Shown: positions 1 to 64,000 of the stretch, one piece after another
Layout: every line of letters starts with the position of its first letter
Numbering within the stretch: the stretch's first letter is position 1
Assembly (NCBI RefSeq): GCF_050320075.1
Contig: NZ_CP190018.1
DNA length: 64,000 bases
Source: Escherichia coli
GTDB lineage: Bacteria; Pseudomonadota; Gammaproteobacteria; Enterobacterales; Enterobacteriaceae
Strand: one strand, 5' to 3'
Translations under genes and position numbers: made by a program
Notes under the pieces: generated by a model
Told to the model about the DNA's origin: nothing
The model's input: only the letters and a program-made list of their open reading frames with translations
Databases searched by the model: none

Positions 1-813
1 CGTGCTGGCTACGTCCATCGCGACATCACCGCCGCCGATAATTAATGCGCTTTGTGGAATGCTGATATCGCCTTGCGCCTGTCGTGCACGTTGCAAGAAG
101 TCGACGGCAATCTCAACGTCGCTATGCTCAAACAGTGGTAGCCCCGAACCGCTCGATAACCCCACGGTGACCAGTACCGCGCGGTTTTCCGCTTTCAGCT
201 GATCCAGGGTAAATGTGTTACCGATTTCGTTATTGCACTTAATGGTCACGCCCATTTTTTCAATACGGGCGATTTCTGCATCCAGTACTGATTGCGGTAA
301 CCGGAATTGCGGAATGCCGTTACGCAACCAGCCACCGGGTTGTGCTTCTTTCTCATAGATCGTGACGTCATAACCCTGGTTTGTCAGCGTCACACTGGCC
401 TGCAATCCGGCAGGACCTGCGCCAATAATGGCGACTTTGCCGAGCGTTTTAGTACCGGGCTGATAAATTTCCATCCCAGTTTGTTGTTCAAAATCAGTAA
501 CAAAACGCTGTAAGCGACCGATATCAATGGGAGTATCAACACCGGCACGGGTACAACCGCTTTGGCATAATTTCTCCGTCGGGCACACTCTGGCACAAAC
601 GGCACCGAGGGCATTATTTTCGCGAATTGTCTCGGCAGCGCCTTTAAAATTACGAAAGTAGATTGAGCGAATAAATTTCCCCGGATCGGTCTGTGCCGGG
701 CAAGCCTGACTACAGGGGGCGTCATGGCATAATAAACAGCGAGAGGCTTCTTTAATCGCCAGTAACGGTGTAAAAGCCGGAGTGAGTTCATCCAGATAAT
801 TTTGTTGCGGCAT
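1..813 (-). CDS. preT: NAD-dependent dihydropyrimidine dehydrogenase subunit PreT (YeiT), N-terminal 271 codons; gene continues beyond window start
   Basis: Reverse-strand translation from ATG at 811-813 reads MPQQNYLDELTPAFTPLLAIKEASRCLLCHDAPCSQACP... with Cys-rich ferredoxin-like motifs and GAGPAG dinucleotide-binding motif; frame open to position 1. Confidence 0.9.
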   Translation of the reverse strand, partial: MPQQNYLDELTPAFTPLLAIKEASRCLLCHDAPCSQACPAQTDPGKFIRSIYFRNFKGAAETIRENNALGAVCARVCPTEKLCQSGCTRAGVDTPIDIGRLQRFVTDFEQQTGMEIYQPGTKTLGKVAIIGAGPAGLQASVTLTNQGYDVTIYEKEAQPGGWLRNGIPQFRLPQSVLDAEIARIEKMGVTIKCNNEIGNTFTLDQLKAENRAVLVTVGLSSGSGLPLFEHSDVEIAVDFLQRARQAQGDISIPQSALIIGGGDVAMDVAST

Positions 814-849
814 GTGATCTTCCTTAATGCTATGAGTAATTAAGGCGAA

Positions 850-1068
850 CGCTAAATATACTCGTCATACTTCAAGTTGCATGTGCTGCGTCTGCGGGTT
901 ATTCGGCCCATCCATGGGCCTCACCCCTTATGGGGCCGCTGCAGGCAGCGTTCAAATCCGCTCCATGCGGATTTGTCGCTCACCCCAGTCACTTACTTAT
1001 GTAAGCTCCTGGGGACTCTCTCACTTGTCGCCTTCCTGCAACTCGAATTATTTAGAGTATAAATATTG
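850..1068. repeat. ERIC/IRU-type imperfect palindromic intergenic repeat
   Basis: 977-998 is the exact reverse complement of AAGTAAGTGACTGGGGTGAGCG (ERIC2 primer sequence, from memory); adjacent 999-1015 matches ATGTAAGCTCCTGGGGA; flanks form a long imperfect palindrome; boundaries approximate. Confidence 0.6.
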
Positions 1069-1229
1069 CGTGCTGATATTAAGGCTATGCGCGTGGGGAA
1101 ATTTAAACTGTGAAAGGATTCACAAATAGCTGTGGTTCAGAATGTTATATCCGCAGCTTATTGAGTGAAGTAATAATTATTCTCAATAATTAACAGAAAA
1201 GAGAAAATATTAACGATAGAAAATAAGAT

Positions 1230-1238
1230 AAACAATCA
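1230..1238. repeat. Left copy of 9-bp target-site duplication AAACAATCA flanking IS1
   Basis: Identical 9-mer directly abuts both IS1 ends (1230-1238 and 2007-2015). Confidence 0.9.
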
Positions 1239-1293
1239 GGTAATGGTGCCAACTTACTGATTTAGTGTATGATGGTGTTTTTGAGGTGCTCCC

Positions 1294-1569
1294 GTGGCTT
1301 CCATCTCCATCAGTTGTCCCTCCTGCTCAGCTACTGAAGGCGTGGTGCGTAACGGTAAAAGTACTGCCGGACATCAGCGCTATCTCTGCTCTCACTGCCG
1401 TAAAACATGGCAACTGCAGTTCACTTACACCGCTTCTCAACCCGGTACACACCAGAAAATCATTGATATGGCCATGAATGGTGTTGGATGCCGGGCAACC
1501 GCCCGCATTATGGGCGTTGGCCTCAACACGATTTTACGTCACTTAAAAAACTCAGGCCGCAGTCGGTAA
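1294..1569 (+). CDS. insA: IS1 InsA (transposition inhibitor/DNA-binding protein), GTG start
   Basis: 91-aa product [40 protein letters not shown]... with zinc-finger Cys pairs; A6C slippery motif AAAAAAC at 1545-1551 for programmed -1 frameshift into insB. Confidence 0.9.
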
Positions 1570-1991
1570 CCTCGCGCATACAGCCGGGCAGTGATGTGAT
1601 TGTCTGCGCTGAAATGGACGAACAGTGGGGCTACGTCGGTGCTAAATCACGTCAGCGCTGGCTGTTTTACGCGTATGACAGGATACGGAGGACGGTTGTG
1701 GCGCACGTCTTCGGTGAACGCACTCTGGCCACACTGGAGCGTCTTCTGAGCCTGCTGTCGGCCTTTGAGGTCGTGGTATGGATGACGGATGGCTGGCCGC
1801 TGTATGAATCCCGCCTGAAGGGAAAGCTGCACGTAATCAGCAAGCGTTACACTCAGCGCATTGAGCGACATAACCTGAATCTGAGACAACATCTGGCAAG
1901 GCTGGGACGGAAGTCACTGTCGTTCTCAAAATCGGTGGAGCTGCATGACAAAGTCATCGGGCATTATCTGAACATAAAACACTATCAGTAA
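1488..1991 (+). CDS. insB: IS1 InsB frame (transposase expressed as InsAB' fusion by -1 frameshift)
   Basis: 167-aa product [64 protein letters not shown]...; overlaps insA 3' end in -1 frame. Confidence 0.85.
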
Positions 1992-2004
1992 GTTGGAGTC
2001 ATTA

Positions 2005-3982
<1,978 letters not shown>

Positions 3983-4111
3983 GGCGTTGCCTCATAATCA
4001 TGTAATGGGATAACAGTTTACGAACCCGTTGTGGCTTTATATGTGATCTGAATCTCATTAATTATGCAACGCGTGAAACATACATCAAAAATGCGCGACG
4101 CATCGCAAATT

Positions 4112-5238
<1,127 letters not shown>

Positions 5239-5440
5239 TTAATTCGTAAAACGTGCTACCGATCACATTAAGAAATCAGCGCTTATTTTTTCGCTCCCCG
5301 GCATTACGCAATGCGCAGCGAACTCAGGCATACATCAAGCATAGAGAGGGATTGCAGTTTGCAGCAATCCCTCTTTGCAGACCTTTAATCCGCTGACCAT
5401 AGGCGCTAACATAGCGCCTCATTTTTTTGCGGGTGATGAT

Positions 5441-6388
5441 ATGCGTGTGTTATTGGCACCGATGGAGGGAGTGCTTGACTCTCTGGTGCGTGAATTGCTG
5501 ACCGAAGTTAACGACTACGATCTGTGCATCACCGAGTTTGTCCGCGTGGTGGATCAACTGCTGCCGGTAAAAGTCTTTCATCGCATTTGCCCTGAGCTAC
5601 AAAACGCCAGCCGGACACCATCTGGTACGCTGGTGCGCGTGCAGTTGTTAGGTCAGTTCCCACAATGGCTGGCAGAGAACGCCGCCCGTGCGGTGGAGTT
5701 AGGTTCCTGGGGCGTGGATCTCAATTGCGGCTGCCCGTCGAAAACGGTTAACGGTAGCGGCGGCGGGGCGACGTTACTCAAAGATCCTGAACTCATCTAC
5801 CAGGGTGCAAAAGCGATGCGTGAAGCTGTACCGGCGCATTTGCCCGTCAGCGTGAAAGTGCGTCTGGGCTGGGACAGCGGTGAGAAGAAATTTGAAATCG
5901 CCGATGCGGTTCAACAGGCTGGCGCTACGGAGCTGGTGGTGCATGGGCGGACGAAAGAGCAGGGTTACCGCGCGGAGCATATTGACTGGCAGGCGATTGG
6001 CGATATTCGCCAGCGGCTGAATATTCCGGTGATTGCCAACGGTGAAATCTGGGACTGGCAGAGCGCGCAACAATGCATGGCGATCAGCGGCTGCGACGCA
6101 GTGATGATTGGTCGCGGGGCGCTCAATATTCCCAACCTGAGCCGGGTGGTAAAATATAACGAACCGCGAATGCCGTGGCCGGAGGTGGTTGCTTTGCTGC
6201 AAAAATATACCCGTCTGGAAAAGCAGGGCGATACCGGGTTATATCACGTTGCGCGGATTAAACAGTGGTTGAGTTATTTGCGTAAAGAATACGATGAAGC
6301 AACGGAATTATTTCAGCATGTTCGGGTGTTGAATAATTCCCCTGATATTGCAAGGGCTATTCAGGCAATTGATATCGAGAAACTCTAA
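5441..6388 (+). CDS. dusC: tRNA-dihydrouridine(16) synthase DusC
   Basis: 315-aa product from ATG 5441 [33 protein letters not shown]... (FMN-dependent Dus fold); the longer ORF from 5375 is rejected as start. Confidence 0.9.
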
Positions 6389-6760
6389 AAAACCATAGTG
6401 ATGTTTTTTGACAATGTGTTAGCTCTTTATCAATAGGCCGCACGGTTGTTTGGTGGCGTCAAAATTGCCGAGGCGTTCCCTGAAGGCCGGGGCAGCCCAC
6501 ATGGATGTGGGCTGAGGGCGCGTTTTACAGGGATGTTACCTCGCGCCCGACCCGGTAGCCGTAAGGGATAAGCCGAGGGCACCGCGCAGCGGCGATTTTG
6601 TTCGCCAGAGCCCGGGGGTGCAGGGGGCGGCGGCGATTGGCCGCCCCCTGCGCGCTCCTTGCGCCAGTGATTATATGAAGCAATGCACATGACAGGAGCG
6701 CAACAGGATGAGAGACTGAAATATTCTCGTTATTTTCGGACCTGATGACATTAATTAATT

Positions 6761-6844
6761 TTAAAATATCATCTTAAATACGCCAGTCACCACCAGTAGC
6801 CCAATCAGGAAAATAATCAATACAGCCCAGAGTATAATTTTCAT
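6761..6844 (-). CDS. yohP: 27-aa small membrane protein YohP (not in supplied ORF track)
   Basis: Hand translation of reverse strand: MKIILWAVLIIFLIGLLVVTGVFKMIF, single hydrophobic helix, ATG 6842-6844, TAA stop. Confidence 0.75.
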   Translation of the reverse strand: MKIILWAVLIIFLIGLLVVTGVFKMIF

Positions 6845-7067
6845 TGGCGTTCCTTTATTTGTGAGTGCTGAATAAGTATAGGAAAAAACGAAGCCCTTTG
6901 CCGTTATCCATAAACGATTAAGATAAATCGGAAGATATCATTCACTTAGTGTATATTTTTCTGGATATGTCGTTTTATTGCCACTGATGTATTGCCACGC
7001 GAAACTAAAAAATATATCGCAACACACGGTAATCTCCGCGCACCTTTTCTTACCTGATTATTCCCCC

Positions 7068-8504
7068 ATGAATCGTGATTCCTTTTATCCAGCCATCGCC
7101 TGTTTTCCGCTGTTACTGATGCTGGCCGGGTGTGCGCCTATGCATGAAACCCGCCAGGCGTTAAGCCAGCAAACGCCCGCTGCACAAGTTGACACCGCAT
7201 TACCCACGGCGCTGAAAAATGGTTGGCCAGACAGCCAATGGTGGCTGGAGTATCACGATAATCAACTCACTTCCTTAATTAACAATGCACTACAGAACGC
7301 ACCGGATATGCAGGTGGCTGAACAGCGCATTCAGCTAGCTGAAGCCCAGGCGAAGGCAGTTGCCACTCAGGATGGTCCGCAGATCGACTTTTCGGCGGAT
7401 ATGGAGCGGCAAAAAATGTCGGCAGAAGGCTTAATGGGGCCGTTTGCTCTGAACGATCCGGCCGCAGGTACGACCGGCCCGTGGTACACCAACGGTACTT
7501 TTGGCTTAACGGCGGGCTGGCATCTCGATATCTGGGGAAAGAATCGGGCGGAGGTTACTGCCCGCCTGGGTACGGTTAAAGCACGGGCGGCGGAACGCGA
7601 GCAAACCCGCCAATTGCTGGCTGGCAGCGTAGCCCGCCTGTACTGGGAGTGGCAAACCCAGGCGGCGTTAAACACTGTCTTGCAGCAAATAGAAAAAGAG
7701 CAGAACACCATTATCGCGACCGATCGCCAGCTATATCAGAACGGGATTACTTCTTCAGTTGAAGGTGTGGAAACCGATATTAATGCCAGCAAAACCCGGC
7801 AGCAGCTCAACGATGTCGCGGGGAAAATGAAAATTATTGAGGCACGGTTAAGCGCACTTACAAATAACCAGACAAAGTCATTGAAGCTTAAACCGGTCGC
7901 GTTGCCGAAAGTGGCAAGCCAGCTTCCTGATGAACTGGGGTACTCCTTACTGGCCCGGCGGGCAGATTTGCAGGCGGCGCACTGGTACGTTGAGTCATCG
8001 CTAAGCACCATTGATGCGGCAAAAGCGGCATTTTATCCTGACATCAACCTGATGGCCTTCCTGCAACAGGATGCGTTGCACTTAAGCGATCTGTTCCGTC
8101 ATTCCGCGCAGCAAATGGGCGTTACGGCAGGCCTGACGCTACCCATTTTCGATAGTGGTCGTCTTAACGCCAATCTCGATATCGCAAAAGCCGAAAGCAA
8201 CTTGTCTATCGCCAGCTACAACAAAGCGGTGGTTGAAGCGGTGAATGACGTGGCGCGGGCAGCCAGTCAGGTTCAGACACTGGCGGAGAAAAACCAGCAT
8301 CAGGCGCAAATTGAGCGCGATGCCTTGCGTGTGGTAGGTCTTGCGCAGGCGCGCTTTAACGCGGGCATCATTGCGGGTTCCCGCGTCAGCGAAGCCAGAA
8401 TCCCCGCGCTGCGTGAGCGGGCCAATGGCCTGTTATTGCAAGGGCAGTGGCTGGATGCCTCCATTCAACTCACTGGTGCGTTGGGCGGGGGTTACAAACG
8501 CTGA
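7068..8504 (+). CDS. mdtQ: Outer-membrane efflux lipoprotein (OMF/TolC-like), intact
   Basis: ATG 7068 gives MNRDSFYPAIACFPLLLMLAGC lipobox signal followed by ~460 aa of coiled-coil/beta-barrel OMF sequence without interruption. Confidence 0.8.
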   Translation: MNRDSFYPAIACFPLLLMLAGCAPMHETRQALSQQTPAAQVDTALPTALKNGWPDSQWWLEYHDNQLTSLINNALQNAPDMQVAEQRIQLAEAQAKAVATQDGPQIDFSADMERQKMSAEGLMGPFALNDPAAGTTGPWYTNGTFGLTAGWHLDIWGKNRAEVTARLGTVKARAAEREQTRQLLAGSVARLYWEWQTQAALNTVLQQIEKEQNTIIATDRQLYQNGITSSVEGVETDINASKTRQQLNDVAGKMKIIEARLSALTNNQTKSLKLKPVALPKVASQLPDELGYSLLARRADLQAAHWYVESSLSTIDAAKAAFYPDINLMAFLQQDALHLSDLFRHSAQQMGVTAGLTLPIFDSGRLNANLDIAKAESNLSIASYNKAVVEAVNDVARAASQVQTLAEKNQHQAQIERDALRVVGLAQARFNAGIIAGSRVSEARIPALRERANGLLLQGQWLDASIQLTGALGGGYKR

Positions 8505-8556
8505 TGATATGCGCCTTCTATACTTAACGTTTATTCAGCGTTAAGTGGAGAACTCG

Positions 8557-9318
8557 ATGGCACAGGTTGCGATTATTACCGCCTCCGATTCGGGGATCGG
8601 CAAAGAGTGCGCGTTATTACTGGCGCAGCAGGGGTTTGATATTGGTATTACCTGGCACTCAGATGAAGAAGGGGCAAAAGATACCGCGCGTGAGGTAGTT
8701 AGCCACGGCGTACGTGCGGAGATCGTGCAGCTGGATCTCGGCAATCTACCAGAAGGGGCACTGGCGCTGGAGAAACTCATTCAACGGCTGGGGCGCATTG
8801 ATGTGCTGGTGAATAATGCGGGTGCAATGACCAAAGCGCCGTTTCTTGATATGGCTTTTGATGAGTGGCGCAAGATTTTTACCGTTGATGTCGATGGTGC
8901 ATTCTTATGCTCGCAAATTGCGGCTCGTCAGATGGTGAAACAAGGGCAGGGCGGTCGCATCATCAACATTACGTCGGTACATGAACATACGCCGCTGCCG
9001 GATGCCAGCGCCTACACAGCCGCTAAACATGCGCTCGGTGGGTTAACCAAAGCGATGGCGCTGGAGCTGGTCAGGCATAAGATTTTGGTGAACGCAGTCG
9101 CGCCTGGGGCGATCGCCACGCCAATGAATGGCATGGATGACAGCGACGTGAAGCCCGACGCGGAGCCTTCGATTCCCTTGCGGCGTTTTGGCGCAACGCA
9201 TGAGATTGCCAGCCTGGTGGTGTGGCTTTGTTCGGAGGGCGCAAATTACACCACCGGGCAGTCGTTGATAGTGGATGGCGGCTTTATGTTGGCGAATCCA
9301 CAGTTCAACCCAGAATAG
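8557..9318 (+). CDS. yohF: Short-chain dehydrogenase/reductase YohF
   Basis: MAQVAIITASDSGIGKE (TGxxxGIG Rossmann motif), NNAG, and YxxxK catalytic motif (YTAAKHAL); GGAG RBS upstream of ATG 8557. Confidence 0.9.
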   Translation: MAQVAIITASDSGIGKECALLLAQQGFDIGITWHSDEEGAKDTAREVVSHGVRAEIVQLDLGNLPEGALALEKLIQRLGRIDVLVNNAGAMTKAPFLDMAFDEWRKIFTVDVDGAFLCSQIAARQMVKQGQGGRIINITSVHEHTPLPDASAYTAAKHALGGLTKAMALELVRHKILVNAVAPGAIATPMNGMDDSDVKPDAEPSIPLRRFGATHEIASLVVWLCSEGANYTTGQSLIVDGGFMLANPQFNPE

Positions 9319-9369
9319 CGCAGTGAGGTGCGTGGATATTTCATTGGGTAATATTTTGGTCGGCATGAA

Positions 9370-9440
9370 AAGACGCACAAGCGTCGTATCAGGCATGGTA
9401 CTCCGGATGTCGGATGCGGCGCGAACGCCTTATCCAGGGC
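9370..9440. repeat. REP/BIME palindromic units (two copies)
   Basis: GACGCACAAGCGTCGTATCAGGCAT and CGGATGCGGCGCGAACGCCTTATCC match REP consensus classes. Confidence 0.6.
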
Positions 9441-9447
9441 AATGGTT

Positions 9448-10026
9448 TTACGCCTGATGATCCGGCTTTTTCTTCCCGCGTCGTTTCAGCCACCAGCGCA
9501 CGCCCACCACCAGAACCACGACCAGAATCAACCAGACCCAGTGCTTCAAATGCTGGTCGAGATTGTGCAACCACGGCGCAATCACCTGACCACCAGCGTA
9601 ACCAATAGTGGTAAAAATCAACGCCCAGGCAAATGCGCCGAGAATATTCAGCGGCAGAAAGATTTTCGGCGGCAGCTGGCTGGCACCAATCAGCGTCGGG
9701 CCAATCACCCGAAAGCCATACATAAAGCGCGTACCAATGACAAACAGATACGGATGGCGTTGGATAAGTTTCTGCGCCCGCTCAATTTTATCCTGATGTT
9801 TCGAGAAACGGCGTAACAGCTTGCCGCCAAACCGCCGCCCGCACAGATAGAGCACCTGGTCGCCAATCATGCCGCCAAGCGCCACAGAAAGTACCACCAG
9901 CGGGAACTTTAATAGCCCCTGATGCGCCGCAACGCCTCCCAGCAAAGTCACGGTTTCACCTTCCGCCAGGCTACCGATCACCAGCGCGGCATAACCATAT
10001 TGTGAGATAAGTGTATTGAGATCCAT
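9448..10026 (-). CDS. yohD: DedA-family inner membrane protein YohD
   Basis: Internal ATG at 10024-10026 gives 192-aa MDLNTLISQYGYAALVIGSLAEGETVTLLGGVAAHQGLLK... Confidence 0.9.
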   Translation of the reverse strand: MDLNTLISQYGYAALVIGSLAEGETVTLLGGVAAHQGLLKFPLVVLSVALGGMIGDQVLYLCGRRFGGKLLRRFSKHQDKIERAQKLIQRHPYLFVIGTRFMYGFRVIGPTLIGASQLPPKIFLPLNILGAFAWALIFTTIGYAGGQVIAPWLHNLDQHLKHWVWLILVVVLVVGVRWWLKRRGKKKPDHQA

Positions 10027-10195
10027 AGGCCAGTCTGTCTCCCTTTGGTTGCCAGTAAGCATACACCCTGTGAATCATTCACGCTGAAAAAGGACGTTCA
10101 TCAGACAGTGAAAATTACATGGGCGAACAAAAAATAATCACAAGCTGACTTATACTTGAACTGTCAGGTTCATGAACTCACAACAAGGGGGCGGT

Positions 10196-10783
10196 ATGAG
10201 CCATGTCTGGGGACTGTTTTCCCATCCCGATCGTGAAATGCAGGTGATTAATCGCGAAAACGAAACGATTTCTCACCATTACACCCACCACGTTTTGCTG
10301 ATGGCGGCGATTCCGGTGATTTGCGCCTTCATTGGCACTACACAGATTGGCTGGAATTTTGGCGATGGCACTATCCTGAAGTTATCCTGGTTTACCGGAC
10401 TGGCGCTGGCTGTCTTGTTTTACGGCGTTATGCTGGCTGGGGTCGCGGTGATGGGGCGGGTCATCTGGTGGATGGCGCGTAATTATCCGCAGCGTCCGTC
10501 ACTTGCGCACTGCATGGTCTTCGCGGGCTACGTTGCAACTCCGCTGTTTTTAAGCGGTCTGGTGGCGCTTTATCCACTGGTCTGGTTGTGTGCGCTGGTC
10601 GGCACGGTGGCGCTGTTTTACACCGGCTACCTGCTTTACCTTGGTATTCCGAGCTTCCTGAATATCAACAAAGAGGAAGGCCTTAGCTTCTCTAGTTCGA
10701 CGCTGGCGATTGGCGTGCTGGTACTGGAAGTGCTGCTCGCCCTAACCGTTATACTATGGGGCTACGGTTATCGTTTGTTCTAG
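10196..10783 (+). CDS. yohC: Yip1-family inner membrane protein YohC
   Basis: ATG 10196 gives MSHVWGLFSHPDREMQVINRENETISHHYTHHVLLMAAIPV..., polytopic membrane protein. Confidence 0.9.
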   Translation: MSHVWGLFSHPDREMQVINRENETISHHYTHHVLLMAAIPVICAFIGTTQIGWNFGDGTILKLSWFTGLALAVLFYGVMLAGVAVMGRVIWWMARNYPQRPSLAHCMVFAGYVATPLFLSGLVALYPLVWLCALVGTVALFYTGYLLYLGIPSFLNINKEEGLSFSSSTLAIGVLVLEVLLALTVILWGYGYRLF

Positions 10784-10956
10784 AAAGTTCTTTGACGTTG
10801 CATTGCTGGCGTAAATGTCAGCAATGCAGCATTTCCTCACGATTCTCCTTTGACGATCGCACTTTTTGCTCGTTATGATGGCGTCGCTAGCCTCAGTAAA
10901 TCCTTACTCCGGCGGTGCGCAACCCGTGCGCGTGAACCACTATCTGAATGCTCATC

Positions 10957-11889
10957 ATGCCGAAATTTCGAGTTTCTTTATTTAGCCTGGCCCTGATGCT
11001 GGCTGTGCCTTTTGCACCGCAGGCCGTTGCGAAAACGGCAGCCGCTACCACCGCTTCACAACCGGAAATTGCCTCCGGTAGCGCGATGATTGTTGATCTG
11101 AATACCAACAAAGTGATCTATTCGAACCACCCGGATCTGGTGCGTCCGATTGCGTCTATCAGCAAATTAATGACCGCGATGGTTGTGCTGGATGCACGAC
11201 TGCCGCTGGATGAAAAACTAAAAGTGGATATCAGCCAGACGCCGGAGATGAAAGGGGTCTATTCGCGCGTACGACTGAATAGCGAAATCAGCCGTAAAGA
11301 TATGCTGTTGCTGGCGCTGATGTCTTCAGAAAACCGCGCGGCGGCAAGCCTTGCGCACCATTATCCCGGTGGTTACAAAGCCTTTATTAAGGCAATGAAT
11401 GCGAAAGCGAAATCGCTCGGAATGAACAACACGCGCTTTGTTGAACCTACCGGATTGTCGGTGCATAACGTTTCAACTGCCCGTGACTTAACCAAACTGC
11501 TCATTGCCAGCAAACAATATCCGTTGATCGGGCAGTTAAGTACTACCCGGGAAGATATGGCAACCTTCTCTAATCCGACGTATACGCTGCCGTTCCGCAA
11601 TACTAATCATCTGGTGTATCGCGATAACTGGAATATTCAGTTAACCAAAACCGGCTTTACCAATGCGGCGGGCCATTGTCTGGTGATGCGTACGGTTATC
11701 AATAATAAACCGGTGGCGCTGGTAGTGATGGACGCGTTTGGCAAATATACCCATTTTGCCGATGCCAGCCGCCTGCGTACCTGGATTGAAACCGGTAAAG
11801 TGATGCCTGTGCCGGCAGCAGCGTTGAGCTATAAAAAACAAAAAGCCGCCCAAATGGCGGCGGCGGGGCAGACGGCACAGAACGATTAA
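10957..11889 (+). CDS. pbpG: D-alanyl-D-alanine endopeptidase PBP7
   Basis: ATG 10957; signal peptide [25 protein letters not shown]; active-site SISK (SxxK) and SEN motifs. Confidence 0.95.
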
Positions 11890-11926
11890 GTGAATTCGGA
11901 TGGCGATACTCTGCCATCCGTAATTT

Positions 11927-13642
11927 TTACTCCACTTCCTGCCAGTTTTTCCGTTTACTGGTTTTACCGATCCCCGGATTCATGCTGTTGGTCGGATCGT
12001 TCTCGCGATAGAACTTCTGCAACGTCTCCGGTGCTTTATACAAATGACCGACGTTATGCTCGGCAGGGTACTGCGCGCCGCGCTGCTGTAGCAGTTCCAG
12101 CATCTGTTCTTTTAACGCATGCACATCCACGCCTTTTTTCACTATGTAATCCTGATGGAAGACATAGCACATAAAATGGCCGTAATAGAGCTTGTGCACC
12201 AGCTGGCTGTCGATCTCCGGCGGTAAATGCTCATACCACTCGGTGTCGTTACGCCGCAGAGCGATATCCAACGCCAGAATGTCTTCGACTTCATCGGAAT
12301 GCACCGCCTGATAACGAATTGCTGCGCCCGCAGCGGCGAAACGGTGTAAAAACGCTTTGCTGCCTTCCTCCGGCGTACAGACAAAGAAATCGCCTTCGGC
12401 CTGTTTGAAATAATCCACCAGCCACGATTTGGCTTCGCCCACGCCATCGCCCGCCATTTTTAACAGCAGATGATGCTCGTATTTATCGCGCCAGTTTTTC
12501 ATGCGCGGCGGTAAATGGCTGGGGAACAGGTGACCGAATTTTTGCATCGCACGGTCAGTAAAATGCGGACGGAAGAATTTCACTTTCTCCAGCATCGCAT
12601 CGGTGCGTCCCTTGAGATTAAAGAAGAACGGCATCTTGTCGGTGCCTAACTTATCAATCATCAGGAAGGTGTCTTTGCCGTATTTTTCCGCAATATCGTA
12701 GATATCCCGGTGCATATATTCCCCGGCAACCGGCAGATTTTCGAAGTTAGCCAGAATATGACGGCGGATTTCGGTCAGCACTTCCGGCTGGTTGGTGCCG
12801 ATATAAAACACCTGCTGATTTTTTTCCGCTTCGAAGGTATCAAGACGTACTGCAAAGACCGCCAGCTTCCCGGCGCAACCAGAAGATTCAAATAACCGAT
12901 CAGGATCGGCGTTATAACGTGCGGGCGTGTCGGCTTCAATATCACGAACGCGGTGGACATAGTCATAATCGTGGGCGTGACGACCATCGTGACGCACATC
13001 GTCATCTTTGATGCGATCATCATCCAGCTTGCTAAGGATCTGCTCCGGCGTTTCGCCCAGATCAATCCCCAGATGGTTCACCAGCGTCAGTTTGCCGTCT
13101 TCATTTATACGCGCGAATAACGACATTTCGGTATACGCCGGGCCACGTTGCACCAGCGAGCCGCCGGAGTTGTTACAAATACCGCCGATGACCGATGCGC
13201 CTATACACGATGATCCAATCACTGAGTGCGGTTCGCGTCCCAGCGGTTTGAGGGCTTTTTCCAGCGAATAGAGCGTGGTGCCCGGATAGGCCAGCACCTG
13301 TTCGCCCTTGCCAAGAACGTGCAGCTTGTCGAGACGCAGGGTGCTGATGATAACGACATCGCGATCATAATCGTTACCGTTTGGCGTCGATCCTTCGGTC
13401 AGGCCTGTATTGGCGGCCTGCATCAGAATAATTTTGTCGGCGGTGACGCAGGCTTTCAGCACCCGCCACAATTCTAGTAGTGAGCCAGGGAAAACGACAG
13501 CCAGCGCGTCGCCCTGACCAGAACGGAAGCCCTTGCGATAGCGGGCCGTTTTTGCGGGATCGGTGAGCAGGTGTGAAGAACCCACCAGACGAGCAAGTTC
13601 ATTCAAAAAGGCTTTATTATCAGTTGTTGTCATGGAAGACAT
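11927..13642 (-). CDS. dld: FAD-dependent D-lactate dehydrogenase (quinone)
   Basis: ATG 13640-13642 gives 571-aa MSSMTTTDNKAFLNELARLVGSSHLLTDPAKTARYRKGFRSG... Confidence 0.95.
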   Translation of the reverse strand: MSSMTTTDNKAFLNELARLVGSSHLLTDPAKTARYRKGFRSGQGDALAVVFPGSLLELWRVLKACVTADKIILMQAANTGLTEGSTPNGNDYDRDVVIISTLRLDKLHVLGKGEQVLAYPGTTLYSLEKALKPLGREPHSVIGSSCIGASVIGGICNNSGGSLVQRGPAYTEMSLFARINEDGKLTLVNHLGIDLGETPEQILSKLDDDRIKDDDVRHDGRHAHDYDYVHRVRDIEADTPARYNADPDRLFESSGCAGKLAVFAVRLDTFEAEKNQQVFYIGTNQPEVLTEIRRHILANFENLPVAGEYMHRDIYDIAEKYGKDTFLMIDKLGTDKMPFFFNLKGRTDAMLEKVKFFRPHFTDRAMQKFGHLFPSHLPPRMKNWRDKYEHHLLLKMAGDGVGEAKSWLVDYFKQAEGDFFVCTPEEGSKAFLHRFAAAGAAIRYQAVHSDEVEDILALDIALRRNDTEWYEHLPPEIDSQLVHKLYYGHFMCYVFHQDYIVKKGVDVHALKEQMLELLQQRGAQYPAEHNVGHLYKAPETLQKFYRENDPTNSMNPGIGKTSKRKNWQEVE

Positions 13643-13837
13643 TTTCCACTCCTTGTGGTGGCGAAAAAATATCACAAACTAGAATAGCGCCTTGTATAAC
13701 AATTCAGCGAGTGAATATTTTGAAAATTCAGACAATAAACTGAGCATTCTTTTTCTCTCTCCATCATGCTTATGGCAAACTACGGTTTTTGCACCATTTT
13801 CGCTGCCACGTCGGGCAACAAAGGAAGAAAAATCCAT

Positions 13838-16135
13838 ATGAAATGGCTATGTTCAGTAGGAGTCGCGGTGAGTCTGGCCCTGCAGCCAGCACTGGCGGAT
13901 GATTTATTCGGCAACCATCCATTAACGCCCGAAGCGCGGGATGCGTTCGTCACCGAACTGCTTAAGAAAATGACAGTTGATGAGAAAATTGGTCAGCTGC
14001 GCTTAATCAGCGTCGGCCCGGATAACCCGAAAGAGGCGATCCGCGAGATGATCAAAGACGGTCAGGTTGGGGCGATTTTCAACACCGTAACCCGTCAGGA
14101 TATCCGCGCCATGCAGGATCAGGTGATGGAATTAAGCCGCCTGAAAATTCCTCTTTTCTTTGCTTACGACGTGCTGCACGGTCAGCGCACGGTGTTCCCG
14201 ATTAGCCTCGGTCTGGCCTCGTCTTTTAACCTCGATGCAGTGAAAACGGTCGGACGTGTCTCTGCTTATGAAGCGGCAGATGATGGCCTGAATATGACCT
14301 GGGCACCGATGGTCGATGTCTCGCGCGATCCGCGCTGGGGACGTGCTTCCGAAGGTTTTGGCGAAGATACGTATCTCACCTCAACAATGGGTAAAACCAT
14401 GGTGGAAGCGATGCAGGGTAAAAGCCCGGCAGATCGCTACTCGGTGATGACCAGCGTCAAACACTTTGCCGCATACGGCGCGGTAGAAGGCGGTAAAGAG
14501 TACAACACCGTCGATATGAGTCCGCAGCGCCTGTTTAATGATTATATGCCGCCGTACAAAGCGGGGCTGGACGCAGGCAGCGGCGCGGTGATGGTGGCGC
14601 TGAACTCGCTGAACGGCACGCCAGCCACCTCCGATTCCTGGCTGCTGAAAGATGTTCTGCGCGACCAGTGGGGCTTTAAAGGCATCACCGTTTCCGATCA
14701 CGGTGCAATCAAAGAGCTGATTAAACATGGCACGGCGACAGACCCGGAAGATGCGGTGCGCGTGGCGCTGAAATCCGGAATCAACATGAGCATGAGCGAC
14801 GAGTACTACTCGAAGTATCTGCCTGGGTTGATTAAATCCGGCAAAGTGACGATGGCAGAGCTGGACGATGCTGCCCGCCATGTACTGAACGTTAAATATG
14901 ATATGGGGTTGTTTAACGACCCATACAGCCATTTGGGGCCGAAAGAGTCTGACCCGGTGGATACCAATGCCGAAAGCCGCCTGCACCGTAAAGAAGCGCG
15001 TGAAGTGGCGCGCGAAAGCTTGGTGTTGCTGAAAAACCGTCTCGAAACGTTACCGCTGAAAAAATCGGCCACCATTGCGGTGGTTGGGCCACTGGCGGAC
15101 AGTAAACGTGACGTGATGGGCAGCTGGTCCGCAGCCGGTGTTGCCGATCAATCCGTGACCGTACTGACCGGGATTAAAAATGCCGTCGGTGAAAACGGTA
15201 AAGTGCTGTATGCCAAAGGGGCGAACGTTACCAGTGACAAAGGCATTATCGATTTCCTGAATCAGTATGAAGAAGCGGTCAAAGTCGATCCGCGTTCGCC
15301 GCAAGAGATGATTGATGAAGCGGTGCAGACGGCGAAACAATCTGATGTGGTGGTGGCTGTAGTCGGTGAAGCACAGGGGATGGCGCACGAAGCCTCCAGC
15401 CGGACCGATATCACTATTCCGCAAAGCCAACGTGACTTGATTGCGGCGCTGAAAGCCACCGGTAAACCGCTGGTGCTGGTGCTGATGAACGGGCGTCCGC
15501 TGGCGCTGGTGAAAGAAGATCAGCAGGCTGATGCGATTCTGGAAACCTGGTTTGCGGGGACTGAAGGCGGTAATGCAATTGCCGATGTATTGTTTGGCGA
15601 TTACAACCCGTCCGGCAAGCTGCCAATGTCCTTCCCGCGTTCTGTCGGGCAGATCCCGGTGTACTACAGCCATCTGAATACCGGTCGCCCGTATAATGCC
15701 GACAAGCCGAACAAATACACTTCGCGTTATTTTGATGAAGCTAACGGGGCGTTGTATCCGTTCGGCTATGGGCTGAGCTACACCACTTTCACCGTCTCTG
15801 ATGTGAAACTTTCTGCGCCGACCATGAAGCGTGACGGCAAAGTGACTGCCAGCGTGCAGGTGACGAACACCGGTAAGCGCGAGGGTGCCACGGTAGTGCA
15901 GATGTACTTGCAGGATGTGACGGCTTCCATGAGTCGCCCTGTGAAACAGCTGAAAGGCTTTGAGAAAATCACCCTGAAACCGGGCGAAACTCAGACTGTC
16001 AGCTTCCCGATCGATATTGAGGCGCTGAAGTTCTGGAATCAACAGATGAAATATGACGCCGAGCCTGGCAAGTTCAATGTCTTTATCGGCACTGATTCCG
16101 CACGCGTTAAGAAAGGCGAGTTTGAGTTGCTGTAA
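13838..16135 (+). CDS. bglX: Periplasmic beta-glucosidase (GH3)
   Basis: ATG 13838; signal peptide MKWLCSVGVAVSLALQPALA; GH3 motifs incl. GFKGITVSDHGAI. Confidence 0.95.
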   Translation: MKWLCSVGVAVSLALQPALADDLFGNHPLTPEARDAFVTELLKKMTVDEKIGQLRLISVGPDNPKEAIREMIKDGQVGAIFNTVTRQDIRAMQDQVMELSRLKIPLFFAYDVLHGQRTVFPISLGLASSFNLDAVKTVGRVSAYEAADDGLNMTWAPMVDVSRDPRWGRASEGFGEDTYLTSTMGKTMVEAMQGKSPADRYSVMTSVKHFAAYGAVEGGKEYNTVDMSPQRLFNDYMPPYKAGLDAGSGAVMVALNSLNGTPATSDSWLLKDVLRDQWGFKGITVSDHGAIKELIKHGTATDPEDAVRVALKSGINMSMSDEYYSKYLPGLIKSGKVTMAELDDAARHVLNVKYDMGLFNDPYSHLGPKESDPVDTNAESRLHRKEAREVARESLVLLKNRLETLPLKKSATIAVVGPLADSKRDVMGSWSAAGVADQSVTVLTGIKNAVGENGKVLYAKGANVTSDKGIIDFLNQYEEAVKVDPRSPQEMIDEAVQTAKQSDVVVAVVGEAQGMAHEASSRTDITIPQSQRDLIAALKATGKPLVLVLMNGRPLALVKEDQQADAILETWFAGTEGGNAIADVLFGDYNPSGKLPMSFPRSVGQIPVYYSHLNTGRPYNADKPNKYTSRYFDEANGALYPFGYGLSYTTFTVSDVKLSAPTMKRDGKVTASVQVTNTGKREGATVVQMYLQDVTASMSRPVKQLKGFEKITLKPGETQTVSFPIDIEALKFWNQQMKYDAEPGKFNVFIGTDSARVKKGEFELL

Positions 16136-16146
16136 TGCTTTAGTAA

Positions 16147-16168
16147 GGGCGCGACGTTTGCGCCCTTT
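16147..16168 (+). terminator. Intrinsic terminator downstream of bglX
   Basis: GGGCGCGACGTTTGCGCCC hairpin followed by TTT. Confidence 0.55.
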
Positions 16169-16203
16169 GTAGGCCGGATAAGGCGCTCGCGCCGCATCCG
16201 GCA
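16169..16203. repeat. REP element
   Basis: GTAGGCCGGATAAGGCGCTCGCGCCGCATCCGGCA matches REP consensus. Confidence 0.7.
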
Positions 16204-16345
16204 GGAAACGCCGGACCGAATATGCCTCTTAAGTATTTATCTGATTCTGCAACTGAATCCTTCCGCTCAAGCTAACCCCGCCATTATCAACTATGCTTTT
16301 CTCTTAATTCGCTGAAAACAACAGTAAAAGAATGAGGAAAGCATC

Positions 16346-17263
16346 ATGCCACTCTTAAAGCTCTGGGCAGGTTCACTGGTTATGTTGGCAGCCGTGAGCC
16401 TGCCGCTACAGGCGGCTTCCCCCGTTAAAGTCGGTTCAAAAATCGATACCGAAGGTGCGCTACTCGGCAATATCATTTTGCAGGTGCTGGAAAGCCACGG
16501 CGTACCGACGGTGAATAAAGTGCAACTCGGAACGACTCCTGTGGTGCGCGGGGCGATTACTTCCGGTGAACTGGATATCTATCCGGAATATACCGGCAAT
16601 GGCGCTTTCTTCTTTAAAGATGAAAACGATGCAGCGTGGAAAAACGCGCAGCAAGGTTACGAGAAAGTCAAAAAGCTCGATTCGGAGCACAACAAGTTAA
16701 TCTGGCTGACGCCCGCGCCTGCAAATAACACCTGGACTATCGCCGTGCGTCAGGATGTGGCAGAGAAAAATAAACTCACTTCGCTTGCCGACCTGAGTCG
16801 TTATCTGCAAGAGGGCGGCACCTTCAAACTGGCAGCCTCGGCAGAGTTTATCGAACGCGCCGATGCGTTACCCGCGTTTGAAAAAGCCTATGGCTTTAAG
16901 CTCGGTCAGGATCAGTTGCTGTCACTGGCTGGTGGCGACACGGCGGTGACGATCAAAGCCGCTGCCCAGCAAATCTCTGGCGTTAATGCTGCAATGGCTT
17001 ACGGCACTGACGGCCCGGTAGCGGCGCTGGGGCTGCAAACCTTAAGCGATCCGCAAGGTGTGCAACCTATCTACGCGCCTGCACCAGTGGTGCGTGAGTC
17101 GGTGTTGAGGGAGTATCCGCAAATGGCACAGTGGCTACAGCCAGTCTTCGCCAGCCTCGATGCAAAAACATTGCAGCAACTGAATGCCAGCATTGCTGTG
17201 GAAGGACTGGATGCCAAAAAAGTGGCTGCCGACTACCTGAAACAAAAAGGGTGGACGAAGTAA
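16346..17263 (+). CDS. osmF: Glycine-betaine-family ABC transporter periplasmic binding protein OsmF (YehZ)
   Basis: 305-aa ORF with signal peptide MPLLKLWAGSLVMLAAVSLPLQAA; first gene of osmF-yehYXW operon. Confidence 0.9.
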   Translation: MPLLKLWAGSLVMLAAVSLPLQAASPVKVGSKIDTEGALLGNIILQVLESHGVPTVNKVQLGTTPVVRGAITSGELDIYPEYTGNGAFFFKDENDAAWKNAQQGYEKVKKLDSEHNKLIWLTPAPANNTWTIAVRQDVAEKNKLTSLADLSRYLQEGGTFKLAASAEFIERADALPAFEKAYGFKLGQDQLLSLAGGDTAVTIKAAAQQISGVNAAMAYGTDGPVAALGLQTLSDPQGVQPIYAPAPVVRESVLREYPQMAQWLQPVFASLDAKTLQQLNASIAVEGLDAKKVAADYLKQKGWTK

Positions 17264-17269
17264 TTTCCC

Positions 17270-18427
17270 GTGACTTATTTCCGTATTAATCCTGTTCTGG
17301 CGCTGCTGCTGTTGCTGACGGCAATCGCAGCGGCGCTGCCGTTTATCAGTTACGCGCCTAATCGTTTAGTTTCGGGTGAGGGGCGTCATCTCTGGCAGCT
17401 GTGGCCGCAAACGATCTGGATGCTGGTGGGCGTTGGTTGCGCCTGGCTGACGGCCTGTTTTATTCCCGGTAAAAAAGGCAGCATTTGTGCACTCATTCTG
17501 GCGCAATTCGTCTTCGTATTGCTGGTGTGGGGAGCTGGAAAGGCGGCGACCCAACTGGCGCAAAATGGCAGTGCGCTGGCGCGTACCAGCCTCGGCAGTG
17601 GTTTCTGGCTGGCTGCGGCGCTGGCATTGCTGGCCTGTAGCGATGCCATCCGCCGAATCTCCACGCATCCGCTGTGGCGCTGGTTGTTGCATATGCAGAT
17701 TGCCATTATTCCGCTGTGGTTGCTGTACTCCGGCACGCTTAACGATCTCTCACTAATGAAAGAATACGCCAACCGTCAGGATGTGTTTGACGACGCGCTG
17801 GCACAACATCTGACGTTGCTGTTTGGTGCGGTGCTGCCTGCGTTAGTGATTGGTGTGCCGTTGGGCATCTGGTGCTACTTTTCCACTGCTCGGCAGGGGG
17901 CAATTTTTTCTCTGCTCAATGTGATTCAGACCGTGCCTTCGGTGGCGCTCTTTGGCCTGTTGATTGCGCCGCTTGCCGCGCTGGTTACGGCCTTTCCGTG
18001 GCTGGGGACGCTCGGCATAGCAGGAACCGGAATGACACCCGCACTGATTGCGCTGGTGCTCTATGCCTTGCTGCCGCTGGTGCGCGGCGTGGTAGTCGGT
18101 TTGAACCAGATCCCGCGCGATGTGCTGGAAAGCGCCAGAGCGATGGGGATGAGCGGGGCGCAGCGTTTCCTGCATGTTCAGTTACCGCTGGCGTTACCGG
18201 TATTTCTGCGCAGCCTGCGGGTGGTGATGGTGCAAACTGTAGGTATGGCGGTGATTGCGGCGTTAATCGGCGCAGGCGGTTTTGGTGCGCTGGTTTTCCA
18301 GGGGCTGCTAAGCAGTGCCATTGATTTAGTGTTGCTGGGGGTGATCCCGGTAATTGTTCTGGCGGTGCTGATCGATGCGCTGTTCGATTTGCTTATCGCA
18401 CTGCTGAAGGTGAAACGTAATGATTGA
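17270..18427 (+). CDS. yehY: ABC transporter permease YehY (GTG start)
   Basis: 385-aa polytopic permease; overlaps yehX start by 8 bp. Confidence 0.9.
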
Positions 18428-19346
18428 ATTTAGCCATGTCAGCAAACTGTTCGGCGCACAAAAAGCCGTTAACGATCTCAATCTCAATTTTCAGGAGGGG
18501 AGTTTTTCGGTGCTGATTGGTACATCAGGCTCCGGTAAATCCACCACCCTGAAAATGATTAACCGCCTGGTGGAGCATGACAGCGGCGTGATCCGCTTTG
18601 CCGGAGAAGAAATTCGCTCGCTGCCAGTGCTGGAGTTGCGCCGCCGGATGGGCTATGCCATTCAATCTATTGGCCTGTTTCCCCACTGGAGCGTGGCGCA
18701 AAATATTGCCACCGTGCCGCAATTACAAAAATGGTCGCGGGCGCGGATTGACGATCGTATCGACGAATTAATGGCGCTACTGGGGCTGGAGCCAAATTTG
18801 CGTGAGCGTTATCCGCATCAGCTTTCTGGCGGTCAGCAGCAACGTGTGGGAGTGGCGCGCGCACTGGCTGCCGATCCGCAAGTCTTACTGATGGATGAAC
18901 CTTTTGGCGCGCTGGACCCGGTAACGCGCGGCGCGTTGCAACAAGAGATGACGCGCATACACCGTTTGCTGGGGCGTACCATTGTGCTGGTCACTCATGA
19001 TATTGATGAGGCGCTACGACTGGCAGAACATCTGGTGTTGATGGATCACGGTGAAGTGGTGCAGCAGGGCAATCCGCTGACGATGCTGACTCGTCCGGCG
19101 AATGATTTTGTCCGCCAGTTTTTTGGGCATAGTGAACTGGGTGTCCGCCTGCTTTCGTTACGTAGCGTGGCGGATTACGTGCGTCGCGAAGAACGGGCAG
19201 AAGGTGAGGCGCTGGCAGAAGAGATGACTCTACGCGATGCGCTCTCCCTGTTTGTCGCGCGGGGATGCGAGGTGCTGCCGGTGGTGAACACGCAGGGCCA
19301 GCCTTGCGGCACGCTGCATTTTCAGGATCTGCTGGTGGAGGCGTAA
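18420..19346 (+). CDS. yehX: ABC transporter ATP-binding protein YehX
   Basis: Walker [13 protein letters not shown] signature LSGGQQQRV, Walker B LLMDEP. Confidence 0.9.
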
Positions 19347-19350
19347 ACGT

Positions 19351-20082
19351 ATGAAGATGTTGCGCGATCCGCTGTTCTGGCTCATTGCTCTGTTTGTGGC
19401 GCTGATTTTCTGGCTGCCTTACAGCCAGCCGCTGTTTGCTGCCTTGTTCCCACAACTGCCACGACCCGTTTATCAGCAAGAAAGTTTTGCTGCTCTGGCA
19501 CTGGCTCATTTCTGGCTGGTGGGAATTTCGAGTTTGTTTGCGGTGATCATTGGCACTGGTGCAGGAATTATTGTTACTCGCCCGTGGGGCGCGGAATTTC
19601 GCCCACTGGTGGAAACTATTGCCGCCGTTGGACAGACTTTTCCGCCCGTCGCGGTGCTGGCGATTGCCGTTCCGGTGATTGGGTTTGGTCTGCAACCCGC
19701 GATTATCGCCTTGATCCTTTATGGTGTGCTGCCCGTCCTGCAGGCAACACTTGCCGGGCTGGGAGCGATTGATGCCAGCGTGACAGAAGTTGCGAAAGGT
19801 ATGGGAATGAGCCGTGGTCAGCGACTGCGTAAGGTCGAGCTACCGCTGGCGGCTCCGGTGATTCTGGCGGGCGTGCGAACTTCGGTGATTATCAACATTG
19901 GTACGGCGACGATCGCCTCAACGGTAGGGGCCAGCACGCTGGGTACGCCGATCATCATCGGGCTTAGCGGATTTAATACCGCGTATGTGATCCAGGGGGC
20001 GTTACTGGTGGCACTGGCGGCGATCATTGCAGACCGCCTGTTTGAAAGGCTGGTGCAGGCGCTTAGCCAGCACGCAAAATAA
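19351..20082 (+). CDS. yehW: ABC transporter permease YehW
   Basis: 243-aa polytopic permease [31 protein letters not shown]... Confidence 0.9.
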
Positions 20083-20170
20083 AGGTATAACCTGCGAGCA
20101 TGACGCCACCAATTCCGCCTAACGCCATAAACAGGAACAGGGCGATGACCCCAATTTTAGCTATGCGCAT
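20063..20170 (-). CDS. yohO: 35-aa small membrane protein YohO (not in ORF track)
   Basis: Hand translation: [35 protein letters not shown]; ATG 20168-20170; 3' end overlaps yehW 3' end by 20 bp on opposite strand. Confidence 0.7.
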
Positions 20171-20229
20171 AATGCACTCCTTATGTTAACGAAAGGATTG
20201 TACAGTAAAGCGCATTTGTTAACGAATCA

Positions 20230-20961
20230 TTAAATGCCGAGTGGGAAAATATCATGGCCTTGTTCCTGCCAACTGGTGAGTTGCTGCTGTTGGGCGGAGG
20301 TTCGATTTTCACCGCACCACACCAGCAATGTACGGCCTTCGAACAGTTCAGGGCGTAGTTGATTGAGCGAGTGGGCGAGGACATCAATGCGCCATCCTTG
20401 TTGACTGGCAATCCAGCCCTCCAGCCACAGACGGGTGGTATCATGAATATTCCAGCCAACCACCAACGCATCTTTACCCTGTTTTTTACGTGCCGAAGCC
20501 AGGCAAATGGCGATGTAGTTGATCAGTACGCCGTCGAGGATCGCCAGCAGCGCCTGGAGAGTCGGTTGTTGGCACTGAAGTCGTCGGCGCAGAGGAATAA
20601 ACAGATGTGTGGTGAGCGTCTGGGCGGGGTAATCCTGACCGCGCTCTTTGATCCACGTTCGCAGGCTATGCAGATTGCCGCTTTGCAGGTAAGTCAGTAA
20701 TGTTTCTTGCTGATCGCGCCAGCCGTTCTGCACATCAACATTTTCATTACTGAGCAGCATTTTAACTTTGCTGACCTGCACGCCGTTGTCGATCCAGCGT
20801 TTGATCTCGCGGATCCGGTCAATATCGGCATCGTTGAACAGCCGATGGCCGCCGTCTGTCCGTTGCGGTTTCAGCAATCCGTAACGCCTCTGCCACGCGC
20901 GTAACGTGACAGGGTTAATATCACAAAGCAACGCCACTTCACCAATTGTGTAAAGCGCCAT
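20230..20961 (-). CDS. mlrA: MerR-family transcriptional regulator MlrA (csgD activator)
   Basis: 243-aa ORF MALYTIGEVALLCDINPVTLRAWQRRYGLLKPQRTDGGHRLFNDADIDRIREIKRWI (MerR HTH). Confidence 0.9.
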   Translation of the reverse strand: MALYTIGEVALLCDINPVTLRAWQRRYGLLKPQRTDGGHRLFNDADIDRIREIKRWIDNGVQVSKVKMLLSNENVDVQNGWRDQQETLLTYLQSGNLHSLRTWIKERGQDYPAQTLTTHLFIPLRRRLQCQQPTLQALLAILDGVLINYIAICLASARKKQGKDALVVGWNIHDTTRLWLEGWIASQQGWRIDVLAHSLNQLRPELFEGRTLLVWCGENRTSAQQQQLTSWQEQGHDIFPLGI

Positions 20962-21182
20962 CGTCTCACCCTTGCTCGCGAGGTCCCGGTTTAACTTTAG
21001 ACGCAGTTTTGCGAACCAGGTAGTTTTGCCCGTTTTTTGTGCATCTATAGGGTGATTTTATTTTTGCCAGGCGATTTTGAGTGATCGTACTCACGAATTC
21101 TCATTTTTCTGCAAGAGTTCAAAGAAAGTTAAACGCAGGCAATGTATGTTACGCGTTTTAAAGGGAAGTGTGGTTTGCGGGT

Positions 21183-22868
21183 ATGTACGATTTTAATCTG
21201 GTGTTGCTGCTGCTTCAGCAGATGTGCGTTTTTTTAGTCATTGCGTGGTTAATGAGTAAAACGCCATTATTCATACCGTTAATGCAGGTCACGGTTCGTC
21301 TGCCGCATAAATTTCTCTGCTACATCGTCTTTTCCATCTTCTGCATCATGGGCACCTGGTTTGGGTTGCACATTGACGATTCTATTGCCAATACCCGTGC
21401 GATAGGCGCGGTAATGGGCGGCTTACTCGGCGGTCCGGTCGTCGGTGGGCTGGTTGGTCTGACCGGCGGGTTACATCGATATTCGATGGGGGGCATGACC
21501 GCGCTAAGTTGCATGATCTCGACCATCGTTGAAGGGTTGCTCGGCGGCCTGGTACACAGCATCCTGATCCGTCGCGGGCGCACTGATAAAGTCTTTAACC
21601 CCATTACCGCCGGTGCCGTCACGTTCGTCGCTGAAATGGTGCAAATGTTGATCATCCTGGCAATCGCCCGACCTTATGAAGATGCGGTGCGTCTGGTGAG
21701 TAATATTGCTGCGCCAATGATGGTCACCAATACCGTCGGCGCGGCGCTGTTTATGCGTATATTGCTCGATAAACGCGCGATGTTTGAAAAATACACTTCG
21801 GCTTTTTCTGCCACTGCGCTAAAAGTGGCTGCCTCGACGGAAGGCATTTTGCGCCAGGGGTTTAACGAAGTGAACAGCATGAAAGTGGCACAGGTGCTGT
21901 ATCAGGAGCTGGATATTGGTGCAGTCGCGATTACCGATCGAGAGAAATTGCTGGCCTTTACCGGAATTGGTGACGATCACCATTTACCCGGCAAACCGAT
22001 TTCTTCGACTTACACCTTAAAAGCGATTGAAACCGGTGAAGTGGTCTACGCTGATGGCAACGAAGTACCTTATCGTTGCTCTTTGCATCCGCAATGCAAA
22101 CTGGGGTCGACGCTGGTAATTCCGTTGCGTGGTGAAAATCAGCGGGTGATGGGTACCATCAAATTGTATGAAGCCAAAAACCGTTTATTCAGTTCAATCA
22201 ATCGCACGCTGGGTGAGGGGATTGCGCAACTGCTTTCGGCGCAGATCCTCGCCGGGCAATATGAGCGGCAAAAAGCGATGCTCACCCAGTCAGAGATCAA
22301 ACTGCTTCACGCCCAGGTGAACCCCCATTTTTTGTTTAATGCGCTTAACACCATTAAAGCGGTGATCCGCCGCGACAGCGAACAGGCCAGCCAGCTGGTG
22401 CAGTATCTTTCCACTTTTTTCCGCAAAAACTTAAAGCGGCCTTCGGAGTTTGTTACTCTCGCCGACGAAATTGAACATGTGAACGCTTATCTGCAAATTG
22501 AAAAGGCGCGCTTCCAGTCGCGGTTGCAGGTCAACATTGCTATTCCGCAAGAATTATCCCAGCAGCAATTGCCCGCGTTTACCCTGCAACCGATAGTGGA
22601 AAACGCTATTAAACATGGGACATCACAACTGCTGGATACAGGGCGAGTGGCAATCAGCGCCCGACGTGAGGGGCAACATTTGATGCTGGAGATCGAAGAC
22701 AACGCCGGTTTGTATCAACCGGTAACCAATGCCAGTGGGCTGGGGATGAATCTGGTGGATAAGCGTTTACGTGAACGGTTTGGCGATGACTATGGGATAA
22801 GCGTCGCCTGTGAGCCTGATAGTTACACCCGAATAACGTTACGACTACCATGGAGGGACGAGGCATGA
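21183..22868 (+). CDS. btsS: LytS-family sensor histidine kinase BtsS (YehU)
   Basis: ATG 21183; N-terminal multi-TM 5TMR-LYT domain, GAF-like region, His-kinase box [16 protein letters not shown]; overlaps btsR by 4 bp. Confidence 0.9.
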
Positions 22869-23584
22869 TTAAAGTCTTAATTGTCGATGATGAGCCGTTA
22901 GCACGGGAGAACCTGCGCGTATTTTTGCAGGAGCAGAGCGATATTGAAATCGTTGGAGAGTGTTCAAACGCCGTGGAAGGGATCGGCGCGGTGCATAAAC
23001 TGCGCCCGGATGTGCTGTTTCTTGATATCCAGATGCCGCGCATCAGTGGTCTGGAAATGGTGGGGATGCTCGACCCGGAACATCGTCCGTATATCGTTTT
23101 TCTCACCGCGTTTGATGAATACGCCATTAAAGCCTTTGAAGAACATGCTTTTGATTATCTGCTGAAGCCAATTGATGAAGCGCGACTGGAGAAAACGCTG
23201 GCGCGATTGCGTCTGGAGCGCAGCAAGCAGGATGTTTCGCTGTTACCGGAAAATCAACAGGCGCTGAAATTTATCCCTTGTACGGGGCATAGTCGGATTT
23301 ATTTGCTGCAAATGAAAGATGTAGCATTTGTCAGCAGTCGGATGAGCGGTGTCTACGTTACCAGTCACGAAGGGAAAGAGGGCTTTACCGAATTGACATT
23401 ACGTACCCTGGAGAGTCGTACACCACTACTACGCTGCCATCGTCAGTATCTGGTTAACCTCGCGCATTTACAGGAGATTCGTCTGGAAGATAACGGCCAG
23501 GCCGAGTTGATTTTGCGTAATGGCTTAACCGTGCCGGTCAGCCGTCGTTATCTGAAAAGCTTAAAAGAGGCGATTGGCCTGTAA
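22865..23584 (+). CDS. btsR: LytTR-family response regulator BtsR (YehT)
   Basis: ATG 22865; receiver domain [17 protein letters not shown]...LDIQMP; C-terminal LytTR DNA-binding domain. Confidence 0.9.
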
Positions 23585-23630
23585 AAGACTGCTAAAATGG
23601 CTTTTTGCCTCATCAACACCTGAAGGCCTC

Positions 23631-24101
23631 ATGCTAAGTAACGATATTCTGCGCAGCGTGCGCTACATTTTGAAAGCCAATAATAATGACCTGGTGCGTA
23701 TTCTGGCGCTGGGTAATGTCGAAGCCACCACGGAACAGATCGCCGTCTGGCTACGTAAAGAAGACGAAGAGGGTTTTCAGCGTTGTCCGGACATTGTTTT
23801 GTCTTCCTTCCTCAATGGCCTGATTTATGAAAAACGCGGCAAGGATGAGTCTGCTCCGGCACTGGAGCCGGAACGTCGCATTAATAACAACATCGTGCTG
23901 AAAAAATTACGCATCGCGTTTTCGCTGAAGACCGATGACATTCTGGCGATCCTCACCGAACAGCAGTTCCGCGTTTCGATGCCGGAAATTACGGCGATGA
24001 TGCGTGCACCGGATCATAAAAACTTCCGCGAATGCGGCGATCAATTTTTACGTTATTTTCTGCGTGGACTGGCAGCGCGCCAGCATGTGAAGAAAAGCTA
24101 A
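23631..24101 (+). CDS. yehS: DUF1456-family protein YehS
   Basis: ATG 23631 gives 156-aa MLSNDILRSVRYILKANNNDLVRILALGNVEATTEQIAVWLRKEDEEGF... Confidence 0.85.
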   Translation: MLSNDILRSVRYILKANNNDLVRILALGNVEATTEQIAVWLRKEDEEGFQRCPDIVLSSFLNGLIYEKRGKDESAPALEPERRINNNIVLKKLRIAFSLKTDDILAILTEQQFRVSMPEITAMMRAPDHKNFRECGDQFLRYFLRGLAARQHVKKS

Positions 24102-24142
24102 GACGGGTATGGCGGCCATGCAAAAACATGGCCGCCGACAGA

Positions 24143-24604
24143 TTATTTCACTTCTTTAAAACCAGCGGCTTTCATCACCAGTTCCATTTGCGCCATAGTG
24201 ATACCTTTTTTGGCATCTTCAGCAGAAACGTTGATTCCTGAAATACCCTGCAGGGCTTTGAAATCCACTTTTTCCATATCGATAGTCACGTTTTCCTGCG
24301 CGTAGGTATCGGTATAGGTTAATTTTTCTTCAACACCCGCGATGTTTTTGTATTTGGCGCTTAACGGCTCAAGTGTCTTGGCAGCATCTTCTTTGGTGGT
24401 TGCACCAATGGAGGCAAATTGAATTTTGGTTTCAGAAGATTGCTTAAGCACCTTGTCACCTTTGTAGACATAGGTAATGGCAATTTCAGTACCGTTCAGA
24501 TTGGCGCTGAATTTTTTCGATTCTTCTTTGTCACCGCAGCCAGCAAGAGAGAAAACCAGAACAGATGCAACAACGAGGGAAAACAGCTTATTGAAAGCCT
24601 TCAT
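24143..24604 (-). CDS. yehR: DUF1307 lipoprotein YehR
   Basis: ATG 24602-24604; lipobox MKAFNKLFSLVVASVLVFSLAGC. Confidence 0.85.
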   Translation of the reverse strand: MKAFNKLFSLVVASVLVFSLAGCGDKEESKKFSANLNGTEIAITYVYKGDKVLKQSSETKIQFASIGATTKEDAAKTLEPLSAKYKNIAGVEEKLTYTDTYAQENVTIDMEKVDFKALQGISGINVSAEDAKKGITMAQMELVMKAAGFKEVK

Positions 24605-24728
24605 GTAAAACTCCATTTTATTTAATCAAGAAACTGGTGACTCTCACCAGGAGCTATATAGGATATGCCTAATACCGTGACGTGAGCAGTCCGGAACTGG
24701 AGTAGAACTCTTAGTAAAAAGCACTATT

Positions 24729-26729
24729 TCATCCTTGTTGCTGAAGCATGGGGAATAATTGTTCGCAAAGTAAAACACCGTTATTCATTGCTTCTACCCG
24801 TGCCTCGCTTTCTGTATTACGAAATTGTGCCAACACATGTGCCAGCCGATAAAAAACCACCGCGGTGAGGTCATTCGCCAGCAACTCTGCCTGACCAATA
24901 GCACTCTGTTCCTGATAGCGCCAGCCGTTATGGAGCAGTTGAATAAGTAACGCCTGGCAGCGCATCAGCAACTGATGAGCGGTAGACGGCACAGGCAAAA
25001 CGCTGGCAGAAGGTAGCGGTGCCACAGGCGCAGTTTCTGCGTCCAGCGCCCAGGCGCGGGTTTTGGTCATCATTACCCGTGGTTCCAGTGTCAATTGCCC
25101 CTCTACAAAGCTGACAAAGCCAGAAACCAGACTCACGGGGTCGTCTGTTTGTTGCAAAAGCGCCGCCATGCGTTCAACGGCAAAAGGAGAACAGGCAGAT
25201 GCCGGAAGGGATAACGTCAGCAGATTATCTTCACCTTCGCCGCTGATTACCTGCGCGTCCAGCGTCTGGCGGCTGCTATCCCAACCGAGTGAAATACACT
25301 CAGCGACTGGCAGAATAAATAAGTTATCCACCTGATTAAGAGGCCGTATGCAGGCGGGGGGACGCTGGCGTAAATATTCACGCAAAGCCACAATGCCCGG
25401 CTGGCGCAACGGCGCACTCAACATTTGCCAGGCGTCTGGCGACAGTGGAACAACACTACTCAAGCGGTTGCGGGTAGCTAACAGCAGCTCGCCATCGGCA
25501 CTGCGTTTTGCTGCTTGTGAAACAATTTGCCCACCAGCCAGTGCGCCAGCCTGAAAACTAAACAGCCGACGCGTCGCTGCCGGTGAGTTTTCCTGTTCGC
25601 TTCTCGGCCAACTACGCGAAAGATGCAAAATACTGCCGGTGTCGGGATCGGTAAACCAGATGCGTAAACCATACTGCTCAATATCCTGCCAGCAACGCAT
25701 ACCTAAAGACACCAGCCGCAGATGATCAAGCTTTGCTTCTCCGGCAATGCCAGCGCCAACGACCGTGCGCCACGGCATGGGAGGAACTTCACCAACACTG
25801 TCGCGCCGGGCCATCTCTTGTGCACAATTTAATCGATTGTTTAATGCCGCAAGCTGACGTAAGCATTCTCCGGCATGATAGTGGCTGGCGCGGGCGTGGA
25901 AGGCATCAACGCTGGCGCGCAGTTGCCGTAGCGATTCACTCACCCAGCGCCAGTTGCAGCGTTCCGCCGCTTGCTGCGCGCGGCTGAAAGCAGCCTCGTA
26001 ATGAATAAGCGGCTGGCTGATGCCGCCAAGCCATAACGCCTGGCTTAATTGCTGAACATATTGACGACACGCGTCCCCCTCATCGTTGGCAAACGGATCG
26101 TCAGATGATGTGACGTGTTCGCTGCGCATCTGCCAGATTAAATGAGTAAATTCCGCTTGCTGCGCTTTGGCCTGGACAAAGGCCTGTACTGCCAGTACGA
26201 CATGTTCGCAAAGTGTTCCTTCAATACAATCACAGCGAGCGAAACGAATGCTGCTGCGGGAATAAAAACGTACATCGCTCATCGGTAAGCGGGCAGAGGG
26301 AATTTCGCTCGGCGTACAGAACAACTCAATGGTGATGCCTTTAGCGACCAGTGCCTGTGCGCGTTTGCGGGTGGCATCGGGCAGGGTAGCCAGTTCTTCC
26401 AGCCAGATTGCCGGATCCCACTCTTCTTCTTTTTCCGTAGTCTGGGTGGTGGCGCAAAGTCGCTGATAACTTAAAACCAGCATCACGCGATGGCGGCACA
26501 TGCCGCTGGCCCCGCAGCTGCACTGAGCCTCTTTCAGTGCCTGACCGTTCGCCAGCTGGGTACGGACACCGTCACTGAAGGTGGCGATTAAAGCGCCGTT
26601 CTCATGGCTGATCTCCGGGACGTTGCCATTTTCCAGTTCCTTAAGACTGCGCTTAACAAAACCGGCATTGCTTAACGCTGTCAGGGCCTGCGGTGTCAGT
26701 TCTAATAATTCCGGACGTAGTGAATTCAT
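24729..26729 (-). CDS. yehQ: SWIM zinc-finger domain protein YehQ (two CxCx5CxH motifs)
   Basis: ATG 26727-26729 (MNSLRPELLELTPQ...); motifs CSCGASGMCRH and CDCIEGTLCEH seen in translation; start overlaps yehP stop (ATGA). Confidence 0.85.
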   Translation of the reverse strand: MNSLRPELLELTPQALTALSNAGFVKRSLKELENGNVPEISHENGALIATFSDGVRTQLANGQALKEAQCSCGASGMCRHRVMLVLSYQRLCATTQTTEKEEEWDPAIWLEELATLPDATRKRAQALVAKGITIELFCTPSEIPSARLPMSDVRFYSRSSIRFARCDCIEGTLCEHVVLAVQAFVQAKAQQAEFTHLIWQMRSEHVTSSDDPFANDEGDACRQYVQQLSQALWLGGISQPLIHYEAAFSRAQQAAERCNWRWVSESLRQLRASVDAFHARASHYHAGECLRQLAALNNRLNCAQEMARRDSVGEVPPMPWRTVVGAGIAGEAKLDHLRLVSLGMRCWQDIEQYGLRIWFTDPDTGSILHLSRSWPRSEQENSPAATRRLFSFQAGALAGGQIVSQAAKRSADGELLLATRNRLSSVVPLSPDAWQMLSAPLRQPGIVALREYLRQRPPACIRPLNQVDNLFILPVAECISLGWDSSRQTLDAQVISGEGEDNLLTLSLPASACSPFAVERMAALLQQTDDPVSLVSGFVSFVEGQLTLEPRVMMTKTRAWALDAETAPVAPLPSASVLPVPSTAHQLLMRCQALLIQLLHNGWRYQEQSAIGQAELLANDLTAVVFYRLAHVLAQFRNTESEARVEAMNNGVLLCEQLFPMLQQQG

Positions 26730-27862
26730 GACTGAAGATTCTCCGCAAGCCATGATGCCAGCTCGCCCGGTGTCATGGCGGCTATTTGTGCGCCGACATT
26801 AACCAGCGCCTGGGCCGTATCGTGGTCATAGCAAGGTGTTGCGGTGCTATCGAGCGCCGCCAGTCCCAGCACTTTGATGCCGCTCTGGACACACTTTTTC
26901 ACCTGATGCGTCAGTAATGATGATGAACCCCCTTCGTAAAAATCGCTCACGAGGATAATGACGCTTTTCGCTGGTTGTTCAATAAGTTGCCGACCATATT
27001 CCATGGCACTGGCGATATTGGTTCCGCCGCCTAATTGCACTTTCATTAATAACTCTACCGGATCGGCAACGTCTGCCGTGAGATCAACCACGCTGGTGTC
27101 AAACGCCACCAGATGGGTACGAATACCGGGTAACTGCCATAAACAGGCCGCCATCACCGCTGAGTGGATCACCGAGTCAACCATCGATCCGCTTTGATCA
27201 ACCAGTAAGACCAGTTGCCATTGATCGCTATGGCGCTTAATGCGGCTGTTAAAGCGGGGGGATTCGATATACAACTTGCCGTGTTGCGGATGCCAGTGTT
27301 GCAGGTTGGCACGCAGCGTACTTTTGAAATCGAAATTACGCGCCAGTGGAATAAATGAGCGACGGCGGCGATCGCGGACACCAGAAAAAGCCTGGCGAAC
27401 TTCCTTTGCCAGTCGCGCCATAATCTCTTCAACAACCTGGCGCACTATCCGGCGAGCGGCAGCCAGCACTTCGGGATTCATCAGATGTTTGGTGTGCAAA
27501 ACGGCGCGTAGCAGGCTTTCAGAAGGCTGCATACGTTCCAGTACGTCGAGATTCGTCACCACATCTTCAATGCCATAGCGCAGCACGGCATCGCTTTCCA
27601 GCCGCTCGATCACCTGTTGCGGAAACAGCGTGTGAATACTGTTGATCCACTCAGGGGTGGTGAGATTTGAGCAACCTAATCCACCGGAGCGTTCACCACG
27701 CTGGAGCCGTTCAGGATCGCGCCCATACAGCCACTCCAGCGCGTGGTCTATCTGCCGGGCATTGTCATCCAGCCCACAAAGGGTCGTTTCTGCCGCTTCG
27801 CCAAGAATTAATCGCCAGCGTTGTAGCTCACGGGTGGTCAGAAGATCGTTCAGTTCAGACAT
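26726..27862 (-). CDS. yehP: von Willebrand factor A (VWA) domain protein YehP
   Basis: ATG 27860-27862 (MSELNDLLTTRELQRW...); MIDAS motif DQSGS in LLVDQSGSMVDS; overlaps yehM stop by 8 bp. Confidence 0.85.
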   Translation of the reverse strand: MSELNDLLTTRELQRWRLILGEAAETTLCGLDDNARQIDHALEWLYGRDPERLQRGERSGGLGCSNLTTPEWINSIHTLFPQQVIERLESDAVLRYGIEDVVTNLDVLERMQPSESLLRAVLHTKHLMNPEVLAAARRIVRQVVEEIMARLAKEVRQAFSGVRDRRRRSFIPLARNFDFKSTLRANLQHWHPQHGKLYIESPRFNSRIKRHSDQWQLVLLVDQSGSMVDSVIHSAVMAACLWQLPGIRTHLVAFDTSVVDLTADVADPVELLMKVQLGGGTNIASAMEYGRQLIEQPAKSVIILVSDFYEGGSSSLLTHQVKKCVQSGIKVLGLAALDSTATPCYDHDTAQALVNVGAQIAAMTPGELASWLAENLQS

Positions 27863-30134
27863 GGAAAACTCCCCAGTGTTGCAGCGATGCCAGTGCCTGC
27901 TGTTCGAGTTGTTGATGATGTGCAATGGCTTGCGGTGGACAATGCAACGGCATTTGCAGTGCCGAAACGGGAAGTTGCGCCAGTTGATAATGCTCAAACA
28001 CCTGATGCGCCAGCGTCCCGCGTTCTCGTGGTGGTAGCCAGGCCATCGCCGCGCGTAAATCGGGCAGGGCGTTAATAAAATCGTCGTTACTCAGTTGATT
28101 TAAATGACTACTGAAACCGGCGATAAATGCCGGCTGACAGGCCAGTTGATGGCGGGCCAGCGCCAGCAAACCGTGCAGCGCTTCGCCGGATTGTGCCGGG
28201 GATAATTGCGCCAGCATTGTCAGCGCCGCTTCGGCACTGGCGTTGGGATGTTCCAGACGCATTAGTGCGCCAAGAGCCGCGCCGCGATCCAGCGCCGGGG
28301 CATGAATCGCCTGACTGCGGCGCTCCAGTAAGGCTACCGCCGCAGAAAGCGAAACGCCGGGTAAATTAACGCCGCTATGTAGATCGCGCAGGATATGGCA
28401 AAGCGCCTGCCAGCTATGCAGGTGAGCGTGAAACTCCTTTTCCTCCGGTTTGCCGTTGGATTCACACAGCCAGAGTGTGCGATCGATAGCCGCGCATAAC
28501 GTCGTCTGCAATATCTGCGCGCCTTGCATACCGCTGATTTCATCTAACCGCCATAAGGCATATAGCACTTCCAGCGCCTGGCCCATTTCGGCAAATTGAT
28601 TTTCCTGGGCGATTAATAATGTAAGTTGCTCCAGTAATTGTTGACTGAAAGACGCCAGACCCGCTAACGCCGCCTGGCTAAGACATGTGGTGATGATGCT
28701 GATTCCACCCGCGTCCAGCATATCGGCTTCTAATTTATGGCGTGCGGCTTCCTGGAGTGTGGCACCAAAGCAGGCGGCCTCAATCAATGCCGCATGCTGG
28801 CTAAGCGGGCGGGTTAATTTCCAGCATTCTTCACCGTTGCCTGCAAGTGACAGTGTACTTCCCTGCTGGCGCACAACCCCTGGGATCTCCAGTATTGCCA
28901 ACCGATGTAACACCTGACTTTGCGCCAGTCCATCGGGGGTAAAGCGATTTAAGGTAAGCTCCGCCGGAAGAGAGATTCCGGTACGTTCCAGTTCGCAGGT
29001 GACATCTTTTGGCAGAGGCGGTTGTGGCGTAGAAGGGGCAAGTTTACCGAATCCGTCACCCGCTAATGTGTCTATCAACGTTAGCAGAATCGGATCGGTA
29101 TCGGGATGAATAACGCCGCGATAGCTCCACGGCAACGGCGCGTTCAAGGCTTCTTTAATCAGCGAGCCTGCTATGGCATCCAGCCAGTCAGTGCGTAACG
29201 GTAGTGTATGACCGCGCAACTGTGCCAGCGCCATCGCATGCAGATGAGCGGCAGCCATATCAGCGGTAGAAGCGGGCAATTTGTGCTGGCGCAAACGGGT
29301 AAGGATAGTTTTTAGCAGTTGTTCACCGGCCTGCTGTAGGCCCCACTGCCAGCACCAGTTTTGCCAGACCGGGGCAGGCATACCAGAAAGGTATCCTGCC
29401 AGCACATCAAGGCGCTTTTCACTGTAGGGGGTGAGATAACAACCTGTAACGGCATCTGCCAGCTAGGGCAATTCCGGCGTGTTAATTTCCTGCGTGTATT
29501 CGCGCCACATCTTTGCCAGTGCCGGAGCATGCCAGCCGCCGCAGACGACTAACACGTCGCCATTGTTTTGCTGCATCGCCCATCCAATCCAGCGGGCCAT
29601 AAAGGCTTCGCGCTGACGATTGAGGGCATCTCCGGGGGAATCGCCCCGCAGTTGTGCAAAATAGTGCGCCAGCGCAGAGGGTAATGCAGTTTGCTGGCTT
29701 TCATCTTCGAACAAGTGATCCCACAGGGTGTCGCTGTTATCCATGCGGGTGGCACGCAGCAGTAAGGTCTGGCTGTCATCTTGCGTATCGGGTGATTCGT
29801 CTTCTTCTTCACTCTGCGCCCAGCAAGGCAAATCGATGAAGTAAGTTTGTGCCTGAATACGACGTGCGGCTTGTAGCGCCTGCCACTCCGGCGAAAATTC
29901 AGCAAATGGCGTCCAGGCACCACGCCCGGGGGCTGCACCGTCCTGATACTGGCAATAACTGTAAATAGCTACCGGAAGCTGGTGGGCTAAAAACAGTTCG
30001 TCTACCCGGTCATTAAAATCAGCCGGGCCTTCAATCAACACGTATCGTGGCCGCTGGCTTTCGATTAACGATTTCACCAGCCGGGCGCAGGCCGGACTAT
30101 GATGCCGGATGCCGACAATTAACGGCTCGCTCAT
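27855..30134 (-). pseudogene. yehM: yehM (759-codon frame) interrupted by a single in-frame TAG at 29463-29465
   Basis: ORFs 29463..30302 and 27855..29405 are in the same frame; codon-by-codon read gives ...INTPELP-stop-LADAVTGCYLTPYSEKRLDVLAGYLSGMPAP...; start MSEPLIVGIRHHSP at 30132-30134 with GAGGA RBS 10 bp after yehL stop. Confidence 0.75.
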
Positions 30135-30144
30135 GCATCTTTCC

Positions 30145-31222
30145 TCACGGCAGGCGGTGGCGGGCTTGATAATAAGCCTGCCAGTGAGCTTCTTTATGTG
30201 TGGCGACACGCTGTTCGAAGTAACGGCGCAGACGCGCGCGATCTTCTTCGTTATCTTTAACGATGGTTCCGGCAATACAGTCCACCAGATCGGCTGGCTC
30301 ACCTGCGCGATTCGCTAAAAACCAGGCGCGGACGCCCACTGCGTGGGCCACGTTCACGGCTTCAGCGGTGGATATAATTGCCGTCAGAGTATCCATTGAC
30401 GTTTTCTTTTCGCCGTTGGCACGCAGATCGCGGAAGGTGCGGACCAGTAACTCCAGTACCGCGTCAGGCACTTTATGCGGAATACCGCTATGGGCCAGCA
30501 AACGCGCCGAAGCACTGGCGACCAGTTCCAGCTCCTGGGCGAAATCCATAATCGGAAAGACGGTTTCAAAATCGAAGCGACGCTTTAGCGCGGCACTCAT
30601 CTCATTGACGCCGCGATCGCGGGTATTGGCAGTGGCAATAATATTAAAGCCTTCCCGCGCATAGAGCTGACTGGCTTCACCGGTGAGTTCCGGCACCGTC
30701 ATCACCCTGTCAGAAAGCATACCTAACAGACAGTCTTGTACTTCCAGCGGTGTACGCGTTATCTCTTCAAAACGGACGATTTTGCCGTCGCGCATTCCCT
30801 GGTAAAGCGGGGCAGGGACCAGTGCTTCCGTAGACGGACCATGGTTGATAAGCAGGGCGTAGTTCCATTTGATCTTCAGTAGTAGATGCGCCGCCCTGGA
30901 TGGTTAACCCGGCATCGCCGCTAATAGCGGTTGCCAGTAATTCAGACAGGAGAGATTTTGCGGTGCCCGGTTCCCCCACCAACATCAAACCGCGCCCGGT
31001 GGCAAGAGTGACTAACATACGTTCGACAGCGGAGGGACTAATCACCACTTTACGGCTAATATTTTGCGCGCTATCGCCAAGGATAAAAGCACGGGCCGCA
31101 GGCAAACTTAACTGCCAACCGGGCGGGCAAGGTGCGTTATCATTTTGTTTTAATTTTGCCAGTTCATCGGCGTATAACACAGCAGCAGGCGGACGCTGCA
31201 GATGATTATTCTGCGGTGACAT
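30145..31222 (-). pseudogene. yehL: yehL, MoxR-type AAA+ ATPase, split by a frameshift into two overlapping frames
   Basis: N-terminal frame ([12 protein letters not shown]...Walker [11 protein letters not shown]...GGASTTEDQ) ends at 30767; C-terminal part (…[41 protein letters not shown]…ATANTRD…) is in another frame bounded upstream by a stop at 30904-30906; total span 1078 nt is not a multiple of 3. Confidence 0.75.
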
Positions 31223-31338
31223 ATATTCATCCCTGAAATGTATTAATGAAATAAACGATATTTTACGCGCAATAAATGTTTGGCGCATTAGTTGTTTGAG
31301 CGAAAAATATCTGGAAAGCAGATCACAGTAAATAAAAA

Positions 31339-31365
31339 AACCTGCTGGTGAGGCAGGTTCTTTTA
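31339..31365 (-). terminator. Hairpin flanked by A7 (left) and T4 (right); reads as strong intrinsic terminator for minus-strand transcripts
   Basis: AAAAAAACCTGCTGGTGAGGCAGGTTCTTTT; rc gives stem followed by U7. Confidence 0.5.
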
Positions 31366-31445
31366 TTTACTATTTTCAGGCCCAACACCGCAGCCTGTGC
31401 AACATCGTGTTCCAACGAACGAATTATAACCATCGGTGGACCCCG

Positions 31446-31473
31446 TTGCAATTAAGATAATGAGATTTATAAT
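31446..31473 (+). promoter_or_regulatory. Candidate sigma70 promoter TTGCAA-N16-TATAAT upstream of small ORF
   Basis: -35 TTGCAA at 31446-31451, -10 TATAAT at 31468-31473, 16-bp spacer. Confidence 0.4.
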
Positions 31474-31654
31474 CCAGACGGTTGGGACGTTGCGCCGGAT
31501 CGGACCAATTTTAAGTCCTGGCTACCGGACGGGTGGTGCTGCAGGTGGTGCCCTGATCCGGAGTGCAACATCGTGGTCCAACATACGTAAACCAGTATCG
31601 ACAGGCAGTGTAAGGGTAAGGTGCTGGTGTTGCGCTCCTTAATAAGGAGAGCGG

Positions 31655-31744
31655 ATGGACACGCTGACACAAAAGTTAACCGTGCTCATTGCCGTACTGG
31701 AGCTATTAGTGGCTCTGTTACGGTTGATTGATTTGTTGAAGTAA
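31655..31744 (+). CDS. Candidate 29-aa small hydrophobic/amphipathic protein (unnamed; not in ORF track)
   Basis: AAGGAGA Shine-Dalgarno 7 nt upstream of ATG 31655; translation MDTLTQKLTVLIAVLELLVALLRLIDLLK; followed by hairpin terminator. Confidence 0.35.
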   Translation: MDTLTQKLTVLIAVLELLVALLRLIDLLK

Positions 31745-31765
31745 TGGGCAAATTGAAACGCATCT

Positions 31766-31790
31766 AAGGGGGAATACCGTTTCCCCCTTT
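31766..31790 (+). terminator. Hairpin AAGGGGGAATACCGTTTCCCCCTTT after the small ORF and immediately beyond yehK stop
   Basis: 7-bp G/C stem, then TTT AATAAA. Confidence 0.4.
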
Positions 31791-31797
31791 AATAAAG

Positions 31798-32118
31798 CTA
31801 TTTTTCTATTTCTTGGTTGAATATATTCTGTAGTTCGGGATTAAAAATGGCTATTACCGTTTCTGGTGATTCGCCCCGTAATTTTCGCTCATCAATAAAC
31901 TCATCTCTTATATAAATCAACGCATCATTTATTAGCGGGTCGACATCCTCTCGATCACGTTGATGAAATGTTGGATGTAGCCGGAATCGCTCCAGTCGGT
32001 AGACGGAACCTGTAAATAATTCAGAGCATTTATGGATCTCAAGTCTGAAGGAAAACGGATCTTCAGGTACAGGGACCTCATAATCGTAAATAGCAACCAG
32101 CTCTTTTTGCACGATCAT
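31798..32118 (-). CDS. yehK: Uncharacterised small protein YehK
   Basis: 106-aa ORF MIVQKELVAIYDYEVPVPEDPFSFRLEIHKCSELFTGSVYRLERF...; ATG verified. Confidence 0.85.
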   Translation of the reverse strand: MIVQKELVAIYDYEVPVPEDPFSFRLEIHKCSELFTGSVYRLERFRLHPTFHQRDREDVDPLINDALIYIRDEFIDERKLRGESPETVIAIFNPELQNIFNQEIEK

Positions 32119-32178
32119 CGCTTTTCCCGGTGGCAGGTCGTGTTAATAACGGGCAGTCGCATCACTGCCCGCTGTGTT

Positions 32179-35100
32179 TTAATGGAAAATGACGTCGGGT
32201 GCGCTTAACGCTTCACTCAAATCAAACACATCAAGTTCGGCAAAAGTGACAGATTTATTGTCACGGTATACATGAAGAGAACGGAAGCTCATTAGCGCTT
32301 TGCTATCAACATTGTAGTGGTTAAAACCGGATGAAAACTTAAGGACCAGCCGGTACTCGCCCAGGTCATAGACAAATGCATTCTCATAGCCTGACTCCCA
32401 GCCTTTGTATCGCATTCCCATAAGTTGCCCAACGGTAGCAGATTTACCTTCCCAGCGATTCAAACTATTACTGGCTGACTCGTCAGGCGTGAGCAGTACT
32501 GTGCGCCGTGCCAATTGGCGAAAAGGCGGCATAATTTCGTAATCGGCAAAAAGCTGTGCAAACTCACTGCGCATTTCTGCTGCCATTTCTAACGGGTGGG
32601 CAATGCCAATCAGAGCATCGGCAGGCAGGTCAATTGGCTCATCTTGCTCATTGCAGAACTCCCCCTCAGCGGCCACACGAAAGGCGTTGAGTAAACGACG
32701 CGGTTCATTTGCCGGATAAACACCCCATATTAATCGCTGAGTAACCAGACGGGTAAAGGGATGATTAACAAACAGAGAATGAAAATCTGCCAGCGACCAG
32801 CGTCGGGTGGTGCGCAGGGCAGTTTCAAGACGCGGGAGCAGGTTTTTGCTCACCTGAGTGGCATCTTTTTTTAGCCCTTTTAGTCGGGCCAGTGCCTCGG
32901 GTGCTTTCAGTTGATCGTCATCGGCGCGCAACCGGGGAACGCTTTTCTGGCGAACGTTTTGCTGATCAAAGATAACCGGGTTAAGGTTTTCATCGAAGCG
33001 AACGGTAAATTGCCGTGGACCAAAATCAAAAATCAACGCCTGCGGATCATCAAGACCCAGTGTTGGGACTAATCTGTCCGCTAACTGTTCCTGGCTTAGC
33101 CCTCGATTTTCTGCGACCACCTGAAGAAATTCCGCCGCGTTATCACGTAAGGGGCGGGATTTCGCCCGTTGCGATATATGATGCAGCTGTATCAGTGCCA
33201 TATCATTATTCATCTGAGTAAGTATGTTCAGGCCGCTGACGGCACGGGCAGATTTGCCTTCCTGTGGCCAGGCAAGGATCTGTGTCGTCAGATCCCGTGC
33301 CGTGCTTTCGTCGCCAAAGAGACTTAACGCCAGAAATGCCCAGTTGTCTTTTGCGGGAGCACCAGCTTGTTGCCACGCGGTGAAAAGATCCCAGGCAAAA
33401 GCTGCCAGCGTTTGCGGCTGGCAGAAAGTTTTCAGTTGTTCCAGTCCGCTATAAAAACGTCCGCCCTGGGTAAAGCGCAGCATTTCGCCGATAATTTCCA
33501 GTGCGTCATCGGTAACAGGCTGATTATTCGTGATAAGGCGCGGCCTGGACCACATTGCCGGCTGCCAGAAATCAGGGGCTTTTGGAATGCGTGTCGGGTA
33601 AATCTCTATTGGACTCTGTTTAAGTAAATGCTCCAGGGCAGGCCATACATCTGTACGCTGCCAGCGGTTTGCCGCGGTTTGCAGCAATTCACCATGTCCC
33701 TGTTCGTAAAGTAAACGTAGGGCAAGTAATGCAGCTTCGCTATTATCGCTGGATTTGGTGAAGACAAGAGGGATAAGTGCAGTAGCCGTATGTTCCGGCC
33801 ATTGTAAAATCCACTGGCGAGCCAGATCACGCTGCGCCGCGAAACGTCGCCAGACGCGGGCAACGGGCAGGGCCAGTTCTGTTGCGCCAAAATTTAAAAT
33901 TAACGGAAATGTTTCTTTTGGACGATATGAAAAAGCCAACAGCAGACCTGGTAGAGCATCCAATCCGAAGATACTGAGAAAATAGTCCTCACCCGCGAAC
34001 AGATGCTTTTTCTCATTGATACGTAGCCAGAAAGTCAAAGCTATCTCACGCGGCAACTGTGCCAATAAATACAGGTTCCAGATACTCTTTTCCCGACGAT
34101 AGCGTGAGTAGCTGTCATTTTCCCATATGTTAATTAACACTTCTACGTGACCGCTGCGAAGCGCCTGTTCTGCTAATTGTGCTTCCGGGGAGTTCCAGCC
34201 ATTCAGGATCTCTTCAACCCGCCCCTGGTAGTAATGCCACTGAACAATGAGTGAATTGCGTGCAGCATCCAGTTTTCCGGGGAGTATATAATTCAGAAAC
34301 AGCCATACATCATCTCCAAAACCCAGCTCCTGTAGTACAACTCGTCCACTTTTATGTTCCATGCGTTCCGCAAGAGATTCCGTGCTGAAATAACGGGCAG
34401 ACTCAGTGGCGGCAAGCCTCTCTCGTTCGCCTGGTTGCCAGTAAACTTGCGGCGTTAATTCGAACGGTGCCAAATCAAGACGTGGAACTGTCATTTTTTT
34501 CTTACTACGCCACGGTGGTGAAACGAGGATTTCAGGCATTTGGCTGTTATCGGTGCTATCAATAACCGTTTTAGGCGGTGCCGATAAATAACTATTCAGC
34601 ACTGACCGGGCTTGAGTACTTAACCACGGCATCACCTCTTCTGCCAGTTGTGGCTGCGATGCCATCAGCGTTTGTAACAGCGTACGCCAGTATTCATCAC
34701 GTGCTTTTTGCTGTGCAGGCAGCTTTTTGTCTTCGATGATTGGATAACCAGGGCGCGTAGGTGGTTCTTTTAGCGCCAGCAGTTCTGCCAGTGCGGCAAG
34801 CGTCGCATGGGGGAAATTTTTACTGTATTTAGCTACACGTTGCAGGCTGGGTTTGTTTTTATCAGCAACTAACAGCAGGGTGCGGATGACCTGCGGATGG
34901 TTAATTTGTACCAGCAGACTGCCGCAATCTTCTTTATGGGCATACATTGCCAGGCGTGGAACGGCTGCCAGTCCTTGTTCGCGCAAAAGGGCAGCGCAGG
35001 CCGCGTAGCCGAAGTGGTTTTCATGCGACATGTAGCTGGCTTCCCGATCGCTAAATATATCCTGGCTCCAGTAGCGTTCGAGTTTTCTCACCGCTCTGGG

Positions 35101-35811
35101 GTCAATAGCAACAACTTTTAACCACTCCTTAGAATGAAAATGAGTCCACGGGCATTCAAGGCTTACCAACTCATTGGCGATTTCTGGTTTTTCCGGGAGG
35201 ATCAGAGCAATAAAAGGGCGGCGAACTTTGGTTATTCCTGGCAGTGCGGCAATGAGTTTGTCGGCGCAACGCTGCCAGCTGCTTTCCTCTGCCAGAGAGA
35301 GATGCTTACGCAGTCGGAGATCGAATTCGTTATAGGTTTCTGATCGATAACCATAGCCATAATCCTCGTTCTGATACTGCAATGTCACTAGCAGAGGATC
35401 ACTTTCATAACATCGTGTAATAAACTGGCGTGCAATCACCACCTCAGTCGCATATTCCAGTCCCTCTTGTTGGACGATTTCGTCGAGCAACTGTTGGCTA
35501 TCATTTTGCGCGATACAGGCTAGCGCCGCCATTGTCCGGGCCGGAACTGAGGGTTTGTGTTCGCCAATCAAGTTGATGGCCTGCGTAATGGCCGACTGCC
35601 ACTCCAGTGAAAAATTTTCATAACGCCAGACAATGTTTTTTTTCTTCTCAGCTTTTTGTAGCAATTCATCACCCAGTGTCTGGATGAGGCTTTCAGTGAT
35701 AACAGGCACCGGTTCGCCCGGCCAACTGCGATGGCTGAGCGGCGTTTTGCCTTTTTTATATTTCAGTTCCACTTGGGCGTTATCCGCCAGCCACGGTAAT
35801 TCCTTGTCCAT
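32179..35811 (-). CDS. yehI: Giant MolR-family protein YehI (1210 aa, DUF4132-like, no N-terminal WGR domain)
   Basis: MDKELPWLADNAQVELKYKKGK...; shares blocks with the two upstream paralogues (RKHLSLAEES.WQ.C..KLIAA.P, LDFGPRQFTV, RLIWGVY, LFADYE..PPFRQL); ATG 9 bp downstream of preceding gene stop. Confidence 0.9.
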   Translation of the reverse strand: MDKELPWLADNAQVELKYKKGKTPLSHRSWPGEPVPVITESLIQTLGDELLQKAEKKKNIVWRYENFSLEWQSAITQAINLIGEHKPSVPARTMAALACIAQNDSQQLLDEIVQQEGLEYATEVVIARQFITRCYESDPLLVTLQYQNEDYGYGYRSETYNEFDLRLRKHLSLAEESSWQRCADKLIAALPGITKVRRPFIALILPEKPEIANELVSLECPWTHFHSKEWLKVVAIDPRAVRKLERYWSQDIFSDREASYMSHENHFGYAACAALLREQGLAAVPRLAMYAHKEDCGSLLVQINHPQVIRTLLLVADKNKPSLQRVAKYSKNFPHATLAALAELLALKEPPTRPGYPIIEDKKLPAQQKARDEYWRTLLQTLMASQPQLAEEVMPWLSTQARSVLNSYLSAPPKTVIDSTDNSQMPEILVSPPWRSKKKMTVPRLDLAPFELTPQVYWQPGERERLAATESARYFSTESLAERMEHKSGRVVLQELGFGDDVWLFLNYILPGKLDAARNSLIVQWHYYQGRVEEILNGWNSPEAQLAEQALRSGHVEVLINIWENDSYSRYRREKSIWNLYLLAQLPREIALTFWLRINEKKHLFAGEDYFLSIFGLDALPGLLLAFSYRPKETFPLILNFGATELALPVARVWRRFAAQRDLARQWILQWPEHTATALIPLVFTKSSDNSEAALLALRLLYEQGHGELLQTAANRWQRTDVWPALEHLLKQSPIEIYPTRIPKAPDFWQPAMWSRPRLITNNQPVTDDALEIIGEMLRFTQGGRFYSGLEQLKTFCQPQTLAAFAWDLFTAWQQAGAPAKDNWAFLALSLFGDESTARDLTTQILAWPQEGKSARAVSGLNILTQMNNDMALIQLHHISQRAKSRPLRDNAAEFLQVVAENRGLSQEQLADRLVPTLGLDDPQALIFDFGPRQFTVRFDENLNPVIFDQQNVRQKSVPRLRADDDQLKAPEALARLKGLKKDATQVSKNLLPRLETALRTTRRWSLADFHSLFVNHPFTRLVTQRLIWGVYPANEPRRLLNAFRVAAEGEFCNEQDEPIDLPADALIGIAHPLEMAAEMRSEFAQLFADYEIMPPFRQLARRTVLLTPDESASNSLNRWEGKSATVGQLMGMRYKGWESGYENAFVYDLGEYRLVLKFSSGFNHYNVDSKALMSFRSLHVYRDNKSVTFAELDVFDLSEALSAPDVIFH

Positions 35812-35820
35812 GCTCTTTCC

Positions 35821-38800
35821 TTATTCAAACAGGGCTTCAATATCGTTAATGAGTTCGCTGGCGGTGATGTCGTCGAGCACGGAGAACTGCGCTTCCTGAG
35901 TTGAATTACTCCCCCAGCCATAGCTTTCCGCTTTGCCTTCCCATAGCCACAGCTTGCTTAAGACCTGCTCAGCGCTAAGATCGGCTGGTGACATACCCAC
36001 CGCAAAACCTTCGTCGATTTCCATGATTAACGACCAGCGACCGAGAGGTTTGATCATCCATCCGATCCAGCCTCCATCCTGTGGTTCGCCCTTTATCCAG
36101 CCTTTATTTGCCAGCCCCATGACCCGGCCGCTCGGGCATTTTCTGCCTGCCCAGCGGGTCAGTTCGCTGGCGTTGCGCTCGGCTTCTGTCAGGGCGTAAC
36201 TGTTACGTTCAAGCTGACGGAACGGTGGTAGCAGTTCGTAGTCGGCAAAAAGCTGACCAAAGGCGACAGCATCCGTCGGTGATATTTCCAGAACGTGAGG
36301 AATGCCAACAGAGATATCGCCTTCCTGCAAGGTGAAAAGATCATCGTCAGCGGTGCTGTAGCTGTTATCTTCCGCCACCCTAAAGCACGCCTGTAGCTGG
36401 TTTTCGGCGCTATAAACGCCCCAAATCAGACGGCGGGTTAAGTGACGAACCAGCGGATGCTCAACCAGGAAGAGCTGAAAGTTTTCCGGCGACCAGCGGC
36501 GGCGCAGGCACATGGCGGATTCCAGCCTTGCTACCTGCTGGGCGGCGACGGTACGCGCATCTTTTTTCAGCAATTTGTAGCGGTTAACAGCATCGTTTGC
36601 CTGTGATTCATCATCGCTTTTATTGGGTTTAGGTAAGTCTTTCAGGCGGCTGCCGGAAACATCGCGCACAAACGGTTTTAAGGTTTCATCAAAGCTGACG
36701 GTGAACTGCCGTGGGCCAAAATCCAGCAGCAGCGAACCGTTATCATCCAGACCGAGAGCCGGTGCTAACCGATCTTCAAGCTCCGCTACCGTCAGTTCGC
36801 GACTTTCGGCAATGTCGGCAATTTTCTCTTTCGCCCGCTCCTGTAATGCTTTGAATTTCAGTTTCTGGGCAATGCCGTTAAGCTGCATCAGGGCGATATC
36901 ACTACTGATAGCGGCGAGGATATCCAGCCCGACGGTGGCGCGTTTATGCTGGGATTCACCAGGCCAGGCGCGTATTAATGGCGTCAGTTTGCGGGCGGTG
37001 TCATCGTTACCGAGAACGCCTAACGCAGTGAACGCCCAACTCTCTTTCGACGGCGCGCCAGCGGTCTGCCAGGCGGTAAACAGATCCCAGGCAAATTCAG
37101 CCAGTGAGTCGGCGGTACAGGCATCTTTCACCTGCAATAATCCCGGATACAGCGCCTCCTCCTGATGGAAGCGGAGCATTTCACCGAGGTGCTGGAGTGC
37201 GCTATCGGGCAGTGATTGGGCATTTGCTTTTAATACCGGGCGGGTCCAGATCGATGGCTGATAAAAGGCCGGAAGAGTGGGGATTTTTGTCGGGTGATTA
37301 TCTAAGGGATCGAGCGCAAGCATAGCGTTCACCGCATCTGTTACTTCCGGCTGGTTATAACGCCGGGCGATTTCTTGCAGTAATGGTTGATGACCGTTTT
37401 CGGTAAGCATACGCAATGCAGCGCGGGCGTTATCCTGTGCTTCACCGGCTTTGCCGAGCGCCGCAGACAGCAGGCCGGTAATGGCGTGTTCCGGGTATTT
37501 CAGCAGCCAGGTGCGGGCGTCTTGTCGTAGGGTTTTGAGTTTGTTGAAGGCGCGGGCGACGGCAGGTGCCAGCTCACTCGCTGCGAAGTAATTCGTTATG
37601 GGCAAGGCTTCCTGTGGATAGCGTGCAAGTGAGTTTACTAACCCAGGTAATCCTTTGAGTCCAAAATGTAACATGGCGTATTCGGTATCGGTATGCGGAG
37701 ATAGAGTAAGGGCATTCCATGCTCTTACTGCTTTCTCCAGCGGCAATGTTGTCAAAATCCCCAAATGCCAATAATGCCCGGTAGGTGAATGAAACACCTT
37801 AAATTCACTTATTAAAGTTGAATAATCTTCATTTAGCCATGCCTCAACTACCGCTTCGGGAGCTTTAATATATGTACCAGCGATCCGTCGTTGAAAACCC
37901 ATCCTTGCCAACAGATTGGCAGTACTTTCTTCATGACTAACCGTGATGTGTTTTGAATACCAGATATATTTCGCCAAAAGTTGATTACTGATTTCTTCTG
38001 TCAGATAACTGATTGGCTCAATACCTAATGGTGCTAAATCAAGCACTGGAATCGGCGATTTTTTCTTTTTCGAAAGCCATGGTGGGGAGACTACTATGGC
38101 CGGCAGTAGATCGGCGCTGGCATGGTTTGAGGGCTGTGTCAGTTGTTGCTGGCATGATTTCAGCACTGCAACTGCGGGTGTCGAAAGCCAGGGAATGACC
38201 TGTTCTGCTAGTGTCGGTTGCGAGATAAGCATCGTCATTAGCATAATGCGCCAACTATTCTCTTCTTTTTGCACTAGAAGTTCCGCCAGTGCTGCCAGTG
38301 CTGCGTGTGGGAACGCAGCGCAGGCTTTCGTCATTCGATCGTGACAGCGTTTAGTATGCCCTGCTACACGTATAAGCAGTGTTAATGCGAACGGATGATT
38401 GATATGACGCAACACATCGGCGCAGTAGTCACTTGCGACATAGGGAGCAAATCGGGGCAGGGCCGCAACACCTTGCTCCTGTAATACGGTGGCTGACCAT
38501 ATCGCACCACAATAGTAATCATCAAAAATGGCATATGGCTCGTGATATTTTTCTAATGAGGCAAGAATGTGCTCATCAGTCGCCACTATTTTTAGCCACT
38601 CCAGCGAGGGTAATTTCTTTTGCCCCAGTAGACGCTGGGCAATTTCATGTGCAATTTCTGGTTTTTCGGGCAATAACAAAGCAATTAATGGTTGCCGCCA
38701 TTCTGGAATATGTGGAACTGCGGCAATAAGTTTTTGTGCACATTTTTGCCAGAGAGACTCTTCCGCCAGTGATAAATGTTTACGTAGGCGTAATTCAAAG

Positions 38801-39615
38801 CTGGAATATTGCTGCAAATAATCAGGTGAAATGCCAGACGACAGGAAAACAATATTATTGTTGACATAATCCCATTCAATAGATATTTGTTGAAGATGTA
38901 TTATTACATCAGTAGCATATTCCAGACCGCCTTCCTGAATAATCTGATCCATAACATCCGCACGCTCTTTATATCTCGTGCAGTGCAGTTCAAGTGCCGC
39001 GAGTACAGCCATTACCGGTGATGGTAATTTTGTCGTTTTCGGGCTGTTAATCAGATCGATCGCCTGAGCGATGAAGTTTTGCCACTCTAAAGTACAGGCG
39101 CTGAAGTCAAATGTAGCTGTTTTGTTATCCCGTTGCGACACGCCACAGGCTAAGCGACGTAACTGGGTTAATTTATCTACAGGTGTAACAGGATCTCCGG
39201 GAAAGCGGCGATGGCTTAAGGTGGTGGGTACGACTTCAAGCGGAAAAACGACAGCAATATCTTTTGCCAGCCACGGTAAAATAACGTCTGTATTTTTGTC
39301 AGCCACGTAGAATTCTGGTGTAACTGAGGGCTGTTCCTGAATGATGGTAGAAAAGTCAGATAATTCGAGAGATTTCGTTACCGTTCGAGTATGTTTCGAT
39401 GTAGCATTCTCCGCATGTTCCACATACCCCTTTTTCGTTTTCTCCGCAATCAGCTTGAGTTCCGCTTTTTCCGCCGCCGCAGCATCTGCAAAGCTTTTTA
39501 CCTGACTTTGCCCGTTGGTGCCGACTTTGCCCCAACTGATATTCAGTTCGTTTCCCTGCTGCTCCACCGCCCAGAATTTATGTGATTTTTCGTCCTGATA
39601 AATATAGGTTTTCAT
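35821..39615 (-). CDS. Giant WGR-domain MolR/YehH-family protein, paralogue A (1264 aa)
   Basis: N-terminal WGR domain MKTYIYQDEKSHKFWAVEQQGNELNISWGKVGTNGQSQVKSFADAAAAEKAELKLIAEKTKKGY; remainder homologous to YehI and paralogue B; 12-bp gap with AAGGA RBS after paralogue B stop. Confidence 0.85.
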   Translation of the reverse strand: MKTYIYQDEKSHKFWAVEQQGNELNISWGKVGTNGQSQVKSFADAAAAEKAELKLIAEKTKKGYVEHAENATSKHTRTVTKSLELSDFSTIIQEQPSVTPEFYVADKNTDVILPWLAKDIAVVFPLEVVPTTLSHRRFPGDPVTPVDKLTQLRRLACGVSQRDNKTATFDFSACTLEWQNFIAQAIDLINSPKTTKLPSPVMAVLAALELHCTRYKERADVMDQIIQEGGLEYATDVIIHLQQISIEWDYVNNNIVFLSSGISPDYLQQYSSFELRLRKHLSLAEESLWQKCAQKLIAAVPHIPEWRQPLIALLLPEKPEIAHEIAQRLLGQKKLPSLEWLKIVATDEHILASLEKYHEPYAIFDDYYCGAIWSATVLQEQGVAALPRFAPYVASDYCADVLRHINHPFALTLLIRVAGHTKRCHDRMTKACAAFPHAALAALAELLVQKEENSWRIMLMTMLISQPTLAEQVIPWLSTPAVAVLKSCQQQLTQPSNHASADLLPAIVVSPPWLSKKKKSPIPVLDLAPLGIEPISYLTEEISNQLLAKYIWYSKHITVSHEESTANLLARMGFQRRIAGTYIKAPEAVVEAWLNEDYSTLISEFKVFHSPTGHYWHLGILTTLPLEKAVRAWNALTLSPHTDTEYAMLHFGLKGLPGLVNSLARYPQEALPITNYFAASELAPAVARAFNKLKTLRQDARTWLLKYPEHAITGLLSAALGKAGEAQDNARAALRMLTENGHQPLLQEIARRYNQPEVTDAVNAMLALDPLDNHPTKIPTLPAFYQPSIWTRPVLKANAQSLPDSALQHLGEMLRFHQEEALYPGLLQVKDACTADSLAEFAWDLFTAWQTAGAPSKESWAFTALGVLGNDDTARKLTPLIRAWPGESQHKRATVGLDILAAISSDIALMQLNGIAQKLKFKALQERAKEKIADIAESRELTVAELEDRLAPALGLDDNGSLLLDFGPRQFTVSFDETLKPFVRDVSGSRLKDLPKPNKSDDESQANDAVNRYKLLKKDARTVAAQQVARLESAMCLRRRWSPENFQLFLVEHPLVRHLTRRLIWGVYSAENQLQACFRVAEDNSYSTADDDLFTLQEGDISVGIPHVLEISPTDAVAFGQLFADYELLPPFRQLERNSYALTEAERNASELTRWAGRKCPSGRVMGLANKGWIKGEPQDGGWIGWMIKPLGRWSLIMEIDEGFAVGMSPADLSAEQVLSKLWLWEGKAESYGWGSNSTQEAQFSVLDDITASELINDIEALFE

Positions 39616-39627
39616 TGCAAAGTCCTT

Positions 39628-42600
39628 TTAATCAAAAAGTGATTCGATGTCGTTAATGAGTTCGCTGGCGGTGATGGCATCAAGCGCGGAGAACGTGAGC
39701 GAGGGCTGTGTACTGTAGCGTTCCCCTGGTGAAGTGATTTTTACGCTTTCAACAGGTAGCAGGTCGCTATACCCCGTTTCGCCATAAATTAATGAAAAAT
39801 GTTCTGTTTCAAGTTCGAGAGCGCCATAAGGGGTAGATTTGCGCATCGCATAGACGCTGCCGCTTTCTTCCAGACGTTGCCAGCCTCGACGTTCCAGCCC
39901 GACAATGCGCCCGGCCTGGCAAAGACGTCCTTGCCAGCGTATCAATTCATGGGTATCACGTTCATTATCAGTAAGGTGGTAATAACCACGATCGAGTTGG
40001 CGAAAGGGAGGAAGCTTTTCGTAATCAGCATAAATTTGCCCAAATGCAGTGGCGGATTCAGGAGATATTTCCAGCACATGCGGTATACCGATGTTTCCTG
40101 CTGGCAGCGTGAATAACTCATCCTGCGCATCGCTGTAAGTGCTGTCTTCTGCGACCCGGAAGCAGGCGATCAGCGTGTTTTCCTCAGTATATACCCCCCA
40201 TAACACCCGTCGGGTTAAGTGACGTACCAGCGGATGCTCCACCAGAAACAGGCGGAACTGCTCTGCCGTCCAGCGTCTGCGCTGGCACATATCCTGCTCC
40301 AGACGATCAATCTGCTGGCTGGCAATGGCGTGCACATCTTTCTTCAATTGTTTGAAGAGGTTAACGGAGTCAGTTGCCAGTGTTTGATCATCGCTCTGAT
40401 TTGGTTTGGGTAAATCTTTCAGGACTTTGCCGTTTGCATCGTGCACTACAGGTTTTAAGGTTTCGTCAAAACCAACGGTGAATTGACGTGGGCCGAAATC
40501 CAGTATCAGCGAGCCACTGTTATCAAGCCCTAAATCTGGAGCCAGGCGGTCTTCCAGTTCAGCCATAGTCAGCCCACGGTTTTCAGCAACTATGTTGATT
40601 TTCTCGCGGGCATGTTCCTGTAATGCTTTGAATTTAATTTTTCGCGCGATGCCATTAAGCAGCATTAGCGCAACATCGCTGCCAATATCAGCTAATACAT
40701 CCAGCCCGTAAACCGCGCGTTTATGCTGGGATTCACCCGGCCAGGCACGGATAAGCGGGGTTAATTTACGTGCGGTGTCGTCATTGCCTAAAATCCCAAG
40801 CGAAGTAAATGCCCAGTTTTCTTTTGCGGGTGCGCCAGCTTCTGTCCATGCCGTGTAGAGATCCCAGCCAAAGTCAGCCAGTGATTCGTGGGTGAAGGTC
40901 TCTTTGATGGTCGCCAGCCCAGCGTAGGAGGTAATGTCGCGTGGAAAGCTCAACATTGTGCCCAGGTGGCGCATAGCGTCATCTGGCAGAGGCAGGTTGT
41001 TACTTTTAAGCCGTGGTCTGCGCCATAAGGTGAACTGATAAAAGCCGGGCAGTGGGGCGATTTTAGCGGGATATTCTTCCAGCGGATCGCTATCGAACAA
41101 TGTTGCCAGCGCAGCTAAAACATCAGGTTGGTTGTATCTCCGGCCGATTTCTTCAATCGTTTCTCGCTGGTTTAATTTCACTAGCAGGCGGAATGCCTGG
41201 CGGGCATATTCCCGATTTTGGCACGGTTTGCCCAGCGCCAAAGGCAGTAGCCCGGCGGCGGCATGGCGCGGGTTATTTGCCAGCCAATTAATGGCATCCT
41301 TGTAAGCCATTTTTTTCTGTAACCGCTGCGCCATTGGTAAGGCTAGTTCACTGGCCCCAATAAAGAGGGTGAATATCCACAGTCGTTGATGATCTCGTTG
41401 CAAGCAGGTCATAAACGCAGGAATGGCCGTACTACCAAAAACTGCCAGAATCTCTTTCTCACCTGAATATCGCTCCTCAATGATTATTTGGTTGAGAAAT
41501 GAAATCGCCTGTTGTCCCGGTAAGTAACAAAGCGCAGATAGATTCCAGCTTTTGTTGGCATTGTTGTGATATTTCGCAAACTCAGCTTTTAGTGCTGGAA
41601 AATCAAAGCGCAACAAGGCATCAACAGCGCTTTGCGGTATATATTTTTTTTCATGTAAGTCATCTTCGCAATGCAGCCATTCATTAAAACCTAATTGCCA
41701 AAGGATTTGTTGTTCTGGTGTAAAAGGAATGAAAGATGTCTCCCAGCTTTCTTTTTCAATTAGTGGCAGGTCGGTAAATAAGGTTTGCTGTGATGACTGA
41801 TATTGCGCGATTTCACTGAATCTGGATATGTCAGTATGACTGATTAACTCTGTAATTCCTGGCGTGATGTCAGTGACTGCAGGGATGGGAAGCACCGGTA
41901 AATCAAATACGGGTATTACATTCGTTTTCTTATTTATTACCCACGGTGGAGCGACAAACAGCTCCGGCAACATATCCGCAGTGGCGTATTCACATTCTTC
42001 AGCGACTAACTGAGTACGACATTCAGATAAGATGCCTGCCGCTTTAGCATTAACCCAGGGAATGACGTCAGTGACTAAATCTGGCGTGGCGGTAATCAGT
42101 TTGACAAGCGCTTTACGCCACTGTGCATCTTCATGTATTGCCAGTAAAGTTGCATAAGCGGCAAGAGCCGCAGCGGGATGTTTTTGACAGGCTTTGCTTA
42201 AGTATTCCAGGTGCTTTTTCTTGCCAATTACACCGAGGATCAGAATTTGAATCGCATCCGGGTGATTCGTTTTCCATAGCCATTTGACAAGATCTTCAGT
42301 CTCGCTGATGCGCTCGAAGAGATAAGTGGGATTGTCAGAATGCTCTTCCGTAAACTCAAGAAGTATCCGGCTTACACCGCGCACCCCATTATTTGCCAGC
42401 AACATTGCCAGATAAGCGCGAAAATCATGATACAACGGTGGGAAGTCGTATTTTTCTGCTGTAGTCAGAGCGGCGTCATCGGTTACCACCAGTCTTAACC
42501 AGGTCATCGCCGGAACGTTTTGATCTGCATAACGTAGCGCCATAGCATTGGCAATATCCGGGCGTTCAGGGAGCAGTAACGCCGCAAAAGGTTGCCGTGC

Positions 42601-43425
42601 TGGGGATAGCGAGGGAATAGCAGCGAGAACTTTATCTACACAGCGTTGCCACTCATCTTCTGAAGCGAGTGAAAGATGATGACATAGACGTTGATGCCAG
42701 TTCGGTAGTGATTCTGCTTTGAGATCAGGGGGAATAATGGTGGTGACGTCGGCTTTTACTGGTTTATATTTGAGTTGAAGAGCGAGAAGGGCGATTTCAA
42801 CGGTAGTTTCCAGACCACAGCGAATGACTAAGTCATCGACCAGTTCATCTGTAGAGTAAGAGTTCCATAAATTCCAGAGCAATGCCGCATCAGATTGTAT
42901 ACTTCCTGTTTGTTGATTATTCAGAATTCGCCTTTGTAACTCGGCAAACGCCAGCTGCCAGTTTTCAGGATAAGAGCGGTAATTATTGTCGGGGTCATAT
43001 GCCCTGGTGTTATTCGCGATGCGCTTCCATATTTGGCCATCTTTGTACAGATAATTGATCTCTCTGGGGCGAGAGCGATGAGGAAAAGCAAATCGATTAA
43101 TATCGCCAGTTACCGGAATGACTGCATCATCAGCCACCCATGGGCGTTTGTTTTTACTCTCAGGGGAGGTTTCAACTTCAGGAGTGGCTTTGGTGATGGG
43201 GGGGATATGCACGTTTGCTAAAGCATTTTCCACATAGCCTTTTTTCGTTTTCTCTGCGATCAGCTTAAGCTCCGCTTTTGCCGCTGCCGCAGCATCCGCA
43301 AAACTTTTTACCTGGTTTTGCCCTTTGGTGCCAACTTTTCCCCAACAGATATGCAACTCGTTTCCCTGTTGCTCCACCGCCCAGAATTTATGTGATTTTT
43401 CGTCCTGAAAGATAAAGTGCCTCAT
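39628..43425 (-). CDS. Giant WGR-domain MolR/YehH-family protein, paralogue B (1265 aa)
   Basis: N-terminal WGR domain MRHFIFQDEKSHKFWAVEQQGNELHICWGKVGTKGQNQVKSFADAAAAAKAELKLIAEKTKKGY; C-terminal blocks LDFGPRQFTVGFDETLKPVV, RRVLWGVY, IYADYEKLPPFRQL, ELINDIESLFD. Confidence 0.85.
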   Translation of the reverse strand: MRHFIFQDEKSHKFWAVEQQGNELHICWGKVGTKGQNQVKSFADAAAAAKAELKLIAEKTKKGYVENALANVHIPPITKATPEVETSPESKNKRPWVADDAVIPVTGDINRFAFPHRSRPREINYLYKDGQIWKRIANNTRAYDPDNNYRSYPENWQLAFAELQRRILNNQQTGSIQSDAALLWNLWNSYSTDELVDDLVIRCGLETTVEIALLALQLKYKPVKADVTTIIPPDLKAESLPNWHQRLCHHLSLASEDEWQRCVDKVLAAIPSLSPARQPFAALLLPERPDIANAMALRYADQNVPAMTWLRLVVTDDAALTTAEKYDFPPLYHDFRAYLAMLLANNGVRGVSRILLEFTEEHSDNPTYLFERISETEDLVKWLWKTNHPDAIQILILGVIGKKKHLEYLSKACQKHPAAALAAYATLLAIHEDAQWRKALVKLITATPDLVTDVIPWVNAKAAGILSECRTQLVAEECEYATADMLPELFVAPPWVINKKTNVIPVFDLPVLPIPAVTDITPGITELISHTDISRFSEIAQYQSSQQTLFTDLPLIEKESWETSFIPFTPEQQILWQLGFNEWLHCEDDLHEKKYIPQSAVDALLRFDFPALKAEFAKYHNNANKSWNLSALCYLPGQQAISFLNQIIIEERYSGEKEILAVFGSTAIPAFMTCLQRDHQRLWIFTLFIGASELALPMAQRLQKKMAYKDAINWLANNPRHAAAGLLPLALGKPCQNREYARQAFRLLVKLNQRETIEEIGRRYNQPDVLAALATLFDSDPLEEYPAKIAPLPGFYQFTLWRRPRLKSNNLPLPDDAMRHLGTMLSFPRDITSYAGLATIKETFTHESLADFGWDLYTAWTEAGAPAKENWAFTSLGILGNDDTARKLTPLIRAWPGESQHKRAVYGLDVLADIGSDVALMLLNGIARKIKFKALQEHAREKINIVAENRGLTMAELEDRLAPDLGLDNSGSLILDFGPRQFTVGFDETLKPVVHDANGKVLKDLPKPNQSDDQTLATDSVNLFKQLKKDVHAIASQQIDRLEQDMCQRRRWTAEQFRLFLVEHPLVRHLTRRVLWGVYTEENTLIACFRVAEDSTYSDAQDELFTLPAGNIGIPHVLEISPESATAFGQIYADYEKLPPFRQLDRGYYHLTDNERDTHELIRWQGRLCQAGRIVGLERRGWQRLEESGSVYAMRKSTPYGALELETEHFSLIYGETGYSDLLPVESVKITSPGERYSTQPSLTFSALDAITASELINDIESLFD

Positions 43426-43520
43426 TCTGCATCCCTGTAATTTTATCCAGTTGAATGCTGATGCTACCAGTATTTATGCGGGTTAGAGAGAGACAAAATC
43501 GCAAGAAAACAACTTTAGGA

Positions 43521-43554
43521 ATTTATAAAGAAAAGGCGCTGTCGATACAGCGCC
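43521..43554 (-). terminator. Intrinsic terminator of metG
   Basis: GGCGCTGT-CGAT-ACAGCGCC hairpin followed on minus strand by T-rich tract. Confidence 0.5.
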
Positions 43555-43565
43555 TTGAAAGGAGA

Positions 43566-45599
43566 TTATTTCACCTGATGACCCGGTTTAGCACCGGCAT
43601 CCGGGCTTAGCAGGAAAATATCTTTCCCGCCAGGACCGGCAGCCATCACCATGCCTTCGGAGATACCGAAGCGCATTTTACGTGGTGCCAGGTTAGCCAC
43701 CATAATGGTGTGACGACCAATCAGTGCCTGCGGATCCGGGTAAGCAGAACGAATGCCGGAGAAGACATTGCGTTTTTCACCGCCGAGATCCAGCGTCAGG
43801 CGCAGCAGTTTGTCGGAACCTTCAACAAACTCTGCGTTTTCAATCAGTGCCACGCGCAGGTCAACTTTGGCGAAGTCATCAAAGGTGATAGTTTCCTGGA
43901 TTGGATCGTCAGCCAGCGGGCCAGTTACCGGCGCGGCAGCGGCTTTTACTTCTTCTTTAGATGCTTCCACCAGTGCTTCAACCTGCTTCATATCGATGCG
44001 GTTATACAGCGCCTTGAACGGATTCACTTTATGGCCCAACAGCGGTTGCTGGATACCATGCCAGGTCAGTTCTGTATTGAGGAATGCTTCTGCACGCTCG
44101 GTCAGTTTCGGCAGTACCGGCTTCAGGTAAGTCATCAGCACGCGGAACAGGTTGATGCCCATCGAGCAAATTGCCTGCAGGTCGGCATCGCGGCCTTCCT
44201 GTTTCGCCACCACCCACGGAGCCTGTTCATCGACATAGCGGTTAGCCAGGTCAGCCAGCGCCATAATTTCGCGTACTGCTTTACCAAATTCGCGGCTTTC
44301 CCACGCTTCACCAATCACTTCAGCGGCATCCGTGAAGGTTTTGTACAACTGCGGGTCAGCCAGTTCGCTTGCCAGCACGCCGTCAAAACGCTTGTTGATA
44401 AAGCCAGCGTTACGGGATGCCAGGTTAACCACTTTATTCACGATATCGGCATTCACACGCTGAACGAAATCTTCCAGGTTGAGATCGATATCATCAATGC
44501 GCGAAGAGAGTTTCGCAGTGTAGTAGTAACGCAGGCTGTCAGCATCAAAATGATTCAGCCAGGTACTGGCTTTAATAAAGGTGCCGCGAGACTTGGACAT
44601 CTTCGCGCCGTTCACCGTCACATAGCCATGAACAAACAGGTTAGTCGGCTTGCGGAAGTTGCTGCCTTCCAGCATGGCAGGCCAGAACAGGCTGTGGAAG
44701 TAAACGATATCTTTACCGATGAAGTGGTACAGCTCGGCGGTGGAATCTTTCTTCCAGTATTCATCGAAGCTGGTGGTGTTGCCGCGTTTGTCGCACAGAT
44801 TCTTGAAGGAACCCATGTAGCCAATCGGTGCGTCCAGCCAGACGTAGAAATATTTGCCCGGCGCGTTCGGAATTTCAAAACCGAAGTAAGGGGCGTCGCG
44901 GGAGATATCCCACTGTTGCAGGCCGGATTCAAACCACTCCTGCATTTTGTTTGCCACCTGCTCCTGCAACGCACCGCTGCGGGTCCATGCCTGCAACATT
45001 TCGCTGAAAGAGGGCAGATCAAAGAAGAAGTGTTCAGAATCACGCATTACCGGGGTAGCGCCAGAAACCACCGATTTCGGCTCGATCAGTTCAGTCGGGC
45101 TGTAGGTCGCACCGCAGACTTCGCAGTTATCGCCGTATTGATCCGGGGATTTACATTTCGGGCAGGTGCCTTTTACAAAACGGTCCGGCAGGAACATGCC
45201 TTTTTCCGGATCGTAAAGCTGAGAGATGGTGCGGTTTTTAATAAAACCGTTTTCTTTCAGGCGAGAGTAGATAAGTTCTGACAACTGGCGGTTCTCTTCG
45301 CTGTGCGTCGAGTGATAGTTGTCATAGCTGATGTTAAAGCCTGCGAAATCAGTCTGATGCTCCTGACTCATTTCGCCAATCATCTGCTCCGGGGTGATAC
45401 CGAGCTGCTGAGCTTTCAGCATGATCGGTGTGCCGTGGGCATCGTCGGCGCAGATGAAGTTGACCTCGTGGCCGCGCATTCGCTGGTAACGGACCCAGAC
45501 ATCAGCCTGGATGTGCTCCAGCATATGGCCGAGGTGGATTGAGCCGTTAGCGTACGGCAGTGCGCACGTCACCAGAATTTTCTTCGCGACTTGAGTCAT
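43566..45599 (-). CDS. metG: Methionyl-tRNA synthetase
   Basis: ATG 45597-45599 gives 677-aa [31 protein letters not shown] (HIGH motif), KMSKS motif, zinc knuckle CPKC...CEVC. Confidence 0.95.
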
Positions 45600-45730
45600 A
45601 GTAGGCATTACTTCTTAATAGTGAAAAGGGGTTAGATAGTACCAAATGGAAAAATGTTAAGTAAGTACTTCTCTATATTCTTCAGGTAAACTATCAGCTG
45701 ATGGTTTATCTATACAAAAAAGGAGTCGGG

Positions 45731-46840
45731 ATGAACGAACAATCCCAGGCCAAATCACCAGAAGCCTTGCGCGCAATGGTCGCCGGGACACTGGCCAATT
45801 TTCAGCACCCAACCCTGAAGCATAACCTCACCACGCTGAAAGCGTTGCACCATGTCGCCTGGATGGATGACACGTTGCATGTGGAACTGGTTATGCCATT
45901 CGTCTGGCATAGCGCGTTCGAAGAGTTAAAAGAGCAATGTAGCGCCGAACTGCTGCGCATCACCGGGGCGAAAGCTATCGACTGGAAACTGTCGCACAAT
46001 ATCGCCACCTTAAAACGCGTGAAGAATCAGCCGGGAATTAACGGCGTGAAGAACATCATTGCGGTCAGCTCCGGTAAAGGCGGCGTGGGTAAATCCTCCA
46101 CGGCGGTAAACCTGGCGCTGGCACTGGCGGCGGAAGGGGCGAAAGTCGGCATTCTGGACGCCGATATCTATGGCCCATCAATACCCACCATGCTGGGTGC
46201 AGAAAATCAGCGTCCAACTTCGCCGGACGGTACCCATATGGCACCGATTATGTCTCATGGACTGGCAACCAATTCAATTGGTTATCTGGTCACTGACGAC
46301 AATGCGATGGTGTGGCGTGGTCCGATGGCGAGCAAGGCGTTAATGCAGATGTTGCAGGAAACCTTGTGGCCGGATCTCGACTATCTGGTGCTTGATATGC
46401 CGCCAGGCACCGGTGACATTCAATTGACACTGGCACAAAACATACCAGTAACTGGCGCGGTAGTGGTCACCACTCCGCAGGACATTGCGTTGATCGATGC
46501 GAAAAAAGGCATTGTGATGTTCGAGAAAGTCGAGGTTCCGGTGCTCGGTATTGTCGAGAACATGAGTGTGCATATTTGCAGTAACTGTGGTCACCATGAA
46601 CCGATTTTCGGTACCGGTGGTGCAGAGAAACTGGCCGAGAAATATCACACGCAGTTGCTGGGGCAGATGCCGTTACACATCTCCTTACGTGAAGATCTCG
46701 ATAAAGGCACGCCAACGGTTATCAGCCGTCCGGAGAGCGAATTTACCGCTATCTACCGCCAGCTGGCTGACCGCGTTGCAGCCCAGCTTTATTGGCAGGG
46801 AGAAGTCATTCCTGGCGAGATTTCCTTCCGCGCGGTCTAA
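45731..46840 (+). CDS. apbC: Fe-S cluster carrier ATPase ApbC (Mrp)
   Basis: ATG 45731 after AGGAG RBS; P-loop GKGGVGKSS; CxxC motif CSNCGH. Confidence 0.95.
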   Translation: MNEQSQAKSPEALRAMVAGTLANFQHPTLKHNLTTLKALHHVAWMDDTLHVELVMPFVWHSAFEELKEQCSAELLRITGAKAIDWKLSHNIATLKRVKNQPGINGVKNIIAVSSGKGGVGKSSTAVNLALALAAEGAKVGILDADIYGPSIPTMLGAENQRPTSPDGTHMAPIMSHGLATNSIGYLVTDDNAMVWRGPMASKALMQMLQETLWPDLDYLVLDMPPGTGDIQLTLAQNIPVTGAVVVTTPQDIALIDAKKGIVMFEKVEVPVLGIVENMSVHICSNCGHHEPIFGTGGAEKLAEKYHTQLLGQMPLHISLREDLDKGTPTVISRPESEFTAIYRQLADRVAAQLYWQGEVIPGEISFRAV

Positions 46841-46870
46841 CGCGTATTAACCTTTTTGGTTGTTTTTCAT

Positions 46871-46921
46871 ACACCGCAGAGATGTTACATTGATGCGGTG
46901 TATTTGTTTTTGCCGCATTAA
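46871..46921 (+). terminator. Possible terminator downstream of apbC
   Basis: ACACCGCA...TGCGGTGT inverted repeat with long loop followed by TATTTGTTTTT. Confidence 0.35.
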
Positions 46922-47102
46922 TGAACACTTATTTAATGCTGCAAATATTCTGCGGACCTTCGTCCGAAACTCTATAAAGTCGATTGATCGTACAGGCAAT
47001 GCTTCATTATCATCCTTCGTGGCTGTGTAGTGGATGTACAGCTATAGTTTGTTATGCACTCATTCTATCCAGGCATAACCTTTACTACAGGGATAACGTT
47101 CA

Positions 47103-47384
47103 ATGAATAAGTACTGGCTGTCAGGAATTATTTTTCTTGCCTATGGAATGGCTTCTCCCGCGTTCTCTTCACAGACTGCCACATTAACGATTAATGGCAG
47201 GATCAGTCCCCCAACATGCAGTATGGCTATGGTTAATGGTCAACCTCAACAGTATTGTGGTCAGTTAACGTATGATGTTGATACCCGTCATCAGGTTTCT
47301 TCGCCAGTCAAAGGTGTAACGACAGAAGTGGTTGTTGCAGGTAGCGATAGCAAACGTCGAATCGTGTTAAATCGCTACGATTAA
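47103..47384 (+). CDS. yehE: Small secreted protein YehE (DUF2574)
   Basis: 93-aa ORF with signal peptide MNKYWLSGIIFLAYGMASPAFS. Confidence 0.85.
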   Translation: MNKYWLSGIIFLAYGMASPAFSSQTATLTINGRISPPTCSMAMVNGQPQQYCGQLTYDVDTRHQVSSPVKGVTTEVVVAGSDSKRRIVLNRYD

Positions 47385-47416
47385 TTTGCCACCCTGGTTT
47401 TTTAATCGGATTTAGA

Positions 47417-47456
47417 AAGCTGAAATCATTCGTGTGAATGATTTCAGCTTTTTTAT
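47417..47456 (+). terminator. Intrinsic terminator after yehE
   Basis: AAGCTGAAATCATTC-GTGT-GAATGATTTCAGCTT perfect 15-bp stem followed by TTTTTT. Confidence 0.6.
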
Positions 47457-47679
47457 TTATATCAATAATACCACTTACAAAAATCTGCATTAATTAATAG
47501 ATGTGATAAATATTTAATATGCTTAAGTATTTGTTGTGTTTATATTGCAATAGTTAATTTGTTTTAAATCAATAAAACAATATGTTTACATTGCGGCAAC
47601 TTTTTTGATGTGAGAAATTTGTTTCCAAGAGATACAGACTCTTAACAACCAAAAAATAAATTTTATTAAGGAACATATT

Positions 47680-48222
47680 ATGAAACGTTCAATTATTGCT
47701 GCCGCTGTCTTTTCTTCTTTTTTTATGAGCGCTGGGGTATTTGCCGCAGACGTTGATACCGGAACATTAACCATTAAAGGGAATATTGCAGAATCTCCGT
47801 GTAAATTCGAAGCGGGTGGCGATTCAGTAAGTATTAATATGCCAACTGTACCAACCACTGTCTTTGAAGGTAAAGCTAAATACTCGACCTATGATGATGC
47901 AGTCGGTGTAACCAGCAGCATGTTAAAAATTAGCTGTCCGAAAGAAGTTGCTGGTGTAAAACTCTCGTTGATTACCAACGATAAAATAACCGGAAACGAT
48001 AAGGCGATAGCCAGTAGCAACGATACCGTGGGGTACTATCTCTATTTAGGTGATAACAGCGATGTCCTGGATGTTTCTGCACCTTTTAACATTGAGAGTT
48101 ATAAAACAGCGGAAGGTCAATATGCTATTCCGTTTAAAGCAAAATACCTGAAGCTGACAGATAATTCAGTGCAATCAGGTGATGTGTTATCTTCTCTGGT
48201 TATGCGTGTGGCGCAGGATTAA
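47680..48222 (+). CDS. yehD: Fimbrial major subunit YehD (chaperone-usher)
   Basis: Signal peptide MKRSIIAAAVFSSFFMSAGVFA, fimbrial-subunit Cys pair, preceded by long AT-rich regulatory region. Confidence 0.9.
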   Translation: MKRSIIAAAVFSSFFMSAGVFAADVDTGTLTIKGNIAESPCKFEAGGDSVSINMPTVPTTVFEGKAKYSTYDDAVGVTSSMLKISCPKEVAGVKLSLITNDKITGNDKAIASSNDTVGYYLYLGDNSDVLDVSAPFNIESYKTAEGQYAIPFKAKYLKLTDNSVQSGDVLSSLVMRVAQD

Positions 48223-48302
48223 TAAATAAAACTTCAAGTTTCTCCAGGTAATAAACATGGCCGCTATCCCCATGGCGGCCTTTTAATTTAAGAGGCATTA
48301 AG

Positions 48303-48977
48303 ATGAAAGGATTATTAGCTTTACTCATTTCTTCTATGGTCCTTCCTGCACATGCCGGTATTGTTATCTACGGGACGCGTATTATTTACCCGGCAGAAAA
48401 TAAAGAAGTGATGGTGCAGTTGATGAATCAGGGAAACCGTTCTTCGCTGCTGCAGGCGTGGATTGATGATGGCGATACGTCGTTACCACCAGAAAAAATT
48501 CAGGTTCCTTTCATGTTAACGCCACCAGTGGCAAAAATAGGGGCAAATTCCGGGCAGCAAGTAAAAATCAAAATTATGCCGAATAAACTGCCCACTAATA
48601 AAGAGAGCATTTTTTATCTGAATGTTCTGGATATTCCACCAAATAGTCCAGAGCAAGAGGGCAAGAATGCACTGAAATTTGCAATGCAAAACAGAATTAA
48701 ATTGTTTTACCGGCCTGCGGGTATTGCGCCAGTAAATAAAGCGACATTTAAAAAGTTACTGGTAAATCGCAGTGGCAATGGATTGGTGATAAAAAATGAC
48801 TCAGCAAATTGGGTAACGATTTCGGATGTCAAAGCTAATAATGTCAAAGTCAATTATGAAACTATTATGATTGCCCCCTTAGAAAGTCAGAGTATTAATG
48901 TCAAAAGTAATAATGCGAATAACTGGTATCTGACCATTATCGATGACCATGGCAACTATATTAGTGACAAAATTTAA
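48303..48977 (+). CDS. yehC: Periplasmic fimbrial chaperone YehC (PapD-like)
   Basis: 224-aa ORF MKGLLALLISSMVLPAHAGIVIYGTRIIYPAENKEVMVQLMN... typical chaperone N-terminus; ATG preceded by AAGAGG. Confidence 0.9.
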   Translation: MKGLLALLISSMVLPAHAGIVIYGTRIIYPAENKEVMVQLMNQGNRSSLLQAWIDDGDTSLPPEKIQVPFMLTPPVAKIGANSGQQVKIKIMPNKLPTNKESIFYLNVLDIPPNSPEQEGKNALKFAMQNRIKLFYRPAGIAPVNKATFKKLLVNRSGNGLVIKNDSANWVTISDVKANNVKVNYETIMIAPLESQSINVKSNNANNWYLTIIDDHGNYISDKI

Positions 48978-48992
48978 TTGCAGGAGCTGCCT

Positions 48993-51473
48993 ATGTTGAG
49001 AATGACCCCACTTGCATCAGCAATCGTAGCGTTATTGCTCGGCATTGAAGCTTATGCAGCTGAAGAAACCTTTGATACCCATTTTATGATAGGTGGAATG
49101 AAAGACCAGCAGGTTGCAAATATTCGTCTTGATGATAATCAACCCTTGCCGGGGCAGTATGACATCGATATTTATGTCAATAAGCAATGGCGCGGGAAAT
49201 ATGAGATCATTGTTAAAGACAACCCGCAAGAAACATGTATATCAAGGGAAATTATCAAGCGGTTAGGCATTAATACCGATAACTTTGCCAGCGGTAAGCA
49301 ATGTTTAACATTTGAGCAACTTGTTCAGGGTGGGAGCTATACCTGGGATATCGGAGTTTTTCGTCTCGATTTCAGTGTCCCGCAGGCGTGGGTGGAAGAA
49401 CTGGAAAGTGGCTATGTTCCACCGGAAAACTGGGAGCGGGGTATTAATGCGTTTTATACCTCTTATTATGTGAGTCAGTATTACAGCGACTATAAAGCGT
49501 CGGGTAATAGCAAGAGTACATATGTACGTTTTAACAGCGGGTTAAACTTACTGGGGTGGCAACTGCATTCTGATGCCAGTTTCAGTAAAACAAATAGCAA
49601 TCCAGGGGGGTGGAAAAGCAATACCCTGTATCTGGAACGTGGATTTGCCCAACTTCTCGGCACGCTTCGCGTGGGTGATATGTACACATCAAGCGATATT
49701 TTTGATTCTGTTCGCTTCAGCGGTGTGCGGTTGTTTCGTGATATGCAGATGTTGCCTAACTCGAAACAGAATTTTACTCCACGGGTGCAGGGGATTGCTC
49801 AGAGTAACGCGCTGGTAACTATTGAACAGAACGGTTTTGTGGTTTATCAGAAAGAGGTTCCTCCTGGCCCGTTTGCGATTACAGATTTGCAGTTGGCCGG
49901 TGGTGGAGCAGATCTTGATGTCAGCGTGAAAGAGGCGGACGGTTCGGTAACCACCTATCTGGTGCCTTATGCAGCGGTGCCGAATATGCTGCAACCTGGC
50001 GTGTCGAAATATGATTTTGCGGCGGGTCGTAGCCATATTGAAGGGGCGAGCAAACAAAGTGATTTTGTCCAGGCGGGTTATCAGTATGGTTTTAATAACT
50101 TATTGACGCTGTATGGCGGATCGATGGTCGCGAATAATTATTACGCGTTCACTTTGGGGACTGGCTGGAATACACGCATTGGTGCCATTTCCGTCGATGC
50201 CACGAAGTCGCATAGTAAACAAGACAACGGCGATGTGTTTGACGGGCAAAGTTATCAAATTGCCTACAACAAATTTGTGAGCCAAACGTCGACGCGTTTT
50301 GGTCTGGCGGCCTGGCGTTATTCGTCGCGTGATTACCGGACATTTAACGATCATGTTTGGGCAAACAATAAAGATAATTATCGCCGTGATGAAAACGATA
50401 TCTATGACATTGCCGATTATTACCAGAACGATTTTGGCCGTAAAAATAGCTTTTCTGCCAATATGAGCCAGTCATTGCCAGAAGGCTGGGGTTCTGTGTC
50501 CTTAAGTACGTTATGGCGAGATTACTGGGGGCGTAGCGGCAGCAGTAAGGATTATCAGTTGAGTTATTCCAACAACCTGCGACGGATAAGCTATACCCTC
50601 GCGGCAAGCCAGGCTTATGACGAGAATCATCATGAAGAGAAACGTTTTAATATTTTTATATCGATTCCCTTTGATTGGGGTGATGACGTTACGACGCCTC
50701 GTCGGCAAATATATATGTCTAACTCAACGACGTTTGATGATCAGGGTTTTGCCTCAAATAATACGGGATTATCGGGAACCGTTGGAAGCCGGGATCAATT
50801 TAACTATGGGGTCAACCTGAGTCATCAGCATCAGGGAAATGAAACGACAGCTGGAGCGAATTTAACCTGGAACGCGCCGGTTGCGACAGTGAATGGCAGT
50901 TATAGTCAGTCGAGTACTTATCGACAGGCTGGAGCCAGTGTTTCAGGGGGCATTGTCGCCTGGTCGGAGGGCGTTAATCTGGCGAACCGTCTTTCCGAAA
51001 CGTTTGCAGTGATGAATGCGCCAGGAATTAAAGATGCTTATGTCAATGGGCAAAAATATCGCACAACAAACCGTAATGGAGTGGTGGTATACGACGGAAT
51101 GACACCTTATCGGGAAAATCACCTGATGCTGGATGTGTCGCAAAGCGATAGCGAAGCAGAATTGCGCGGTAACCGGAAAATTGCCGCACCTTATCGCGGC
51201 GCGGTTGTACTGGTTAATTTTGATACCGATCAGCGCAAGCCCTGGTTTATAAAAGCGTTAAGAACGGATGGGCAACCATTAACGTTTGGTTATGAAGTCA
51301 ATGATATCCATGGTCATAATATTGGCGTTGTCGGCCAGGGAAGCCAGTTATTTATTCGCACCAATGAAGTACCGCCGTCGGTTAATGTGGCAATTAATAA
51401 GCAACAAGGACTTTCATGCACAATCACCTTCGGTAAAGAGATTGATGAAAGTAGAAATTATATTTGCCAGTAA
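48993..51473 (+). CDS. yehB: Fimbrial outer-membrane usher YehB
   Basis: ATG 48993 after AGGAG; 826-aa beta-barrel usher MLRMTPLASAIVALLLGIEAYA... Confidence 0.9.
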   Translation: MLRMTPLASAIVALLLGIEAYAAEETFDTHFMIGGMKDQQVANIRLDDNQPLPGQYDIDIYVNKQWRGKYEIIVKDNPQETCISREIIKRLGINTDNFASGKQCLTFEQLVQGGSYTWDIGVFRLDFSVPQAWVEELESGYVPPENWERGINAFYTSYYVSQYYSDYKASGNSKSTYVRFNSGLNLLGWQLHSDASFSKTNSNPGGWKSNTLYLERGFAQLLGTLRVGDMYTSSDIFDSVRFSGVRLFRDMQMLPNSKQNFTPRVQGIAQSNALVTIEQNGFVVYQKEVPPGPFAITDLQLAGGGADLDVSVKEADGSVTTYLVPYAAVPNMLQPGVSKYDFAAGRSHIEGASKQSDFVQAGYQYGFNNLLTLYGGSMVANNYYAFTLGTGWNTRIGAISVDATKSHSKQDNGDVFDGQSYQIAYNKFVSQTSTRFGLAAWRYSSRDYRTFNDHVWANNKDNYRRDENDIYDIADYYQNDFGRKNSFSANMSQSLPEGWGSVSLSTLWRDYWGRSGSSKDYQLSYSNNLRRISYTLAASQAYDENHHEEKRFNIFISIPFDWGDDVTTPRRQIYMSNSTTFDDQGFASNNTGLSGTVGSRDQFNYGVNLSHQHQGNETTAGANLTWNAPVATVNGSYSQSSTYRQAGASVSGGIVAWSEGVNLANRLSETFAVMNAPGIKDAYVNGQKYRTTNRNGVVVYDGMTPYRENHLMLDVSQSDSEAELRGNRKIAAPYRGAVVLVNFDTDQRKPWFIKALRTDGQPLTFGYEVNDIHGHNIGVVGQGSQLFIRTNEVPPSVNVAINKQQGLSCTITFGKEIDESRNYICQ

Positions 51474-51488
51474 TAGTCAGGTGGTTCT

Positions 51489-52523
51489 ATGAAAATTCGC
51501 ATAATGCTATTTATATTAATGATGATGGTTATGCCAGTGAGCTATGCAGCATGTTATAGTGAGTTATCTGTTCAGCACAATTTGGTTGTTCAGGGGGATT
51601 TTGCACTTACTCAAACACAAATGGCGACCTATGAGCATAATTTTAATGATTCGTCATGCGTGAGTACAAATACTATCACCCCTATGAGCCCGTCGGATAT
51701 TATTGTTGGACTTTATAACGATACCATTAAATTAAATTTACATTTTGAATGGACCAATAAAAATAACATCACGTTGTCAAATAATCAGACCAGTTTCACC
51801 AATGGTTATTCGGTAACGGTGACACCTGCAGCCAGTAATGCAAAAGTGAATGTTTCTGCGGGGGGCGGCGGTTCAGTGATGATTAATGGAGTTGCGACAT
51901 TATCCAGTGCTTCATCATCGACACGCGGGAGTGCCGCAGTACAATTTCTACTGTGTTTATTAGGTGGCAAGTCATGGGATGCATGTGTAAATAGCTACAG
52001 AAATGCATTGGCACAAAATGCAGGTGTCTATTCCTTTAATCTGGCATTGTCATATAACCCGATAACAACGACCTGCAAACCGGACGATTTATTAATTACT
52101 TTAGAGAGTACTCCCGTTTCACAATTACCAGCCACAGGTAACAAAGCAACAATAAATAGTAAAAAAGGAGATATTATTCTGCGTTGTAAAAATTTATTAG
52201 GTCAACAAAATCAAACATCACGAAAAATGCAGGTGTATTTATCAAGTTCTGATTTGTGGGGCAGTAGTAACACGATCCTGAAAGGTGCGGAAGATAATGG
52301 CGTAGGGTTTATTCTTGAAAGTAATGGTTCGCCAGTCACACTTTTAAATATCACTAACAGCAGTAAAGGATATACAAATTTAAAGGAAGTTGCTGCGAAG
52401 TCAAAACTTACAGATACAACGGTTTCAATTCCGATAACTGCCAGTTACTACGTCTACGATACAAACAAAGTTAAATCTGGCGCACTGGAGGCAACCGCAT
52501 TAATCAACGTGAAATACGACTAA
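51489..52523 (+). CDS. yehA: Fimbrial tip adhesin-like protein YehA
   Basis: 344-aa ORF with signal peptide MKIRIMLFILMMMVMPVSYAA, Asn/Ser/Thr-rich. Confidence 0.85.
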   Translation: MKIRIMLFILMMMVMPVSYAACYSELSVQHNLVVQGDFALTQTQMATYEHNFNDSSCVSTNTITPMSPSDIIVGLYNDTIKLNLHFEWTNKNNITLSNNQTSFTNGYSVTVTPAASNAKVNVSAGGGGSVMINGVATLSSASSSTRGSAAVQFLLCLLGGKSWDACVNSYRNALAQNAGVYSFNLALSYNPITTTCKPDDLLITLESTPVSQLPATGNKATINSKKGDIILRCKNLLGQQNQTSRKMQVYLSSSDLWGSSNTILKGAEDNGVGFILESNGSPVTLLNITNSSKGYTNLKEVAAKSKLTDTTVSIPITASYYVYDTNKVKSGALEATALINVKYD

Positions 52524-52577
52524 TAACAAGCAAGACGAGCAAGTGGCTAATAATAAAAAATAACAAGGTGTCTGCAT

Positions 52578-52606
52578 TTCCCCCTCATGATGAGGGGGCT
52601 TTTTTT
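52578..52606. terminator. Bidirectional terminator between convergent yehA and rcnB
   Basis: CCCCCTCATGATGAGGGGG hairpin followed by TTTTTTT; T-run overlaps rcnB stop. Confidence 0.6.
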
Positions 52607-52943
52607 AGCGATGATAAAAAATCTCACCGTCGTAGGCTTTAATGATTTTACCGTCGGTGTCGCTGATCAACACGTACGCGCCACCCATATAGGTCCAGTG
52701 CGTCCCGGCATCAGGCGCGGGCAGGTTACGTAACTGCCACTGCTTAATGTTGTACTCATCGGTGCGGTACATCTCTGGGACGGTATCGCCTGGTTTGAAA
52801 TGCTTAAAGTCAGCAATGAAACTGCTTAACTCATACTTAGAAATTCCCGAGGTATTGGTCGAACCCGCGGTGGCTGGTGCGGCCCAGGCGGCACTGGTAA
52901 CCAGCAAAAGCGCACCCAGCAACATCTTATTTTTAATGGTCAT
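52605..52943 (-). CDS. rcnB: Periplasmic Ni/Co homeostasis protein RcnB (YohN)
   Basis: Internal ATG 52941-52943 gives 112-aa MTIKNKMLLGALLLVTSAAWA signal peptide + mature domain. Confidence 0.9.
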   Translation of the reverse strand: MTIKNKMLLGALLLVTSAAWAAPATAGSTNTSGISKYELSSFIADFKHFKPGDTVPEMYRTDEYNIKQWQLRNLPAPDAGTHWTYMGGAYVLISDTDGKIIKAYDGEIFYHR

Positions 52944-53161
52944 AAACTCTCCACTTTGGGGATCTGTAATATCAGTCGCATATCTTTCCTGCCATACAAT
53001 ATAACTGGCAAGCGATATTTTGTTAGTGATCCCATGATTTCGTAAAAAGTGTAAATGAAAGGATGCCCTAAAAGCATCCTTAGCGAGCAGAGAGTCAGCG
53101 GAAATAGCTGATTTAAGAATCATCCTGGGCTGAAGATAACATGCAAGCCTAAAGGATTGAG

Positions 53162-53986
53162 TTATCGCATTATGCCCATGAAGCCATGTACGCCCATATA
53201 CACACCAACTAAGCCAATCAACAGACTGGAAAAATAGGGGGCGCGTTTAGCGAGAGTGTTAAATCCGCTCCAGCGTTTTGCGACCTGCTGAACGCTGATT
53301 GCTGCGCCAACGCCTACGGTGACAAGCGTTAACGCCAGGCCAATGCTGAAACTGACGACCAGTGTTGCGCCCAGTGTCAGGGCTTTCAACTGAATGCATA
53401 TCAACAGCACGGTAATTGCTGCCGGGCAGGGGATAAGGCCACCGGTTAAGCCAAATAGCAAAATTTGCCAGTTGGTGACCTCTCTACCATCAAAGCGTCG
53501 TTTAATGTCATTGGCATGGGCTCGTGCATGGGCATCCTGATACTCGCCATGTTCGTGATGGTGATGATGTCCATGGTCGTGGTGATCTTCGTGATCGTGG
53601 TGATGATGCTCATGATCATGCTCGTGCATATTCTCCAGCCAGTTTCGTTCGCCGCGCCAGGTACGCCAGAACATCCAGAACGCGGTGCCAATAATGATCA
53701 CTGCGGAAATCAACTGGAGCCACGGTTCTGCTGATTGAGCAGTAAAGCGCTTGCTGATCACCATCCCGCCAAAGGCAATCAACCAGACCACTGCGGTATG
53801 CGAAATGGTTGCTGCCAGTCCGAGCATCACCGCCTGTTTAATGGTGCCTTTGATGGCGATGATAAACGCCGCCATCATCGTTTTTGAGTGCCCTGGTTCC
53901 AGGCCATGAAGCGCACCAAGTAAGATGGCGCTGGGGATGAAGAACCAGGCGTTTCCTTGCTGAAGAAGAGTTGTAAATTCGGTCAT
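53162..53986 (-). CDS. rcnA: Nickel/cobalt efflux transporter RcnA
   Basis: 274-aa membrane protein with His-rich loop HEHDHEHHHHDHEDHHDHGHHHHHEH. Confidence 0.9.
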   Translation of the reverse strand: MTEFTTLLQQGNAWFFIPSAILLGALHGLEPGHSKTMMAAFIIAIKGTIKQAVMLGLAATISHTAVVWLIAFGGMVISKRFTAQSAEPWLQLISAVIIIGTAFWMFWRTWRGERNWLENMHEHDHEHHHHDHEDHHDHGHHHHHEHGEYQDAHARAHANDIKRRFDGREVTNWQILLFGLTGGLIPCPAAITVLLICIQLKALTLGATLVVSFSIGLALTLVTVGVGAAISVQQVAKRWSGFNTLAKRAPYFSSLLIGLVGVYMGVHGFMGIMR

Positions 53987-54023
53987 GATAATAATTCTTA
54001 GTATTAATTTGGCAATCTGATTC

Positions 54024-54038
54024 TACTCCCCCCCAGTA
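54024..54038. promoter_or_regulatory. RcnR operator site 1 (TACT-C7-AGTA, i.e. TACT-G7-AGTA on opposite strand)
   Basis: Matches known RcnR TACT-G6-N-AGTA recognition pattern in rcnA-rcnR divergent intergenic region. Confidence 0.6.
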
Positions 54039-54043
54039 CCTGA

Positions 54044-54058
54044 TACTACCCCCCAGTA
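54044..54058. promoter_or_regulatory. RcnR operator site 2 (TACT-A-C6-AGTA)
   Basis: Second copy 5 bp from site 1. Confidence 0.6.
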
Positions 54059-54106
54059 GATTAATAGTGCTATGATTTTTCATATTCTTATTAACCAGGT
54101 GTTGCC

Positions 54107-54379
54107 ATGTCTCATACCATCCGTGATAAACAGAAACTGAAAGCGCGTGCCAGTAAGATTCAGGGCCAGGTCGTGGCGCTCAAGAAAATGCTCGACGAGC
54201 CGCACGAATGTGCTGCAGTTTTACAACAGATTGCTGCTATCCGTGGCGCGGTAAACGGTCTGATGCGGGAAGTGATTAAAGGTCATCTGACGGAACACAT
54301 CGTTCACCAGGGGGATGAGCTAAAACGTGAAGAAGATCTGGATGTCGTTCTGAAGGTGCTGGATTCTTATATCAAATAA
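54107..54379 (+). CDS. rcnR: Ni/Co-responsive repressor RcnR (CsoR/RcnR family)
   Basis: 90-aa [48 protein letters not shown]... Confidence 0.9.
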
Positions 54380-54469
54380 TTTATTAACGCGATTGTAAAA
54401 CTGCGGTTTTTACTCGTTTACAACGCGTGCGCTGGACATTACCATCCTCCTCTGCGATTTATCATCGCA

Positions 54470-54600
54470 ATCAAACGACTCGGGGTGCCCTTCTGCGTGA
54501 AGGCTGAGAAATACCCGTATCACCTGATCTGGATAATGCCAGCGTAGGGAAGTCACGGACCACCAGGTCATTGCTTCTTCACGTTATGGCAGGAGCAAAC
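54470..54600 (+). promoter_or_regulatory. TPP (thiamine pyrophosphate) riboswitch, thiM leader
   Basis: Conserved THI-box elements GGGGTGCCC...CTGAGA...ACCTGATCTGGATAATGCCAGCGTAGGGAA immediately upstream of thiM RBS. Confidence 0.8.
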
Positions 54601-54601
54601 T

Positions 54602-55390
54602 ATGCAAGTCGACCTGCTGAGTTCCGCGCAATCTGCGCACGCGTTACATCTTTTTCACCAACATTCCCCTCTTGTGCACTGCATGACCAACGATGTGGTG
54701 CAAACCTTTACTGCCAATACCTTGCTGGCGCTCGGTGCATCCCCAGCGATGGTTATCGAAACCGAAGAGGCCAGTCAGTTTGCGGCTATCGCCAGTGCGT
54801 TGCTGATTAACGTTGGCACGCTGACGCAGCCACGCGCACAGGCGATGCGTGCCGCCATTGAACAGGCAAAACGCTCTCAAACACCCTGGACGCTTGATCC
54901 AGTAGCGGTGGGTGCACTCGATTATCGCCGCCGTTTTTGTCTGGAACTTCTGTCTCATAAGCCAACCGCCATACGTGGTAATGCTTCGGAAATCATGGCA
55001 TTAGCTGGCGTTGCTAATGGTGGACGGGGAGTGGATACCACTGACGCCGCAGCTAATGCGATACCCGCTGCACAAACACTGGCACGGGAAACTGGCGCAA
55101 TCGTCGTGGTCACTGGCGAGATGGATTATGTTACCGATGGACATCGTATCATTGGTATTCACGGTGGCGATCCGTTAATGACCAAAGTGGTAGGAACTGG
55201 CTGTGCATTATCGGCGGTTGTCGCTGCCTGTTGTGCGCTACCAGGCGATACGCTGGAAAATATCGCATCTGCCTGTCACTGGATGAAACAAGCCGGAGAA
55301 CGCGCAGTCGCCAGTAGCGAGGGGCCAGGCAGTTTTGTTCCACATTTCCTTGATGCGCTCTGGCAATTGACGCCGGAGGTGCAGGCATGA
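54602..55390 (+). CDS. thiM: Hydroxyethylthiazole kinase
   Basis: 262-aa [50 protein letters not shown]... Confidence 0.95.
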
Positions 55391-56187
55391 AACGAATTAA
55401 CGCTCTGACGATTGCCGGTACTGATCCGAGTGGTGGTGCGGGGATTCAGGCCGATCTTAAAACCTTCTCGGCACTTGGCGCTTATGGTTGCTCAGTGATT
55501 ACTGCACTGGTGGCGCAAAATACCCGTGGCGTACAGTCGGTGTATCGCATTGAGCCTGATTTTGTCGCTGCCCAGCTCGATTCGGTGTTCAGCGATGTGC
55601 GAATCGACACCACTAAAATCGGTATGTTGGCGGAAACCGATATTGTTGAAGCGGTGGCAGAACGGTTGCAACGTTATCAGATCCAAAACGTGGTACTCGA
55701 CACCGTTATGCTGGCAAAAAGCGGCGACCCGCTGCTTTCACCTTCGGCGGTTGCTACGCTGCGCAGTCGATTATTGCCACAGGTTTCATTAATAACGCCA
55801 AACTTGCCCGAAGCTGCTGCCTTGCTCGACGCGCCACACGCGCGCACCGAACAGGAAATGCTGGAACAAGGGCGATCGCTGTTGGCGATGGGCTGTGGCG
55901 CAGTGCTAATGAAAGGTGGTCATCTGGATGATGAGCAAAGCCCTGACTGGCTGTTTACTCGTGAGGGGGAACAACGATTTACTGCACCGCGCATTATGAC
56001 CCAAAACACCCACGGCACTGGTTGTACGCTCTCTGCGGCGTTGGCTGCACTACGCCCGCGCCATACAAACTGGGCTGACACCGTACAGGAGGCAAAAAGC
56101 TGGCTTTCATCGGCGTTAGCCCAGGCCGACACGCTGGAAGTTGGTCACGGTATTGGTCCGGTTCACCACTTCCACGCCTGGTGGTGA
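55387..56187 (+). CDS. thiD: Hydroxymethylpyrimidine/phosphomethylpyrimidine kinase
   Basis: 266-aa [34 protein letters not shown]...; overlaps thiM stop by 4 bp. Confidence 0.95.
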
Positions 56188-56242
56188 GCACCGTACTATA
56201 GCTGCTTTGGTTATTGTCAGCCTTTGGCACTGACATTCAGGG

Positions 56243-57070
56243 ATGAAACCAATGCAGCTAAGAATCACCAGTCGAAAAAAACTCACCGCTTTATTATGCG
56301 CTCTTGGGCTAATTTCCATCGTTGCGATTCATCCGCGTCAGACGGTGAATTTTTTCTATTCGACAGCAATTCAGATTAAAGACTACATCCACTTCTACGG
56401 TTATCGCCCGGTTAAATCTTTCGCTATTCGCATTCCTGCCAGTTACACCATTCACGGAATAGATGTTTCGCGCTGGCAGGAGCGAATCGACTGGCAGCGG
56501 GTGGCAAAAATGCGCGATAACGGTATTCGCTTGCAATTTGCCTTTATCAAGGCGACGGAAGGCGAAAAGCTGGTGGACCCCTATTTTTCGCGTAACTGGC
56601 AACTAAGCCGCGAAAATGGCCTGCTGCGCGGGGCGTATCATTATTTTTCCCCGTCGGTATCCGCTTCAGTTCAGGCGAGATTATTTCTGCAAACGGTGGA
56701 TTTCTCACAAGGCGATTTCCCTGCCGTGCTGGACGTAGAAGAACGGGGAAAATTATCGGCAAAAGAATTACGCAAGCGGGTAAGTCAGTGGCTAAAAATG
56801 GTCGAAAAAAGTACGGGGAAAAAGCCGATTATTTACTCAGGAGCCGTTTTTTATCACACGAATCTGGCGGGCTATTTCAATGAATATCCGTGGTGGGTGG
56901 CTCATTACTATCAACGTCGTCCGGACAATGACGGAATGGCCTGGCGCTTCTGGCAGCATTCCGACCGTGGACAGGTAGATGGCATCAATGGTCCGGTGGA
57001 TTTTAATGTATTTAATGGCACGGTGGAGGAGTTGCAGGCATTCGTTGATGGGATTAAAGAAACGCCTTAA
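56243..57070 (+). CDS. yegX: GH25 lysozyme-family protein YegX (start could be ATG 56243 or 56252)
   Basis: 275-aa ORF with N-terminal hydrophobic segment and GH25-like IHGIDVSRWQERIDW...AFIKATEG motifs. Confidence 0.85.
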   Translation: MKPMQLRITSRKKLTALLCALGLISIVAIHPRQTVNFFYSTAIQIKDYIHFYGYRPVKSFAIRIPASYTIHGIDVSRWQERIDWQRVAKMRDNGIRLQFAFIKATEGEKLVDPYFSRNWQLSRENGLLRGAYHYFSPSVSASVQARLFLQTVDFSQGDFPAVLDVEERGKLSAKELRKRVSQWLKMVEKSTGKKPIIYSGAVFYHTNLAGYFNEYPWWVAHYYQRRPDNDGMAWRFWQHSDRGQVDGINGPVDFNVFNGTVEELQAFVDGIKETP

Positions 57071-57121
57071 ATAAGAAGCAGTGATATACTCCCACCAGAC
57101 TCCCTGGCAGGAAAAAGACAA

Positions 57122-57868
57122 ATGGAACAAGCGCATACCCAGCTGATTGCCCAACTGAACGAACGTATTTTAGCGGCGGATAACACGCCGCTTTATATTA
57201 AGTTTGCCGAAACGGTAAAAAATGCCGTGCGCAGCGGGGTGCTGGAGCATGGCAATATTTTGCCCGGTGAGCGTGATTTAAGTCAGTTAACCGGCGTTTC
57301 GCGCATTACGGTGCGCAAGGCGATGCAGGCGCTGGAAGAAGAGGGCGTGGTGACGCGTTCGCGTGGTTACGGTACGCAGATCAACAACATCTTCGAATAC
57401 TCGTTGAAAGAAGCGCGAGGTTTTTCTCAGCAGGTGGTATTGCGCGGGAAAAAGCCCGATACACTATGGGTTAACAAGCGTGTCGTGAAATGTCCCGAAG
57501 AAGTCGCGCAGCAGCTAGCGGTCGAAGCAGGAAGTAATGTCTTTTTGCTTAAGCGTATTCGCTATGTCGATGAAGAAGCGGTATCAATTGAGGAATCGTG
57601 GGTTCCTGCGCATTTAATTCATGATGTTGATGCCATCGGAATTTCTCTTTATGACTACTTCCGCAGCCAGCACATTTACCCACAACGTACGCGTTCCCGC
57701 GTTAGCGCCCGGATGCCGGATGCCGAGTTTCAGTCACATATTCAGTTAGATAGCAAAATACCGGTGCTGGTGATCAAGCAAGTGGCGCTTGACCAACAGC
57801 AACGGCCTATTGAGTACAGCATCAGCCACTGTCGCAGCGATCTATACGTTTTTGTGTGCGAGGAGTAG
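57122..57868 (+). CDS. yegW: GntR/HutC-family transcriptional regulator YegW
   Basis: HTH ILPGERDLSQLTGVSRITVRKAMQAL plus UTRA effector domain. Confidence 0.9.
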   Translation: MEQAHTQLIAQLNERILAADNTPLYIKFAETVKNAVRSGVLEHGNILPGERDLSQLTGVSRITVRKAMQALEEEGVVTRSRGYGTQINNIFEYSLKEARGFSQQVVLRGKKPDTLWVNKRVVKCPEEVAQQLAVEAGSNVFLLKRIRYVDEEAVSIEESWVPAHLIHDVDAIGISLYDYFRSQHIYPQRTRSRVSARMPDAEFQSHIQLDSKIPVLVIKQVALDQQQRPIEYSISHCRSDLYVFVCEE

Positions 57869-58807
57869 TTCCTCGCGCGTTGGCGCACAATCACCGCCCC
57901 GATGCCCGACAACCCACGACGCCACTGCATTGCCCAGTAATACGGCATCCGCCAGTGGCAGACCAGAGGCTAGCCCGGCAAGTACGCCACCTGCATGACT
58001 GTCGCCCGCCCCAATGGTGTCTACTACTTGCGTTGGAAATGCCGGAATGCAGCCAGAAGCGTCGTTGCTGAAATACCATGCGCCCTCTTTATCGAGACGA
58101 ATGATCAACGGCGCGGCAAATTTCTCCTGCCATTGCTTGCCAAGTGTTGTTATCTCTGCGGATAAAGCAAAACGTTCGGCGGCAATCTCAGCCTCCTGAC
58201 GATTGAGTGACACTAAAGGTCGACAGGCCATGATCCGCGCCAGCAATGCATCCGGGATATCGCCAATACGTGGGCCAAAATCGATAAACGGCGTCACGTC
58301 TTGCAGCTTTTCCAGCCATTCCACTAATAATTCGCCGCAGGGCGAGGCCAGTTGATAACCGGAAAAATAGAGCAGGCTGCCAGGCGCAACGGTTAATCGC
58401 GCCAGCCACTGGCGATTCCACTGATTTTCCACACCGCTGAATGACATAAAAGTGCGTTCGCCATCCGGCTCAACCAGCGCCAGACACCAGCCGTTATCAC
58501 CTTCGGCGTTATCGATCAGGCTGATTAAGCCCTCTTTTGCCATCCGGTTGCGAATAATCTCCGCCCACACGCCCTGACCGAGCGGCAAGGCGTTACCCGC
58601 TTCGATGCCGAGGCGCTTTAACGCCACGGCAATATTCAGTGCGCAGCCGCCAACGTTAACGCTCTGCTGTTTCAGTTCGATATCGCACCCACGCCAGGGG
58701 AGGGCATAAGCGTCGGCGATCACATCAATGACCGCCGCGCCAATCACCATAACTGGCTGACGCGTGGTTAATTCAGGCAGCAGCGTGTGTAATCGAGCGC
58801 CGCTCAT
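57842..58807 (-). CDS. yegV: PfkB-family sugar/nucleoside kinase YegV
   Basis: 321-aa MSGARLHTLLPELTTRQPVMVIGAAVIDV...; DTIGAGD motif; 3' end overlaps yegW 3' end by 27 bp. Confidence 0.9.
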   Translation of the reverse strand: MSGARLHTLLPELTTRQPVMVIGAAVIDVIADAYALPWRGCDIELKQQSVNVGGCALNIAVALKRLGIEAGNALPLGQGVWAEIIRNRMAKEGLISLIDNAEGDNGWCLALVEPDGERTFMSFSGVENQWNRQWLARLTVAPGSLLYFSGYQLASPCGELLVEWLEKLQDVTPFIDFGPRIGDIPDALLARIMACRPLVSLNRQEAEIAAERFALSAEITTLGKQWQEKFAAPLIIRLDKEGAWYFSNDASGCIPAFPTQVVDTIGAGDSHAGGVLAGLASGLPLADAVLLGNAVASWVVGHRGGDCAPTREELLLAHKNV

Positions 58808-59808
58808 ACCGCCTCCCGTTGTTGACGATATTTCGCCAGCGCTGTGGCATAGCGGTTGAAATCAAGCTGATTTACCGCATCCAGCTCCGCCTTTAACGCA
58901 GGATCGATAGCGTTAATGCCATGCAACGCGCCGCAGATTGCCGTCGCCATAGCACCGATGGTGTCTGTATCGCCGCCAAGGTTAGCGCAGAGGACGGCGC
59001 AACGGTTCGGATCGGTTTGTGCCAGTTCAACCAGCGCAATGGCGCACGGAACGGACTCAATAGTGCTGGTACCTGCGCCAACGACCTGGTAAAGCTGTTC
59101 GCTGGCGGATTCGGTGCCGTCGGCATTGCGCACAATTTTCAGCGCAATCTCCAGCCGCGCCGCCAGTGAGGCGCTGAAGGTGGTGATGCGTTTTTGCTGT
59201 GCATGTCGCGCAATCGAGGGTAGAGAATCAACAATCGCTGACCAGCTTTCTCCGTCAATGGCACGGGAAATCGCCCATGCGATGACTACCGCACCTGCAA
59301 CCGCCAGATCGGATTTATGGGTCGGGCTGGACGCCAGCGCCACATCATCAATAAAGGAATCAACATCGCGCGCCGGAAGCAAACAACCTAATGGCGAGAC
59401 GCGCATCGCTGCGCCGTTGGTCACGCCATTGTTTTCCAGTTCAGCAACGGGTTTACCGTCGCGAATGGCGTTAAGCGCAATCTTCGAGGTCGGACCTAGT
59501 ACGTTTTTGTTAAAGGCGTCGAAACGCAGCGCCCAGTCGAGAATATTACGCCCAATCAGATCCGGATCGATCTTGCCTTTACGTTCCAGTAACGCATCCG
59601 CCAGACACAGCGCCATCGAGGTATCGTCGGTGAATTCGGCGCGGTTAAAATAACAGGCCGCGTTATTCTCCTTTGGTCCAGGCAGAAAACGGTCAATACA
59701 GCCAAAGTGTGCTTTAACGCGGCTGCGTGGCCAAAGCTCGGAGGGCATCCCCATCGCATCCCCTAACGCCTGCCCATAAAGAGCACCGAGAATACGTTCT
59801 GTTTTCAT
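58804..59808 (-). CDS. yegU: ADP-ribosylglycohydrolase-family protein YegU
   Basis: 334-aa MKTERILGALYGQALGDAMGMPSELW... (ARH N-terminal motif); 4-bp overlaps with neighbours. Confidence 0.9.
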   Translation of the reverse strand: MKTERILGALYGQALGDAMGMPSELWPRSRVKAHFGCIDRFLPGPKENNAACYFNRAEFTDDTSMALCLADALLERKGKIDPDLIGRNILDWALRFDAFNKNVLGPTSKIALNAIRDGKPVAELENNGVTNGAAMRVSPLGCLLPARDVDSFIDDVALASSPTHKSDLAVAGAVVIAWAISRAIDGESWSAIVDSLPSIARHAQQKRITTFSASLAARLEIALKIVRNADGTESASEQLYQVVGAGTSTIESVPCAIALVELAQTDPNRCAVLCANLGGDTDTIGAMATAICGALHGINAIDPALKAELDAVNQLDFNRYATALAKYRQQREAV

Positions 59809-61082
59809 TTAACTTCCCCTTGTGTCAACGCAATATCGCGATCATCGACCTTGATAGCCGTAATTTCGTTGTCGGATTCGCGGAAAAAAATCATGAACAG
59901 CACGGCGATAATGGCAATCATCACCGCGCCAAAAGTCCACATCCCGGCCCAGTTGAAAGTCAGTCCGTTTACCGGTTCCTGATAAGCGAACATCTTTTCC
60001 ATCATCACACCGCCAAGACGATAGCCGAGCAAACTGCCGAAGCCCTGGCAGCAGAGCGTGATCAGCCCCTGCGCGGCGGTACGCATATGCACGGGGGCTT
60101 TTTTATCGACATAGATGTAAGCGGTAACGTAGTAAAAATCGTAACTTACGCCGTGAAGCAAAATGCCGAGGAACAGTAACGCGTAGGTGAAATATTCATC
60201 CGCACTACCGTAAATAAAGAAGCCATAGCGGATCGCAGCGGTGACCAGACCAAGTAATAATACCTTTTTGATACCAAAGCGTTTGGTAAAAAACGGCAAT
60301 GCCAGCATAAAGAAGATTTCAGAGAACTGGCCGAGCGTCATCCAGCCAGTGGCGTTTTTCATGCCAACTTCGGTCAGATAACCGTTGGCAAAGATGTAAT
60401 AGAACGCCAGTGGCATCGCAAACAGAAATGAACAGAAGAAAAAGACGAGGAAGTTTTTATCGCGCAGCAGGATCAGCGCATCCAGGCCGAGCATGACTTT
60501 AATGTCCATTTTGCCGGTGCTTTTTGGCGGCGTGTCGGGCAGGAAAAACGCAAACACACCGAGCAGAGCAGAACTTCCGGCGGTAATCAGCAGCGGGATG
60601 TTAGTCGGAGAGATATCGGCATAACCCAGCATTTGCGGCAAAAATCCACATGCCAGACCGGAGGCAATCCAGCCGATAGTGCCCATCACACGAATGCGTG
60701 GGAAATCACGCTCCACATCCGGCACGTTGGCAAAAGCGATACTGTTAGTCAGCGCAATGGTCGGCATATAGGTTAGCGAGTAGGCCAGCAGTAACGGGAA
60801 GAACCCGGCAAAAGTGGTCTGTTGCGCAGCGAAATACATCAGCGCCGCACCAGCGAACATCAATACCGCCAGCACTTTCTGCGCCGAGAAAAAGCGGTCA
60901 GTGATGGAGCCAACCAGAATTGGCGACAGGATCGCCGCAATGGCGGTACAGGCATACGACCAGCCAATTTCTCCGGCACTAAAACCGCTTTTACTTAACC
61001 ACAACCACAATGGCACAAACCACGCGCCCCAGATAAACCATTCAACAAACATCATGAACGACAGCTTTGCTGTTGTTTTCAT
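59805..61082 (-). CDS. yegT: MFS nucleoside:H+ symporter-family transporter YegT
   Basis: 425-aa 12-TM protein MKTTAKLSFMMFVEWFIWGAWFVPLWLWL... Confidence 0.9.
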   Translation of the reverse strand: MKTTAKLSFMMFVEWFIWGAWFVPLWLWLSKSGFSAGEIGWSYACTAIAAILSPILVGSITDRFFSAQKVLAVLMFAGAALMYFAAQQTTFAGFFPLLLAYSLTYMPTIALTNSIAFANVPDVERDFPRIRVMGTIGWIASGLACGFLPQMLGYADISPTNIPLLITAGSSALLGVFAFFLPDTPPKSTGKMDIKVMLGLDALILLRDKNFLVFFFCSFLFAMPLAFYYIFANGYLTEVGMKNATGWMTLGQFSEIFFMLALPFFTKRFGIKKVLLLGLVTAAIRYGFFIYGSADEYFTYALLFLGILLHGVSYDFYYVTAYIYVDKKAPVHMRTAAQGLITLCCQGFGSLLGYRLGGVMMEKMFAYQEPVNGLTFNWAGMWTFGAVMIAIIAVLFMIFFRESDNEITAIKVDDRDIALTQGEVK

Positions 61083-61337
61083 CTTTTAATTCCTTCATGA
61101 CAGGTAATGTAAGGTACGCGATGACAATACCATTTAATAATACCTTTTAAATACCTTTGCGGTGAAAACTTGACCGCGATAACATTTTTTCTGATGAATC
61201 GAGCCAACAGAAAACGCTGAAAAACATCCAAAAGATGGAAAAACTCGCCTGTAACGACCAGGATTATGATTGCCCGCAAAAGGCGGGCCAGGACAATCCA
61301 TAGCCGATATCCAATCGGAATTTACGGGAGCATAGTA

Positions 61338-62390
61338 ATGACAGATATTGCGCAGTTGCTTGGCAAAGACGCCGACAACCTTTTACAGCACCGTTGTATG
61401 ACTATTCCTTCTGACCAGCTTTATCTCCCCGGGCATGACTACGTAGACCGCGTGATGATTGACAATAATCGCCCGCCAGCGGTGTTACGTAATATGCAGA
61501 CGTTGTACAACACTGGGCGTCTGGCTGGCACAGGATATCTTTCTATTCTGCCGGTTGACCAGGGCGTTGAGCACTCTGCCGGAGCTTCATTTGCTGCTAA
61601 CCCGCTCTACTTTGACCCGAAAAACATTGTTGAACTGGCGATCGAAGCGGGCTGTAACTGTGTGGCGTCAACTTACGGCGTGCTGGCATCGGTATCGCGG
61701 CGTTACGCGCATCGCATTCCATTCCTCGTCAAACTTAATCACAACGAGACGCTAAGTTACCCGAATACCTACGATCAAACGCTGTATGCAAGCGTGGAGC
61801 AGGCCTTCAACATGGGCGCGGTGGCGGTTGGTGCGACTATCTATTTTGGTTCGGAAGAGTCACGTCGCCAGATTGAAGAAATTTCTGCGGCTTTTGAACG
61901 TGCGCACGAGCTGGGCATGGTGACAGTGCTGTGGGCCTATTTGCGTAACTCCGCCTTTAAGAAAGATGGCGTTGATTACCATGTTTCCGCCGACCTGACC
62001 GGTCAGGCAAACCATCTGGCGGCGACCATAGGTGCAGATATCGTTAAACAAAAAATGGCGGAAAATAACGGCGGCTATAAAGCGATTAATTACGGTTATA
62101 CCGACGATCGCGTGTACAGCAAGTTGACCAGCGAAAACCCGATTGATCTGGTGCGTTATCAGTTAGCTAACTGCTATATGGGCCGCGCAGGGTTGATAAA
62201 CTCCGGCGGTGCTGCAGGCGGTGAAACTGACCTCAGCGATGCAGTGCGTACTGCGGTTATCAACAAACGCGCTGGCGGAATGGGGCTGATTCTTGGACGT
62301 AAGGCGTTCAAGAAATCGATGGCTGACGGCGTGAAACTGATTAACGCCGTGCAGGACGTTTATCTCGATAGCAAAATTACTATCGCCTGA
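61338..62390 (+). CDS. fbaB: Class I fructose-bisphosphate aldolase
   Basis: ATG 61338 gives 350-aa [40 protein letters not shown]... Confidence 0.95.
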
Positions 62391-62475
62391 TACGCCTTAT
62401 ACGAACAGCACTACCCCGTATGACGGAAAAGGCGTTTACGTCGCATCCGGCATAAAAACACGCGCACTTTGCTAC

Positions 62476-62503
62476 GGCTTCCCTATCGGGAGGCCGTTTT
62501 TTT
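62476..62503 (+). terminator. Intrinsic terminator of fbaB
   Basis: CGGCTTCCC-TAT-CGGGAGGCCG hairpin followed by TTTTTTT. Confidence 0.5.
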
Positions 62504-62505
62504 GT

Positions 62506-63218
62506 GCACAGAAAACCCCCAGCTAGGCTGGGGGTTCCGGAAAGCTTTCAGCTTTGAGCCAGTTATTCAAACCCCTTTTGATTTGTTAAAACACCTTGCG
62601 GTCTGGCAACTGCAAGTGTCAAACAAGAAATCAAAAGGGGGTCCCAATGGGGGACGAAAAGAGCTTAGCGCACACCCGCTGGAACTGTAAATATCACATA
62701 GTTTTTGCGCCGAAATACCGAAGACTGGCGTTTTACGGAGAGAAGCGTAGGGCGATAGGCAGTATTTTGAGAAAGCTGTGTGAGTGGAAAAGCGTACGGA
62801 TTCTGGAAGCAGAGTGCCGCGCAGATCATATCCATATGCTTGTGGAAATCCCACCCAAAATGAGCGTATCCGGCTTTATGGGATATCTGAAAGGGAAAAG
62901 CAGTCTGATGCTTTACGAGCAGTTTGGGGATTTGAAATTCAAATACAGAAACAGGGAGTTCTGGTGCCGAGGGTACTATGTCGATACGGTGGGTAAGAAC
63001 ACGGCGAAGATACAGGACTACATAAAGCACCAGCTTGAAGAGGATAAAATGGGGGAGCAGTTATCGATTCCATATCCGGGCAGCCCGTTTACGGGCCGTA
63101 AGTAACGAAGTTGAATGCAAATGTCAGATCGTATGCGCCTGTTAGGGCGCGGCTGGTAACAGAGCCTTACAGGCGCATTTGAAAAACCTCCGGCTATGCC
63201 GGAGGATATTTATTGCCT
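62506..63218 (+). mobile_element. IS200-like (IS200/IS605 family) insertion element; ends approximate
   Basis: Single Y1 transposase gene flanked by subterminal hairpins CCCCCAGC-TAG-GCTGGGGG (62516-62534) and CCTCCGGC-TAT-GCCGGAGG (63187-63205); second stem-loop 62571-62642 sequesters tnpA RBS. Confidence 0.7.
62647..63105 (+). CDS. tnpA: IS200 transposase TnpA (HUH Y1 transposase)
   Basis: 152-aa MGDEKSLAHTRWNCKYHIVFAPKYRRLAFYGEKRRAIGSILRKLCEWKSVRILEAECRADHIHMLVEIPP... with HuH motif HIHML and catalytic Tyr region. Confidence 0.9.
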   Translation: MGDEKSLAHTRWNCKYHIVFAPKYRRLAFYGEKRRAIGSILRKLCEWKSVRILEAECRADHIHMLVEIPPKMSVSGFMGYLKGKSSLMLYEQFGDLKFKYRNREFWCRGYYVDTVGKNTAKIQDYIKHQLEEDKMGEQLSIPYPGSPFTGRK

Positions 63219-63274
63219 GTCATTCTGATTAATTTTCGAATTGTCGTTTTTGTGATCGTTATCTCGACATTTAA

Positions 63275-64000
<726 letters not shown>

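Follow-up and report, generated by a model that had tools for sequence, protein, structure and literature searches.

The spacer between yeiS and preT in the Escherichia coli DNA analyzed here, a stretch of 64,000 nucleotides referred to as the window, harbors a complete 'long' ERIC/IRU element of 205 bp on the minus strand (857-1061, both terminal TA dinucleotides included), as established from primer sites, the published consensus, comparison of filled and empty sites, and the fold. The element is a composite of a 127-bp ERIC and a 79-nt module nested within it, an anatomy that a first-pass annotation of the same sequence had not described. We consider it highly probable that this is a non-autonomous, non-coding repeat that probably acts on the processing or stability of the flanking mRNA. 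ERIC, also designated IRU or RU-1 (Sharples & Lloyd 1990; Hulton et al. 1991), is an ordinary and long-known repeat, and the finding of such a copy is itself already known; the four-hairpin block that emerged as a by-product could matter more.

The exact matches to the ERIC core reported in the first-pass annotation are borne out by the 22-mer of the ERIC2 primer, which agrees at 22 of 22 positions (977-998, minus strand), though the ERIC1R primer agrees at 20 of 22 (999-1020, plus strand). The 64-kb window contains no further match to either primer, and 100 shuffles produced none. The two primer sites are carried by the core hairpin, in which 983-996 pairs with 1001-1014; primer sites, inverted repeats and consensus alignment together place the central core and the yeiS-proximal arm at 976-1061 on the minus strand. 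The preT-proximal arm, placed by consensus alignment at 857-896 on the same strand, pairs with 1037-1061 as the terminal inverted repeat, which is 25 nt long and 80% complementary (857-881 with 1037-1061). When positions 897-975 are set aside, the element can be aligned end to end both with the Wilson-Sharp consensus for E. coli, 127 nt in length (114/123, 92.7%), and with a Salmonella reference copy (116/126, 92.1%), as given in Table 1a of Delihas 2007 (PMC2759123). The identification had been tied to the quality of the alignment beyond the 22-mer core, and since the ERIC aligns end to end outside it, the assignment stands. The minus strand of the window corresponds to the Wilson-Sharp consensus strand and is the sense strand of yeiS and preT. 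Rfam contains no ERIC family, and its sole match over the element is a sub-threshold one to AaHKsRNA22.

The location between preT and the junction of IS1 with yeiS, as first described, also proved correct. The preT start codon lies at 811-813 on the minus strand according to the open reading frame and annotation, the yeiS stop codon of uninterrupted strains maps by strain comparison to 1210-1212 on the same strand, and a complete IS1 of 768 bp occupies 1239-2006 between direct repeats at 1230-1238 and 2007-2015. Both genes are co-oriented with their sense on the minus strand, and the ERIC situated between them is separated by 43 nt from the preT start downstream of it and by 148 nt from the original yeiS stop upstream. 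IS1 has entered yeiS within its last codons, duplicating a 9-bp target (aaacaatca) and leaving a YeiS of 74 amino acids that ends in MIVW, as compared with the uninterrupted 79 amino acids ending in MIVYLIFYR; a search of 5,426 complete E. coli genomes did not turn up this exact IS1/yeiS junction. The originally proposed span of 850-1068 does contain the ERIC, but its limits were drawn too wide, the TA-bounded element being 857-1061.

These limits are fixed by strains that lack the element, and the site turns out to be an insertion polymorphism absent from K-12, a point that had previously gone unmentioned. A megablast search with 780-1239 against 5,426 complete E. coli genomes located the site in 5,425 and revealed three length classes, of each of which one representative was aligned. 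The empty site reads GCTAAA-TA-AATATT in strains 10671, BL21 and K-12, with a yeiS-preT spacer of 193 nt in K-12 MG1655. Strain YDC107 carries a 125-bp insertion with TA on both sides, which is the canonical 127-bp ERIC, and strain M217 is identical to the window (780-1238, 100%) and has 78 bases more than YDC107, all inside the ERIC. The window copy accordingly comprises 201 bp between two TA dinucleotides, the first (857-858) and second (1060-1061) copies of the duplicated target, where the empty site has a single TA. An ERIC is present at this site in 2,178 of the 5,425 genomes, exactly 231 of which have the long form as judged by a junction-spanning query, so that roughly 60% of the sites are empty, 36% hold the short ERIC and 4% the long one. 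The window query hit a median of six megablast places per E. coli genome.

The properties expected of the family are thus shared by this copy: the core, the terminal inverted repeats, the TA termini with their duplication, the intergenic position between co-oriented genes, a predicted long-hairpin RNA fold, and presence or absence among strains. ERICs are described as MITEs with terminal inverted repeats and TA termini that duplicate a TA target and are co-transcribed with their neighbors (PMC2229807, PMC3184786; also PMC10969869). Unlike the 127-bp family standard, the window copy measures 205 bp because of the 79-nt block at 897-975, and K-12 has no copy here at all. Locus-specific ERIC variants (GGGGACTC) are common to the short and long alleles at preT, which argues that both derive from one insertion event; in one E. 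coli/Shigella lineage, the ERIC inserted into the spacer between yeiS and preT at a TA. The ERIC-PCR target at this site is missing from most E. coli.

Transcription of the element on the minus strand is probable because it lies between co-oriented genes and 43 nt before the preT start, and it would then form part of the preT leader or of a yeiS-preT intercistronic RNA. Folding of the transcript, a check that the first-pass annotation had proposed, predicts a very stable structure for the sense strand (-91.3 kcal/mol, z = -8.9), in which the terminal arms pair as the outer stem, with the core hairpin and four additional hairpins branching off within it. The short allele is predicted to fold with -53 kcal/mol (z = -8.1), and the ERIC domain is retained in the prediction when the whole 411-nt spacer is folded. 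A transcribed copy would therefore present a long terminal stem enclosing the core hairpin and the four extra hairpins. Reviews dealing with Yersinia portray ERICs as mobile-like structured RNA elements able to affect mRNA stability, which are co-transcribed and act on the upstream mRNA in an orientation-dependent manner via RNase E; as these reviews relate the work of De Gregorio et al. 2005, one orientation exposes an RNase E site and destabilizes the upstream message (PMC2229807, PMC3184786, PMC10969869). By analogy, the present copy may change how the flanking mRNA is processed and how stable it is, rather than serving as a promoter or terminator, and a polymorphism 43 nt from the preT start could alter expression of the pyrimidine-degradation operon between strains.

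A serious rival, if on balance a less probable one, is that the element is a neutral genomic parasite with the same ERIC anatomy, the fold of which serves only its own spread and has no effect on preT or yeiS. The element is dispensable and may be neutral, given that about 60% of complete E. coli genomes, K-12 and BL21 among them, have the empty site; the three allelic states coexist side by side with no visible change in the flanking genes, and ERIC copies are scarce in E. coli by comparison with Yersinia or Photorhabdus (PMC10969869). A total lack of effect would nevertheless be surprising because of the proximity to preT and a predicted structure of -91 kcal/mol in any RNA that crosses the element, and Yersinia ERICs are reported in the reviews to shift flanking mRNA levels measurably (PMC2229807, PMC3184786, PMC10969869). 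We favor an element that probably acts on the flanking mRNA, with co-transcription and a regulatory effect of this particular copy being suggested by its position and by the Yersinia precedent.

A sigma-70 consensus scan of 700-2300 gave no convincing promoter or terminator for preT, and hence no signal that would assign the element to a particular UTR. IS1, located 170 nt upstream of the ERIC, would further have cut the element off from sanA-yeiS transcription. In the same stretch, a promoter-like site at 1252-1225 on the minus strand combines a -35 hexamer TTGGCA in the IS1 end with a -10 hexamer TATCTT in the flank and points through the ERIC to preT; it is a consensus match only (9/12), and could be a hybrid promoter created by IS1.

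Two plus-strand open reading frames, one of 61 codons lying wholly inside the repeat (877-1062) and one of 82 codons starting in it (881-1129), had been dismissed as artefacts of the repeat, and our results agree. Neither has a match in Pfam or NCBIfam, the NCBI pipeline places no CDS at either of them in the sequence-identical strain M217, and they are the two open frames of the ERIC consensus (PMC2759123), the frame at 877-1062 being the 'RU-1f' translation of that consensus plus 26 codons contributed by the insert. Both frames stay open across the insert because its net gain of 78 nt equals 26 codons, and ERIC-derived frames have been found fused into annotated genes of other enterobacteria (Delihas 2007, PMC2759123), which could be taken to mean that one or both encode real small proteins. 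This is very unlikely, however, as both frames run antisense to the two neighboring genes, are missing from 60% of strains, and have no promoter-like site upstream on the plus strand of the scanned stretch. Nor is frame preservation a general property, since other copies have blocks of 74 to 85 nt. Two spurious open reading frames can thus be removed from consideration.

The 79-nt block (897-975, minus strand) is absent from the short allele and interrupts the preT-proximal arm of the ERIC. Folded alone, it is predicted to form four hairpins (-40.4 kcal/mol, z = -5.2). A covariance model built in this analysis and including the window copy, hereafter R1, scores it at 91.5 bits (E = 1e-21, span 899-978) and finds no other copy in the window. 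The block occurs at 94-100% identity in 645 E. coli genomes, and each further locus inspected (the topB-hsp70 spacer, the yajO-dxs spacer and a site adjoining yehK) has it within an ERIC, with position and orientation unchanged. Large Salmonella plasmids likewise carry a long ERIC, 85% identical and including the module, in their yersiniabactin island (HPI), where it occupies the region of the divergent ybtA and ybtP promoters (locus L010, 1501-1703), again at the same site and in the same orientation as at the four E. coli loci. Differences between copies are compensatory within the four short hairpins.

Inserts of about 70 bp at specific internal ERIC sites were reportedly described by Sharp in 1997 (Mol Microbiol 24:1314) and by Cromie, Collins & Leach in the same year (24:1311). 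The references of PMC3696847 include two pertinent titles, 'Insertions within ERIC sequences' as well as 'Sequence interruptions in enterobacterial repeated elements...'. Such ERICs would have in common with the window copy a block of roughly 70-80 nt at a fixed internal position and an RNA that remains well folded; here the same block occupies the same site in several copies. Given that internal ERIC insertions have been cited since the 1990s, the anatomy of a 'long ERIC' is to be regarded as already known.

The E. coli long ERICs at four loci and the Salmonella HPI copy have a junction peculiarity in common, namely two extra bases (GCG-GG/AG-TT|A(T/C)TCGG) in comparison with Serratia, and this shared feature suggests descent from one long-ERIC master copy. 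On this basis, the block might be an integral part of a 'long ERIC' subfamily that transposed as a unit, with the short/long polymorphism at preT arising by gene conversion, for which the variants shared by the preT alleles, pointing to a single ERIC insertion, would also speak. We regard this as unlikely to be the whole explanation. The block is found at three ERIC sites, here termed A, B (E. albertii) and C (Budvicia), and in both orientations relative to the ERIC. One E. albertii ERIC harbors two blocks at different internal sites, site B among them (locus L014, 5768-6037), and a Dickeya/Pectobacterium-type ERIC in a viral contig harbors three (locus L137, 7990-8288). The block is moreover present without an ERIC in about 30 of the 124 pattern matches listed, and in the rrnA and rrnB trailers of K-12. 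Transposition as a unit and a separate module are compatible ideas, as the copies suggest that the block inserted once, long ago, and then spread as part of a long ERIC; the short and long alleles at preT could accordingly differ by gene conversion from another long ERIC rather than through insertion of the block there.

The wider distribution was surveyed with a pattern derived from the block center, by which one genome per species was scanned, yielding at least 120 loci and 124 distinct matches listed. Among these listed matches, 82 lie between ERIC arms (in Serratia, Pectobacterium, Dickeya, Brenneria, Citrobacter and E. albertii), 8 are chance-like, and 34 are clear copies without those arms, 4 of the latter being located in Budvicia ERICs, where the block sits at a different site and in the opposite orientation. 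Several of the remaining copies are associated with genes for stable RNAs. In tRNA 3' fragments, the block splits the T-loop of a partial tRNA copy (GGTTCG, block, AATCC); such split copies were seen in Mariprofundus, in SAR92 and in several proteobacterial MAGs (loci L012, L013, L022, L083, L085, L086, L115 and L122), each preceded at a distance of 63-87 nt by an intact tRNA gene. Two MAGs (loci L117 and L127) have the block within the D-loop of a 5' fragment of tRNA-Ser, with the intact gene following immediately, and in two Enterobacteriaceae it adjoins the final bases of a 5S rRNA sequence that lies downstream of the true 5S gene. A further MAG contains the block in head-to-tail tandem arrays. 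Phage-like contigs also carry it, with one copy apparently located between two genes; a scan of viral contigs gave five loci and no autonomous version of the block.

As a separate observation, a tRNA fragment split by the module at about 60-90 nt from an intact gene of the same kind recurs in distant Proteobacteria. An intron in a working tRNA gene was also considered and rejected: after in silico removal of the block with 25 offset combinations at 15 loci, ARAGORN never predicted a tRNA across the junction, and the tRNA hosts of the block are gene fragments beside intact genes.

A more sensitive BLAST search with the block returned partial matches in 3,931 E. coli genomes, with at most three per K-12 genome, and those of K-12 lie behind rRNA operons. 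In rrnA and rrnB of K-12, the 5S gene is followed by T1 and, after a short spacer, by the four-hairpin module; next come 18 nt that duplicate the 3' end of 5S, and finally T2. R1 matches this module with 69.2 bits, in rrnB at NC_000913.3 4171836-4171912 (locus L133, 337-413) and in rrnA at locus L132, 400-476. The rrnB T1-T2 module thus shares the four hairpins with the window copy, the stem of hairpin 1 being identical in the two, but it is not embedded in an ERIC and is followed by the 18-nt 5S copy and T2. Conservation of the T1-T2 spacer at 93-98% across Escherichia, Salmonella, Klebsiella and Citrobacter suggests that the module is vertically inherited here rather than polymorphic. The rrnB spacer is part of the T1T2 cassette of many cloning vectors, and full or partial matches to it at 100% identity are found in small laboratory plasmids from unrelated hosts.

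A further connection is to Rfam. The window copy scores 28.6 bits (E = 0.021) against family RF02902, AaHKsRNA22, at 864-984 on the minus strand, which is below the gathering score of 39.8. The family passes its threshold on copies from Aggregatibacter kilianii (63-87 bits), a proteobacterial MAG (43.1) and Mariprofundus (40.3), all of which R1 joins to the window copy, and it is because of these above-threshold matches that we regard AaHKsRNA22 and the ERIC block as the same kind of sequence. The order of the four hairpins and the linkers (UUUGAACG, CGGCCCC...GGGG, GA) are common to both, whereas the stem sequences are wholly different, the window score is sub-threshold, and five Aggregatibacter copies lie inside rnfC. 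The latter, in A. kilianii, follow the coding strand and reading frame of rnfC, and most belong to a 225-nt C-terminal tandem repeat (locus L091, 2682-5465; AaHKsRNA22 at 44-80 bits), which suggests that this Rfam 'sRNA' represents a repeat dispersed in genomes and capable of being translated. Its name apparently goes back to the Aggregatibacter sRNA catalogue of Oogai et al. 2017 (PMC5909427), the main text of which contains neither the name AaHKsRNA22 nor mention of a repeat, and a full-text literature search for 'AaHKsRNA22' found nothing. Homology between the window copy and this family is supported by the R1 score of 91.5 bits, given by a model that contains the window copy. Taken together, these data lend good support to a link that joins the insertion in ERIC with the spacer between the rrnB terminators, the sites in tRNA fragments and the Rfam 'sRNA'.

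The structure of the module was evaluated in an alignment of 66 distinct copies, in which hairpin 3 and two linkers are fixed by the search pattern. Double-sided changes were seen in 18 of 27 proposed pairs (179 cells), a level reached in none of 500 shuffles and compared with 16-28 cells in controls with slid partners; because the copies are related, the shuffle control overstates the significance and the slid controls are fairer. The same four hairpins were obtained independently with RNAalifold. Stem 4 contains tandem G.A/A.G pairs in 49 of the 66 copies and Watson-Crick pairs instead in a few lineages, and its closing pair alternates between C-G and U-A. Wobble pairs favor the ACAAA... strand over its complement by 40 to 18. 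This is the putative transcribed strand in the window and in the tRNA-3'-trailer, 5S and rnfC contexts checked, but not at topB nor in all Aliidiomarina copies.

The loops of hairpins 1 and 4 in the window copy each contain AUGGA (about 960-964 and 911-914, respectively). Among the 66 copies, GGA is found in the loop of hairpin 1 in 38 and of hairpin 4 in 39, with both loops having it in 36 copies and only one in 5, and the copies with both span lineages as distant as Mariprofundus and E. coli. A GGA in the loops of two nearby hairpins is the arrangement of CsrA/RsmA-type binding sites, which the window module resembles at the level of sequence; the resemblance is only a lead, as the pairing of GGA loops may merely reflect relatedness of the copies.

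Where its junctions can be read, the block starts with ACAAA and in most copies ends with GAGT or GAAT; it follows a G and in most cases precedes an A (CG|AA or GG|AA), with no target duplication. The T-loop junction reads TTCG|AATCC, the ERIC junctions GAGCG|AACGC, GCAGG|AAGGCG and CCCG|AATCAC, and the 5S-fragment junction GTAGG|AACTGCC. Some copies join the left flank of one site to the right flank of another and look like recombinants without the ERIC core. An integron attC-like site was rejected by reasoning, since the block junctions are G|A and not G|TT. The boxC repeat, first defined downstream of fabI (envM), was rejected as well, as the best R1 score across the fabI-yciW region of K-12 is 6 bits, which amounts to no match. 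A kinship with IS200/IS605-type miniature elements (PATE) was also considered; these are expected to have subterminal hairpins, no inverted repeats, no target duplication, an insertion point beside a fixed short target, and a TnpA partner. The block shows no target duplication, and its junctions follow a G and mostly precede an A; its hairpins, however, reach right up to its termini, where guide sequences would have no space. Rickettsia (RPE) and Neisseria (Correia/NEMIS) also have small structured repeats, which are tolerated in transcribed and even coding sequence and are processed as RNA (PMC2229807, PMC10969869); the block has no sequence relationship to them, and in contrast has neither terminal inverted repeats nor a target duplication.

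We tentatively put forward, as a proposal that is more likely to fail than to hold in all its parts, that the block is an old, structure-constrained, self-inserting module of stable-RNA trailers, that ERIC is one of its carriers, that it belongs to one family with AaHKsRNA22, a unification hitherto undescribed, and that it is possibly a protein-binding RNA with two GGA-loop sites. Its usual home would be the T1-T2 spacer of rrnA and rrnB, and elsewhere tRNA and 5S fragments beside the intact gene. The module would enter after a G, usually at CG|AA or GG|AA, without duplicating its target, may have invaded ERIC at no fewer than three sites as well as a phage intergenic region and the Aggregatibacter rnfC, and would act as a single-stranded nucleic acid. 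If the block is an independent module, a structured and conserved element is present in the rrnB T1T2 cassette of many vectors, what Rfam lists as an 'sRNA' is in fact a repeat with dispersed copies, and the ERIC insertions, known for so long, have their origin accounted for.

Some further structured sequences were noted elsewhere in the window. A REP-like hairpin in the cdd-sanA spacer (3060-3097) scores 31.4 bits against Rfam naRNA4, below the threshold of 59.5, and the other above-threshold Rfam matches are a Peptidase-S11 motif (10872-10952), an OrzO-P antitoxin RNA (31334-31409), a TPP riboswitch (54471-54567) and STnc490 (62514-62637).

Follow-up and report, generated by a model that had tools for sequence, protein, structure and literature searches.

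The dusC promoter of Escherichia coli has the shape of an intrinsic terminator and probably carries the orphaned terminator of the mhb operon

The DNA analysed here, hereafter the window, is a 64,000-nucleotide stretch of Escherichia coli contig NZ_CP190018.1 (assembly GCF_050320075.1), and it contains at 5203-5440 a spacer of 238 bp flanked by two divergent genes. On one side dusC, which encodes tRNA-dihydrouridine(16) synthase, occupies 5441-6388 on the + strand with its ATG at 5441; on the other, yohJ starts at 5202 on the - strand. The spacer is identical to that of K-12 MG1655 at 238 of 238 positions, and K-12 coordinates are converted here as K-12 position = 2235826 minus window position. 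A putative Shine-Dalgarno sequence, GGGTGA, lies at 5431-5436, 4 nt 5' of the ATG. Upstream of dusC the + strand holds a single open reading frame (5253-5396, 47 aa, GTG start), for which no conservation was found outside Escherichia. The dusC frame can be extended to a TTG at 5375 (337 aa, adding 5375-5440); we consider this extension, which would cross the promoter and the second of the two hairpins described below, to be spurious because the start peptide of DusC is conserved and transcription begins at 5419.

On the yohJ side of the spacer, SMRT-Cappable-seq reported a yohJ-yohK-cdd transcript, labelled as a novel operon, with a single transcription start site (TSS) at K-12 2230602, which corresponds to window position 5224 on the - strand; co-transcription of cdd with yohJK is therefore possible, besides transcription from its own promoter. 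Just upstream of this TSS, and overlapping the yohJ -10 element TATGAT (5231-5236), the - strand sequence AATTGTATGATGAAT (5227-5241) matches all high-information positions of the published YieP motif atTTGTaTGAcaAAT, a location that fits the reported repression of yohJK by YieP. In addition, a Footprint-seq preprint gives a CRP site for dusC/yohJ, aaTGTGAtcggtaGCACGttt, on the yohJ strand at 5249-5269. With its core centred ~36 bp upstream of the mapped start of yohJK, the site lies closer to the TSS than class II sites usually do.

Between these elements and dusC lie two hairpins, both non-random: the 111-nt stretch that contains them has a fold z-score of -5.0 on the + strand and -4.9 on the - strand (RNAfold against 200 dinucleotide shuffles). 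RNAfold places the upstream hairpin, hairpin 1, at 5343-5376 on the + strand, where 5343-5355 pairs with 5364-5376 to form a 13-bp stem with one G.U pair and an 8-nt loop; folded alone, it is drawn with 12 pairs at -20.6 kcal/mol. The first-pass annotation was right about the existence of this hairpin and one base off in placing it at 5348-5373, as the arms AGGGATTGC and GCAATCCCT occupy 5347-5355 and 5364-5372. In the whole 64-kb window only three places, of which hairpin 1 is one, carry a perfect inverted repeat with arms of 11 bp or more and a loop no longer than 10 nt; 20 shuffles gave a mean of 0.05. The other two lie at 47416-47451 (16-bp stem, 4-nt loop) and, in the dusC-yohP spacer, at 6620-6651 (GC-rich 12-bp stem, GGGGGCGGC...GCCGCCCCC). 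The centre of hairpin 1 is ~60 bp upstream of the dusC TSS, no U-tract follows it on either strand, and the Reg-Seq mutational scan lists no feature there, though it falls within the construct.

Hairpin 1 is contained in a single-copy segment of 106 bp (5277-5382). Of 5426 E. coli genomes 4917 have this segment, which among the loci that we fetched occurs in Escherichia only. Other Escherichia clades carry the segment with one or two mismatches in a spacer that is 35 bp longer. In ~9% of E. coli it is replaced by the mhb island, and mhb+ O157:H7 has only the 3' arm of hairpin 1. A CytR-like reading of the TTGCAG repeats of hairpin 1 was rejected, as the site lies ~136 bp upstream of the yohJ TSS and is not adjacent to the CRP site, and as nothing speaks for it. 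Also rejected were the segment as a remnant of the mhb island (the sole blastn-short match was the 16-nt CTTTAATCCGCTGACC beside dusC), the hairpin or segment as a dispersed repeat (E. coli genomes, like the window, have one copy), and the hairpin as a YieP site, the YieP motif being located elsewhere, at 5227-5241. Our guess is that a quasi-palindrome at a recombination junction is just as likely an account of hairpin 1 as a regulatory site.

Hairpin 2, AGGCGCTA-ACA-TAGCGCCT, lies at 5401-5419 on the + strand and consists of an 8-bp stem, in which 5 of the 8 pairs are G-C, and a 3-nt loop, ACA, with a stability of -11.6 kcal/mol. The dinucleotide CA separates the stem from a run of seven T (5422-5428, hereafter the T7 tract), which has the form of a terminator U-tract on the + strand and ends exactly 12 nt before the ATG at 5441. 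Hairpin 2 is the sole terminator-like site on the + strand between 4700 and 6000, and in the whole window it shares with just one other + strand site a perfect stem of at least 7 bp with at least six T behind it. The second, at 52580-52606 (CCCCCTCATGATGAGGGGG then CTTTTTTT), is the only other perfect + strand hairpin with a T7 in the window and is of ordinary terminator form. An Rfam search of 4900-5800 with E-values up to 10 gave sub-threshold chance matches only, none of them on the hairpins. The position of hairpin 2, the 12 bp between its T7 tract and the dusC start codon and its description as terminator-like, all of which the first-pass annotation had given, hold: it is a stable, GC-rich stem-loop followed by a U-rich tract on the coding strand. 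An intrinsic terminator would also be expected to close a co-directional transcription unit; no such unit precedes hairpin 2 in the window, whereas one does in mhb+ E. coli, and a co-directional upstream gene is present in 34 of 60 related loci.

Published data place the dusC promoter on top of hairpin 2. SMRT-Cappable-seq, which captures 5' triphosphate ends, gives a single TSS for b2140 at K-12 2230407 on the reverse strand, which is window position 5419 on the + strand (+/-1 to 2 nt). This is the T that closes the hairpin 2 stem as the last base of its 3' arm. EcoCyc lists a different TSS (Raghavan 2011) at K-12 2230395, that is 5431, and so the two published sites are 12 nt apart, both at or past the 3' edge of hairpin 2. 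The Reg-Seq mutational scan, which takes the EcoCyc TSS as its position 0, covers -115 to +45 (window 5316-5476) in 10 growth conditions. It detected an activator-like '-35' block at -48 to -42 (5383-5389) and a '-10' block from -30 or -26 to -18 (5401 or 5405 to 5413), mutations in which lower expression, and it gives dusC an RNAP index of 92, compared to 103-104 at canonical promoters. The RNA polymerase site is thereby placed ~11 bp upstream of where the EcoCyc TSS predicts it. Within these blocks we recognise a -35 hexamer, TTTAAT (5384-5389), in conserved cTTTcAA columns of up to 2.0 bits, and a -10 hexamer, TAACAT (5407-5412), in and beside the loop of hairpin 2. The 17-bp spacer between them, which ends in the 5' arm of hairpin 2, is within the 16-18 bp of sigma-70 promoters, and position 5419 is the 7th nt past the -10, where 6-9 are allowed. 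A GC-rich discriminator, AGCGCCTC (5413-5420, 6/8 G/C), largely coincides with the 3' arm of the hairpin. A simple promoter scan found no sigma-70 sites in 4700-6000; it missed the dusC promoter because the match to consensus is only 7/12. We regard the promoter elements and the TSS as demonstrated, together with the conservation pattern and the island polymorphism described below. As the EcoCyc site is 12 nt downstream of the Cappable-seq TSS and disagrees with the polymerase position found by Reg-Seq, the evidence favours 5419, and the EcoCyc annotation probably needs correcting. Transcription from 5419 gives a leader of 22 nt, UCAUUUUUUUGCGGGUGAUGAU-AUG, made up of the T7 tract, now at +4 to +10 of the dusC mRNA, and the Shine-Dalgarno sequence.

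To examine the conservation of this arrangement, 80 Enterobacterales loci encoding DusC were fetched. The promoter-hairpin block was present just upstream of dusC in 61 of them, which with the window gives an ungapped alignment of 62 loci, 54 of them distinct. Invariant or nearly so are the TT of the -35, the T-A-n-n-A-T of the -10, the G-C-G-C-.-T-C of the discriminator and the first four to five T of the run. In the -10, T1, A2 and T6 are invariant and A5 reaches 1.7 bits, whereas positions 3-4 vary freely (AC, CC, TG, CT, TC), as in a sigma-70 hexamer. In the discriminator, five of the eight columns never vary and the remaining three reach 1.0-1.6 bits, and this holds also in loci whose 5' arm does not complement it; the 5' arm itself carries only 0.5-1.6 bits. 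All 62 block-bearing loci, with or without the hairpin, retain a T-run of 5-8. When the stem was counted as pairs over 42 distinct sequences, 79.6% of the cells were paired; both sides had changed in 3 of 378 cells, which lends no support to compensatory pairing, and four of the nine stem pairs depart through unpaired cells only. As the 3' arm is nearly invariant without compensatory change, it is fixed as promoter sequence and not as a pairing partner. A different hairpin is present in E. albertii (locus L007, 60-141), where CCTCCGGC-TAT-GCCGGAGG and then ATATTTATTT form a terminator-like structure directly before dusC, 5' of the conserved TTTGCGGGTGATGATATG; the contig ends 141 nt upstream.

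A co-directional upstream unit is found in a minority of E. coli. In about 9% of complete E. coli genomes, the match to the spacer is confined to the 75 bp nearest yohJ. In these genomes, O157:H7 included, a ~6.2-kb mhbR-mhbTDHIM cluster for 3-hydroxybenzoate/gentisate lies between yohJ and dusC, and it encodes a LysR regulator, MhbT, gentisate 1,2-dioxygenase, a FAH-family hydrolase, maleylpyruvate/maleylacetoacetate isomerase and 3-hydroxybenzoate 6-monooxygenase. The five-gene operon is co-directional with dusC. The same hairpin 2 and T7 tract lie between mhbM and dusC as the last structure after the operon, and hairpin 2 is 50-190 nt from the stop codon of the last co-directional upstream gene. 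The right-hand junctions of the island are of at least three kinds (5277-5400; loci L003, L008 and L084): homology to the window resumes at the hairpin 2 stem in mhb+ strain CEC01302, at the -35 in E69 and within the hairpin 1 loop in O157:H7 TR01. In mhb+ E. coli a REP-like palindrome, CCCCTCGCCCCTTCGGGAGAGGGTTAGGGTGAGGG, separates the stop codon of the monooxygenase gene from the dusC promoter (L003 5470-5585, - strand; L084 330-400). The order yohJ-mhb-dusC also occurs in Citrobacter, Salmonella, Klebsiella, Raoultella, Kluyvera, Pseudocitrobacter and Enterobacter species. In mhb+ genera, too, the hairpin comes after the stop codon of mhbM. Since the mhb proteins are 80-97% identical, broadly within the range of the flanking genes, the patchy distribution of mhb looks like repeated loss.

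The integrity of the hairpin follows the orientation of the upstream gene. A perfect 9/9 stem is found in 22 of the 34 loci with a co-directional upstream gene and in 4 of the 26 with a divergent one, all four of which are Escherichia. The median stem dG is -16.7 kcal/mol with a co-directional neighbour and -8.4 kcal/mol with a divergent one (Mann-Whitney p = 2e-4, or 0.017 on distinct sequences, kinship being ignored in both). In Citrobacter the stem is perfect in 7/7 mhb+ loci, whereas 5/5 mhb- loci share a G-to-A break in the 5' arm, and Buttiauxella retains a perfect hairpin behind a gene for a DEAD-box helicase. There are counter-examples: Enterobacter and Leclercia loci with a co-directional M24-peptidase gene form only 6/9 pairs, and Klebsiella pneumoniae and Franconibacter form 8/9 with a divergent neighbour. 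Our reading is that the 5' arm is kept where transcription arrives from upstream and drifts otherwise, with the promoter half constant throughout.

Taken together, we believe that 5384-5428 is the sigma-70 core promoter of dusC, that it is also shaped as an intrinsic terminator, and that this is the terminator of the mhb operon, orphaned in the window; we consider this account probable. Hairpin 2 and the U-tract would act on RNA polymerase arriving from upstream. Polymerase leaving the upstream operon would be halted at the +1 of the promoter, preventing both read-through into dusC and occlusion of its promoter. The conserved arrangement in mhb+ genomes suggests that hairpin 2 terminates mhb transcripts, and the CA between stem and U-tract in E. 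coli should weaken that termination. Those parts of two published datasets that we covered contain no match: no 3' end in the dusC region is among the entries examined in the 3' end tables of Adams et al., and neither dusC nor its coordinates are among those examined in the Cappable-seq supplement (PMC4782308). In the window mhb is absent and the upstream neighbour, yohJ, is divergent, and therefore the terminator is an orphan here. That it has been kept intact would be due partly to half of it being promoter and partly to the polymorphism still segregating in E. coli. The first-pass annotation had suggested, as one option, a terminator for an upstream transcript; this was correct in an evolutionary sense, for the mhb+ relatives, and does not apply to the window itself, which has no co-directional upstream gene.

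Several observations count against this account. Besides the counter-examples to the orientation trend, the CA between stem and U-tract and the poor match of the promoter to consensus, there is the disagreement between the published start sites, 5419 and 5431. Another is a repressor-like stretch in the Reg-Seq data, at -43 to -16 (5388-5415), which an overlap of promoter and terminator does not explain by itself. This signal, lying over the spacer and the 5' arm, could reflect an operator, relief from the hairpin, or up-mutations such as those that create an extended -10. If it reflects an operator, a dimeric repressor would bind the palindrome AGGCGCTA-ACA-TAGCGCCT over the -10, and the potential of this sequence to form a hairpin would be a by-product of dyad symmetry. 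Reg-Seq indeed classes dusC as simple repression, with a 'repressor' site at -35 to -20 (5396-5411) that forms part of the merged stretch, and the 8-bp dyad is perfect. However, mass spectrometry in the same study recovered no transcription factor, and up-mutations in a GC-rich spacer can give a repressor-like signal; C5404T, for example, would yield the TG of an extended -10. Furthermore, most genera whose upstream gene is divergent have a disrupted dyad but retain the promoter half, which links the symmetry to upstream transcription rather than to a regulator of dusC. We consider an operator unlikely.

A further possibility is that the spacer encodes a short, unannotated + strand RNA of ~50-190 nt, resembling an sRNA, which would start within 5205-5400, run through hairpin 1 and stop at hairpin 2 and the U7. 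Two strong hairpins with a U7 tail do look like the anatomy of an sRNA, genomic SELEX shows RpoD holoenzyme binding to the spacer and puts a predicted + strand promoter at 5205-5234, and the size selection of SMRT-Cappable-seq would be expected to miss short RNAs. Against this, no Rfam family matches, no TSS has been reported in the region, and the promoter scan finds no consensus promoter there. The absence of a dusC-region 3' end among the Adams et al. entries examined points the same way, non-conclusively, and the 5277-5382 segment, which such an RNA would include, is limited to Escherichia and missing from 9% of E. coli. In our view such an RNA is quite improbable.

The first-pass annotation had placed the structure inside the dusC leader and raised the possibility of an attenuator. 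On that reading, transcripts from a promoter upstream of 5340 would mostly end at the hairpin and U7, 12 nt before the ATG. In favour of this, frd-ampC is a precedent in which the terminator of an upstream operon serves as an attenuator, and at dusC a structure of terminator form does lie on the coding strand. The genomic SELEX paper, moreover, proposes a promoter, TCAACA-18-CATCAT, at 5205-5234. Start-site mapping had been named as what could refute this idea, and the published maps provide it. With the promoter elements at 5383-5413, the only 5' triphosphate TSS at 5419, the EcoCyc TSS at 5431 and no Reg-Seq feature downstream of -6 (5425), transcription begins at the 3' edge of the hairpin and the structure does not lie downstream of the TSS in a 5' untranslated region. 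Hairpin 2 is promoter DNA outside the dusC mRNA, and therefore it cannot attenuate dusC. In addition, the ~22-nt leader is too short for alternative structures or a leader peptide, and it holds no antiterminator, leader reading frame or ligand domain that Rfam would match; many genera also have the promoter motif without the hairpin. An attenuator is thus refuted by these maps, and we give it next to no chance.

The locus corrects a tempting misreading: what looks like a textbook terminator 12 nt 5' of a start codon is mostly promoter DNA. Scans for a hairpin with a T-run can therefore flag promoters that combine a GC-rich discriminator with a T-rich initial transcribed region. The case is a compact one, in which a terminator and a promoter share roughly 30 bp, and it offers an example of half an element decaying, with the 5' arm eroding after loss of the upstream operon while the promoter half stays fixed. 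For annotation, the yohJ-dusC spacer is a site at which the mhb operon is present in some E. coli and absent from others, and 5419 is the supported dusC TSS in place of 5431.

Comparison with known systems places the promoter half beside two groups. GC-rich discriminators are characteristic of rrnB P1-type promoters, which are under stringent or growth-rate control. The dusC discriminator, AGCGCCTC, resembles that of rrnB P1, GCGCCACC, in being GC-rich over 6-8 nt, depending on the +1, and dusC likewise belongs to the translation apparatus; unlike rrnB P1, it has a weak -35 and a weak -10. The discriminator suggests that dusC is under growth-rate or ppGpp control. This fits one transcriptome study in which dusC falls in the growth-rate-dependent down-regulated group together with ribosomal protein genes and fis. 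The second group comprises promoters that start just before a T-run.

The promoters of pyrBI, codBA and upp, studied by Turnbough, are subject to UTP-sensitive reiterative transcription, which calls for a run of at least three T among the first transcribed bases. In dusC, with T7 at +4 to +10, the T-run follows 1-3 nt after the start, as it does in these promoters ((T)CATTTTTTTG in dusC, GATTTTTTG in codBA, GATTTTTTTTG in upp). In contrast to them, dusC is not a gene of pyrimidine metabolism, and a start at T5419 leaves a 3-nt anchor before the run. The T-run and the discriminator of this dual-use cassette might conceivably make initiation at dusC sensitive to nucleotide pools, through UTP-dependent reiterative transcription or start-site switching of the codBA/upp type, through ppGpp, or through both. 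We rate this as a long shot. If true, the synthesis of an enzyme that modifies uridine in tRNA would be coupled to the supply of UTP and to growth rate, and the 12-nt disagreement between the published start sites could reflect poorly mapping slippage products.

The terminator half shares with other enterobacterial intrinsic terminators a GC-rich stem of 8-9 bp, a short loop and seven U, and in mhb+ genomes a location 50-190 nt past the last stop codon. It differs in that the dusC site in the window has no co-directional upstream gene, that its loop and 3' arm double as -10 and discriminator, and that E. coli has CA between the stem and the U-tract. A parallel is the junction of frd and ampC in E. 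coli, where, as reportedly described by Grundstrom and Jaurin in 1982, the frd terminator overlaps the ampC attenuator. At both junctions two co-directional units share one hairpin and its U-tract. At ampC, however, the promoter is upstream and the hairpin is in the leader, whereas at dusC the promoter is inside the hairpin and transcription starts at its 3' edge. The overlap at dusC is, as far as we could find, previously undescribed. It is not a new kind of element: both the sigma-70 promoter and the intrinsic terminator that overlap here are ordinary.

Follow-up and report, generated by a model that had tools for sequence, protein, structure and literature searches.

The GC-rich spacer that follows dusC is the already described repeat TRIP1c, alias RRS-dusC. 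The explanation that accounts best for our observations, and to which we assign a probability of roughly 75%, combines this identity with the published mechanism of replication gap formation, with selection acting on the fold of the element, and with an origin from a mobile element bearing IS4-type ends. The window, i.e. the whole 64-kb stretch of DNA that was analysed, is from Escherichia coli K-12 MG1655, and a 321-nt query taken from the spacer was 100% identical to K-12 records. The TRIP1 family was named by Rudd in 1999 and re-surveyed by Li et al. in 2024 (PMC10888264), and TRIP1c was placed at NC_000913.3 2229122-2229394, about 43 bp after yohI/dusC (PMC10888264). When these coordinates were put on the window by means of NC_000913.3 2229000-2234000 (L009), they gave an interval nearly equal to the one marked by the first-pass annotation (6430-6700). 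That annotation had considered an unclassified repeat family as one possible reading. The repeat family is real, as judged by its further copies in K-12 and by helices maintained across the family through compensatory substitutions, but it is not unclassified, because the spacer matches a family that bears the names TRIP1 (since 1999) and RRS (since 2023/24). By name it is neither boxC nor RIP, the two known families that had been mentioned as examples. The NC_000913.3 annotation of the dusC-yohP spacer carries no repeat feature.

This element has been described previously. Li et al. reported five TRIP1 loci, with TRIP1a and TRIP1c both found in either orientation and all E. coli copies located 38-96 bp after a stop codon; they predicted stable folds and described rearrangements between TRIP1 copies, assigning no function to the repeat (PMC10888264). 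Pham, Wood, Dunbar, Cox and Goodman described the two full copies as Replication Risk Sequences (RRS), in which the G-rich strand, with GGGGGTGCAGGGGGCGGCGG, was reported to form a G-quadruplex (G4) and to block polymerases (PMC10592627). Polymerases I, II and IV stall on this strand in vitro, and yields of M13 clones suggest an approximately 2-fold drop in replication by Pol III when the G4 is on the template strand (PMC10592627). At both RRS loci, the lagging strand is copied from the G-rich strand, and RecA and SSB were found on up to 2 kb of lagging-strand single-stranded DNA beside each RRS, as well as at RRS placed in three ectopic sites, while an inverted RRS gave no RecA/SSB peak (PMC10592627). 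Strains lacking both RRS were obtained only with an accompanying 200-kb amplification or in the presence of an ectopic or inverted RRS, and deleting or inverting both RRS altered the genome-wide supercoiling map (PMC10592627). According to this work, once the duplex is opened at the fork, the G-rich lagging-strand template (the + strand of the window in K-12) folds fast and compactly; the lagging-strand polymerase is unable to copy the fold, releases and restarts downstream, and the single-stranded stretch left behind, a short-lived gap of about 2 kb at most, is occupied by SSB and RecA (PMC10592627). In the proposal of the authors, the gap would serve as a swivel that relieves topological stress at the borders of the terminus region (PMC10592627). 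The replication-gap function is a reported one, coming from a single laboratory, whose work is cited from a preprint copy (PMC10592627).

Coordinate mapping indicates that the + strand of the window corresponds to the minus strand of NC_000913 at 2.229 Mb. In E. coli, oriC lies at about 3.92 Mb and dif at about 1.59 Mb; with this standard replication geometry, the strand bearing the G-tract should indeed be the lagging-strand template in K-12.

Much of what had been read from the letters of the spacer was borne out. The two genes converge on it in the annotation as well (Table 1). Both predicted hairpins are located exactly where they had been placed, with 100% complementary arms of 10 nt (6493-6502/6505-6514) and 12 nt (6620-6631/6640-6651). 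The absence of a REP consensus was confirmed, as GCC(G/T)GATGCG(A/G)CG matches 16 times in the window and never within 6389-6760, and so was the absence of a U-tract terminator, with no intrinsic-terminator-like site in 6300-6900 on either strand. The composition, which had been called GC-skewed, needs rewording. The spacer is GC-rich (0.63-0.72 over 6450-6699 versus 0.33-0.39 in the flanks, in 100-nt windows), but its strict GC skew is just +0.10 to +0.18, not above that found inside dusC. The 86-aa open reading frame at 6430-6690 on the minus strand does exist, and its dismissal as an artefact was correct: it has no Pfam match, single-base gaps in the alignment of copies break the shared frame, and related copies contain long stretches free of stop codons on both strands, as GC-rich DNA does. 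We therefore rejected it as a gene. A small open reading frame at 6694-6712, with an AGGAG resembling a Shine-Dalgarno sequence and an ATG, was also discarded; it comprises 3 codons in K-12 and is absent or different in other copies. The spacer folds considerably better than shuffled sequence, both as RNA (z of -5.0 for the + strand and -5.6 for the - strand) and as single-stranded DNA (z of -6.8 and -5.5, respectively, with none of 200 shuffles folding as well).

Table 1. Features of the dusC-yohP spacer and its neighbours, in window coordinates.
Feature	Position	Strand	Remarks
dusC	5441-6388	+	stop codon ends at 6388 (annotation)
Weaker homology (TTTTTGACAATGTGTTAGCTCTTTATCAATAG)	6403-6431	+	upstream of the published 5' boundary; six copies aligned with flanks
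TRIP1c repeat (Rudd 1999; Li 2024)	6432-6704	+	+ is the G-rich "sense" strand; published coordinates mapped
RRS-dusC as deleted by Pham et al.	6446-6669	+	58-281 bp downstream of dusC (PMC10592627, methods)
P1 5' strand, long-range stem (CAAAATTG CCGAGGC)	6460-6474	+	pairs 18-32 with 133-162 covary
P2 5' strand (GGCCGGG)	6485-6491	+	pairs with 6551-6560 (CCCGGTAGCC), closes the two-hairpin core
H1 hairpin (CAGCCCACA-TGGA-TGTGGGCTG), loop CATGGATG	6493-6514	+	compensatory changes in 6/8 pairs
H2 hairpin (GGGCGCG...CGCGCCC), apical loop ACAGGGATGT	6516-6548	+	loop consensus CA-N-GGA-Y-G
P1 3' strand (GCCGAGG ... CGATTTTG)	6572-6600	+	encloses mini-hairpin P4
P4 mini-hairpin (CCGC-GCA-GCGG, three-base G-N-A loop)	6582-6592	+	compensatory changes in 3/4 pairs
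G-tract motif GGGGGTGCAGGGGGCGGCGG	6614-6633	+	single exact match in the window
H3 hairpin, perfect 12-bp G/C stem (GCAGGGGGCGGC / GCCGCCCCCTGC)	6620-6651	+	overlaps the G-tract motif
H4 hairpin (CGCTCCT ... AGGAGCG)	6653-6700	+	closing hairpin; variable interior of about 35 nt
yohP	6761-6844	-	converges with dusC on the spacer (annotation)

The fold is conserved across the family, in agreement with the first impression of a structured element. Copies were gathered by BLAST from Escherichia species, Pseudocitrobacter, Klebsiella and Citrobacter, and from metagenomes by a scan with a degenerate pattern. The resulting 148 copies fell into 38 clusters at 94% identity, and 29 representatives from at least four genera and metagenomes were aligned. 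In the RNAalifold consensus of these 29 copies, compensatory changes are seen at 28 of the 54 pairs. A structure that had been checked by hand, with 53 pairs distributed over 10 helices, was then compared with controls in which the partner was slid by 1-3 columns. Standard pairs were formed in 97.5% of cells in the structure versus 37-42% in the slid controls; double changes occurred at 27 pairs versus 2-7, and in 192 cells versus 4-24. None of 500 column shuffles reached the observed values of covariation.

The signal comes from several parts of the fold. The long-range stem P1 covaries, one pair, for example, being CG in 13, UA in 13 and UG in 3 of the copies, and as its strands are about 100 nt apart, we think that correction of a local palindrome does not explain the covariation. 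Within P1, G6470 and A6471 form half of a tandem G.A/A.G that is invariant in all 29 copies while the adjoining pairs covary. Similarly, the G-N-A loop of P4 is kept in 27/29 copies over a covarying stem. The pairs of P2 are nearly invariant and therefore uninformative for or against the structure. Compensatory changes in H1 include flips from CG to GC; invariance of its loop CATGGATG among metagenome copies was forced by the search pattern, and the loop is kept in the copies found by BLAST too. In H2, 15 copies have AU as the apical pair and 14 have GC. In H3, 6 of the 8 counted pairs have compensatory changes, all of the GC to AU type, and the G run thus remains on the + strand; in strain Ecol_867, for example, CGGC>AGGA is matched by GCCG>TCCT. 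The entire H4 helix is swapped in a second subfamily, which has ACGTTCAC/GTGAACG at the same place. Even among dusC-site copies of a single allele class, double changes of the compensatory kind are seen (Ecol_867/E1V33 versus E69/E. whittamii). All this suggests that the selected property is the entire multi-hairpin fold, and not a G-quadruplex only. Such a fold would consist of the long-range stem with tandem G.A, two hairpins with GGA loops, the G-N-A mini-hairpin, the 12-bp G/C hairpin and the closing hairpin.

The G-tract behaves differently from the helices. On neither strand does any of the 29 copies contain a canonical G-quadruplex (four G3+ tracts with loops of 1-7 nt). K-12 does have a motif of four G2+ tracts, with a G4Hunter score of 1.84, and copies from Escherichia, Klebsiella and Pseudocitrobacter, together with most metagenome copies resembling them, score 1.76-1.92. 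In other subfamilies the score is only about 0.9-1.5 (about 1 for the Citrobacter-type module), while every helix is kept there. Across the family, the H3 arm stays rich in G, whereas a strong G4 is not conserved. The reported polymerase stall site coincides with the 12-bp hairpin H3. Absence of the strong G-tract from several subfamilies that have all the hairpins sits uneasily with the published G4 model.

It was less straightforward to decide which nucleic acid is selected, as covariation cannot distinguish single-stranded DNA from RNA. It is the G-rich strand that bears all the conserved asymmetric features (the G-N-A loop, the GGA loops, tandem G.A and the run of G in the 5' arm of H3). 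Tandem sheared G.A pairs and mini-hairpins of the d(GCGAAGC) type with G-N-A loops are classic, unusually stable DNA structures, so a role in single-stranded DNA fits these features at least as well as a role in RNA.

K-12 contains two full-length copies and one internally deleted copy. The search for further copies, which had been suggested as a check, found TRIP1a between lysO and aqpZ, 94% identical to TRIP1c over 272 nt (L007 2519-2789), and TRIP1b between putP and efeU, which has kept both ends but lost the central hairpins (L011 1856-1994). None was found elsewhere in the 64-kb window. Other strains have a copy between alx and sstT, and copA-ybaP is a further site of the element. Among 5,426 complete E. 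coli genomes searched by megablast, copy number ranged from 1 to 8 places per genome, with a median of three. The same two loci, dusC-yohP and aqpZ-lysO, are occupied across Escherichia, including E. whittamii, E. albertii and cryptic clades; a copy without hairpin 1 is found in Escherichia sp. MOD1-EC7003.

At both of these sites the orientation of the element differs from strain to strain. Of the 5426 complete E. coli genomes, 2000 (37%) carry the inverted dusC allele, and approximately 3357 records contain the K-12 allele; in strain E69, both copies are inverted relative to the flanking genes. B2 strains like Ecol_867, and O157:H7 86-24, are further examples with an inverted dusC and/or lysO copy. 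The inverted dusC allele occurs also in E. whittamii and Escherichia sp. E1V33, and the K-12-type allele in Escherichia sp. MOD1-EC7003; both orientation alleles are thus old. They differ from each other by 7-11%, and the inverted allele is nearer to TRIP1a (93-96%) than to TRIP1c of K-12 (89-93%). We found no support for regarding the two alleles as the alternative arms of a dimeric element, as there are no clean orientation-specific types and the inverted allele is TRIP1a-like. Independent insertions in both orientations, loss of alternative dimer arms, and recombination between short flanking inverted repeats were considered as routes by which the in-place flip may have come about.

Outside Escherichia, the family occurs in Klebsiella, Citrobacter and Pseudocitrobacter, where it adjoins other genes. 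One Klebsiella chromosome contains 13 places, and tandem units also occur in this genus. The flanks of the 148 copies form about 45 groups, which approximate distinct loci. Some 140 loci hold a copy, and at 93 of them the surroundings include none of the four E. coli contexts; the loci at which such a context is present all show 88% identity or more to the K-12 genes, which places them in Escherichia, and the annotated non-Escherichia contexts all differ from the four of E. coli. In our sample, conserved positioning holds within Escherichia only.

Some of the relatives appear to be mobile. Pseudocitrobacter carries a 633-bp unit at two unrelated loci, pntB/uspE and mdlB/glnK, the two versions being 96% identical. 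The 18-bp sequence at the ends of the unit, TAATGCTGGTCAGTTAAG, agrees with that of K-12 IS4 at 16-17 of 18-19 positions. The mobile relatives are 633-722 bp long, and the 722-bp element, from a metagenome, has similar IS4-like ends. Such ends are present in the relatives L021, L016 and L099, and in L133 on the right side only, the left end being cut by the contig. IS4 generates target duplications of 11-13 bp. The relatives are flanked by direct repeats of 13 bp (perfect, L021), 12 bp (2 mismatches, L099) and 11 bp (3 mismatches, L016), and at 2 of these 3 sites the repeats lie inside terminator-like hairpins, beside A/T runs. Both arms of these elements, read outward, align with the TRIP1 module column for column, the 3' end pointing toward the terminal repeat, which makes the elements head-to-head dimers of the module, with an IS4-type end on either side. 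The E. coli copies match only 280/299-595 of the 634-bp Pseudocitrobacter query, that is, one arm.

No terminal repeat could be recognised in E. coli itself. IS4-like terminal repeats had no match in the window at up to 3 mismatches, and the tails of the best E. coli copies need 5-7 edits of 18 relative to the IS4-type end, which is near chance. The sequence CGGACCTGATGACATTA at 6737-6753 looks suggestive as a relic of such a repeat; it requires 7 edits of 18, and we make no claim for it. As the E. coli copies are without a recognisable terminal repeat, a transposon origin of the K-12 copy is proposed from homology. The module was probably at first one arm of a small transposon, non-autonomous and with IS4-type ends, which inserted into terminator hairpins, and Escherichia would have kept immobile copies of it at fixed sites. 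A preference for insertion into terminators would explain the distance at which E. coli copies follow stop codons. We found no autonomous partner carrying the module.

One may ask whether the K-12 copy is anything more than a decayed selfish element, i.e. a one-arm relic of an IS4-type miniature transposon whose structure was selected for propagation and which has no function for the host here. The terminal repeats and target duplications of the relatives, the dispersal of 148 copies over about 45 groups of flanks, the variable number of places per genome both in E. coli and in Klebsiella, the tandem units of the latter, TRIP1b with its two retained ends and missing centre, and the MOD1-EC7003 copy deprived of hairpin 1 are all in line with such a history. 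Against it speak the persistence of the same two loci across Escherichia species and the compensatory double changes inside one dusC-site allele class, together with the published conditional essentiality and topology effects (PMC10592627); moreover, neither terminal repeats nor target duplications are recognisable in the E. coli copies. We thus regard absence of any host function at this site as unlikely.

The first-pass annotation had also suggested a structured noncoding RNA, which gained no support. In its most specific form, this would be an RNA related to TwoAYGGAY, transcribed as part of the 3' UTR of dusC or yohP or from its own promoter, that would be bound by CsrA at its GGA-containing hairpin loops and would thereby sequester CsrA or alter mRNA stability. 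The covariance scan did find a resemblance, as the Rfam model TwoAYGGAY (RF01731, clan CL00106) aligns in full length at 6446-6597 of the + strand (30.9 bits, E 0.0098) and other copies score 29.9-33.5 bits, but all these values stay below 43, the gathering score set by Rfam. In the loops ACAUGGAUGU and UACAGGGAUGU, a likeness to the CsrA SELEX consensus RUACARGGAUGU can be seen, and a third conserved single-stranded motif, AGG(G/A)AUAA, is present in TRIP1 copies. TwoAYGGAY has been proposed as a CsrA sponge with tandem GAs in a stem (PMC4333381), which the invariant tandem GA of TRIP1 recalls. However, TwoAYGGAY needs AYGGAY in both loops, and while AUGGAU of loop 1 fits, AGGGAU of loop 2 in K-12 does not. 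RNA of the + strand is more stable than that of the - strand in 28/29 copies; on the other hand, G.U and A.C are almost equally frequent in helix cells (12 versus 11), giving no wobble signal for an RNA strand, and, as mentioned above, tandem G.A and G-N-A loops are stable DNA motifs as well. The half-life of dusC mRNA is 3.25 min in the wild type and 1.74 min in a csrA mutant, a difference flagged as not significant, and dusC and ybjE are both "No" in the CLIP-seq, Edwards, Kulkarni and Sowa columns, the last three being older lists of targets, of a source covering one growth condition. The CsrA CLIP-seq supplements consulted contain no peak coordinates in the region, a scan found no promoter or terminator in the element, and its orientation relative to neighbouring genes varies between strains and loci. 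Finally, the function published from experiments is exerted at the DNA level (PMC10592627). Taking all this together, we consider a CsrA-related RNA quite improbable.

Other transcript-based candidates were dismissed as well. An sRNA of the CsrB/CsrC type has neither a CLIP peak at dusC or ybjE nor a promoter and terminator of its own. A type I toxin leader and a RyfA-type RNA lack an Rfam match and a conserved open reading frame, and the remaining Rfam matches (AgvB, miRNA and snoRNA models) were put down to chance. TTGACA at 6409 was not accepted as a promoter, having by eye no acceptable -10 hexamer and no conservation in other copies; the RpoD gSELEX paper has only the ordinary dusC and ybjE promoters. 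A further possibility is a bidirectional 3'-end element which, like REP/BIME, would protect the converging dusC and yohP transcripts from exonucleases or make RNA polymerase pause. TRIP1c begins at a distance of 43 nt from the dusC stop and its far end is about 60 nt away from that of yohP, neither gene has an intrinsic terminator, both strands of the spacer fold strongly, related mobile copies are inserted into terminator hairpins, and all E. coli copies lie shortly after a stop codon (PMC10888264). Still, there is no U-tract, the strand-specific conserved motifs are needless for such a role, and the position after genes is explained equally well by insertion preference of a transposon. In our opinion, a role at RNA 3' ends is therefore very improbable.

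TRIP1c/RRS-dusC, acting as a DNA element with a selected fold, remains our preferred reading, and it is not free of tensions with the published model. The inverted dusC copy is present in more than a third of the genomes and an inverted RRS gave no peak, which implies that gap formation at this place is not universally required: it is either dispensable, or such strains compensate for its loss otherwise. Copies located beside other genes outside Escherichia fit poorly with a device defined by its position. As for the window feature itself, nothing new is reported here. The covariation, the wider distribution, the mobile form, the weak G-tracts and the frequency of the inverted allele do not appear, as far as we saw, in the two earlier papers (PMC10888264, PMC10592627) and are modestly new leads, which bear on the question why a sequence that endangers replication is kept at all. 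It is conceivable, though we hold this only tentatively and at somewhat less than even odds, that the conditionally essential RRS/TRIP1 elements of E. coli are domesticated arms of an Enterobacteriaceae family of IS4-type miniature transposons, with selection acting on the single-strand fold and not on a G-quadruplex. Should the module be a tamed transposon arm, the fixed sites that it occupies in Escherichia would be a secondary adaptation and not an ancient design, and if the hairpin fold and not the G-tract is what is conserved, the proposed G4 mechanism needs to be tested again. In such a case, inverted alleles and relatives with weak G-tracts would provide ready-made tests of the gap model.

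The system to which the window copy corresponds is TRIP1/RRS, with which it is identical in coordinates, sequence, G-tract, the lysO partner and the partial putP copy. TwoAYGGAY RNA shares with it two adjoining GGA-loop hairpins within an enclosing stem, the outer stem itself and tandem G.A, whereas TRIP1 differs in its second loop (A-N-GGA-Y), in the additional 3' hairpins and in having a documented DNA-level effect; the Rfam motif might perhaps represent the same kind of DNA-level structure. REP/BIME are likewise GC-rich intergenic repeats that form hairpins just after genes, are linked to chromosome topology and can seed rearrangements, but TRIP1 has no REP consensus, its unit is about 10 times longer, and there are 2-5 copies in E. 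coli as opposed to hundreds. MITEs of the IS4 family, with ends TAATGCC(A/G)(G/A)TCAGTTAAG and a duplication of 11-13 bp, resemble the Pseudocitrobacter and metagenome relatives, whose arms are the module; the K-12 copy, in contrast, is one arm only, with no recognisable terminal repeat or duplication. The other bacterial case of a gap triggered by a G4, cited in PMC10592627, is that at pilE of Neisseria gonorrhoeae. The pilE G4 is short and canonical, needs an sRNA transcript and serves antigenic variation, while RRS does not have four G3+ tracts and carries its G-tracts inside a large conserved hairpin fold.

A natural mutant of TRIP1c, the GC-rich multi-hairpin module of the dusC-yohP spacer, is found in Escherichia sp. 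MOD1-EC7003, whose copy (record L026) is of the K-12 type and carries a clean 26-nt deletion with hairpin 1 gone; it could be used for testing which parts of the module matter. Where the module lies in the opposite orientation (the inverted dusC allele), the C-terminus of DusC changes from ...IEKL* to ...IDKLR*, and the stop codon of the gene is spanned by a perfect 13-bp hairpin (GATAAGCTGCGAT / ATCGCAGCTTATC), with equivalents in L018, L020 and L022. As to dusC mRNA, its half-life has been reported to fall from 3.25 to 1.74 min in a csrA mutant (log2 -0.90; PMC5694010, supplementary data 2), which is among the larger decreases listed there, yet is flagged as not significant. Strains bearing the inverted allele (L003, L006) have an intact mdtQ, whereas the K-12 annotation gives this gene as a pseudogene with a frameshift.

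Features of the module loci and of the window
Feature	Location	Remark
Altered dusC end and hairpin, inverted allele	L003 2777-2830
mdtQ	window 7069-8504
C4 antisense RNA	L135 3871-4057	74 bits, above threshold
C4 antisense RNA	L065 8474-8662	65 bits, above threshold
Tandem module units, Klebsiella pneumoniae	L029 1055-1860	two units, ~400 bp each, module in each
Exact REP consensus matches	window 3078-3090, 16190-16202, 62439-62451
K-12 alx-sstT spacer	L008 2047-2444	contains ...CTGTTCCCCTCACCCTAACCCTCTCCCC...

Because the C4 antisense RNA matches, accompanied by near-threshold matches to isrK and c4-a1b1, lie within ~100-600 nt of a module copy, our data suggest that some copies adjoin prophage-type immunity regions. 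The repeated unit of Klebsiella pneumoniae also includes a REP sequence, and the start of one more tandem unit was found at the end of record L032. The exact REP matches elsewhere in the window are ordinary REP/BIME sites, unrelated to TRIP1c.

In other strains the alx-sstT slot is occupied by a further copy, TRIP1d. Among metagenome copies, GTGAACGGAAC-type modules are directly flanked on the 3' side by the same tail as that of the K-12 spacer (CTGTTCCCCTCACCCTAACCCTCTCCCC), and the K-12 sequence may be a remnant of a second module subfamily fused to a boxC-like repeat.

Finally, in one metagenome contig the module bridges efeU to yohP/mdtQ, and in another it bridges aqpZ to yohP/mdtQ. Both are recombinants between TRIP1 copies, such as those described by Li et al. 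(PMC10888264).

Follow-up and report, generated by a model that had tools for sequence, protein, structure and literature searches.

An intact allele of mdtQ, the gene for a predicted NodT-type outer-membrane efflux channel, in a non-K-12 strain of Escherichia coli

The window analysed here, the whole stretch of 64,000 nucleotides of E. coli DNA, carries a gene that is almost certainly mdtQ in its intact, wild-type form. [quoted passage not shown] That this identification holds and that the gene also specifies a functional channel is, taken jointly, very probable. The gene and its immediate surroundings are as follows.

6761 to 6844, minus strand: yohP, a small membrane protein gene, divergent neighbour and not an efflux component (coordinates transferred from RefSeq; ATG at complement 6842–6844)
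6845 to 7067, no strand assigned: AT-rich divergent yohP/mdtQ intergenic region, presumed to hold promoter and leader (from the sequence)
7068 to 8504, plus strand: mdtQ (formerly yohG), intact coding sequence (ORF and translation, NCBIfam NF008524, RefSeq-identical DNA, gap-free alignment with orthologues)
8557 to 9318, plus strand: yohF, an SDR oxidoreductase gene, not an efflux component (100% identical to K-12 yohF; annotations)

The mdtQ frame spans 1437 nt and runs from an ATG through 478 sense codons to a TGA stop; the uninterrupted frame of about 478 codons described in the earlier note was borne out, with exact coordinates, by the ORF analysis, the RefSeq annotation and the orthologues. 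Read mechanically, the open frame reaches further upstream, to a TTG at 6978, which would give a product of 508 residues. This start was rejected: RefSeq starts the gene on identical DNA at the ATG at 7068; the orthologues of Salmonella, Citrobacter and E. albertii begin at the same methionine (MNRNS... in Salmonella and Citrobacter); and E. coli ETEC1730 carries a 14-bp deletion over 6976–6989. On these three grounds we take 7068 to be the real start of mdtQ.

The identity of the product was assessed with profile models. The NCBIfam equivalog model for MdtQ (NF008524) matched over its entire length (1–478 of 478) with 1024.4 bits, against a cut-off of 650. The protein also passed the outer_NodT model TIGR01845 (274 bits, cut-off 210), and the Pfam OEP family (PF02321) matched it in two stretches with an E-value of 1.7e-30. 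It scored below the cut-offs of the models for MdtP, CusC-type proteins, AdeK, AdeC, TdeA and TolC; for MdtP the score was 356 bits, under the cut-off of 597, and the protein is thus not an MdtP. At the DNA level, positions 6900–8600 match strain YZLc1-3 with 100% identity, and the annotation of that strain gives an intact mdtQ here (WP_001078139.1). The MdtQ of non-K-12 E. coli (YohG; WP_001078139.1, and UniProt Q8X659 in O157:H7) is the product of the same gene, with the same length and flanking genes, and the window allele differs from other E. coli mdtQ alleles by at most about 3% of nucleotides, the changes being mostly synonymous.

The features of the protein are given below, with positions on the DNA.

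7068 to 7133, plus strand: lipoprotein signal peptide, residues 1–22 (direct reading of the sequence)
7122 to 7133, plus strand: lipobox L19-A20-G21-C22 (direct reading of the sequence)
7272 to 7865, plus strand: first OEP repeat, residues 69–266 (best PF02321 stretch and secondary structure of the AlphaFold2 model)
7941 to 8480, plus strand: second OEP repeat, about residues 292–471 (two Pfam stretches; boundaries from the secondary structure of the model)

The N-terminus of MdtQ reads MNRDSFYPAIACFPLLLMLAG/CAPMHE, with a basic R3 and a hydrophobic core followed by the L-A-G-C lipobox. In an alignment of 128 homologues of 25–94% identity, Cys22 is one of only six invariant columns, in agreement with the lipobox signal peptide described in the earlier note; Cys22 is predicted to be the acylated first residue of the mature protein. 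A match of this quality to the MdtQ model, together with the two OEP repeats, is far beyond what chance would produce. The residue at position +2 is Ala, hence there is no Asp signal for retention in the inner membrane.

A structural model was calculated with AlphaFold2 from the alignment of 128 sequences (mean pLDDT 90.2, pTM 0.86). The first OEP repeat is modelled with beta-strands at residues 105–116 and 139–153 and long helices at 158–224 and 230–265, and the second with beta-strands at 325–336 and 348–357 and long helices at 365–431 and 437–471. The resulting four beta-strands and four long helices make up the canonical OMF protomer, and MdtQ is predicted with high confidence to take this fold. 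When the model was compared with the PDB by Foldseek, the top matches were all OMFs (VceC, CmeC, CusC, OprM, OprN, OprJ, SilC, TOprJ1 and MtrE), with E-values of about 1e-20 to 1e-23 and TM-scores of 0.77–0.89 on the target; the probability was 1.00 for VceC, CmeC, CusC, OprM, OprN, OprJ, SilC and MtrE. Among solved structures, VceC of Vibrio cholerae (PDB 1yc9) was the best match both by fold (E-value 2e-23, TM-score 0.87 on the target) and by sequence (E-value 1e-39); it comes from a different genus and is only 26% identical. VceC is the OMF of the MFS-type VceAB pump, and vceC is linked to vceAB, whereas no pump gene is linked to mdtQ. After the other OMFs came TolC of E. coli (PDB 1ek9; E-value about 1e-14, 12–14% identity). 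It belongs to the same superfamily and has the same overall trimeric channel-tunnel architecture, which for MdtQ is predicted. Unlike MdtQ with its lipobox cysteine, TolC is no lipoprotein.

By analogy with the biology of OprM, CusC, VceC and TolC, the MdtQ precursor would be exported via Sec, acylated at Cys22 and cleaved by signal peptidase II. As for other members of the family, the lipoprotein would then be sorted to the outer membrane by Lol and assemble into a trimer, in which each protomer would contribute four strands to a 12-stranded beta-barrel and four long helices to a periplasmic alpha-helical tunnel. The tip of this tunnel may dock on the hairpins of the periplasmic adaptor of an inner-membrane transporter, and the complex would thereby gain an exit duct across the outer membrane.

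The gene order dusC-yohP-mdtQ-yohF-yohD-yohC-pbpG is that of MG1655 and other E. coli, and dusC-yohP-mdtQ-yohF-yohD marks an orthologous chromosomal position shared with MG1655, EPI300 and YZLc1-3. At 53–56%, the GC content of mdtQ resembles that of the adjoining genes, and the locus is free of mobile-element features; a foreign origin of mdtQ was rejected on these grounds. On the same strand, yohF starts 52 nt downstream of mdtQ. No adaptor or pump gene adjoins mdtQ, its neighbours being yohP and yohF, and mdtQ is an orphan OMF gene, as a 2025 review on TolC also calls it (PMC11762307). The tolC gene likewise has no adjoining pump genes, and the partner of MdtQ, as of any such orphan, has to be encoded elsewhere.

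The integrity and conservation of the gene were assessed against its orthologues. Full-length orthologues of 478–479 residues, also named MdtQ, share 94% identity with the window protein in E. albertii, 82% in Salmonella enterica and 80–82% in Citrobacter, and residues 1–478 of the window protein align with them with zero internal gaps; this alignment with intact orthologues showed no internal deletion, stop or frameshift in the window gene. Over nine diverse intact E. coli alleles the mean dN/dS was 0.084, with pairwise dS values relative to the window allele of up to 0.097. Because dN/dS is about 0.08, the data indicate that mdtQ is under strong purifying selection. Given that there is no internal lesion, that dN/dS is this low and that the OMF fold is confidently predicted, a functional OMF is plausible, which lends support to what the earlier note had put forward as a possibility. 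The 2025 review relates that mdtP and mdtQ null mutants of E. coli were more susceptible to puromycin, acriflavine and tetraphenylarsonium (PMC11762307). If the background of these mutants was K-12, in which the gene is already frameshifted, it is doubtful that the phenotype can be attributed to the loss of full-length MdtQ. The susceptibility of the yohG and mdtP null mutants was reportedly studied by Sulavik et al. in 2001.

The distribution of intact and defective copies among 5426 genomes was estimated from exact-allele counts and two evenly spaced samples. In 55 of 60 evenly spaced genomes (about 92%), searched with the coding sequence only, mdtQ spanned 1437 nt. The remaining five were three strains with a span of 1436 nt (AML002_ev01, GB2005 and T142A, which are suggested to be K-12 derivatives), strain A8, and one with a truncated gene (STEC379). 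All nine of the inspected 1701-nt loci carried an annotated intact mdtQ. The lesions themselves are diverse: in A8 the G5 run at 8483–8487 is one base short, which alters the C-terminus and gives a product of 491 residues; ETEC1730 has a 1-bp deletion at the equivalent of 7912, and its mdtQ is flagged frameshifted; and in-frame deletion variants of 435, 454 and 420 residues are on record, visibly unlike the window protein. Premature stops have been described in mdtQ of some Salmonella Typhi and Paratyphi A (PMC9241588).

These several independent inactivations, in E. coli (K-12, ETEC1730, A8, the deletion variants and STEC379) and in Salmonella, are in line with a gene that is intact in sequence yet silent or cryptic, that is, poorly expressed and without measurable contribution, the time for decay having been too short. 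So is the dispensability of mdtQ, as K-12 grows without the protein. Moreover, there is no canonical ribosome-binding site upstream of the ATG (no GGAG-type Shine-Dalgarno sequence within 20 nt), a consensus scan of 6350–8700 for promoters and terminators gave no more sites than shuffled sequence, and the review describes the mdtQ promoter as lacking experimental confirmation and the function of MdtQ as not elucidated (PMC11762307). However, a dN/dS of about 0.08 at dS values of up to about 0.1 within E. coli is unlike that of unselected sequence, full-length orthologues have been kept at 80–94% identity across four genera, and about 92% of the sampled genomes have exactly the expected gene length. 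We thus consider a silent mdtQ unlikely, and a functional outer-membrane channel remains the preferred reading.

The class of pump served by MdtQ was approached through the genomic context of its relatives. Within E. coli, MdtP is the nearest paralogue, with 35% identity over 466 residues; it shares the lipobox and the architecture of the NodT subfamily. While mdtQ is an orphan, mdtP is co-operonic with the genes for the adaptor MdtN and the FUSC-family MdtO; the operon ytcA-mdtN-mdtO-mdtP specifies, in this order, the YtcA lipoprotein, an HlyD-type adaptor, a FUSC-family membrane protein and the OMF. Further relatives were searched among 1.84 billion representative proteins, and the nearest non-orthologous ones with a readable context were taken. 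Within the set of 35–42% identity, three (P0127, P0128 and P0129) each end an operon of YtcA, AaeA-like adaptor, FUSC protein and OMF, and in a fourth (P0125) the OMF gene follows a FUSC gene at the end of its operon. The neighbours of another relative (P0131) are an MFS gene and the gene for an EmrA-like adaptor. Two relatives are located on contigs of only about 2 kb: P0121 is followed only by an SDR gene, which resembles the mdtQ-yohF junction, and P0126 has a TetR regulator beside it, which says little about partners. From the operon contexts of the relatives and of MdtP, MdtQ can tentatively be assigned to the branch of OMFs working with pumps of the FUSC(PET) or MFS type. As a hypothesis only, its partners would be adaptors of the AaeA/EmrA/MdtN type rather than those of RND pumps; we regard this partner class as possible, with some leaning against it.

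In principle, MdtQ could instead stand in for TolC as the exit duct of RND pumps that depend on it, AcrAB among them. The overall fold of the predicted model is shared with the RND-associated OprM, CmeC, CusC and MtrE (TM-scores of 0.77–0.85), and the gene owes its name 'mdt' (multidrug transport) to drug-susceptibility phenotypes that have been reported (PMC11762307). On the other side, the nearest relatives and the closest paralogue are found with FUSC/MFS transporters and AaeA/EmrA-type adaptors and not with RND genes, the best solved match is VceC, the OMF of an MFS pump, and TolC is a far more distant match (E-value about 1e-14, 12–14% identity). Overall, a role as RND duct appears quite improbable.

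Within the FUSC/MFS assignment one more specific pairing can be named. A survey in Chemical Reviews gives the FUSC-type pump of E. coli as 'AaeAB-?', that is, with no assigned outer-membrane partner (PMC8277102). The nearest relatives of MdtQ are the OMFs of operons with AaeA-like adaptors and FUSC proteins, and its closest paralogue is the MdtP of mdtNOP. This leads to the suggestion that MdtQ might be the missing outer-membrane partner of a pump without assigned exit duct, most plausibly AaeAB, although we consider it a long shot. If true, the pairing would have been missed by K-12-based efflux genetics because the K-12 allele is frameshifted.

The K-12 allele was compared with the window allele by pairwise alignment with the gene of K-12 and its derivative EPI300, which located the following feature.

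7211 to 7215, plus strand: A5 homopolymer run, codons 48–50 (pairwise alignment with the EPI300/K-12 gene)

In MG1655, mdtQ (b2139, 2227323–2228758, 1436 nt) is typed 'pseudogene', and in EPI300 and an O16:H48 strain it is flagged 'frameshifted'. The K-12 locus is orthologous, has the same neighbours and is 99.7–99.8% identical in nucleotides to the window gene. Its sole lesion is one A missing from the A5 run (A4); the remaining three differences, at 7676, 8375 and 8492, are synonymous changes in third codon positions. The frame shifts at codon 50 and meets a stop 19 codons later; beyond the lesion, the amino-acid sequence of the window protein is still encoded without change, in the other frame. 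Hence no channel can be made from the K-12 gene, whereas the window copy is unbroken, with A5 at 7211–7215 and not the A4 that defines a pseudogene of the K-12 type. The alignments with the K-12 pseudogene and with intact orthologues proposed in the earlier note were thus carried out, and they revealed neither an internal deletion in the window copy nor an intact K-12 gene. The annotation of mdtQ as a pseudogene in K-12, which the earlier note had stated, proved correct (MG1655 b2139, the EPI300 flag and the 1-bp deletion in the A5 run), and the A5 allele and the three synonymous differences uphold the conclusion that an intact copy points to a lineage other than K-12.

Among the complete E. 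coli genomes that matched at this site, an exact 61-mer with the A5 allele was found in 4585 of 5407, and the exact 60-mer with the K-12 A4 allele in 355. All 60 A4 carriers among those listed are K-12 laboratory strains or derivatives (among them MG1655, C600, J53, DH5alpha, DH1, RR1, NCM3722, AG100 and evolved lines), and four further sampled carriers are also laboratory strains. A miscount in sequencing or assembly, to which homopolymer runs are prone on some platforms, is extremely improbable as the source of the A5/A4 difference because the alleles follow lineage cleanly, with A5 in 4585 independently assembled complete genomes and A4 in 355 assemblies, of which all 60 among those listed are K-12 derivatives including MG1655. 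Judged from these genomes, an intact mdtQ is the norm of the species and the broken copy of K-12 the exception; the single-base deletion in the A5 run is, on the sequence evidence, what cost K-12 the protein, and it marks the K-12 laboratory lineage.

The remainder of the window points in the same direction. Its identity to MG1655 is 93.5–98.5%, three segments are inserted or replaced relative to that strain, and positions 26000–46000 are 100% identical to natural isolates, for instance YZLc1-3, Ec-U3 and C1; the isolates identical over this part came from chicken, human, cow and swan. An intact mdtQ excludes K-12 but carries no finer information on lineage, because it is the normal state in about 92% of the sampled E. 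coli.

That mdtQ is intact outside K-12 is already known: RefSeq routinely annotates the intact gene, and the 2025 review counts mdtQ among the conserved genes of the E. coli core genome, its label as a pseudogene notwithstanding, and compares the O157:H7 protein Q8X659 structurally with TolC (PMC11762307). The finding matters little beyond bookkeeping; it bears out the origin of the window from a natural E. coli outside the K-12 lineage. The 'pseudogene' label of mdtQ in K-12 reflects a lesion of the laboratory lineage and not a property of the species, and efflux studies in K-12 only cannot reveal the role of MdtQ. The right background for work on the partner and substrates of MdtQ is a strain with the window allele, or K-12 repaired to A5.

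Lesions in mdtQ are not confined to K-12, and independent ones are present in other E. coli lineages. The ETEC1730 copy is frameshifted at the site that corresponds to 7912 and has, in addition, a 14-bp upstream deletion. In strain A8, loss of 1 bp from a G5 run has rewritten the C-terminus, yielding a protein of 491 aa that is still annotated as intact. In-frame deletions of 43, 24 and 58 residues were also observed, and the 435-aa form was found on 43 contigs; the variant proteins include P0014, P0004 and P0025.

The interval on the yohP side of mdtQ contains the following element:

6432-6704, GC-rich repeat in the dusC-yohP gap, the equivalent of TRIP1c by position

TRIP1c has been located 43 bp beyond the dusC stop and 363 bp ahead of the mdtQ start (PMC10888264). 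In some genomes, chromosomal rearrangements between TRIP1 copies join mdtQ (as yohG) to other loci (PMC10888264). An 86-aa open reading frame at 6430-6690 (-) is an artefact of the TRIP1c-like GC-rich repeat. In strain YZLc1-3 (locus positions 1697-2394) an IS1 element sits between dusC and yohP, extending over the last part of dusC. No such IS1 is present in the window, to which the YZLc1-3 genome is otherwise identical; the window therefore derives from a close relative and not from YZLc1-3 itself.

The opposite pattern to that of mdtQ, which is broken in K-12 and intact here, was seen for two other genes:

27855-31222, minus strand, yehL and yehM homologues, both disrupted in this strain and intact in K-12

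Codon 224 of the yehM homologue (about 29463-29465) is an in-frame stop, and yehL is frameshifted because it is 11 nt shorter than K-12 yehL. RefSeq flags the identical YZLc1-3 DNA of this region as 'internal stop' and 'frameshifted'. Between yehL and yehK there is an Rfam match (31334-31409, minus strand, 101 bits) to OrzO-P, an antitoxin RNA from a type I toxin-antitoxin system; it is adjoined by some 284 bp without K-12 match (31515-31798). In the yeiS-preT gap (852-2006), about 1.15 kb stands in place of 176 bp of K-12 sequence, and the 3' end of yeiS is unlike that of K-12. These and further features are:

1488-1991, plus strand, 167-aa open reading frame inside the yeiS-preT replacement segment
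62453-63208, plus strand, fbaB-gatY segment without K-12 counterpart
62596-63105, plus strand, 169-aa open reading frame within the fbaB-gatY segment
10872-10952, plus strand, Peptidase-S11 leader motif upstream of pbpG, an expected cis-regulatory RNA
54471-54567, plus strand, TPP riboswitch upstream of thiM, likewise expected

Within the fbaB-gatY segment, the Hfq-binding sRNA STnc490 gave a full-length Rfam match at 62514-62637 (144 bits).

Three large tandem DUF4132 paralogues, every one intact, lie on the minus strand of the window:

32179-35811, minus strand, yehI, DUF4132 paralogue, 1210 aa
35821-39615, minus strand, WGR+DUF4132 gene, 1264 aa
39628-43425, minus strand, third DUF4132 paralogue, 1265 aa

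K-12, in contrast, has only yehI, the yehH pseudogene and yehF in the equivalent of this array. Over its initial 197 nt, K-12 yehF matches 43425-43229; its remainder matches 39604-38793 (84%). Because the two parts match different paralogues of the window, the K-12 arrangement looks as if recombination between paralogues had deleted about 3.6 kb.

Follow-up and report, generated by a model that had tools for sequence, protein, structure and literature searches.

The window analyzed here is a stretch of 64,000 nucleotides of Escherichia coli DNA. In it, the permease gene yehW and the small-protein gene yohO converge and share the last 20 nucleotides of their coding regions (20063–20082). This overlap is real, already present in the reference annotation, and ordinary. 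Our analysis indicates that it is most probably a passive and evolutionarily old tail-to-tail overlap of two real genes, in which yohO mainly governs the shared sequence and yohO transcription is terminated by Rho within the partner gene. We think it unlikely to be a dedicated regulatory device.

Geometry of the yehW-yohO overlap

The yehW coding region (19351–20082, plus strand) encodes 243 residues, and its first in-frame stop is TAA at 20080–20082. YehW is an ABC-transporter permease, matching the Pfam family PF00528 (BPD_transp_1) with 97.6 bits against a cut-off of 26.4. It is the permease subunit of the OsmF-YehYXW glycine betaine ABC transporter, and its gene is the last of the operon. 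RefSeq gives the gene order as yehY-yehX-yehW. The yohO coding region (20063–20170, minus strand) encodes 35 residues, starts with ATG at 20170 and has its first in-frame stop, TAA, at 20065–20063. The shared 20 nucleotides encode (L)SQHAK-stop in YehW and (F)ILRAG-stop in YohO. Two real coding genes on opposite strands thus share their 3′ coding ends, which makes them a convergent overlapping pair. Upstream of yohO on the same strand is mlrA (20230–20961, minus strand), separated from it by a 59-nucleotide spacer and possibly co-transcribed with it.

An earlier sequence-only reading had placed the yehW stop at 20080–20082 and the end of yohO at 20063, and had proposed a 20-bp convergent overlap. 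The open reading frames and the RefSeq annotation of two strains bear out these positions and the identities it gave to both genes. In strain M217 yehW ends at locus position 2683 and yohO occupies 2664–2771, giving the same 20-nucleotide overlap. In K-12 MG1655 the overlap is also 20 nucleotides, between yohO (b4542) at 2215657–2215764 (+) and yehW (b2128) at 2215745–2216476 (−). The arrangement in MG1655 is identical and differs in nothing of substance, the window being from another E. coli strain; 5 of 501 nucleotides differ in this region. The stretch is 100% identical to that of M217 and other strains. Of 5426 complete E. coli genomes, 5423 contain the region, and both genes are annotated in all of the matches listed, which are from E. 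coli and have identities between 97.7% and 100%.

The overlap is conserved in Enterobacteriaceae

We compared 80 yehW loci, each from a different Enterobacteriaceae species. A convergent yohO is present in 79 of them and intact in 78. One exception, locus L075, has no yohO. In the other, L007 from Citrobacter amalonaticus AUH_CA_2023_1, yohO (about 3216–3320) is disrupted near its start. The damage is confined to the first 11 codons and spares the remaining codons and the overlap, so that this copy is a pseudogene unless the assembly contains a frameshift. Conservation of both frames in the overlap had been proposed as a check on the sequence-only reading, and both are intact in 78 of the 80 species.

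The length of the overlap in these species is 14, 17, 20 or 26 nucleotides. The 20-nucleotide form is found in Escherichia, Citrobacter, Salmonella, Cedecea, Buttiauxella and others. The 26-nucleotide form, in which both proteins are two residues longer, is found in Enterobacter, Klebsiella, Kosakonia, Leclercia and others. Two Enterobacter isolates have 17 nucleotides and one Pantoea has 14. The differences come from changes at the YohO C-terminus and from a 6-nucleotide insertion that lengthens both proteins. All four lengths equal 2 modulo 3. The phase is therefore fixed, with yehW codon positions 1, 2 and 3 opposite yohO positions 1, 3 and 2, denoted (123:132). A differently placed yohO stop in orthologues had been named as grounds for doubting the overlap. 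The stop does move, producing YohO forms of 34, 37 and 59 residues, but the overlap and its phase are still kept in 78 of the 80 species. This distribution indicates that the overlap is ancient within Enterobacteriaceae.

yohO is a genuine gene

The coding overlap would not be a true one if yohO were a chance antisense reading frame or if one of the two stops were misplaced. Spurious antisense frames of 30–40 codons are frequent on both strands nearby, and a length of 35 codons alone is at chance level. The local copy of Pfam-A also has no family that matches YohO (20066–20170), which reflects a gap in the library version and not a biological difference; homologues of YohO carry the precomputed assignment PF27791 (UPF0387_membrane).

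Several lines of evidence nevertheless place yohO above chance. YohO matches the NCBIfam equivalog NF010225 (‘protein YohO’) with 80.1 bits against a cut-off of 57, and residues 1–35 align with profile positions 1–35. A Shine-Dalgarno sequence, AAGGAG (20177–20182, minus strand), lies 6 nucleotides upstream of the ATG, and its CTCC(T) columns are near-invariant in both major species groups. For the analysis of codon positions, column entropies were calculated separately for 33 species with the 20-nucleotide overlap and 42 species with the 26-nucleotide overlap. Outside the overlap, the mean column entropy of yohO in these two groups is 1.04 and 1.12 at the third position, compared to 0.20 and 0.08 at the second. 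This coding periodicity is seen across 75 species, and the frame is intact in 78 of 80. Top-down mass spectrometry has detected YohO (PMC12529367), and Ribo-seq is reported to give a profile in the correct frame (bioRxiv 10.1101/2020.05.05.079178). The possibility that yohO is not translated, which the earlier reading named as one that would refute it, is contradicted by these reports in E. coli. Both stops are the first in their frames. Together, the equivalog match, conservation, Shine-Dalgarno sequence, mass spectrometry, Ribo-seq and first in-frame stops exclude an annotation artefact, to which we give almost no credence.

YohO belongs to the UPF0387 family. It has about 35 residues, with one hydrophobic helix and a highly conserved core. 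M1, K5, M15, A16, G19, G22, V23, M24, L25, G27 and Y28 are invariant in the alignment. Its membrane localization is credited to Hemm 2008 in the citing preprint (bioRxiv 10.1101/2020.05.05.079178). The family is small. A profile search of 1.84 billion representative proteins returned 38 hits, all of them short, and the named source genomes are all Enterobacteriaceae or Enterobacterales.

Lineages without the overlap

Ten divergent YohO representatives were traced to their contigs. The geometry was re-derived from the DNA for L083–L099, and that of L100, L102 and L103 was taken from called-gene coordinates only. Six of the ten overlap a yehW-type permease gene by 20 nucleotides (L083, L084, L097–99, L100, L102 and L103). 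In L089 the stop of a YohO relative (2501–2680) abuts the stop of the yehW-like gene, with 0 nucleotides between them, and in L092/93 an 11-nucleotide gap separates yohO from the permease gene. The remaining two, L086/87 and L094, have no yehW operon, and yohO faces a NUDIX gene or bglX instead. L075 is the converse case, with a yehW of 241 residues that faces pta across 58 nucleotides. The existence of lineages in which the genes abut or are gapped, and in which either gene occurs without the other, demonstrates that the overlap is not obligatory.

Two further observations were made in these contigs. The YohO relative in L089 has 59 residues, with a long C-terminal extension rich in Ala, Pro and Ser, showing that the C-terminus of the family is plastic. 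The yohO homologues in L086/L087 (2501–2608) and L094 (2501–2608), which lack the osmF-yehYXW operon, adjoin bglX. In E. coli, bglX lies on the far side of the osmF-yehYXW operon, which thus acts as a module that is inserted or deleted between yohO and bglX.

The gene upstream of yohO is variable and can be mlrA, metG, or a gene for a ferritin, a TonB-dependent receptor, an EamA protein or a DinG-like helicase. Whatever this gene is, yohO adjoins a yehW-type permease gene in 79 of the 80 yehW loci (78 intact) and in 8 of the 10 divergent representatives. Such linkage is what a shared function would predict, and YohO, a membrane protein with one helix, has a highly conserved core. It could accordingly be an accessory small subunit or regulator of OsmF-YehYXW, like other small membrane proteins that bind transporters. 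However, physical overlap alone explains the linkage. In addition, two lineages have yohO beside bglX and no yehW operon next to it. yohO also belongs to a separate transcription unit, on the strand opposite to yehW, and YehW-type permeases are far more widespread than the YohO family with its 38 representatives. We consider a role of YohO in the transporter very unlikely.

The yohO frame mainly dictates the shared sequence

In the body of yehW, the column entropy is about 1.2 at the third codon position and about 0.17 at the second. This pattern is flipped in the overlap. For the 20- and 26-nucleotide groups, respectively, the yehW third-position entropy drops to 0.47 and 0.09 (Mann-Whitney p=0.002 and 1.5e-5) and the second-position entropy rises to 0.80 and 0.73 (p=8e-4 and 5.5e-6), in tests that treat columns as independent and ignore phylogenetic non-independence. 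The flipped pattern is the periodicity of yohO itself, unchanged up to the final codon of that gene. In the ten yehW codons immediately upstream of the overlap, all three positions are variable (0.56–1.35), so the C-terminal tail of YehW after the DRLFERL motif is weakly constrained. Third positions of yohO vary somewhat less in the overlap than outside it, 0.80 versus 1.08 (p=0.13) and 0.73 versus 1.16 (p=0.035) in the two groups, again with columns treated as independent and phylogeny ignored. yehW thus seems to add a modest constraint of its own. The sequence of the overlap therefore appears to be dictated mainly by the coding needs of yohO, with the YehW tail largely a passenger.

The yehW stop is closely tied to a conserved dipeptide in YohO. 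In the window, the stop TAA at 20080–20082 is the reverse complement of the junction between the codons for Phe30 (TTT) and Ile31 (ATT). In all 78 species the stop reads T-R-A opposite an NTY-ATH codon pair, which encodes Phe, Val or Leu followed by Ile. It is TAA where the first YohO codon ends in T and TGA where it ends in C, with no exception in the 78 species. Whether the overlap has 17, 20 or 26 nucleotides, the stop comes from this one dipeptide. Nine species have Val or Leu in place of Phe30 (20081–20083 in the window), and in all nine the codon ends in a pyrimidine. The yehW stop is thereby kept as TAA or TGA. This hints at selection for the stop, acting from yehW on a synonymous site of yohO, the number of independent events being small. 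Both the YehW tail and its stop thus seem to impose some constraint, and are not pure passengers.

Transcript ends at the junction

A 3′ end of the yohO mRNA has been mapped by Term-seq to MG1655 2215813 (+) and classified as ‘primary: yohO; antisense: yehW’ (Adams et al., 2021; PMC7815308). The entry occurs three times in the three-condition table of that study (Supplementary file 1). In the window it corresponds to 20014 on the minus strand, 49 nucleotides past the yohO stop. The same study reports a Rho termination region antisense to yehW at MG1655 2215995 (+), with a Rho score of 5.6 and p=9e-16 (Supplementary file 2), and its peak maps to 19832 (minus strand). The sequence-only reading held that each transcript is antisense to the 3′ end of the other gene. 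This agrees with the published yohO 3′ end, which lies 69 nucleotides into the yehW coding region, and a complete yehW mRNA must span the last 20 nucleotides of yohO. As yohO transcripts enter yehW, the 3′ ends of the two mRNAs are complementary. We found no mapped 3′ end of yehW itself.

The yohO 3′ end lies 5 nucleotides after a 7-bp hairpin, GGCGGUC-UGCAAU-GAUCGCC (20019–20038, minus strand), in the yohO 3′ untranslated region and within the yehW coding region. The hairpin has no U tract and is only partly conserved. As a conserved RNA structure it was rejected, since at least 6 of its 7 pairs are kept in 40 of 78 species and RNAalifold gives no consensus structure for the region across the 78. 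It is probably a by-product of the conserved YehW A-I-I-A-D-R codons and not a selected RNA element.

No intrinsic or bidirectional terminator was found at the junction, where a G+C-rich hairpin with A and U tracts is absent. The terminator scan called only one weak minus-strand site, inside yohO and at the chance rate, and none in Enterobacter. Neither strand gives an RNA fold better than those of shuffled controls (z −1.68 and −0.41), and the Rfam search gave only matches at chance level. The two genes have no intergenic DNA between them, and hence no shared intrinsic terminator. Bidirectional intrinsic terminators likewise serve convergent ends that lie close together, but they differ from this junction in having a G+C-rich hairpin flanked by A and U tracts, whereas the yohO 3′ end has no U tract and lies near a region of Rho termination. 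Based on the published ends, we infer that transcription of yohO continues into yehW for up to about 250 nucleotides, antisense to that gene, before Rho terminates it, and that the transcripts are then shortened as far as the hairpin.

On the upstream side, no Term-seq 3′ end is listed between mlrA and yohO (Adams et al., 2021; PMC7815308). The scan called no sigma-70 consensus promoter for yohO. A −10-like TACAAT (20202–20197, minus strand) upstream of yohO is conserved and reads TATAAT in the Enterobacter/Klebsiella group. The mlrA-yohO spacer (20171–20229) contains a 10-nucleotide direct repeat, TGTTAACGAA, at 20184–20193 and 20217–20226. The repeat includes the palindrome GTTAAC, and its two copies bracket the −10-like element. 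From its sequence, this region may be a promoter of yohO or a regulator site. Another Term-seq 3′ end of the same data set (PMC7815308), MG1655 2214904, maps to 20923 (minus strand), 38 nucleotides into the mlrA reading frame, and could reflect either early termination or regulation at the 5′ end of mlrA.

Complementary 3′ ends raise the question of a functional excludon. Convergent transcription of yohO, or of mlrA-yohO, against osmF-yehYXW would then cause polymerase collision, RNase III cleavage of the paired ends, or both, and selection would keep the overlap. Convergent excludons are opposite-strand neighbors with overlapping transcripts, and yohO-yehW is listed for MG1655 among 165 such pairs seen in at least 50% of 58 RNA-seq samples (ExcludonFinder, NAR 2025; PMC12288877). 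The yohO mRNA reaches at least 69 and up to about 250 nucleotides antisense into yehW, and the overlap is conserved across the family. However, an excludon is defined by its outcome, mutually exclusive expression through interference or RNase III, and for this pair that outcome is hypothetical. The listing follows automatically from overlapping coding regions, and speaks of transcript overlap and not of its effect. The overlap of the present pair also includes coding sequence and is not confined to untranslated regions. Conservation is explained by the coding constraints described above, the antisense segment contains a hairpin whose structure is not conserved, and in some lineages the genes abut, lie 11 nucleotides apart, or yehW is missing. 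The osmF operon and mlrA are both sigma-S dependent, which argues against mutually exclusive expression. We therefore regard a functional excludon as unlikely.

A broader proposal is that retention of the overlap across the family is itself selected, either with the yohO 3′ untranslated region as a cis-antisense brake on osmF-yehYXW and vice versa, or with YohO belonging to the betaine transporter as a hitherto unrecognized accessory subunit and the overlap locking the two genes together. We consider this distinctly improbable.

Discussion

The passive overlap that we favor has many parallels among short convergent overlaps, as surveyed by Lillo and Krakauer (2007; PMC2174442). The pair shares with them the arrangement of 3′ ends on opposite strands and the phase (123:132), which is the commonest for convergent overlaps shorter than about 50 bp (PMC2174442). 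Among E. coli convergent overlaps longer than 4 bp, 46% are in this phase, compared to 39% expected from stop-codon mutation (PMC2174442). The same survey counted 58 convergent overlaps in E. coli and found an intrinsic terminator in only 20% of the genes involved (PMC2174442); yehW and yohO, which lack one, resemble the other 80% or so. Like short convergent overlaps in general, the pair is consistent with an origin by stop-codon mutation (PMC2174442). It differs in being longer than the modal overlap of 4 nucleotides, and about 19% of the 35-residue yohO gene lies within it.

These findings suggest how the overlap may have arisen and persisted. yohO and the osmF-yehYXW operon would have started as neighbors, and the yehW frame would then have extended into yohO, most likely because the yehW stop codon was lost or shifted. 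The frame ends where the antisense of the conserved YohO hydrophobic-Ile codon pair (TTY-ATH) reads T-R-A. The weakly constrained cytoplasmic tail of YehW runs into the 3′ end of yohO, its last residues varying as passengers. Once overlapping, the genes could no longer be separated without damage to one of them, and the overlap would freeze the pair together. According to the published data, the yohO mRNA runs antisense into yehW and is stopped by Rho, and exonuclease trimming would produce the 3′ end at the hairpin. One counterpoint is that the pair stays together while the upstream neighbor of yohO changes, which a functional link would predict as well.

The pair itself is already known from the reference annotation and from the catalogue of convergent excludons. 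Our analysis adds that the overlap is ancient in Enterobacteriaceae, that the small gene rather than the large one mainly dictates the shared sequence, and that the yehW stop is fixed by a conserved YohO dipeptide. The pair can serve as a neat textbook case of the maintenance of a convergent overlap. It also has a practical consequence: engineering the 3′ end of yehW, or deleting either yehW or yohO, touches the other gene.

Follow-up and report, generated by a model that had tools for sequence, protein, structure and literature searches.

A MoxR-VWA cassette with giant WGR/DUF4132 partner proteins in the metG-yehR region of Escherichia coli

Class I chelatases combine a giant subunit with an AAA_5 ATPase and a VWA protein, and midasin/Rea1, an AAA+ protein of eukaryotic ribosome assembly, carries a MIDAS domain at its C terminus in addition to a helical linker. 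The WGR domain of PARPs recognises DNA breaks. MoxR-vWA 'ternary' conflict systems were reportedly described by Kaur, Burroughs, Iyer and Aravind in 2020. The prevailing view of MoxR proteins is that they serve as maturation chaperones (PMC3893208, PMC9976466); in the general mode, a hexamer works with one VWA adaptor, and the client is bound by the MIDAS site (PMC9976466). The locus described here carries a MoxR-class ATPase and a VWA protein together with giant WGR/DUF4132 proteins. No function is assigned to it in the accessible literature, as the initial annotation of this DNA had stated; the word 'undescribed' used there was too strong, because YehL is one of seven named MoxR subfamilies (PMC3893208) and molR has been listed in the LexA regulon among the genes whose SOS box is known (PMC6590174). 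The genes make up a real system, and the locus is one copy of a five-gene cassette that is conserved across distant bacteria.

Organization of the locus

The window, a 64-kb stretch of DNA, represents the metG-yehR region of E. coli. The features of the locus are as follows.

LexA (SOS) box AACTGGATAAAATTACAGGG, 43433-43452, minus strand: its end lies 8 nt before the start codon of paralogue B
paralogue B, 39628-43425, minus strand: 1265 aa, intact; WGR, HEAT-like solenoid and DUF4132
paralogue A, 35821-39615, minus strand: 1264 aa, intact; WGR, solenoid and DUF4132
yehI, 32179-35811, minus strand: 1210 aa, intact; solenoid and DUF4132 as in the paralogues, no WGR
yehK, 31798-32118, minus strand: 106 aa
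yehL pseudogene, 30145-31222, minus strand: MoxR-class AAA+ (AAA_5), frameshifted
yehM pseudogene, 27855-30134, minus strand: DUF5682, nonsense codon
yehP, 26726-27862, minus strand: VWA_CoxE protein, intact
yehQ, 24729-26729, minus strand: SWIM zinc-finger protein, 666 aa, intact

The spacers from paralogue B through A, yehI, yehK, yehL, yehM and yehP to yehQ are 12, 9, 60, 575, 10, -8 and -4 bp, in this order. The gene list of the initial annotation agrees with the RefSeq annotation of 100% identical chromosomes (e.g. Ecol_545), its coordinates and gaps were reproduced when open reading frames and spacers were recomputed, and each of its motifs (GEPGTAKS, ATAN, DQSGS, two CxCx5CxH, WGKVG) was found again. 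The minus-strand run that it described as a unidirectional block is real; the co-directional stretch is longer than noted and extends from metG to yehR. The 575-bp yehK-yehL spacer contains the zorO/orzO type I toxin-antitoxin locus and terminator-like hairpins; neither this insertion between the two units nor the SOS box had been noted in the initial annotation. For yehK, no match was obtained in 87 related loci (jackhmmer) or in Pfam, NCBIfam or PADLOC, and since no homologue adjoins the cassette outside Escherichia, yehK is probably not a core part.

As had been proposed, yehL and yehM are both disrupted and the other genes are intact: alignment to K-12 placed an 11-bp deletion in the part of yehL that separates Walker A from Walker B, after approximately position 30868, and codon 224 of yehM (29463-29465) is changed from TCG to TAG. 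Judged by these lesions, the engine formed by yehL, yehM, yehP and yehQ is predicted to be dead in this strain while the three partner genes are intact.

A five-family cassette conserved across bacteria

In 87 loci drawn from Enterobacterales, Xanthomonadales, Burkholderiales, Myxococcota and Actinomycetota, the genes always keep one order on one strand: one to five DUF4132 genes, then yehL, yehM, yehP and yehQ. Of the 87 loci, 77 (at least four phyla) have DUF4132 genes immediately before yehL-yehM-yehP-yehQ, mostly with very short spacers; in many of the loci lacking them, the contig ends just upstream. By this gene-neighbourhood check, which the initial annotation had proposed, the two E. 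coli units belong together. The flanks of related loci differ between genera and are unrelated, and contain no sixth recurring gene family beyond genus-level synteny; the phyletic distribution is patchy. No recurring enzyme or metalloprotein gene was found among the neighbours of the cassette, and within it no domain that processes DNA, such as a nuclease, a ligase or a polymerase.

Profile searches confirmed all domain calls that had been made from the translations (WGR, MoxR-like AAA+, VWA, SWIM). The intact K-12 allele of YehL matches Pfam AAA_5 (9e-33); in the window, Walker A is encoded at 30953-30976, GEPGTAKS and ATAN were located by motif search, and FEEI, at the Walker B position, and ALKRRF, as arginine finger, were read from the translation. 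The solved proteins closest to YehL by sequence are the AAA modules of midasin (2.5e-7), and bpMoxR is matched weakly (E 0.0076). YehP, encoded two genes downstream of yehL here and in 84 of the 87 loci, matches Pfam VWA_CoxE (3e-70) and, weakly, an NCBIfam profile for a putative cobaltochelatase subunit; its MIDAS is complete (DQSGS, residues 222-226, at 27185-27199, followed by GGGT and SDF) and intact in the window. Of the two SWIM fingers assigned to YehQ, the first (26490-26522; Pfam SWIM 1e-3) is conserved, with C70, C72, C78 and H80 retained in 97% or more of 78 homologues, whereas the second (26202-26234) is weak (0.21) and not conserved, being found in 43 of 79 homologues.

YehM matches Pfam DUF5682 (3e-98). 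Its N-terminal domain, encoded by approximately 29415-30134 and followed by a helical solenoid, has a TIKI/TraB/ChaN-like fold, with a helix-flanked parallel beta-sheet core resembling solved members of the superfamily. The residues that are invariant in 71 homologues (H11, E35, R175/E176 and G199xxH202) lie at the ends of core strands, and the His, Glu and Arg residues appear to occupy positions used by TIKI/Ere enzymes (PMC6254334), whose catalytic-type set consists of two His, two Glu and a conserved basic residue; G8 of the G8xxH11 motif is present in the consensus only, and YehM lacks one residue that RRSP has, the Glu that opens its E-x-H pair (PMC6254334). Alignment to TraB (YbaP) with hhalign, using a single sequence or a 14-sequence profile, was not significant (probability <1%), and Pfam matches among the 71 homologues were sub-threshold only (ChaN in three, best 5.5e-3; TraB in one, 1.7e-2). 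The domain is predicted, from fold and motifs, to be a hydrolase of the TIKI superfamily; this predicted hydrolase fold in YehM is new here and had not been part of the initial annotation. Natural YehM-YehP fusions are represented in other taxa by five of 147 YehM-family representatives.

Paralogue A, the full-length form of K-12 yehF/yehH (molR), shares 43% identity with paralogue B and 38% with YehI. Pfam profiles identified WGR (1e-17, residues 5-67) and DUF4132 (9e-48, residues 999-1182) in paralogue B and DUF4132 in YehI (1e-46). In paralogues A and B, the WGR head fits the Pfam profile (1e-17) and matches the solved domains of PDB 2ra8 (5e-19) and PARP3 (5e-3); WGR is absent from YehI by Pfam and motif search, and is missing from 37 of 101 long DUF4132 reading frames in related loci. 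Every invariant column of the DUF4132 proteins falls in a C-terminal 400-residue module, and the N-terminal and middle parts are variable. The architecture in which a HEAT-like solenoid is joined to a C-terminal module of strong conservation, with or without a WGR head, is new here for DUF4132 proteins. Pfam identified neither a helix-turn-helix nor any other regulator domain in the 1200-residue solenoids of paralogue B and YehI.

E. coli carries the locus at a fixed position, with metG on one side and yehR on the other. Its engine is near-core, being present in 5202 of 5426 genomes at 95-99% identity, whereas paralogue B is present at 80% coverage or more in only 1629 of the 5426 genomes (about 30%), with alleles of 87-94% identity; this difference is new here, and the variability of the DUF4132 genes beside a near-core engine is absent from the initial annotation. 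Paralogue A occurs as mosaic alleles, in which segments share 32-68% identity, and its pairwise dN/dS is below 1 throughout. Different E. coli lineages bear different, independent inactivating lesions (see also PMC9334617), and their recurrence indicates that the cassette is dispensable in E. coli.

Proposed mode of action and alternative readings

We read the locus as a self-contained five-family system, in which an ATP-driven remodelling engine would act on interchangeable WGR-solenoid partners and produce a hydrolytic output; the reading is tentative, with a probability of roughly 0.4. From the observed anatomy, domains, co-inheritance, fusions, SOS box and lesions we infer docking, remodelling, hydrolytic output and a biological role as follows. 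YehL would form a MoxR-class AAA+ ring, and YehP would be the VWA adaptor that grips a partner protein with its MIDAS site. YehM would be a scaffold with a TIKI/TraB-like hydrolase head, physically coupled to YehP (as fused in some species), and YehQ a SWIM zinc-finger subunit of the constant engine. The partners, one to five interchangeable giants with an optional, putatively nucleic-acid-binding WGR head, a HEAT-like solenoid of about 800 residues and the DUF4132 module, may dock to the engine through their conserved C-terminal module, and the WGR head may place them on DNA ends or lesions in a PARP-like manner. ATP hydrolysis by YehL, relayed through YehP, would remodel the solenoid, and this remodelling would license the YehM hydrolase to cut a bound target or the partner itself.

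For E. coli, a role in the DNA-damage response is favoured, because the first partner gene appears to be under LexA control. This gene carries the published molR LexA box; the box is the same in K-12 upstream of yehF/molR and is the best CTG-N10-CAG site in the window (13 of 20 consensus positions). A search of the region preceding the cassette gave no LexA-type box in Serratia, Burkholderiales or Xanthomonadales, and actinobacterial loci yielded no actinobacterial-type box (GAAC-N4-GTTC), so the SOS link may be Escherichia-specific. In D. radiodurans, the DUF4132 protein DRA0166 and the WGR protein DR2173 are mitomycin C-induced DdrO targets, and the DUF4132 operon drA0165-drA0166 was upregulated on DdrO depletion, with the molybdate genes unchanged (PMC8533742).

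An anti-phage or anti-mobile-element immune system is a somewhat less likely alternative, in which the WGR-solenoid arrays would serve as a diversified set of sensors for nucleic acid or proteins of foreign origin, sensor binding would cause the MoxR-VWA engine to turn on the YehM hydrolase, e.g. for abortive infection, and SOS control would couple the system to prophage induction or invading DNA. Tandem giant sensor-like paralogues beside a constant engine in many taxa, the near-core engine set against the restricted and divergent paralogue B, the mosaic paralogue A, the patchy distribution with unrelated flanks and the independently recurring loss of function are all consistent with immunity. 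The TIKI fold is used by the bacterial toxins/effectors RRSP, HopBA1 and PMT (PMC6254334), and MoxR-vWA modules are described in conflict systems (bioRxiv 10.1101/2023.09.22.558884). However, a search of PADLOC-DB 2.0 with all ten products (E<=0.01) yielded zero matches, and six Pfam-annotated loci are flanked by housekeeping genes and no recognised defence genes, which does not agree with the defence-island context that had been considered. YehM homologues are rare on plasmids (38 of 72,556 records, most of those listed being megaplasmids or misfiled chromosomes) and almost absent from phages (one doubtful record of 50,697); the fixed position in E. coli and the dN/dS values of paralogue A also stand against immunity. 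The likeness to NTP-dependent nucleic-acid-sensing systems drawn in the initial annotation remains an analogy in view of the missing PADLOC matches, the housekeeping flanks and the rarity on plasmids and phages. The most far-reaching version, a widespread unrecognised immune/surveillance system with diversified WGR-HEAT-DUF4132 sensors, a MoxR-VWA pair that uses ATP to proofread or amplify their binding and a licensed TIKI-type protease YehM, SOS-wired in E. coli, is speculative and rather unlikely.

A classical MoxR-VWA chaperone dedicated to assembly or to the insertion of a cofactor (CoxD/CoxE, NorQ/NorD, CbbQ/CbbO; giant-subunit chelatases CobNST, BchHID) appears improbable. The DUF4132 proteins would then be clients or substrate carriers, which fits the old name 'molybdate metabolism regulator'; the general view of MoxR proteins, the VWA_CoxE family membership and cobaltochelatase match of YehP, and the set of an approximately 1250-residue protein with an AAA_5 ATPase and a VWA protein, which mirrors class I chelatases, point in this direction. 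Yet no enzyme or metalloprotein gene recurs beside the cassette, the DUF4132 proteins show only WGR, HEAT-like repeats and DUF4132 and no CobN/BchH or other enzyme domain, the Deinococcus molybdate genes did not follow drA0165-drA0166, and the WGR head, SWIM finger, TIKI-like hydrolase and SOS box would be left unexplained. Very improbable is an incidental juxtaposition, with the DUF4132/WGR genes as MolR-type DNA-binding transcription regulators and yehLMPQ as an unrelated neighbour operon, although 'MolR-like TFs' are described as binding DNA through their WGR domain (PMC7824862) and the hairpins and toxin-antitoxin locus part the E. coli units. The synteny, held in order across phyla and usually with very short spacers, already largely refutes it, and neither the lack of WGR in about a third of the family nor the solenoids, in which no regulator domain was found, fit such regulators.

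Comparison with known systems

The cassette resembles the MoxR/VWA pairs RavA-ViaA, CbbQ-CbbO, NorQ-NorD and CoxD-CoxE in its AAA_5 MoxR-class ATPase beside a complete-MIDAS VWA protein, YehP belonging to the CoxE-type family; these pairs have no counterpart of the DUF5682 TIKI-like head, the SWIM protein or the one to five WGR-solenoid-DUF4132 proteins, and here no enzyme client is encoded nearby. With the 'ternary' conflict systems it shares a MoxR-vWA pair, large diversifying partners and a (here predicted) hydrolytic component, whereas the searches detected none of the named effector domains, such as VMAP, beta-propeller, caspase or TIR, and the cassette lacks a defence-island context and a PADLOC match.

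In comparison with class I chelatases (CobN-CobS-CobT; BchH-BchI-BchD), the giant subunits are WGR/DUF4132 HEAT-like solenoids, not CobN/BchH folds, and occur in arrays of one to five copies. Midasin/Rea1 likewise has an AAA_5 ring, a helical solenoid and a MIDAS, its AAA modules are the nearest solved YehL sequences, and the YehM-YehP fusions also join a solenoid to a VWA domain; in the cassette, however, each part has a small gene of its own, with one AAA module per chain rather than six, and midasin has neither a TIKI-like head nor a SWIM finger. Paralogues A and B resemble PARPs in their WGR head, which matches Pfam WGR and PARP3; this head, however, is joined to a solenoid, is dispensable in a third of the proteins and is not accompanied by an ADP-ribosyltransferase domain. 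Sequence similarity of YehM to the TIKI/TraB/ChaN/erythromycin-esterase superfamily (Tiki, RRSP, HopBA1, EreB, ChaN) is below significance, and the YehM head differs from this superfamily in that it is fused to a 500-residue solenoid and sits in a MoxR-VWA cassette.

Gene layout and domain content

The window is 100% identical to E. coli strains such as Ecol_545 and spans osmF/yehWXY and btsSR, the stretch from yehR-yehQ to metG, and the yehABCD fimbrial genes. The open reading frames of the initial annotation were all recovered in place, as was every motif quoted there from the translations. The minus-strand block starts with two giant WGR-solenoid-DUF4132 proteins (paralogue B, 39628-43425; paralogue A, 35821-39615), followed by yehI (DUF4132 without a WGR head), yehK, and the genes yehL, yehM, yehP and yehQ, referred to here as the engine; the intergenic distances are, in this order, 12, 9, 60, 575, 10, -8 and -4 bp. 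The genes yehLMPQ and molR/yehI are long-standing function-unknown genes of K-12. Domains were assigned by Pfam (WGR and DUF4132 in paralogue B, DUF4132 in YehI, AAA_5 in YehL, DUF5682 in YehM, VWA_CoxE in YehP); of the two SWIM fingers proposed for YehQ, finger 1 was detected (1e-3) and is invariant among homologues, whereas finger 2 reached only 0.21 and is optional. The MIDAS motif of YehP is complete. A search of PDB chains with the sequences of YehI, YehM, YehP and YehQ gave no matches, and an NCBIfam scan of ten products gave only weak matches to GvpN, MadB and cobaltochelatase, and to the WGR part of a Leptospira family.

YehL is a MoxR-class AAA+ ATPase; among solved structures, the AAA modules of midasin are closest to it in sequence. 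It represents, to our knowledge, the sole K-12 MoxR subfamily lacking a known client; YehL is one of the seven named MoxR subfamilies, and no function has been assigned to it (PMC3893208).

Overall identity between paralogues B and A is 43%, rising to approximately 75-87% in the WGR head and in the C-terminal third, and paralogue A is 38% identical to YehI. A WGR head is present in 64 of 101 long DUF4132 ORFs and absent from the other 37, hence the YehI type is a regular member of the family. All invariant columns of the DUF4132 family lie within the C-terminal ~400 residues. In the model of residues 65-1264 of paralogue A (pLDDT 89.5), a long HEAT-like solenoid leads into an alpha/beta module; structure searches with this model returned generic helical-repeat proteins only, and the family profile matched alphaRep/HEAT repeats as well as the WGR heads of 2ra8 and PARP3.

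The AlphaFold model of YehM is confident (pLDDT 92.3) and comprises an N-terminal domain followed by a helical solenoid. Invariant in 71 YehM homologues are H11, E35, R175/E176, G199 and H202, whereas G8, which completes the first GxxH, is present in the consensus only. In the model these invariant residues sit at the ends of core strands and resemble the His/Glu/Arg set that characterizes active hydrolases of the TIKI/Ere type (PMC6254334); a hydrolase-type active site is predicted for the DUF5682 subunit. Signals at the sequence level are weak: in an hhalign comparison, the YehM profile showed no significant similarity to E. coli TraB (YbaP), the profile matched only spurious helical proteins among PDB chains, and sub-threshold Pfam matches were obtained for only four of the 71 homologues, which, tellingly, point to the ChaN and TraB families.

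As read initially, yehL and yehM are both disrupted compared to K-12, by the loss of 11 bp from the stretch that separates Walker A from Walker B and by a nonsense mutation of codon 224 (TCG>TAG), respectively; both are pseudogenes in RefSeq, and the engine is dead in this strain. The yehM nonsense codon (29463-29465) lies very close to where the TIKI-like head (residues 1-240) gives way to the solenoid, and the reading frame reopens at a GTG 58 nt after the stop, as an ORF of 516 codons; therefore, yehM may be expressed as two pieces and not be fully dead. The protein database contains many YehM fragments of about this length (508 aa, 613 members; 424 aa, 1108 members).

Conservation of the cassette across bacteria

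The homologues of YehM form 2245 clusters at 50% identity, with matches in at least 559 of 100,044 species genomes. For comparison, 87 loci around YehM homologues (24-70% identity) were sampled from Enterobacterales, Xanthomonadales, Burkholderiales, Myxococcota and many Actinomycetota; their ORFs were sorted by profiles seeded from the E. coli proteins, and six loci carried independent Pfam labels. The proposal that the genes belong together extends well beyond E. coli, with a near-invariant order of one to five DUF4132 genes, yehL, yehM, yehP and yehQ on the same strand and mostly abutting. DUF4132 genes were found in 77 of the 87 loci, many exceptions being contigs that end just upstream, and arrays of three copies, like that of the window, in at least 16. 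The molR/yehI unit and the yehLMPQ unit are one cassette, from Enterobacteria to Actinomycetes. YehM and YehP are naturally fused in 5 of 147 YehM-family representatives, which is direct evidence of a joint function of the two proteins. In these loci, no sixth conserved family was found in the flanks beyond genus-level synteny, and no counterpart of yehK outside Escherichia.

A homologue search with paralogue A yielded E. coli alleles only, and the diversity of the partner (DUF4132) proteins was therefore drawn from the fetched loci: the engine is constant, and the giant solenoid partners around it differ in number and in sequence.

Some genomes contain a second yehL-yehM-yehP cassette or extra genes (loci L008, 15598-23468, and L009, 3-3591), in which a protein of ~500 aa and a HEAT_2 protein (580-690 aa) replace the usual WGR-DUF4132 gene, which suggests alternative partner modules for the same engine. 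As an anecdotal observation, three of the six loci with Pfam labels have DNA-metabolism genes no more than a few kb away from the cassette:

L005 927-2648, L006 72-752 and 18025-20205, L008 207-1712: RecJ, UDG-family glycosylase, PriA, ATP-dependent DNA ligase C-terminal domain

Variation within E. coli

In a census of 5426 complete E. coli genomes, yehLMPQ was near-core (5202 genomes), mostly at 95-99% identity, the same band as most matches to the neighbouring metG; both are near-universal in the species. Paralogue B is accessory, being covered to at least 80% in only 1629 of the 5426 genomes, with alleles of 87-94% nucleotide identity. The alleles of paralogue A are mosaic, with segments at 32-68% protein identity: compared to the commonest allele, residues ~500-700 are at 32-68% and the remainder is 92-100% identical, and compared to another allele it is the first 300 residues that diverge (dS up to 0.57, dN/dS below 0.45). 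A crude pairwise dN/dS test on these alleles (0.04-0.43; dS very high) found no positive selection; the low dN/dS together with the high dS suggests old, recombining alleles, with segments possibly exchanged between paralogues.

The inactivated components differ among E. coli lineages: yehL and yehM in the window strain; yehF/yehH (molR), which is broken, and yehQ, which is short of its last 52 residues, in K-12; and yehI, which is frameshifted, in p10A, where an IS1 adjoins yehQ. In ST131 sublineage L1a, a resistance transposon is located within the metG/DUF4132/yeh region (PMC9334617). Since K-12 and the window strain carry different broken parts, an intact allele set is needed for experiments.

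The yehK-yehL spacer is 575 bp long here, compared to 306 bp in K-12 and 305 bp in p10A, whose spacers appear to lack the zorO/orzO toxin-antitoxin genes found in the window:

31334-31744: zorO/orzO type I toxin-antitoxin, in the yehK-yehL spacer
31655-31744, plus strand: zorO toxin ORF, 29 aa, MDTLTQKLTVLIAVLELLVALLRLIDLLK
31334-31409, minus strand: OrzO antitoxin RNA (Rfam RF02083, 101 bits)
~31423-31473: divergent promoter-like sites

SOS regulation and proposed function

The initial annotation missed the identity of the first gene, molR, which is listed as a member of the LexA regulon (PMC6590174). The top CTG-N10-CAG site within the window, identical in K-12, is located directly in front of it:

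43433-43452: LexA (SOS) box AACTGGATAAAATTACAGGG, 8 nt upstream of the paralogue B start codon

In D. radiodurans, the DUF4132 protein DRA0166 and the WGR protein DR2173 are DdrO targets, and their levels increase after mitomycin C (PMC8533742). A search upstream of the cassette in other Proteobacteria found no LexA-type box, and likewise no actinobacterial-type box was found, which was counted against a general SOS link.

We tentatively favour a DNA-damage-linked role of the cassette (probability roughly 0.4) over a dedicated immunity system, which we regard as somewhat less probable. The arrays of variable giant partners, the patchy distribution, the recurrent loss and a hydrolase fold of toxin type would fit immunity; however, a PADLOC scan of the ten products gave no matches, the flanks hold housekeeping genes, the chromosomal site is fixed, and plasmids and phages hardly ever carry the cassette. 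A chaperone for metal-cofactor insertion, and a MolR transcription factor beside an unrelated operon, were also considered and rejected as unlikely.

The locus had been termed undescribed, which holds for its function and not for its genes, its domains or the YehL subfamily, all of which are on record. In the accessible literature no function is assigned to the locus, and neither the five families as one system nor a TIKI-like head of DUF5682 was found. With one cassette, a predicted hydrolase-type site in DUF5682 and variable partners, what was a list of y-genes becomes a machine that can be tested. A role in DNA damage or immunity, if true, would give MoxR-VWA biology a novel output (TIKI-type hydrolase) and a novel class of sensor (WGR-HEAT arrays), and would account for an SOS-regulated gene that has been without a role for 25 years.

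In the mechanism that we propose, the YehL ring would carry one YehP adaptor, whose MIDAS would grip the partner, and YehM would bridge to YehP and supply the hydrolase. The DUF4132 proteins would dock via their conserved C-terminus, with the WGR head reaching nucleic acid, and their remodelling through ATP hydrolysis would license cleavage. We infer this scheme by analogy with NorQ-NorD, CbbQ-CbbO, RavA-ViaA and midasin (PMC9976466).
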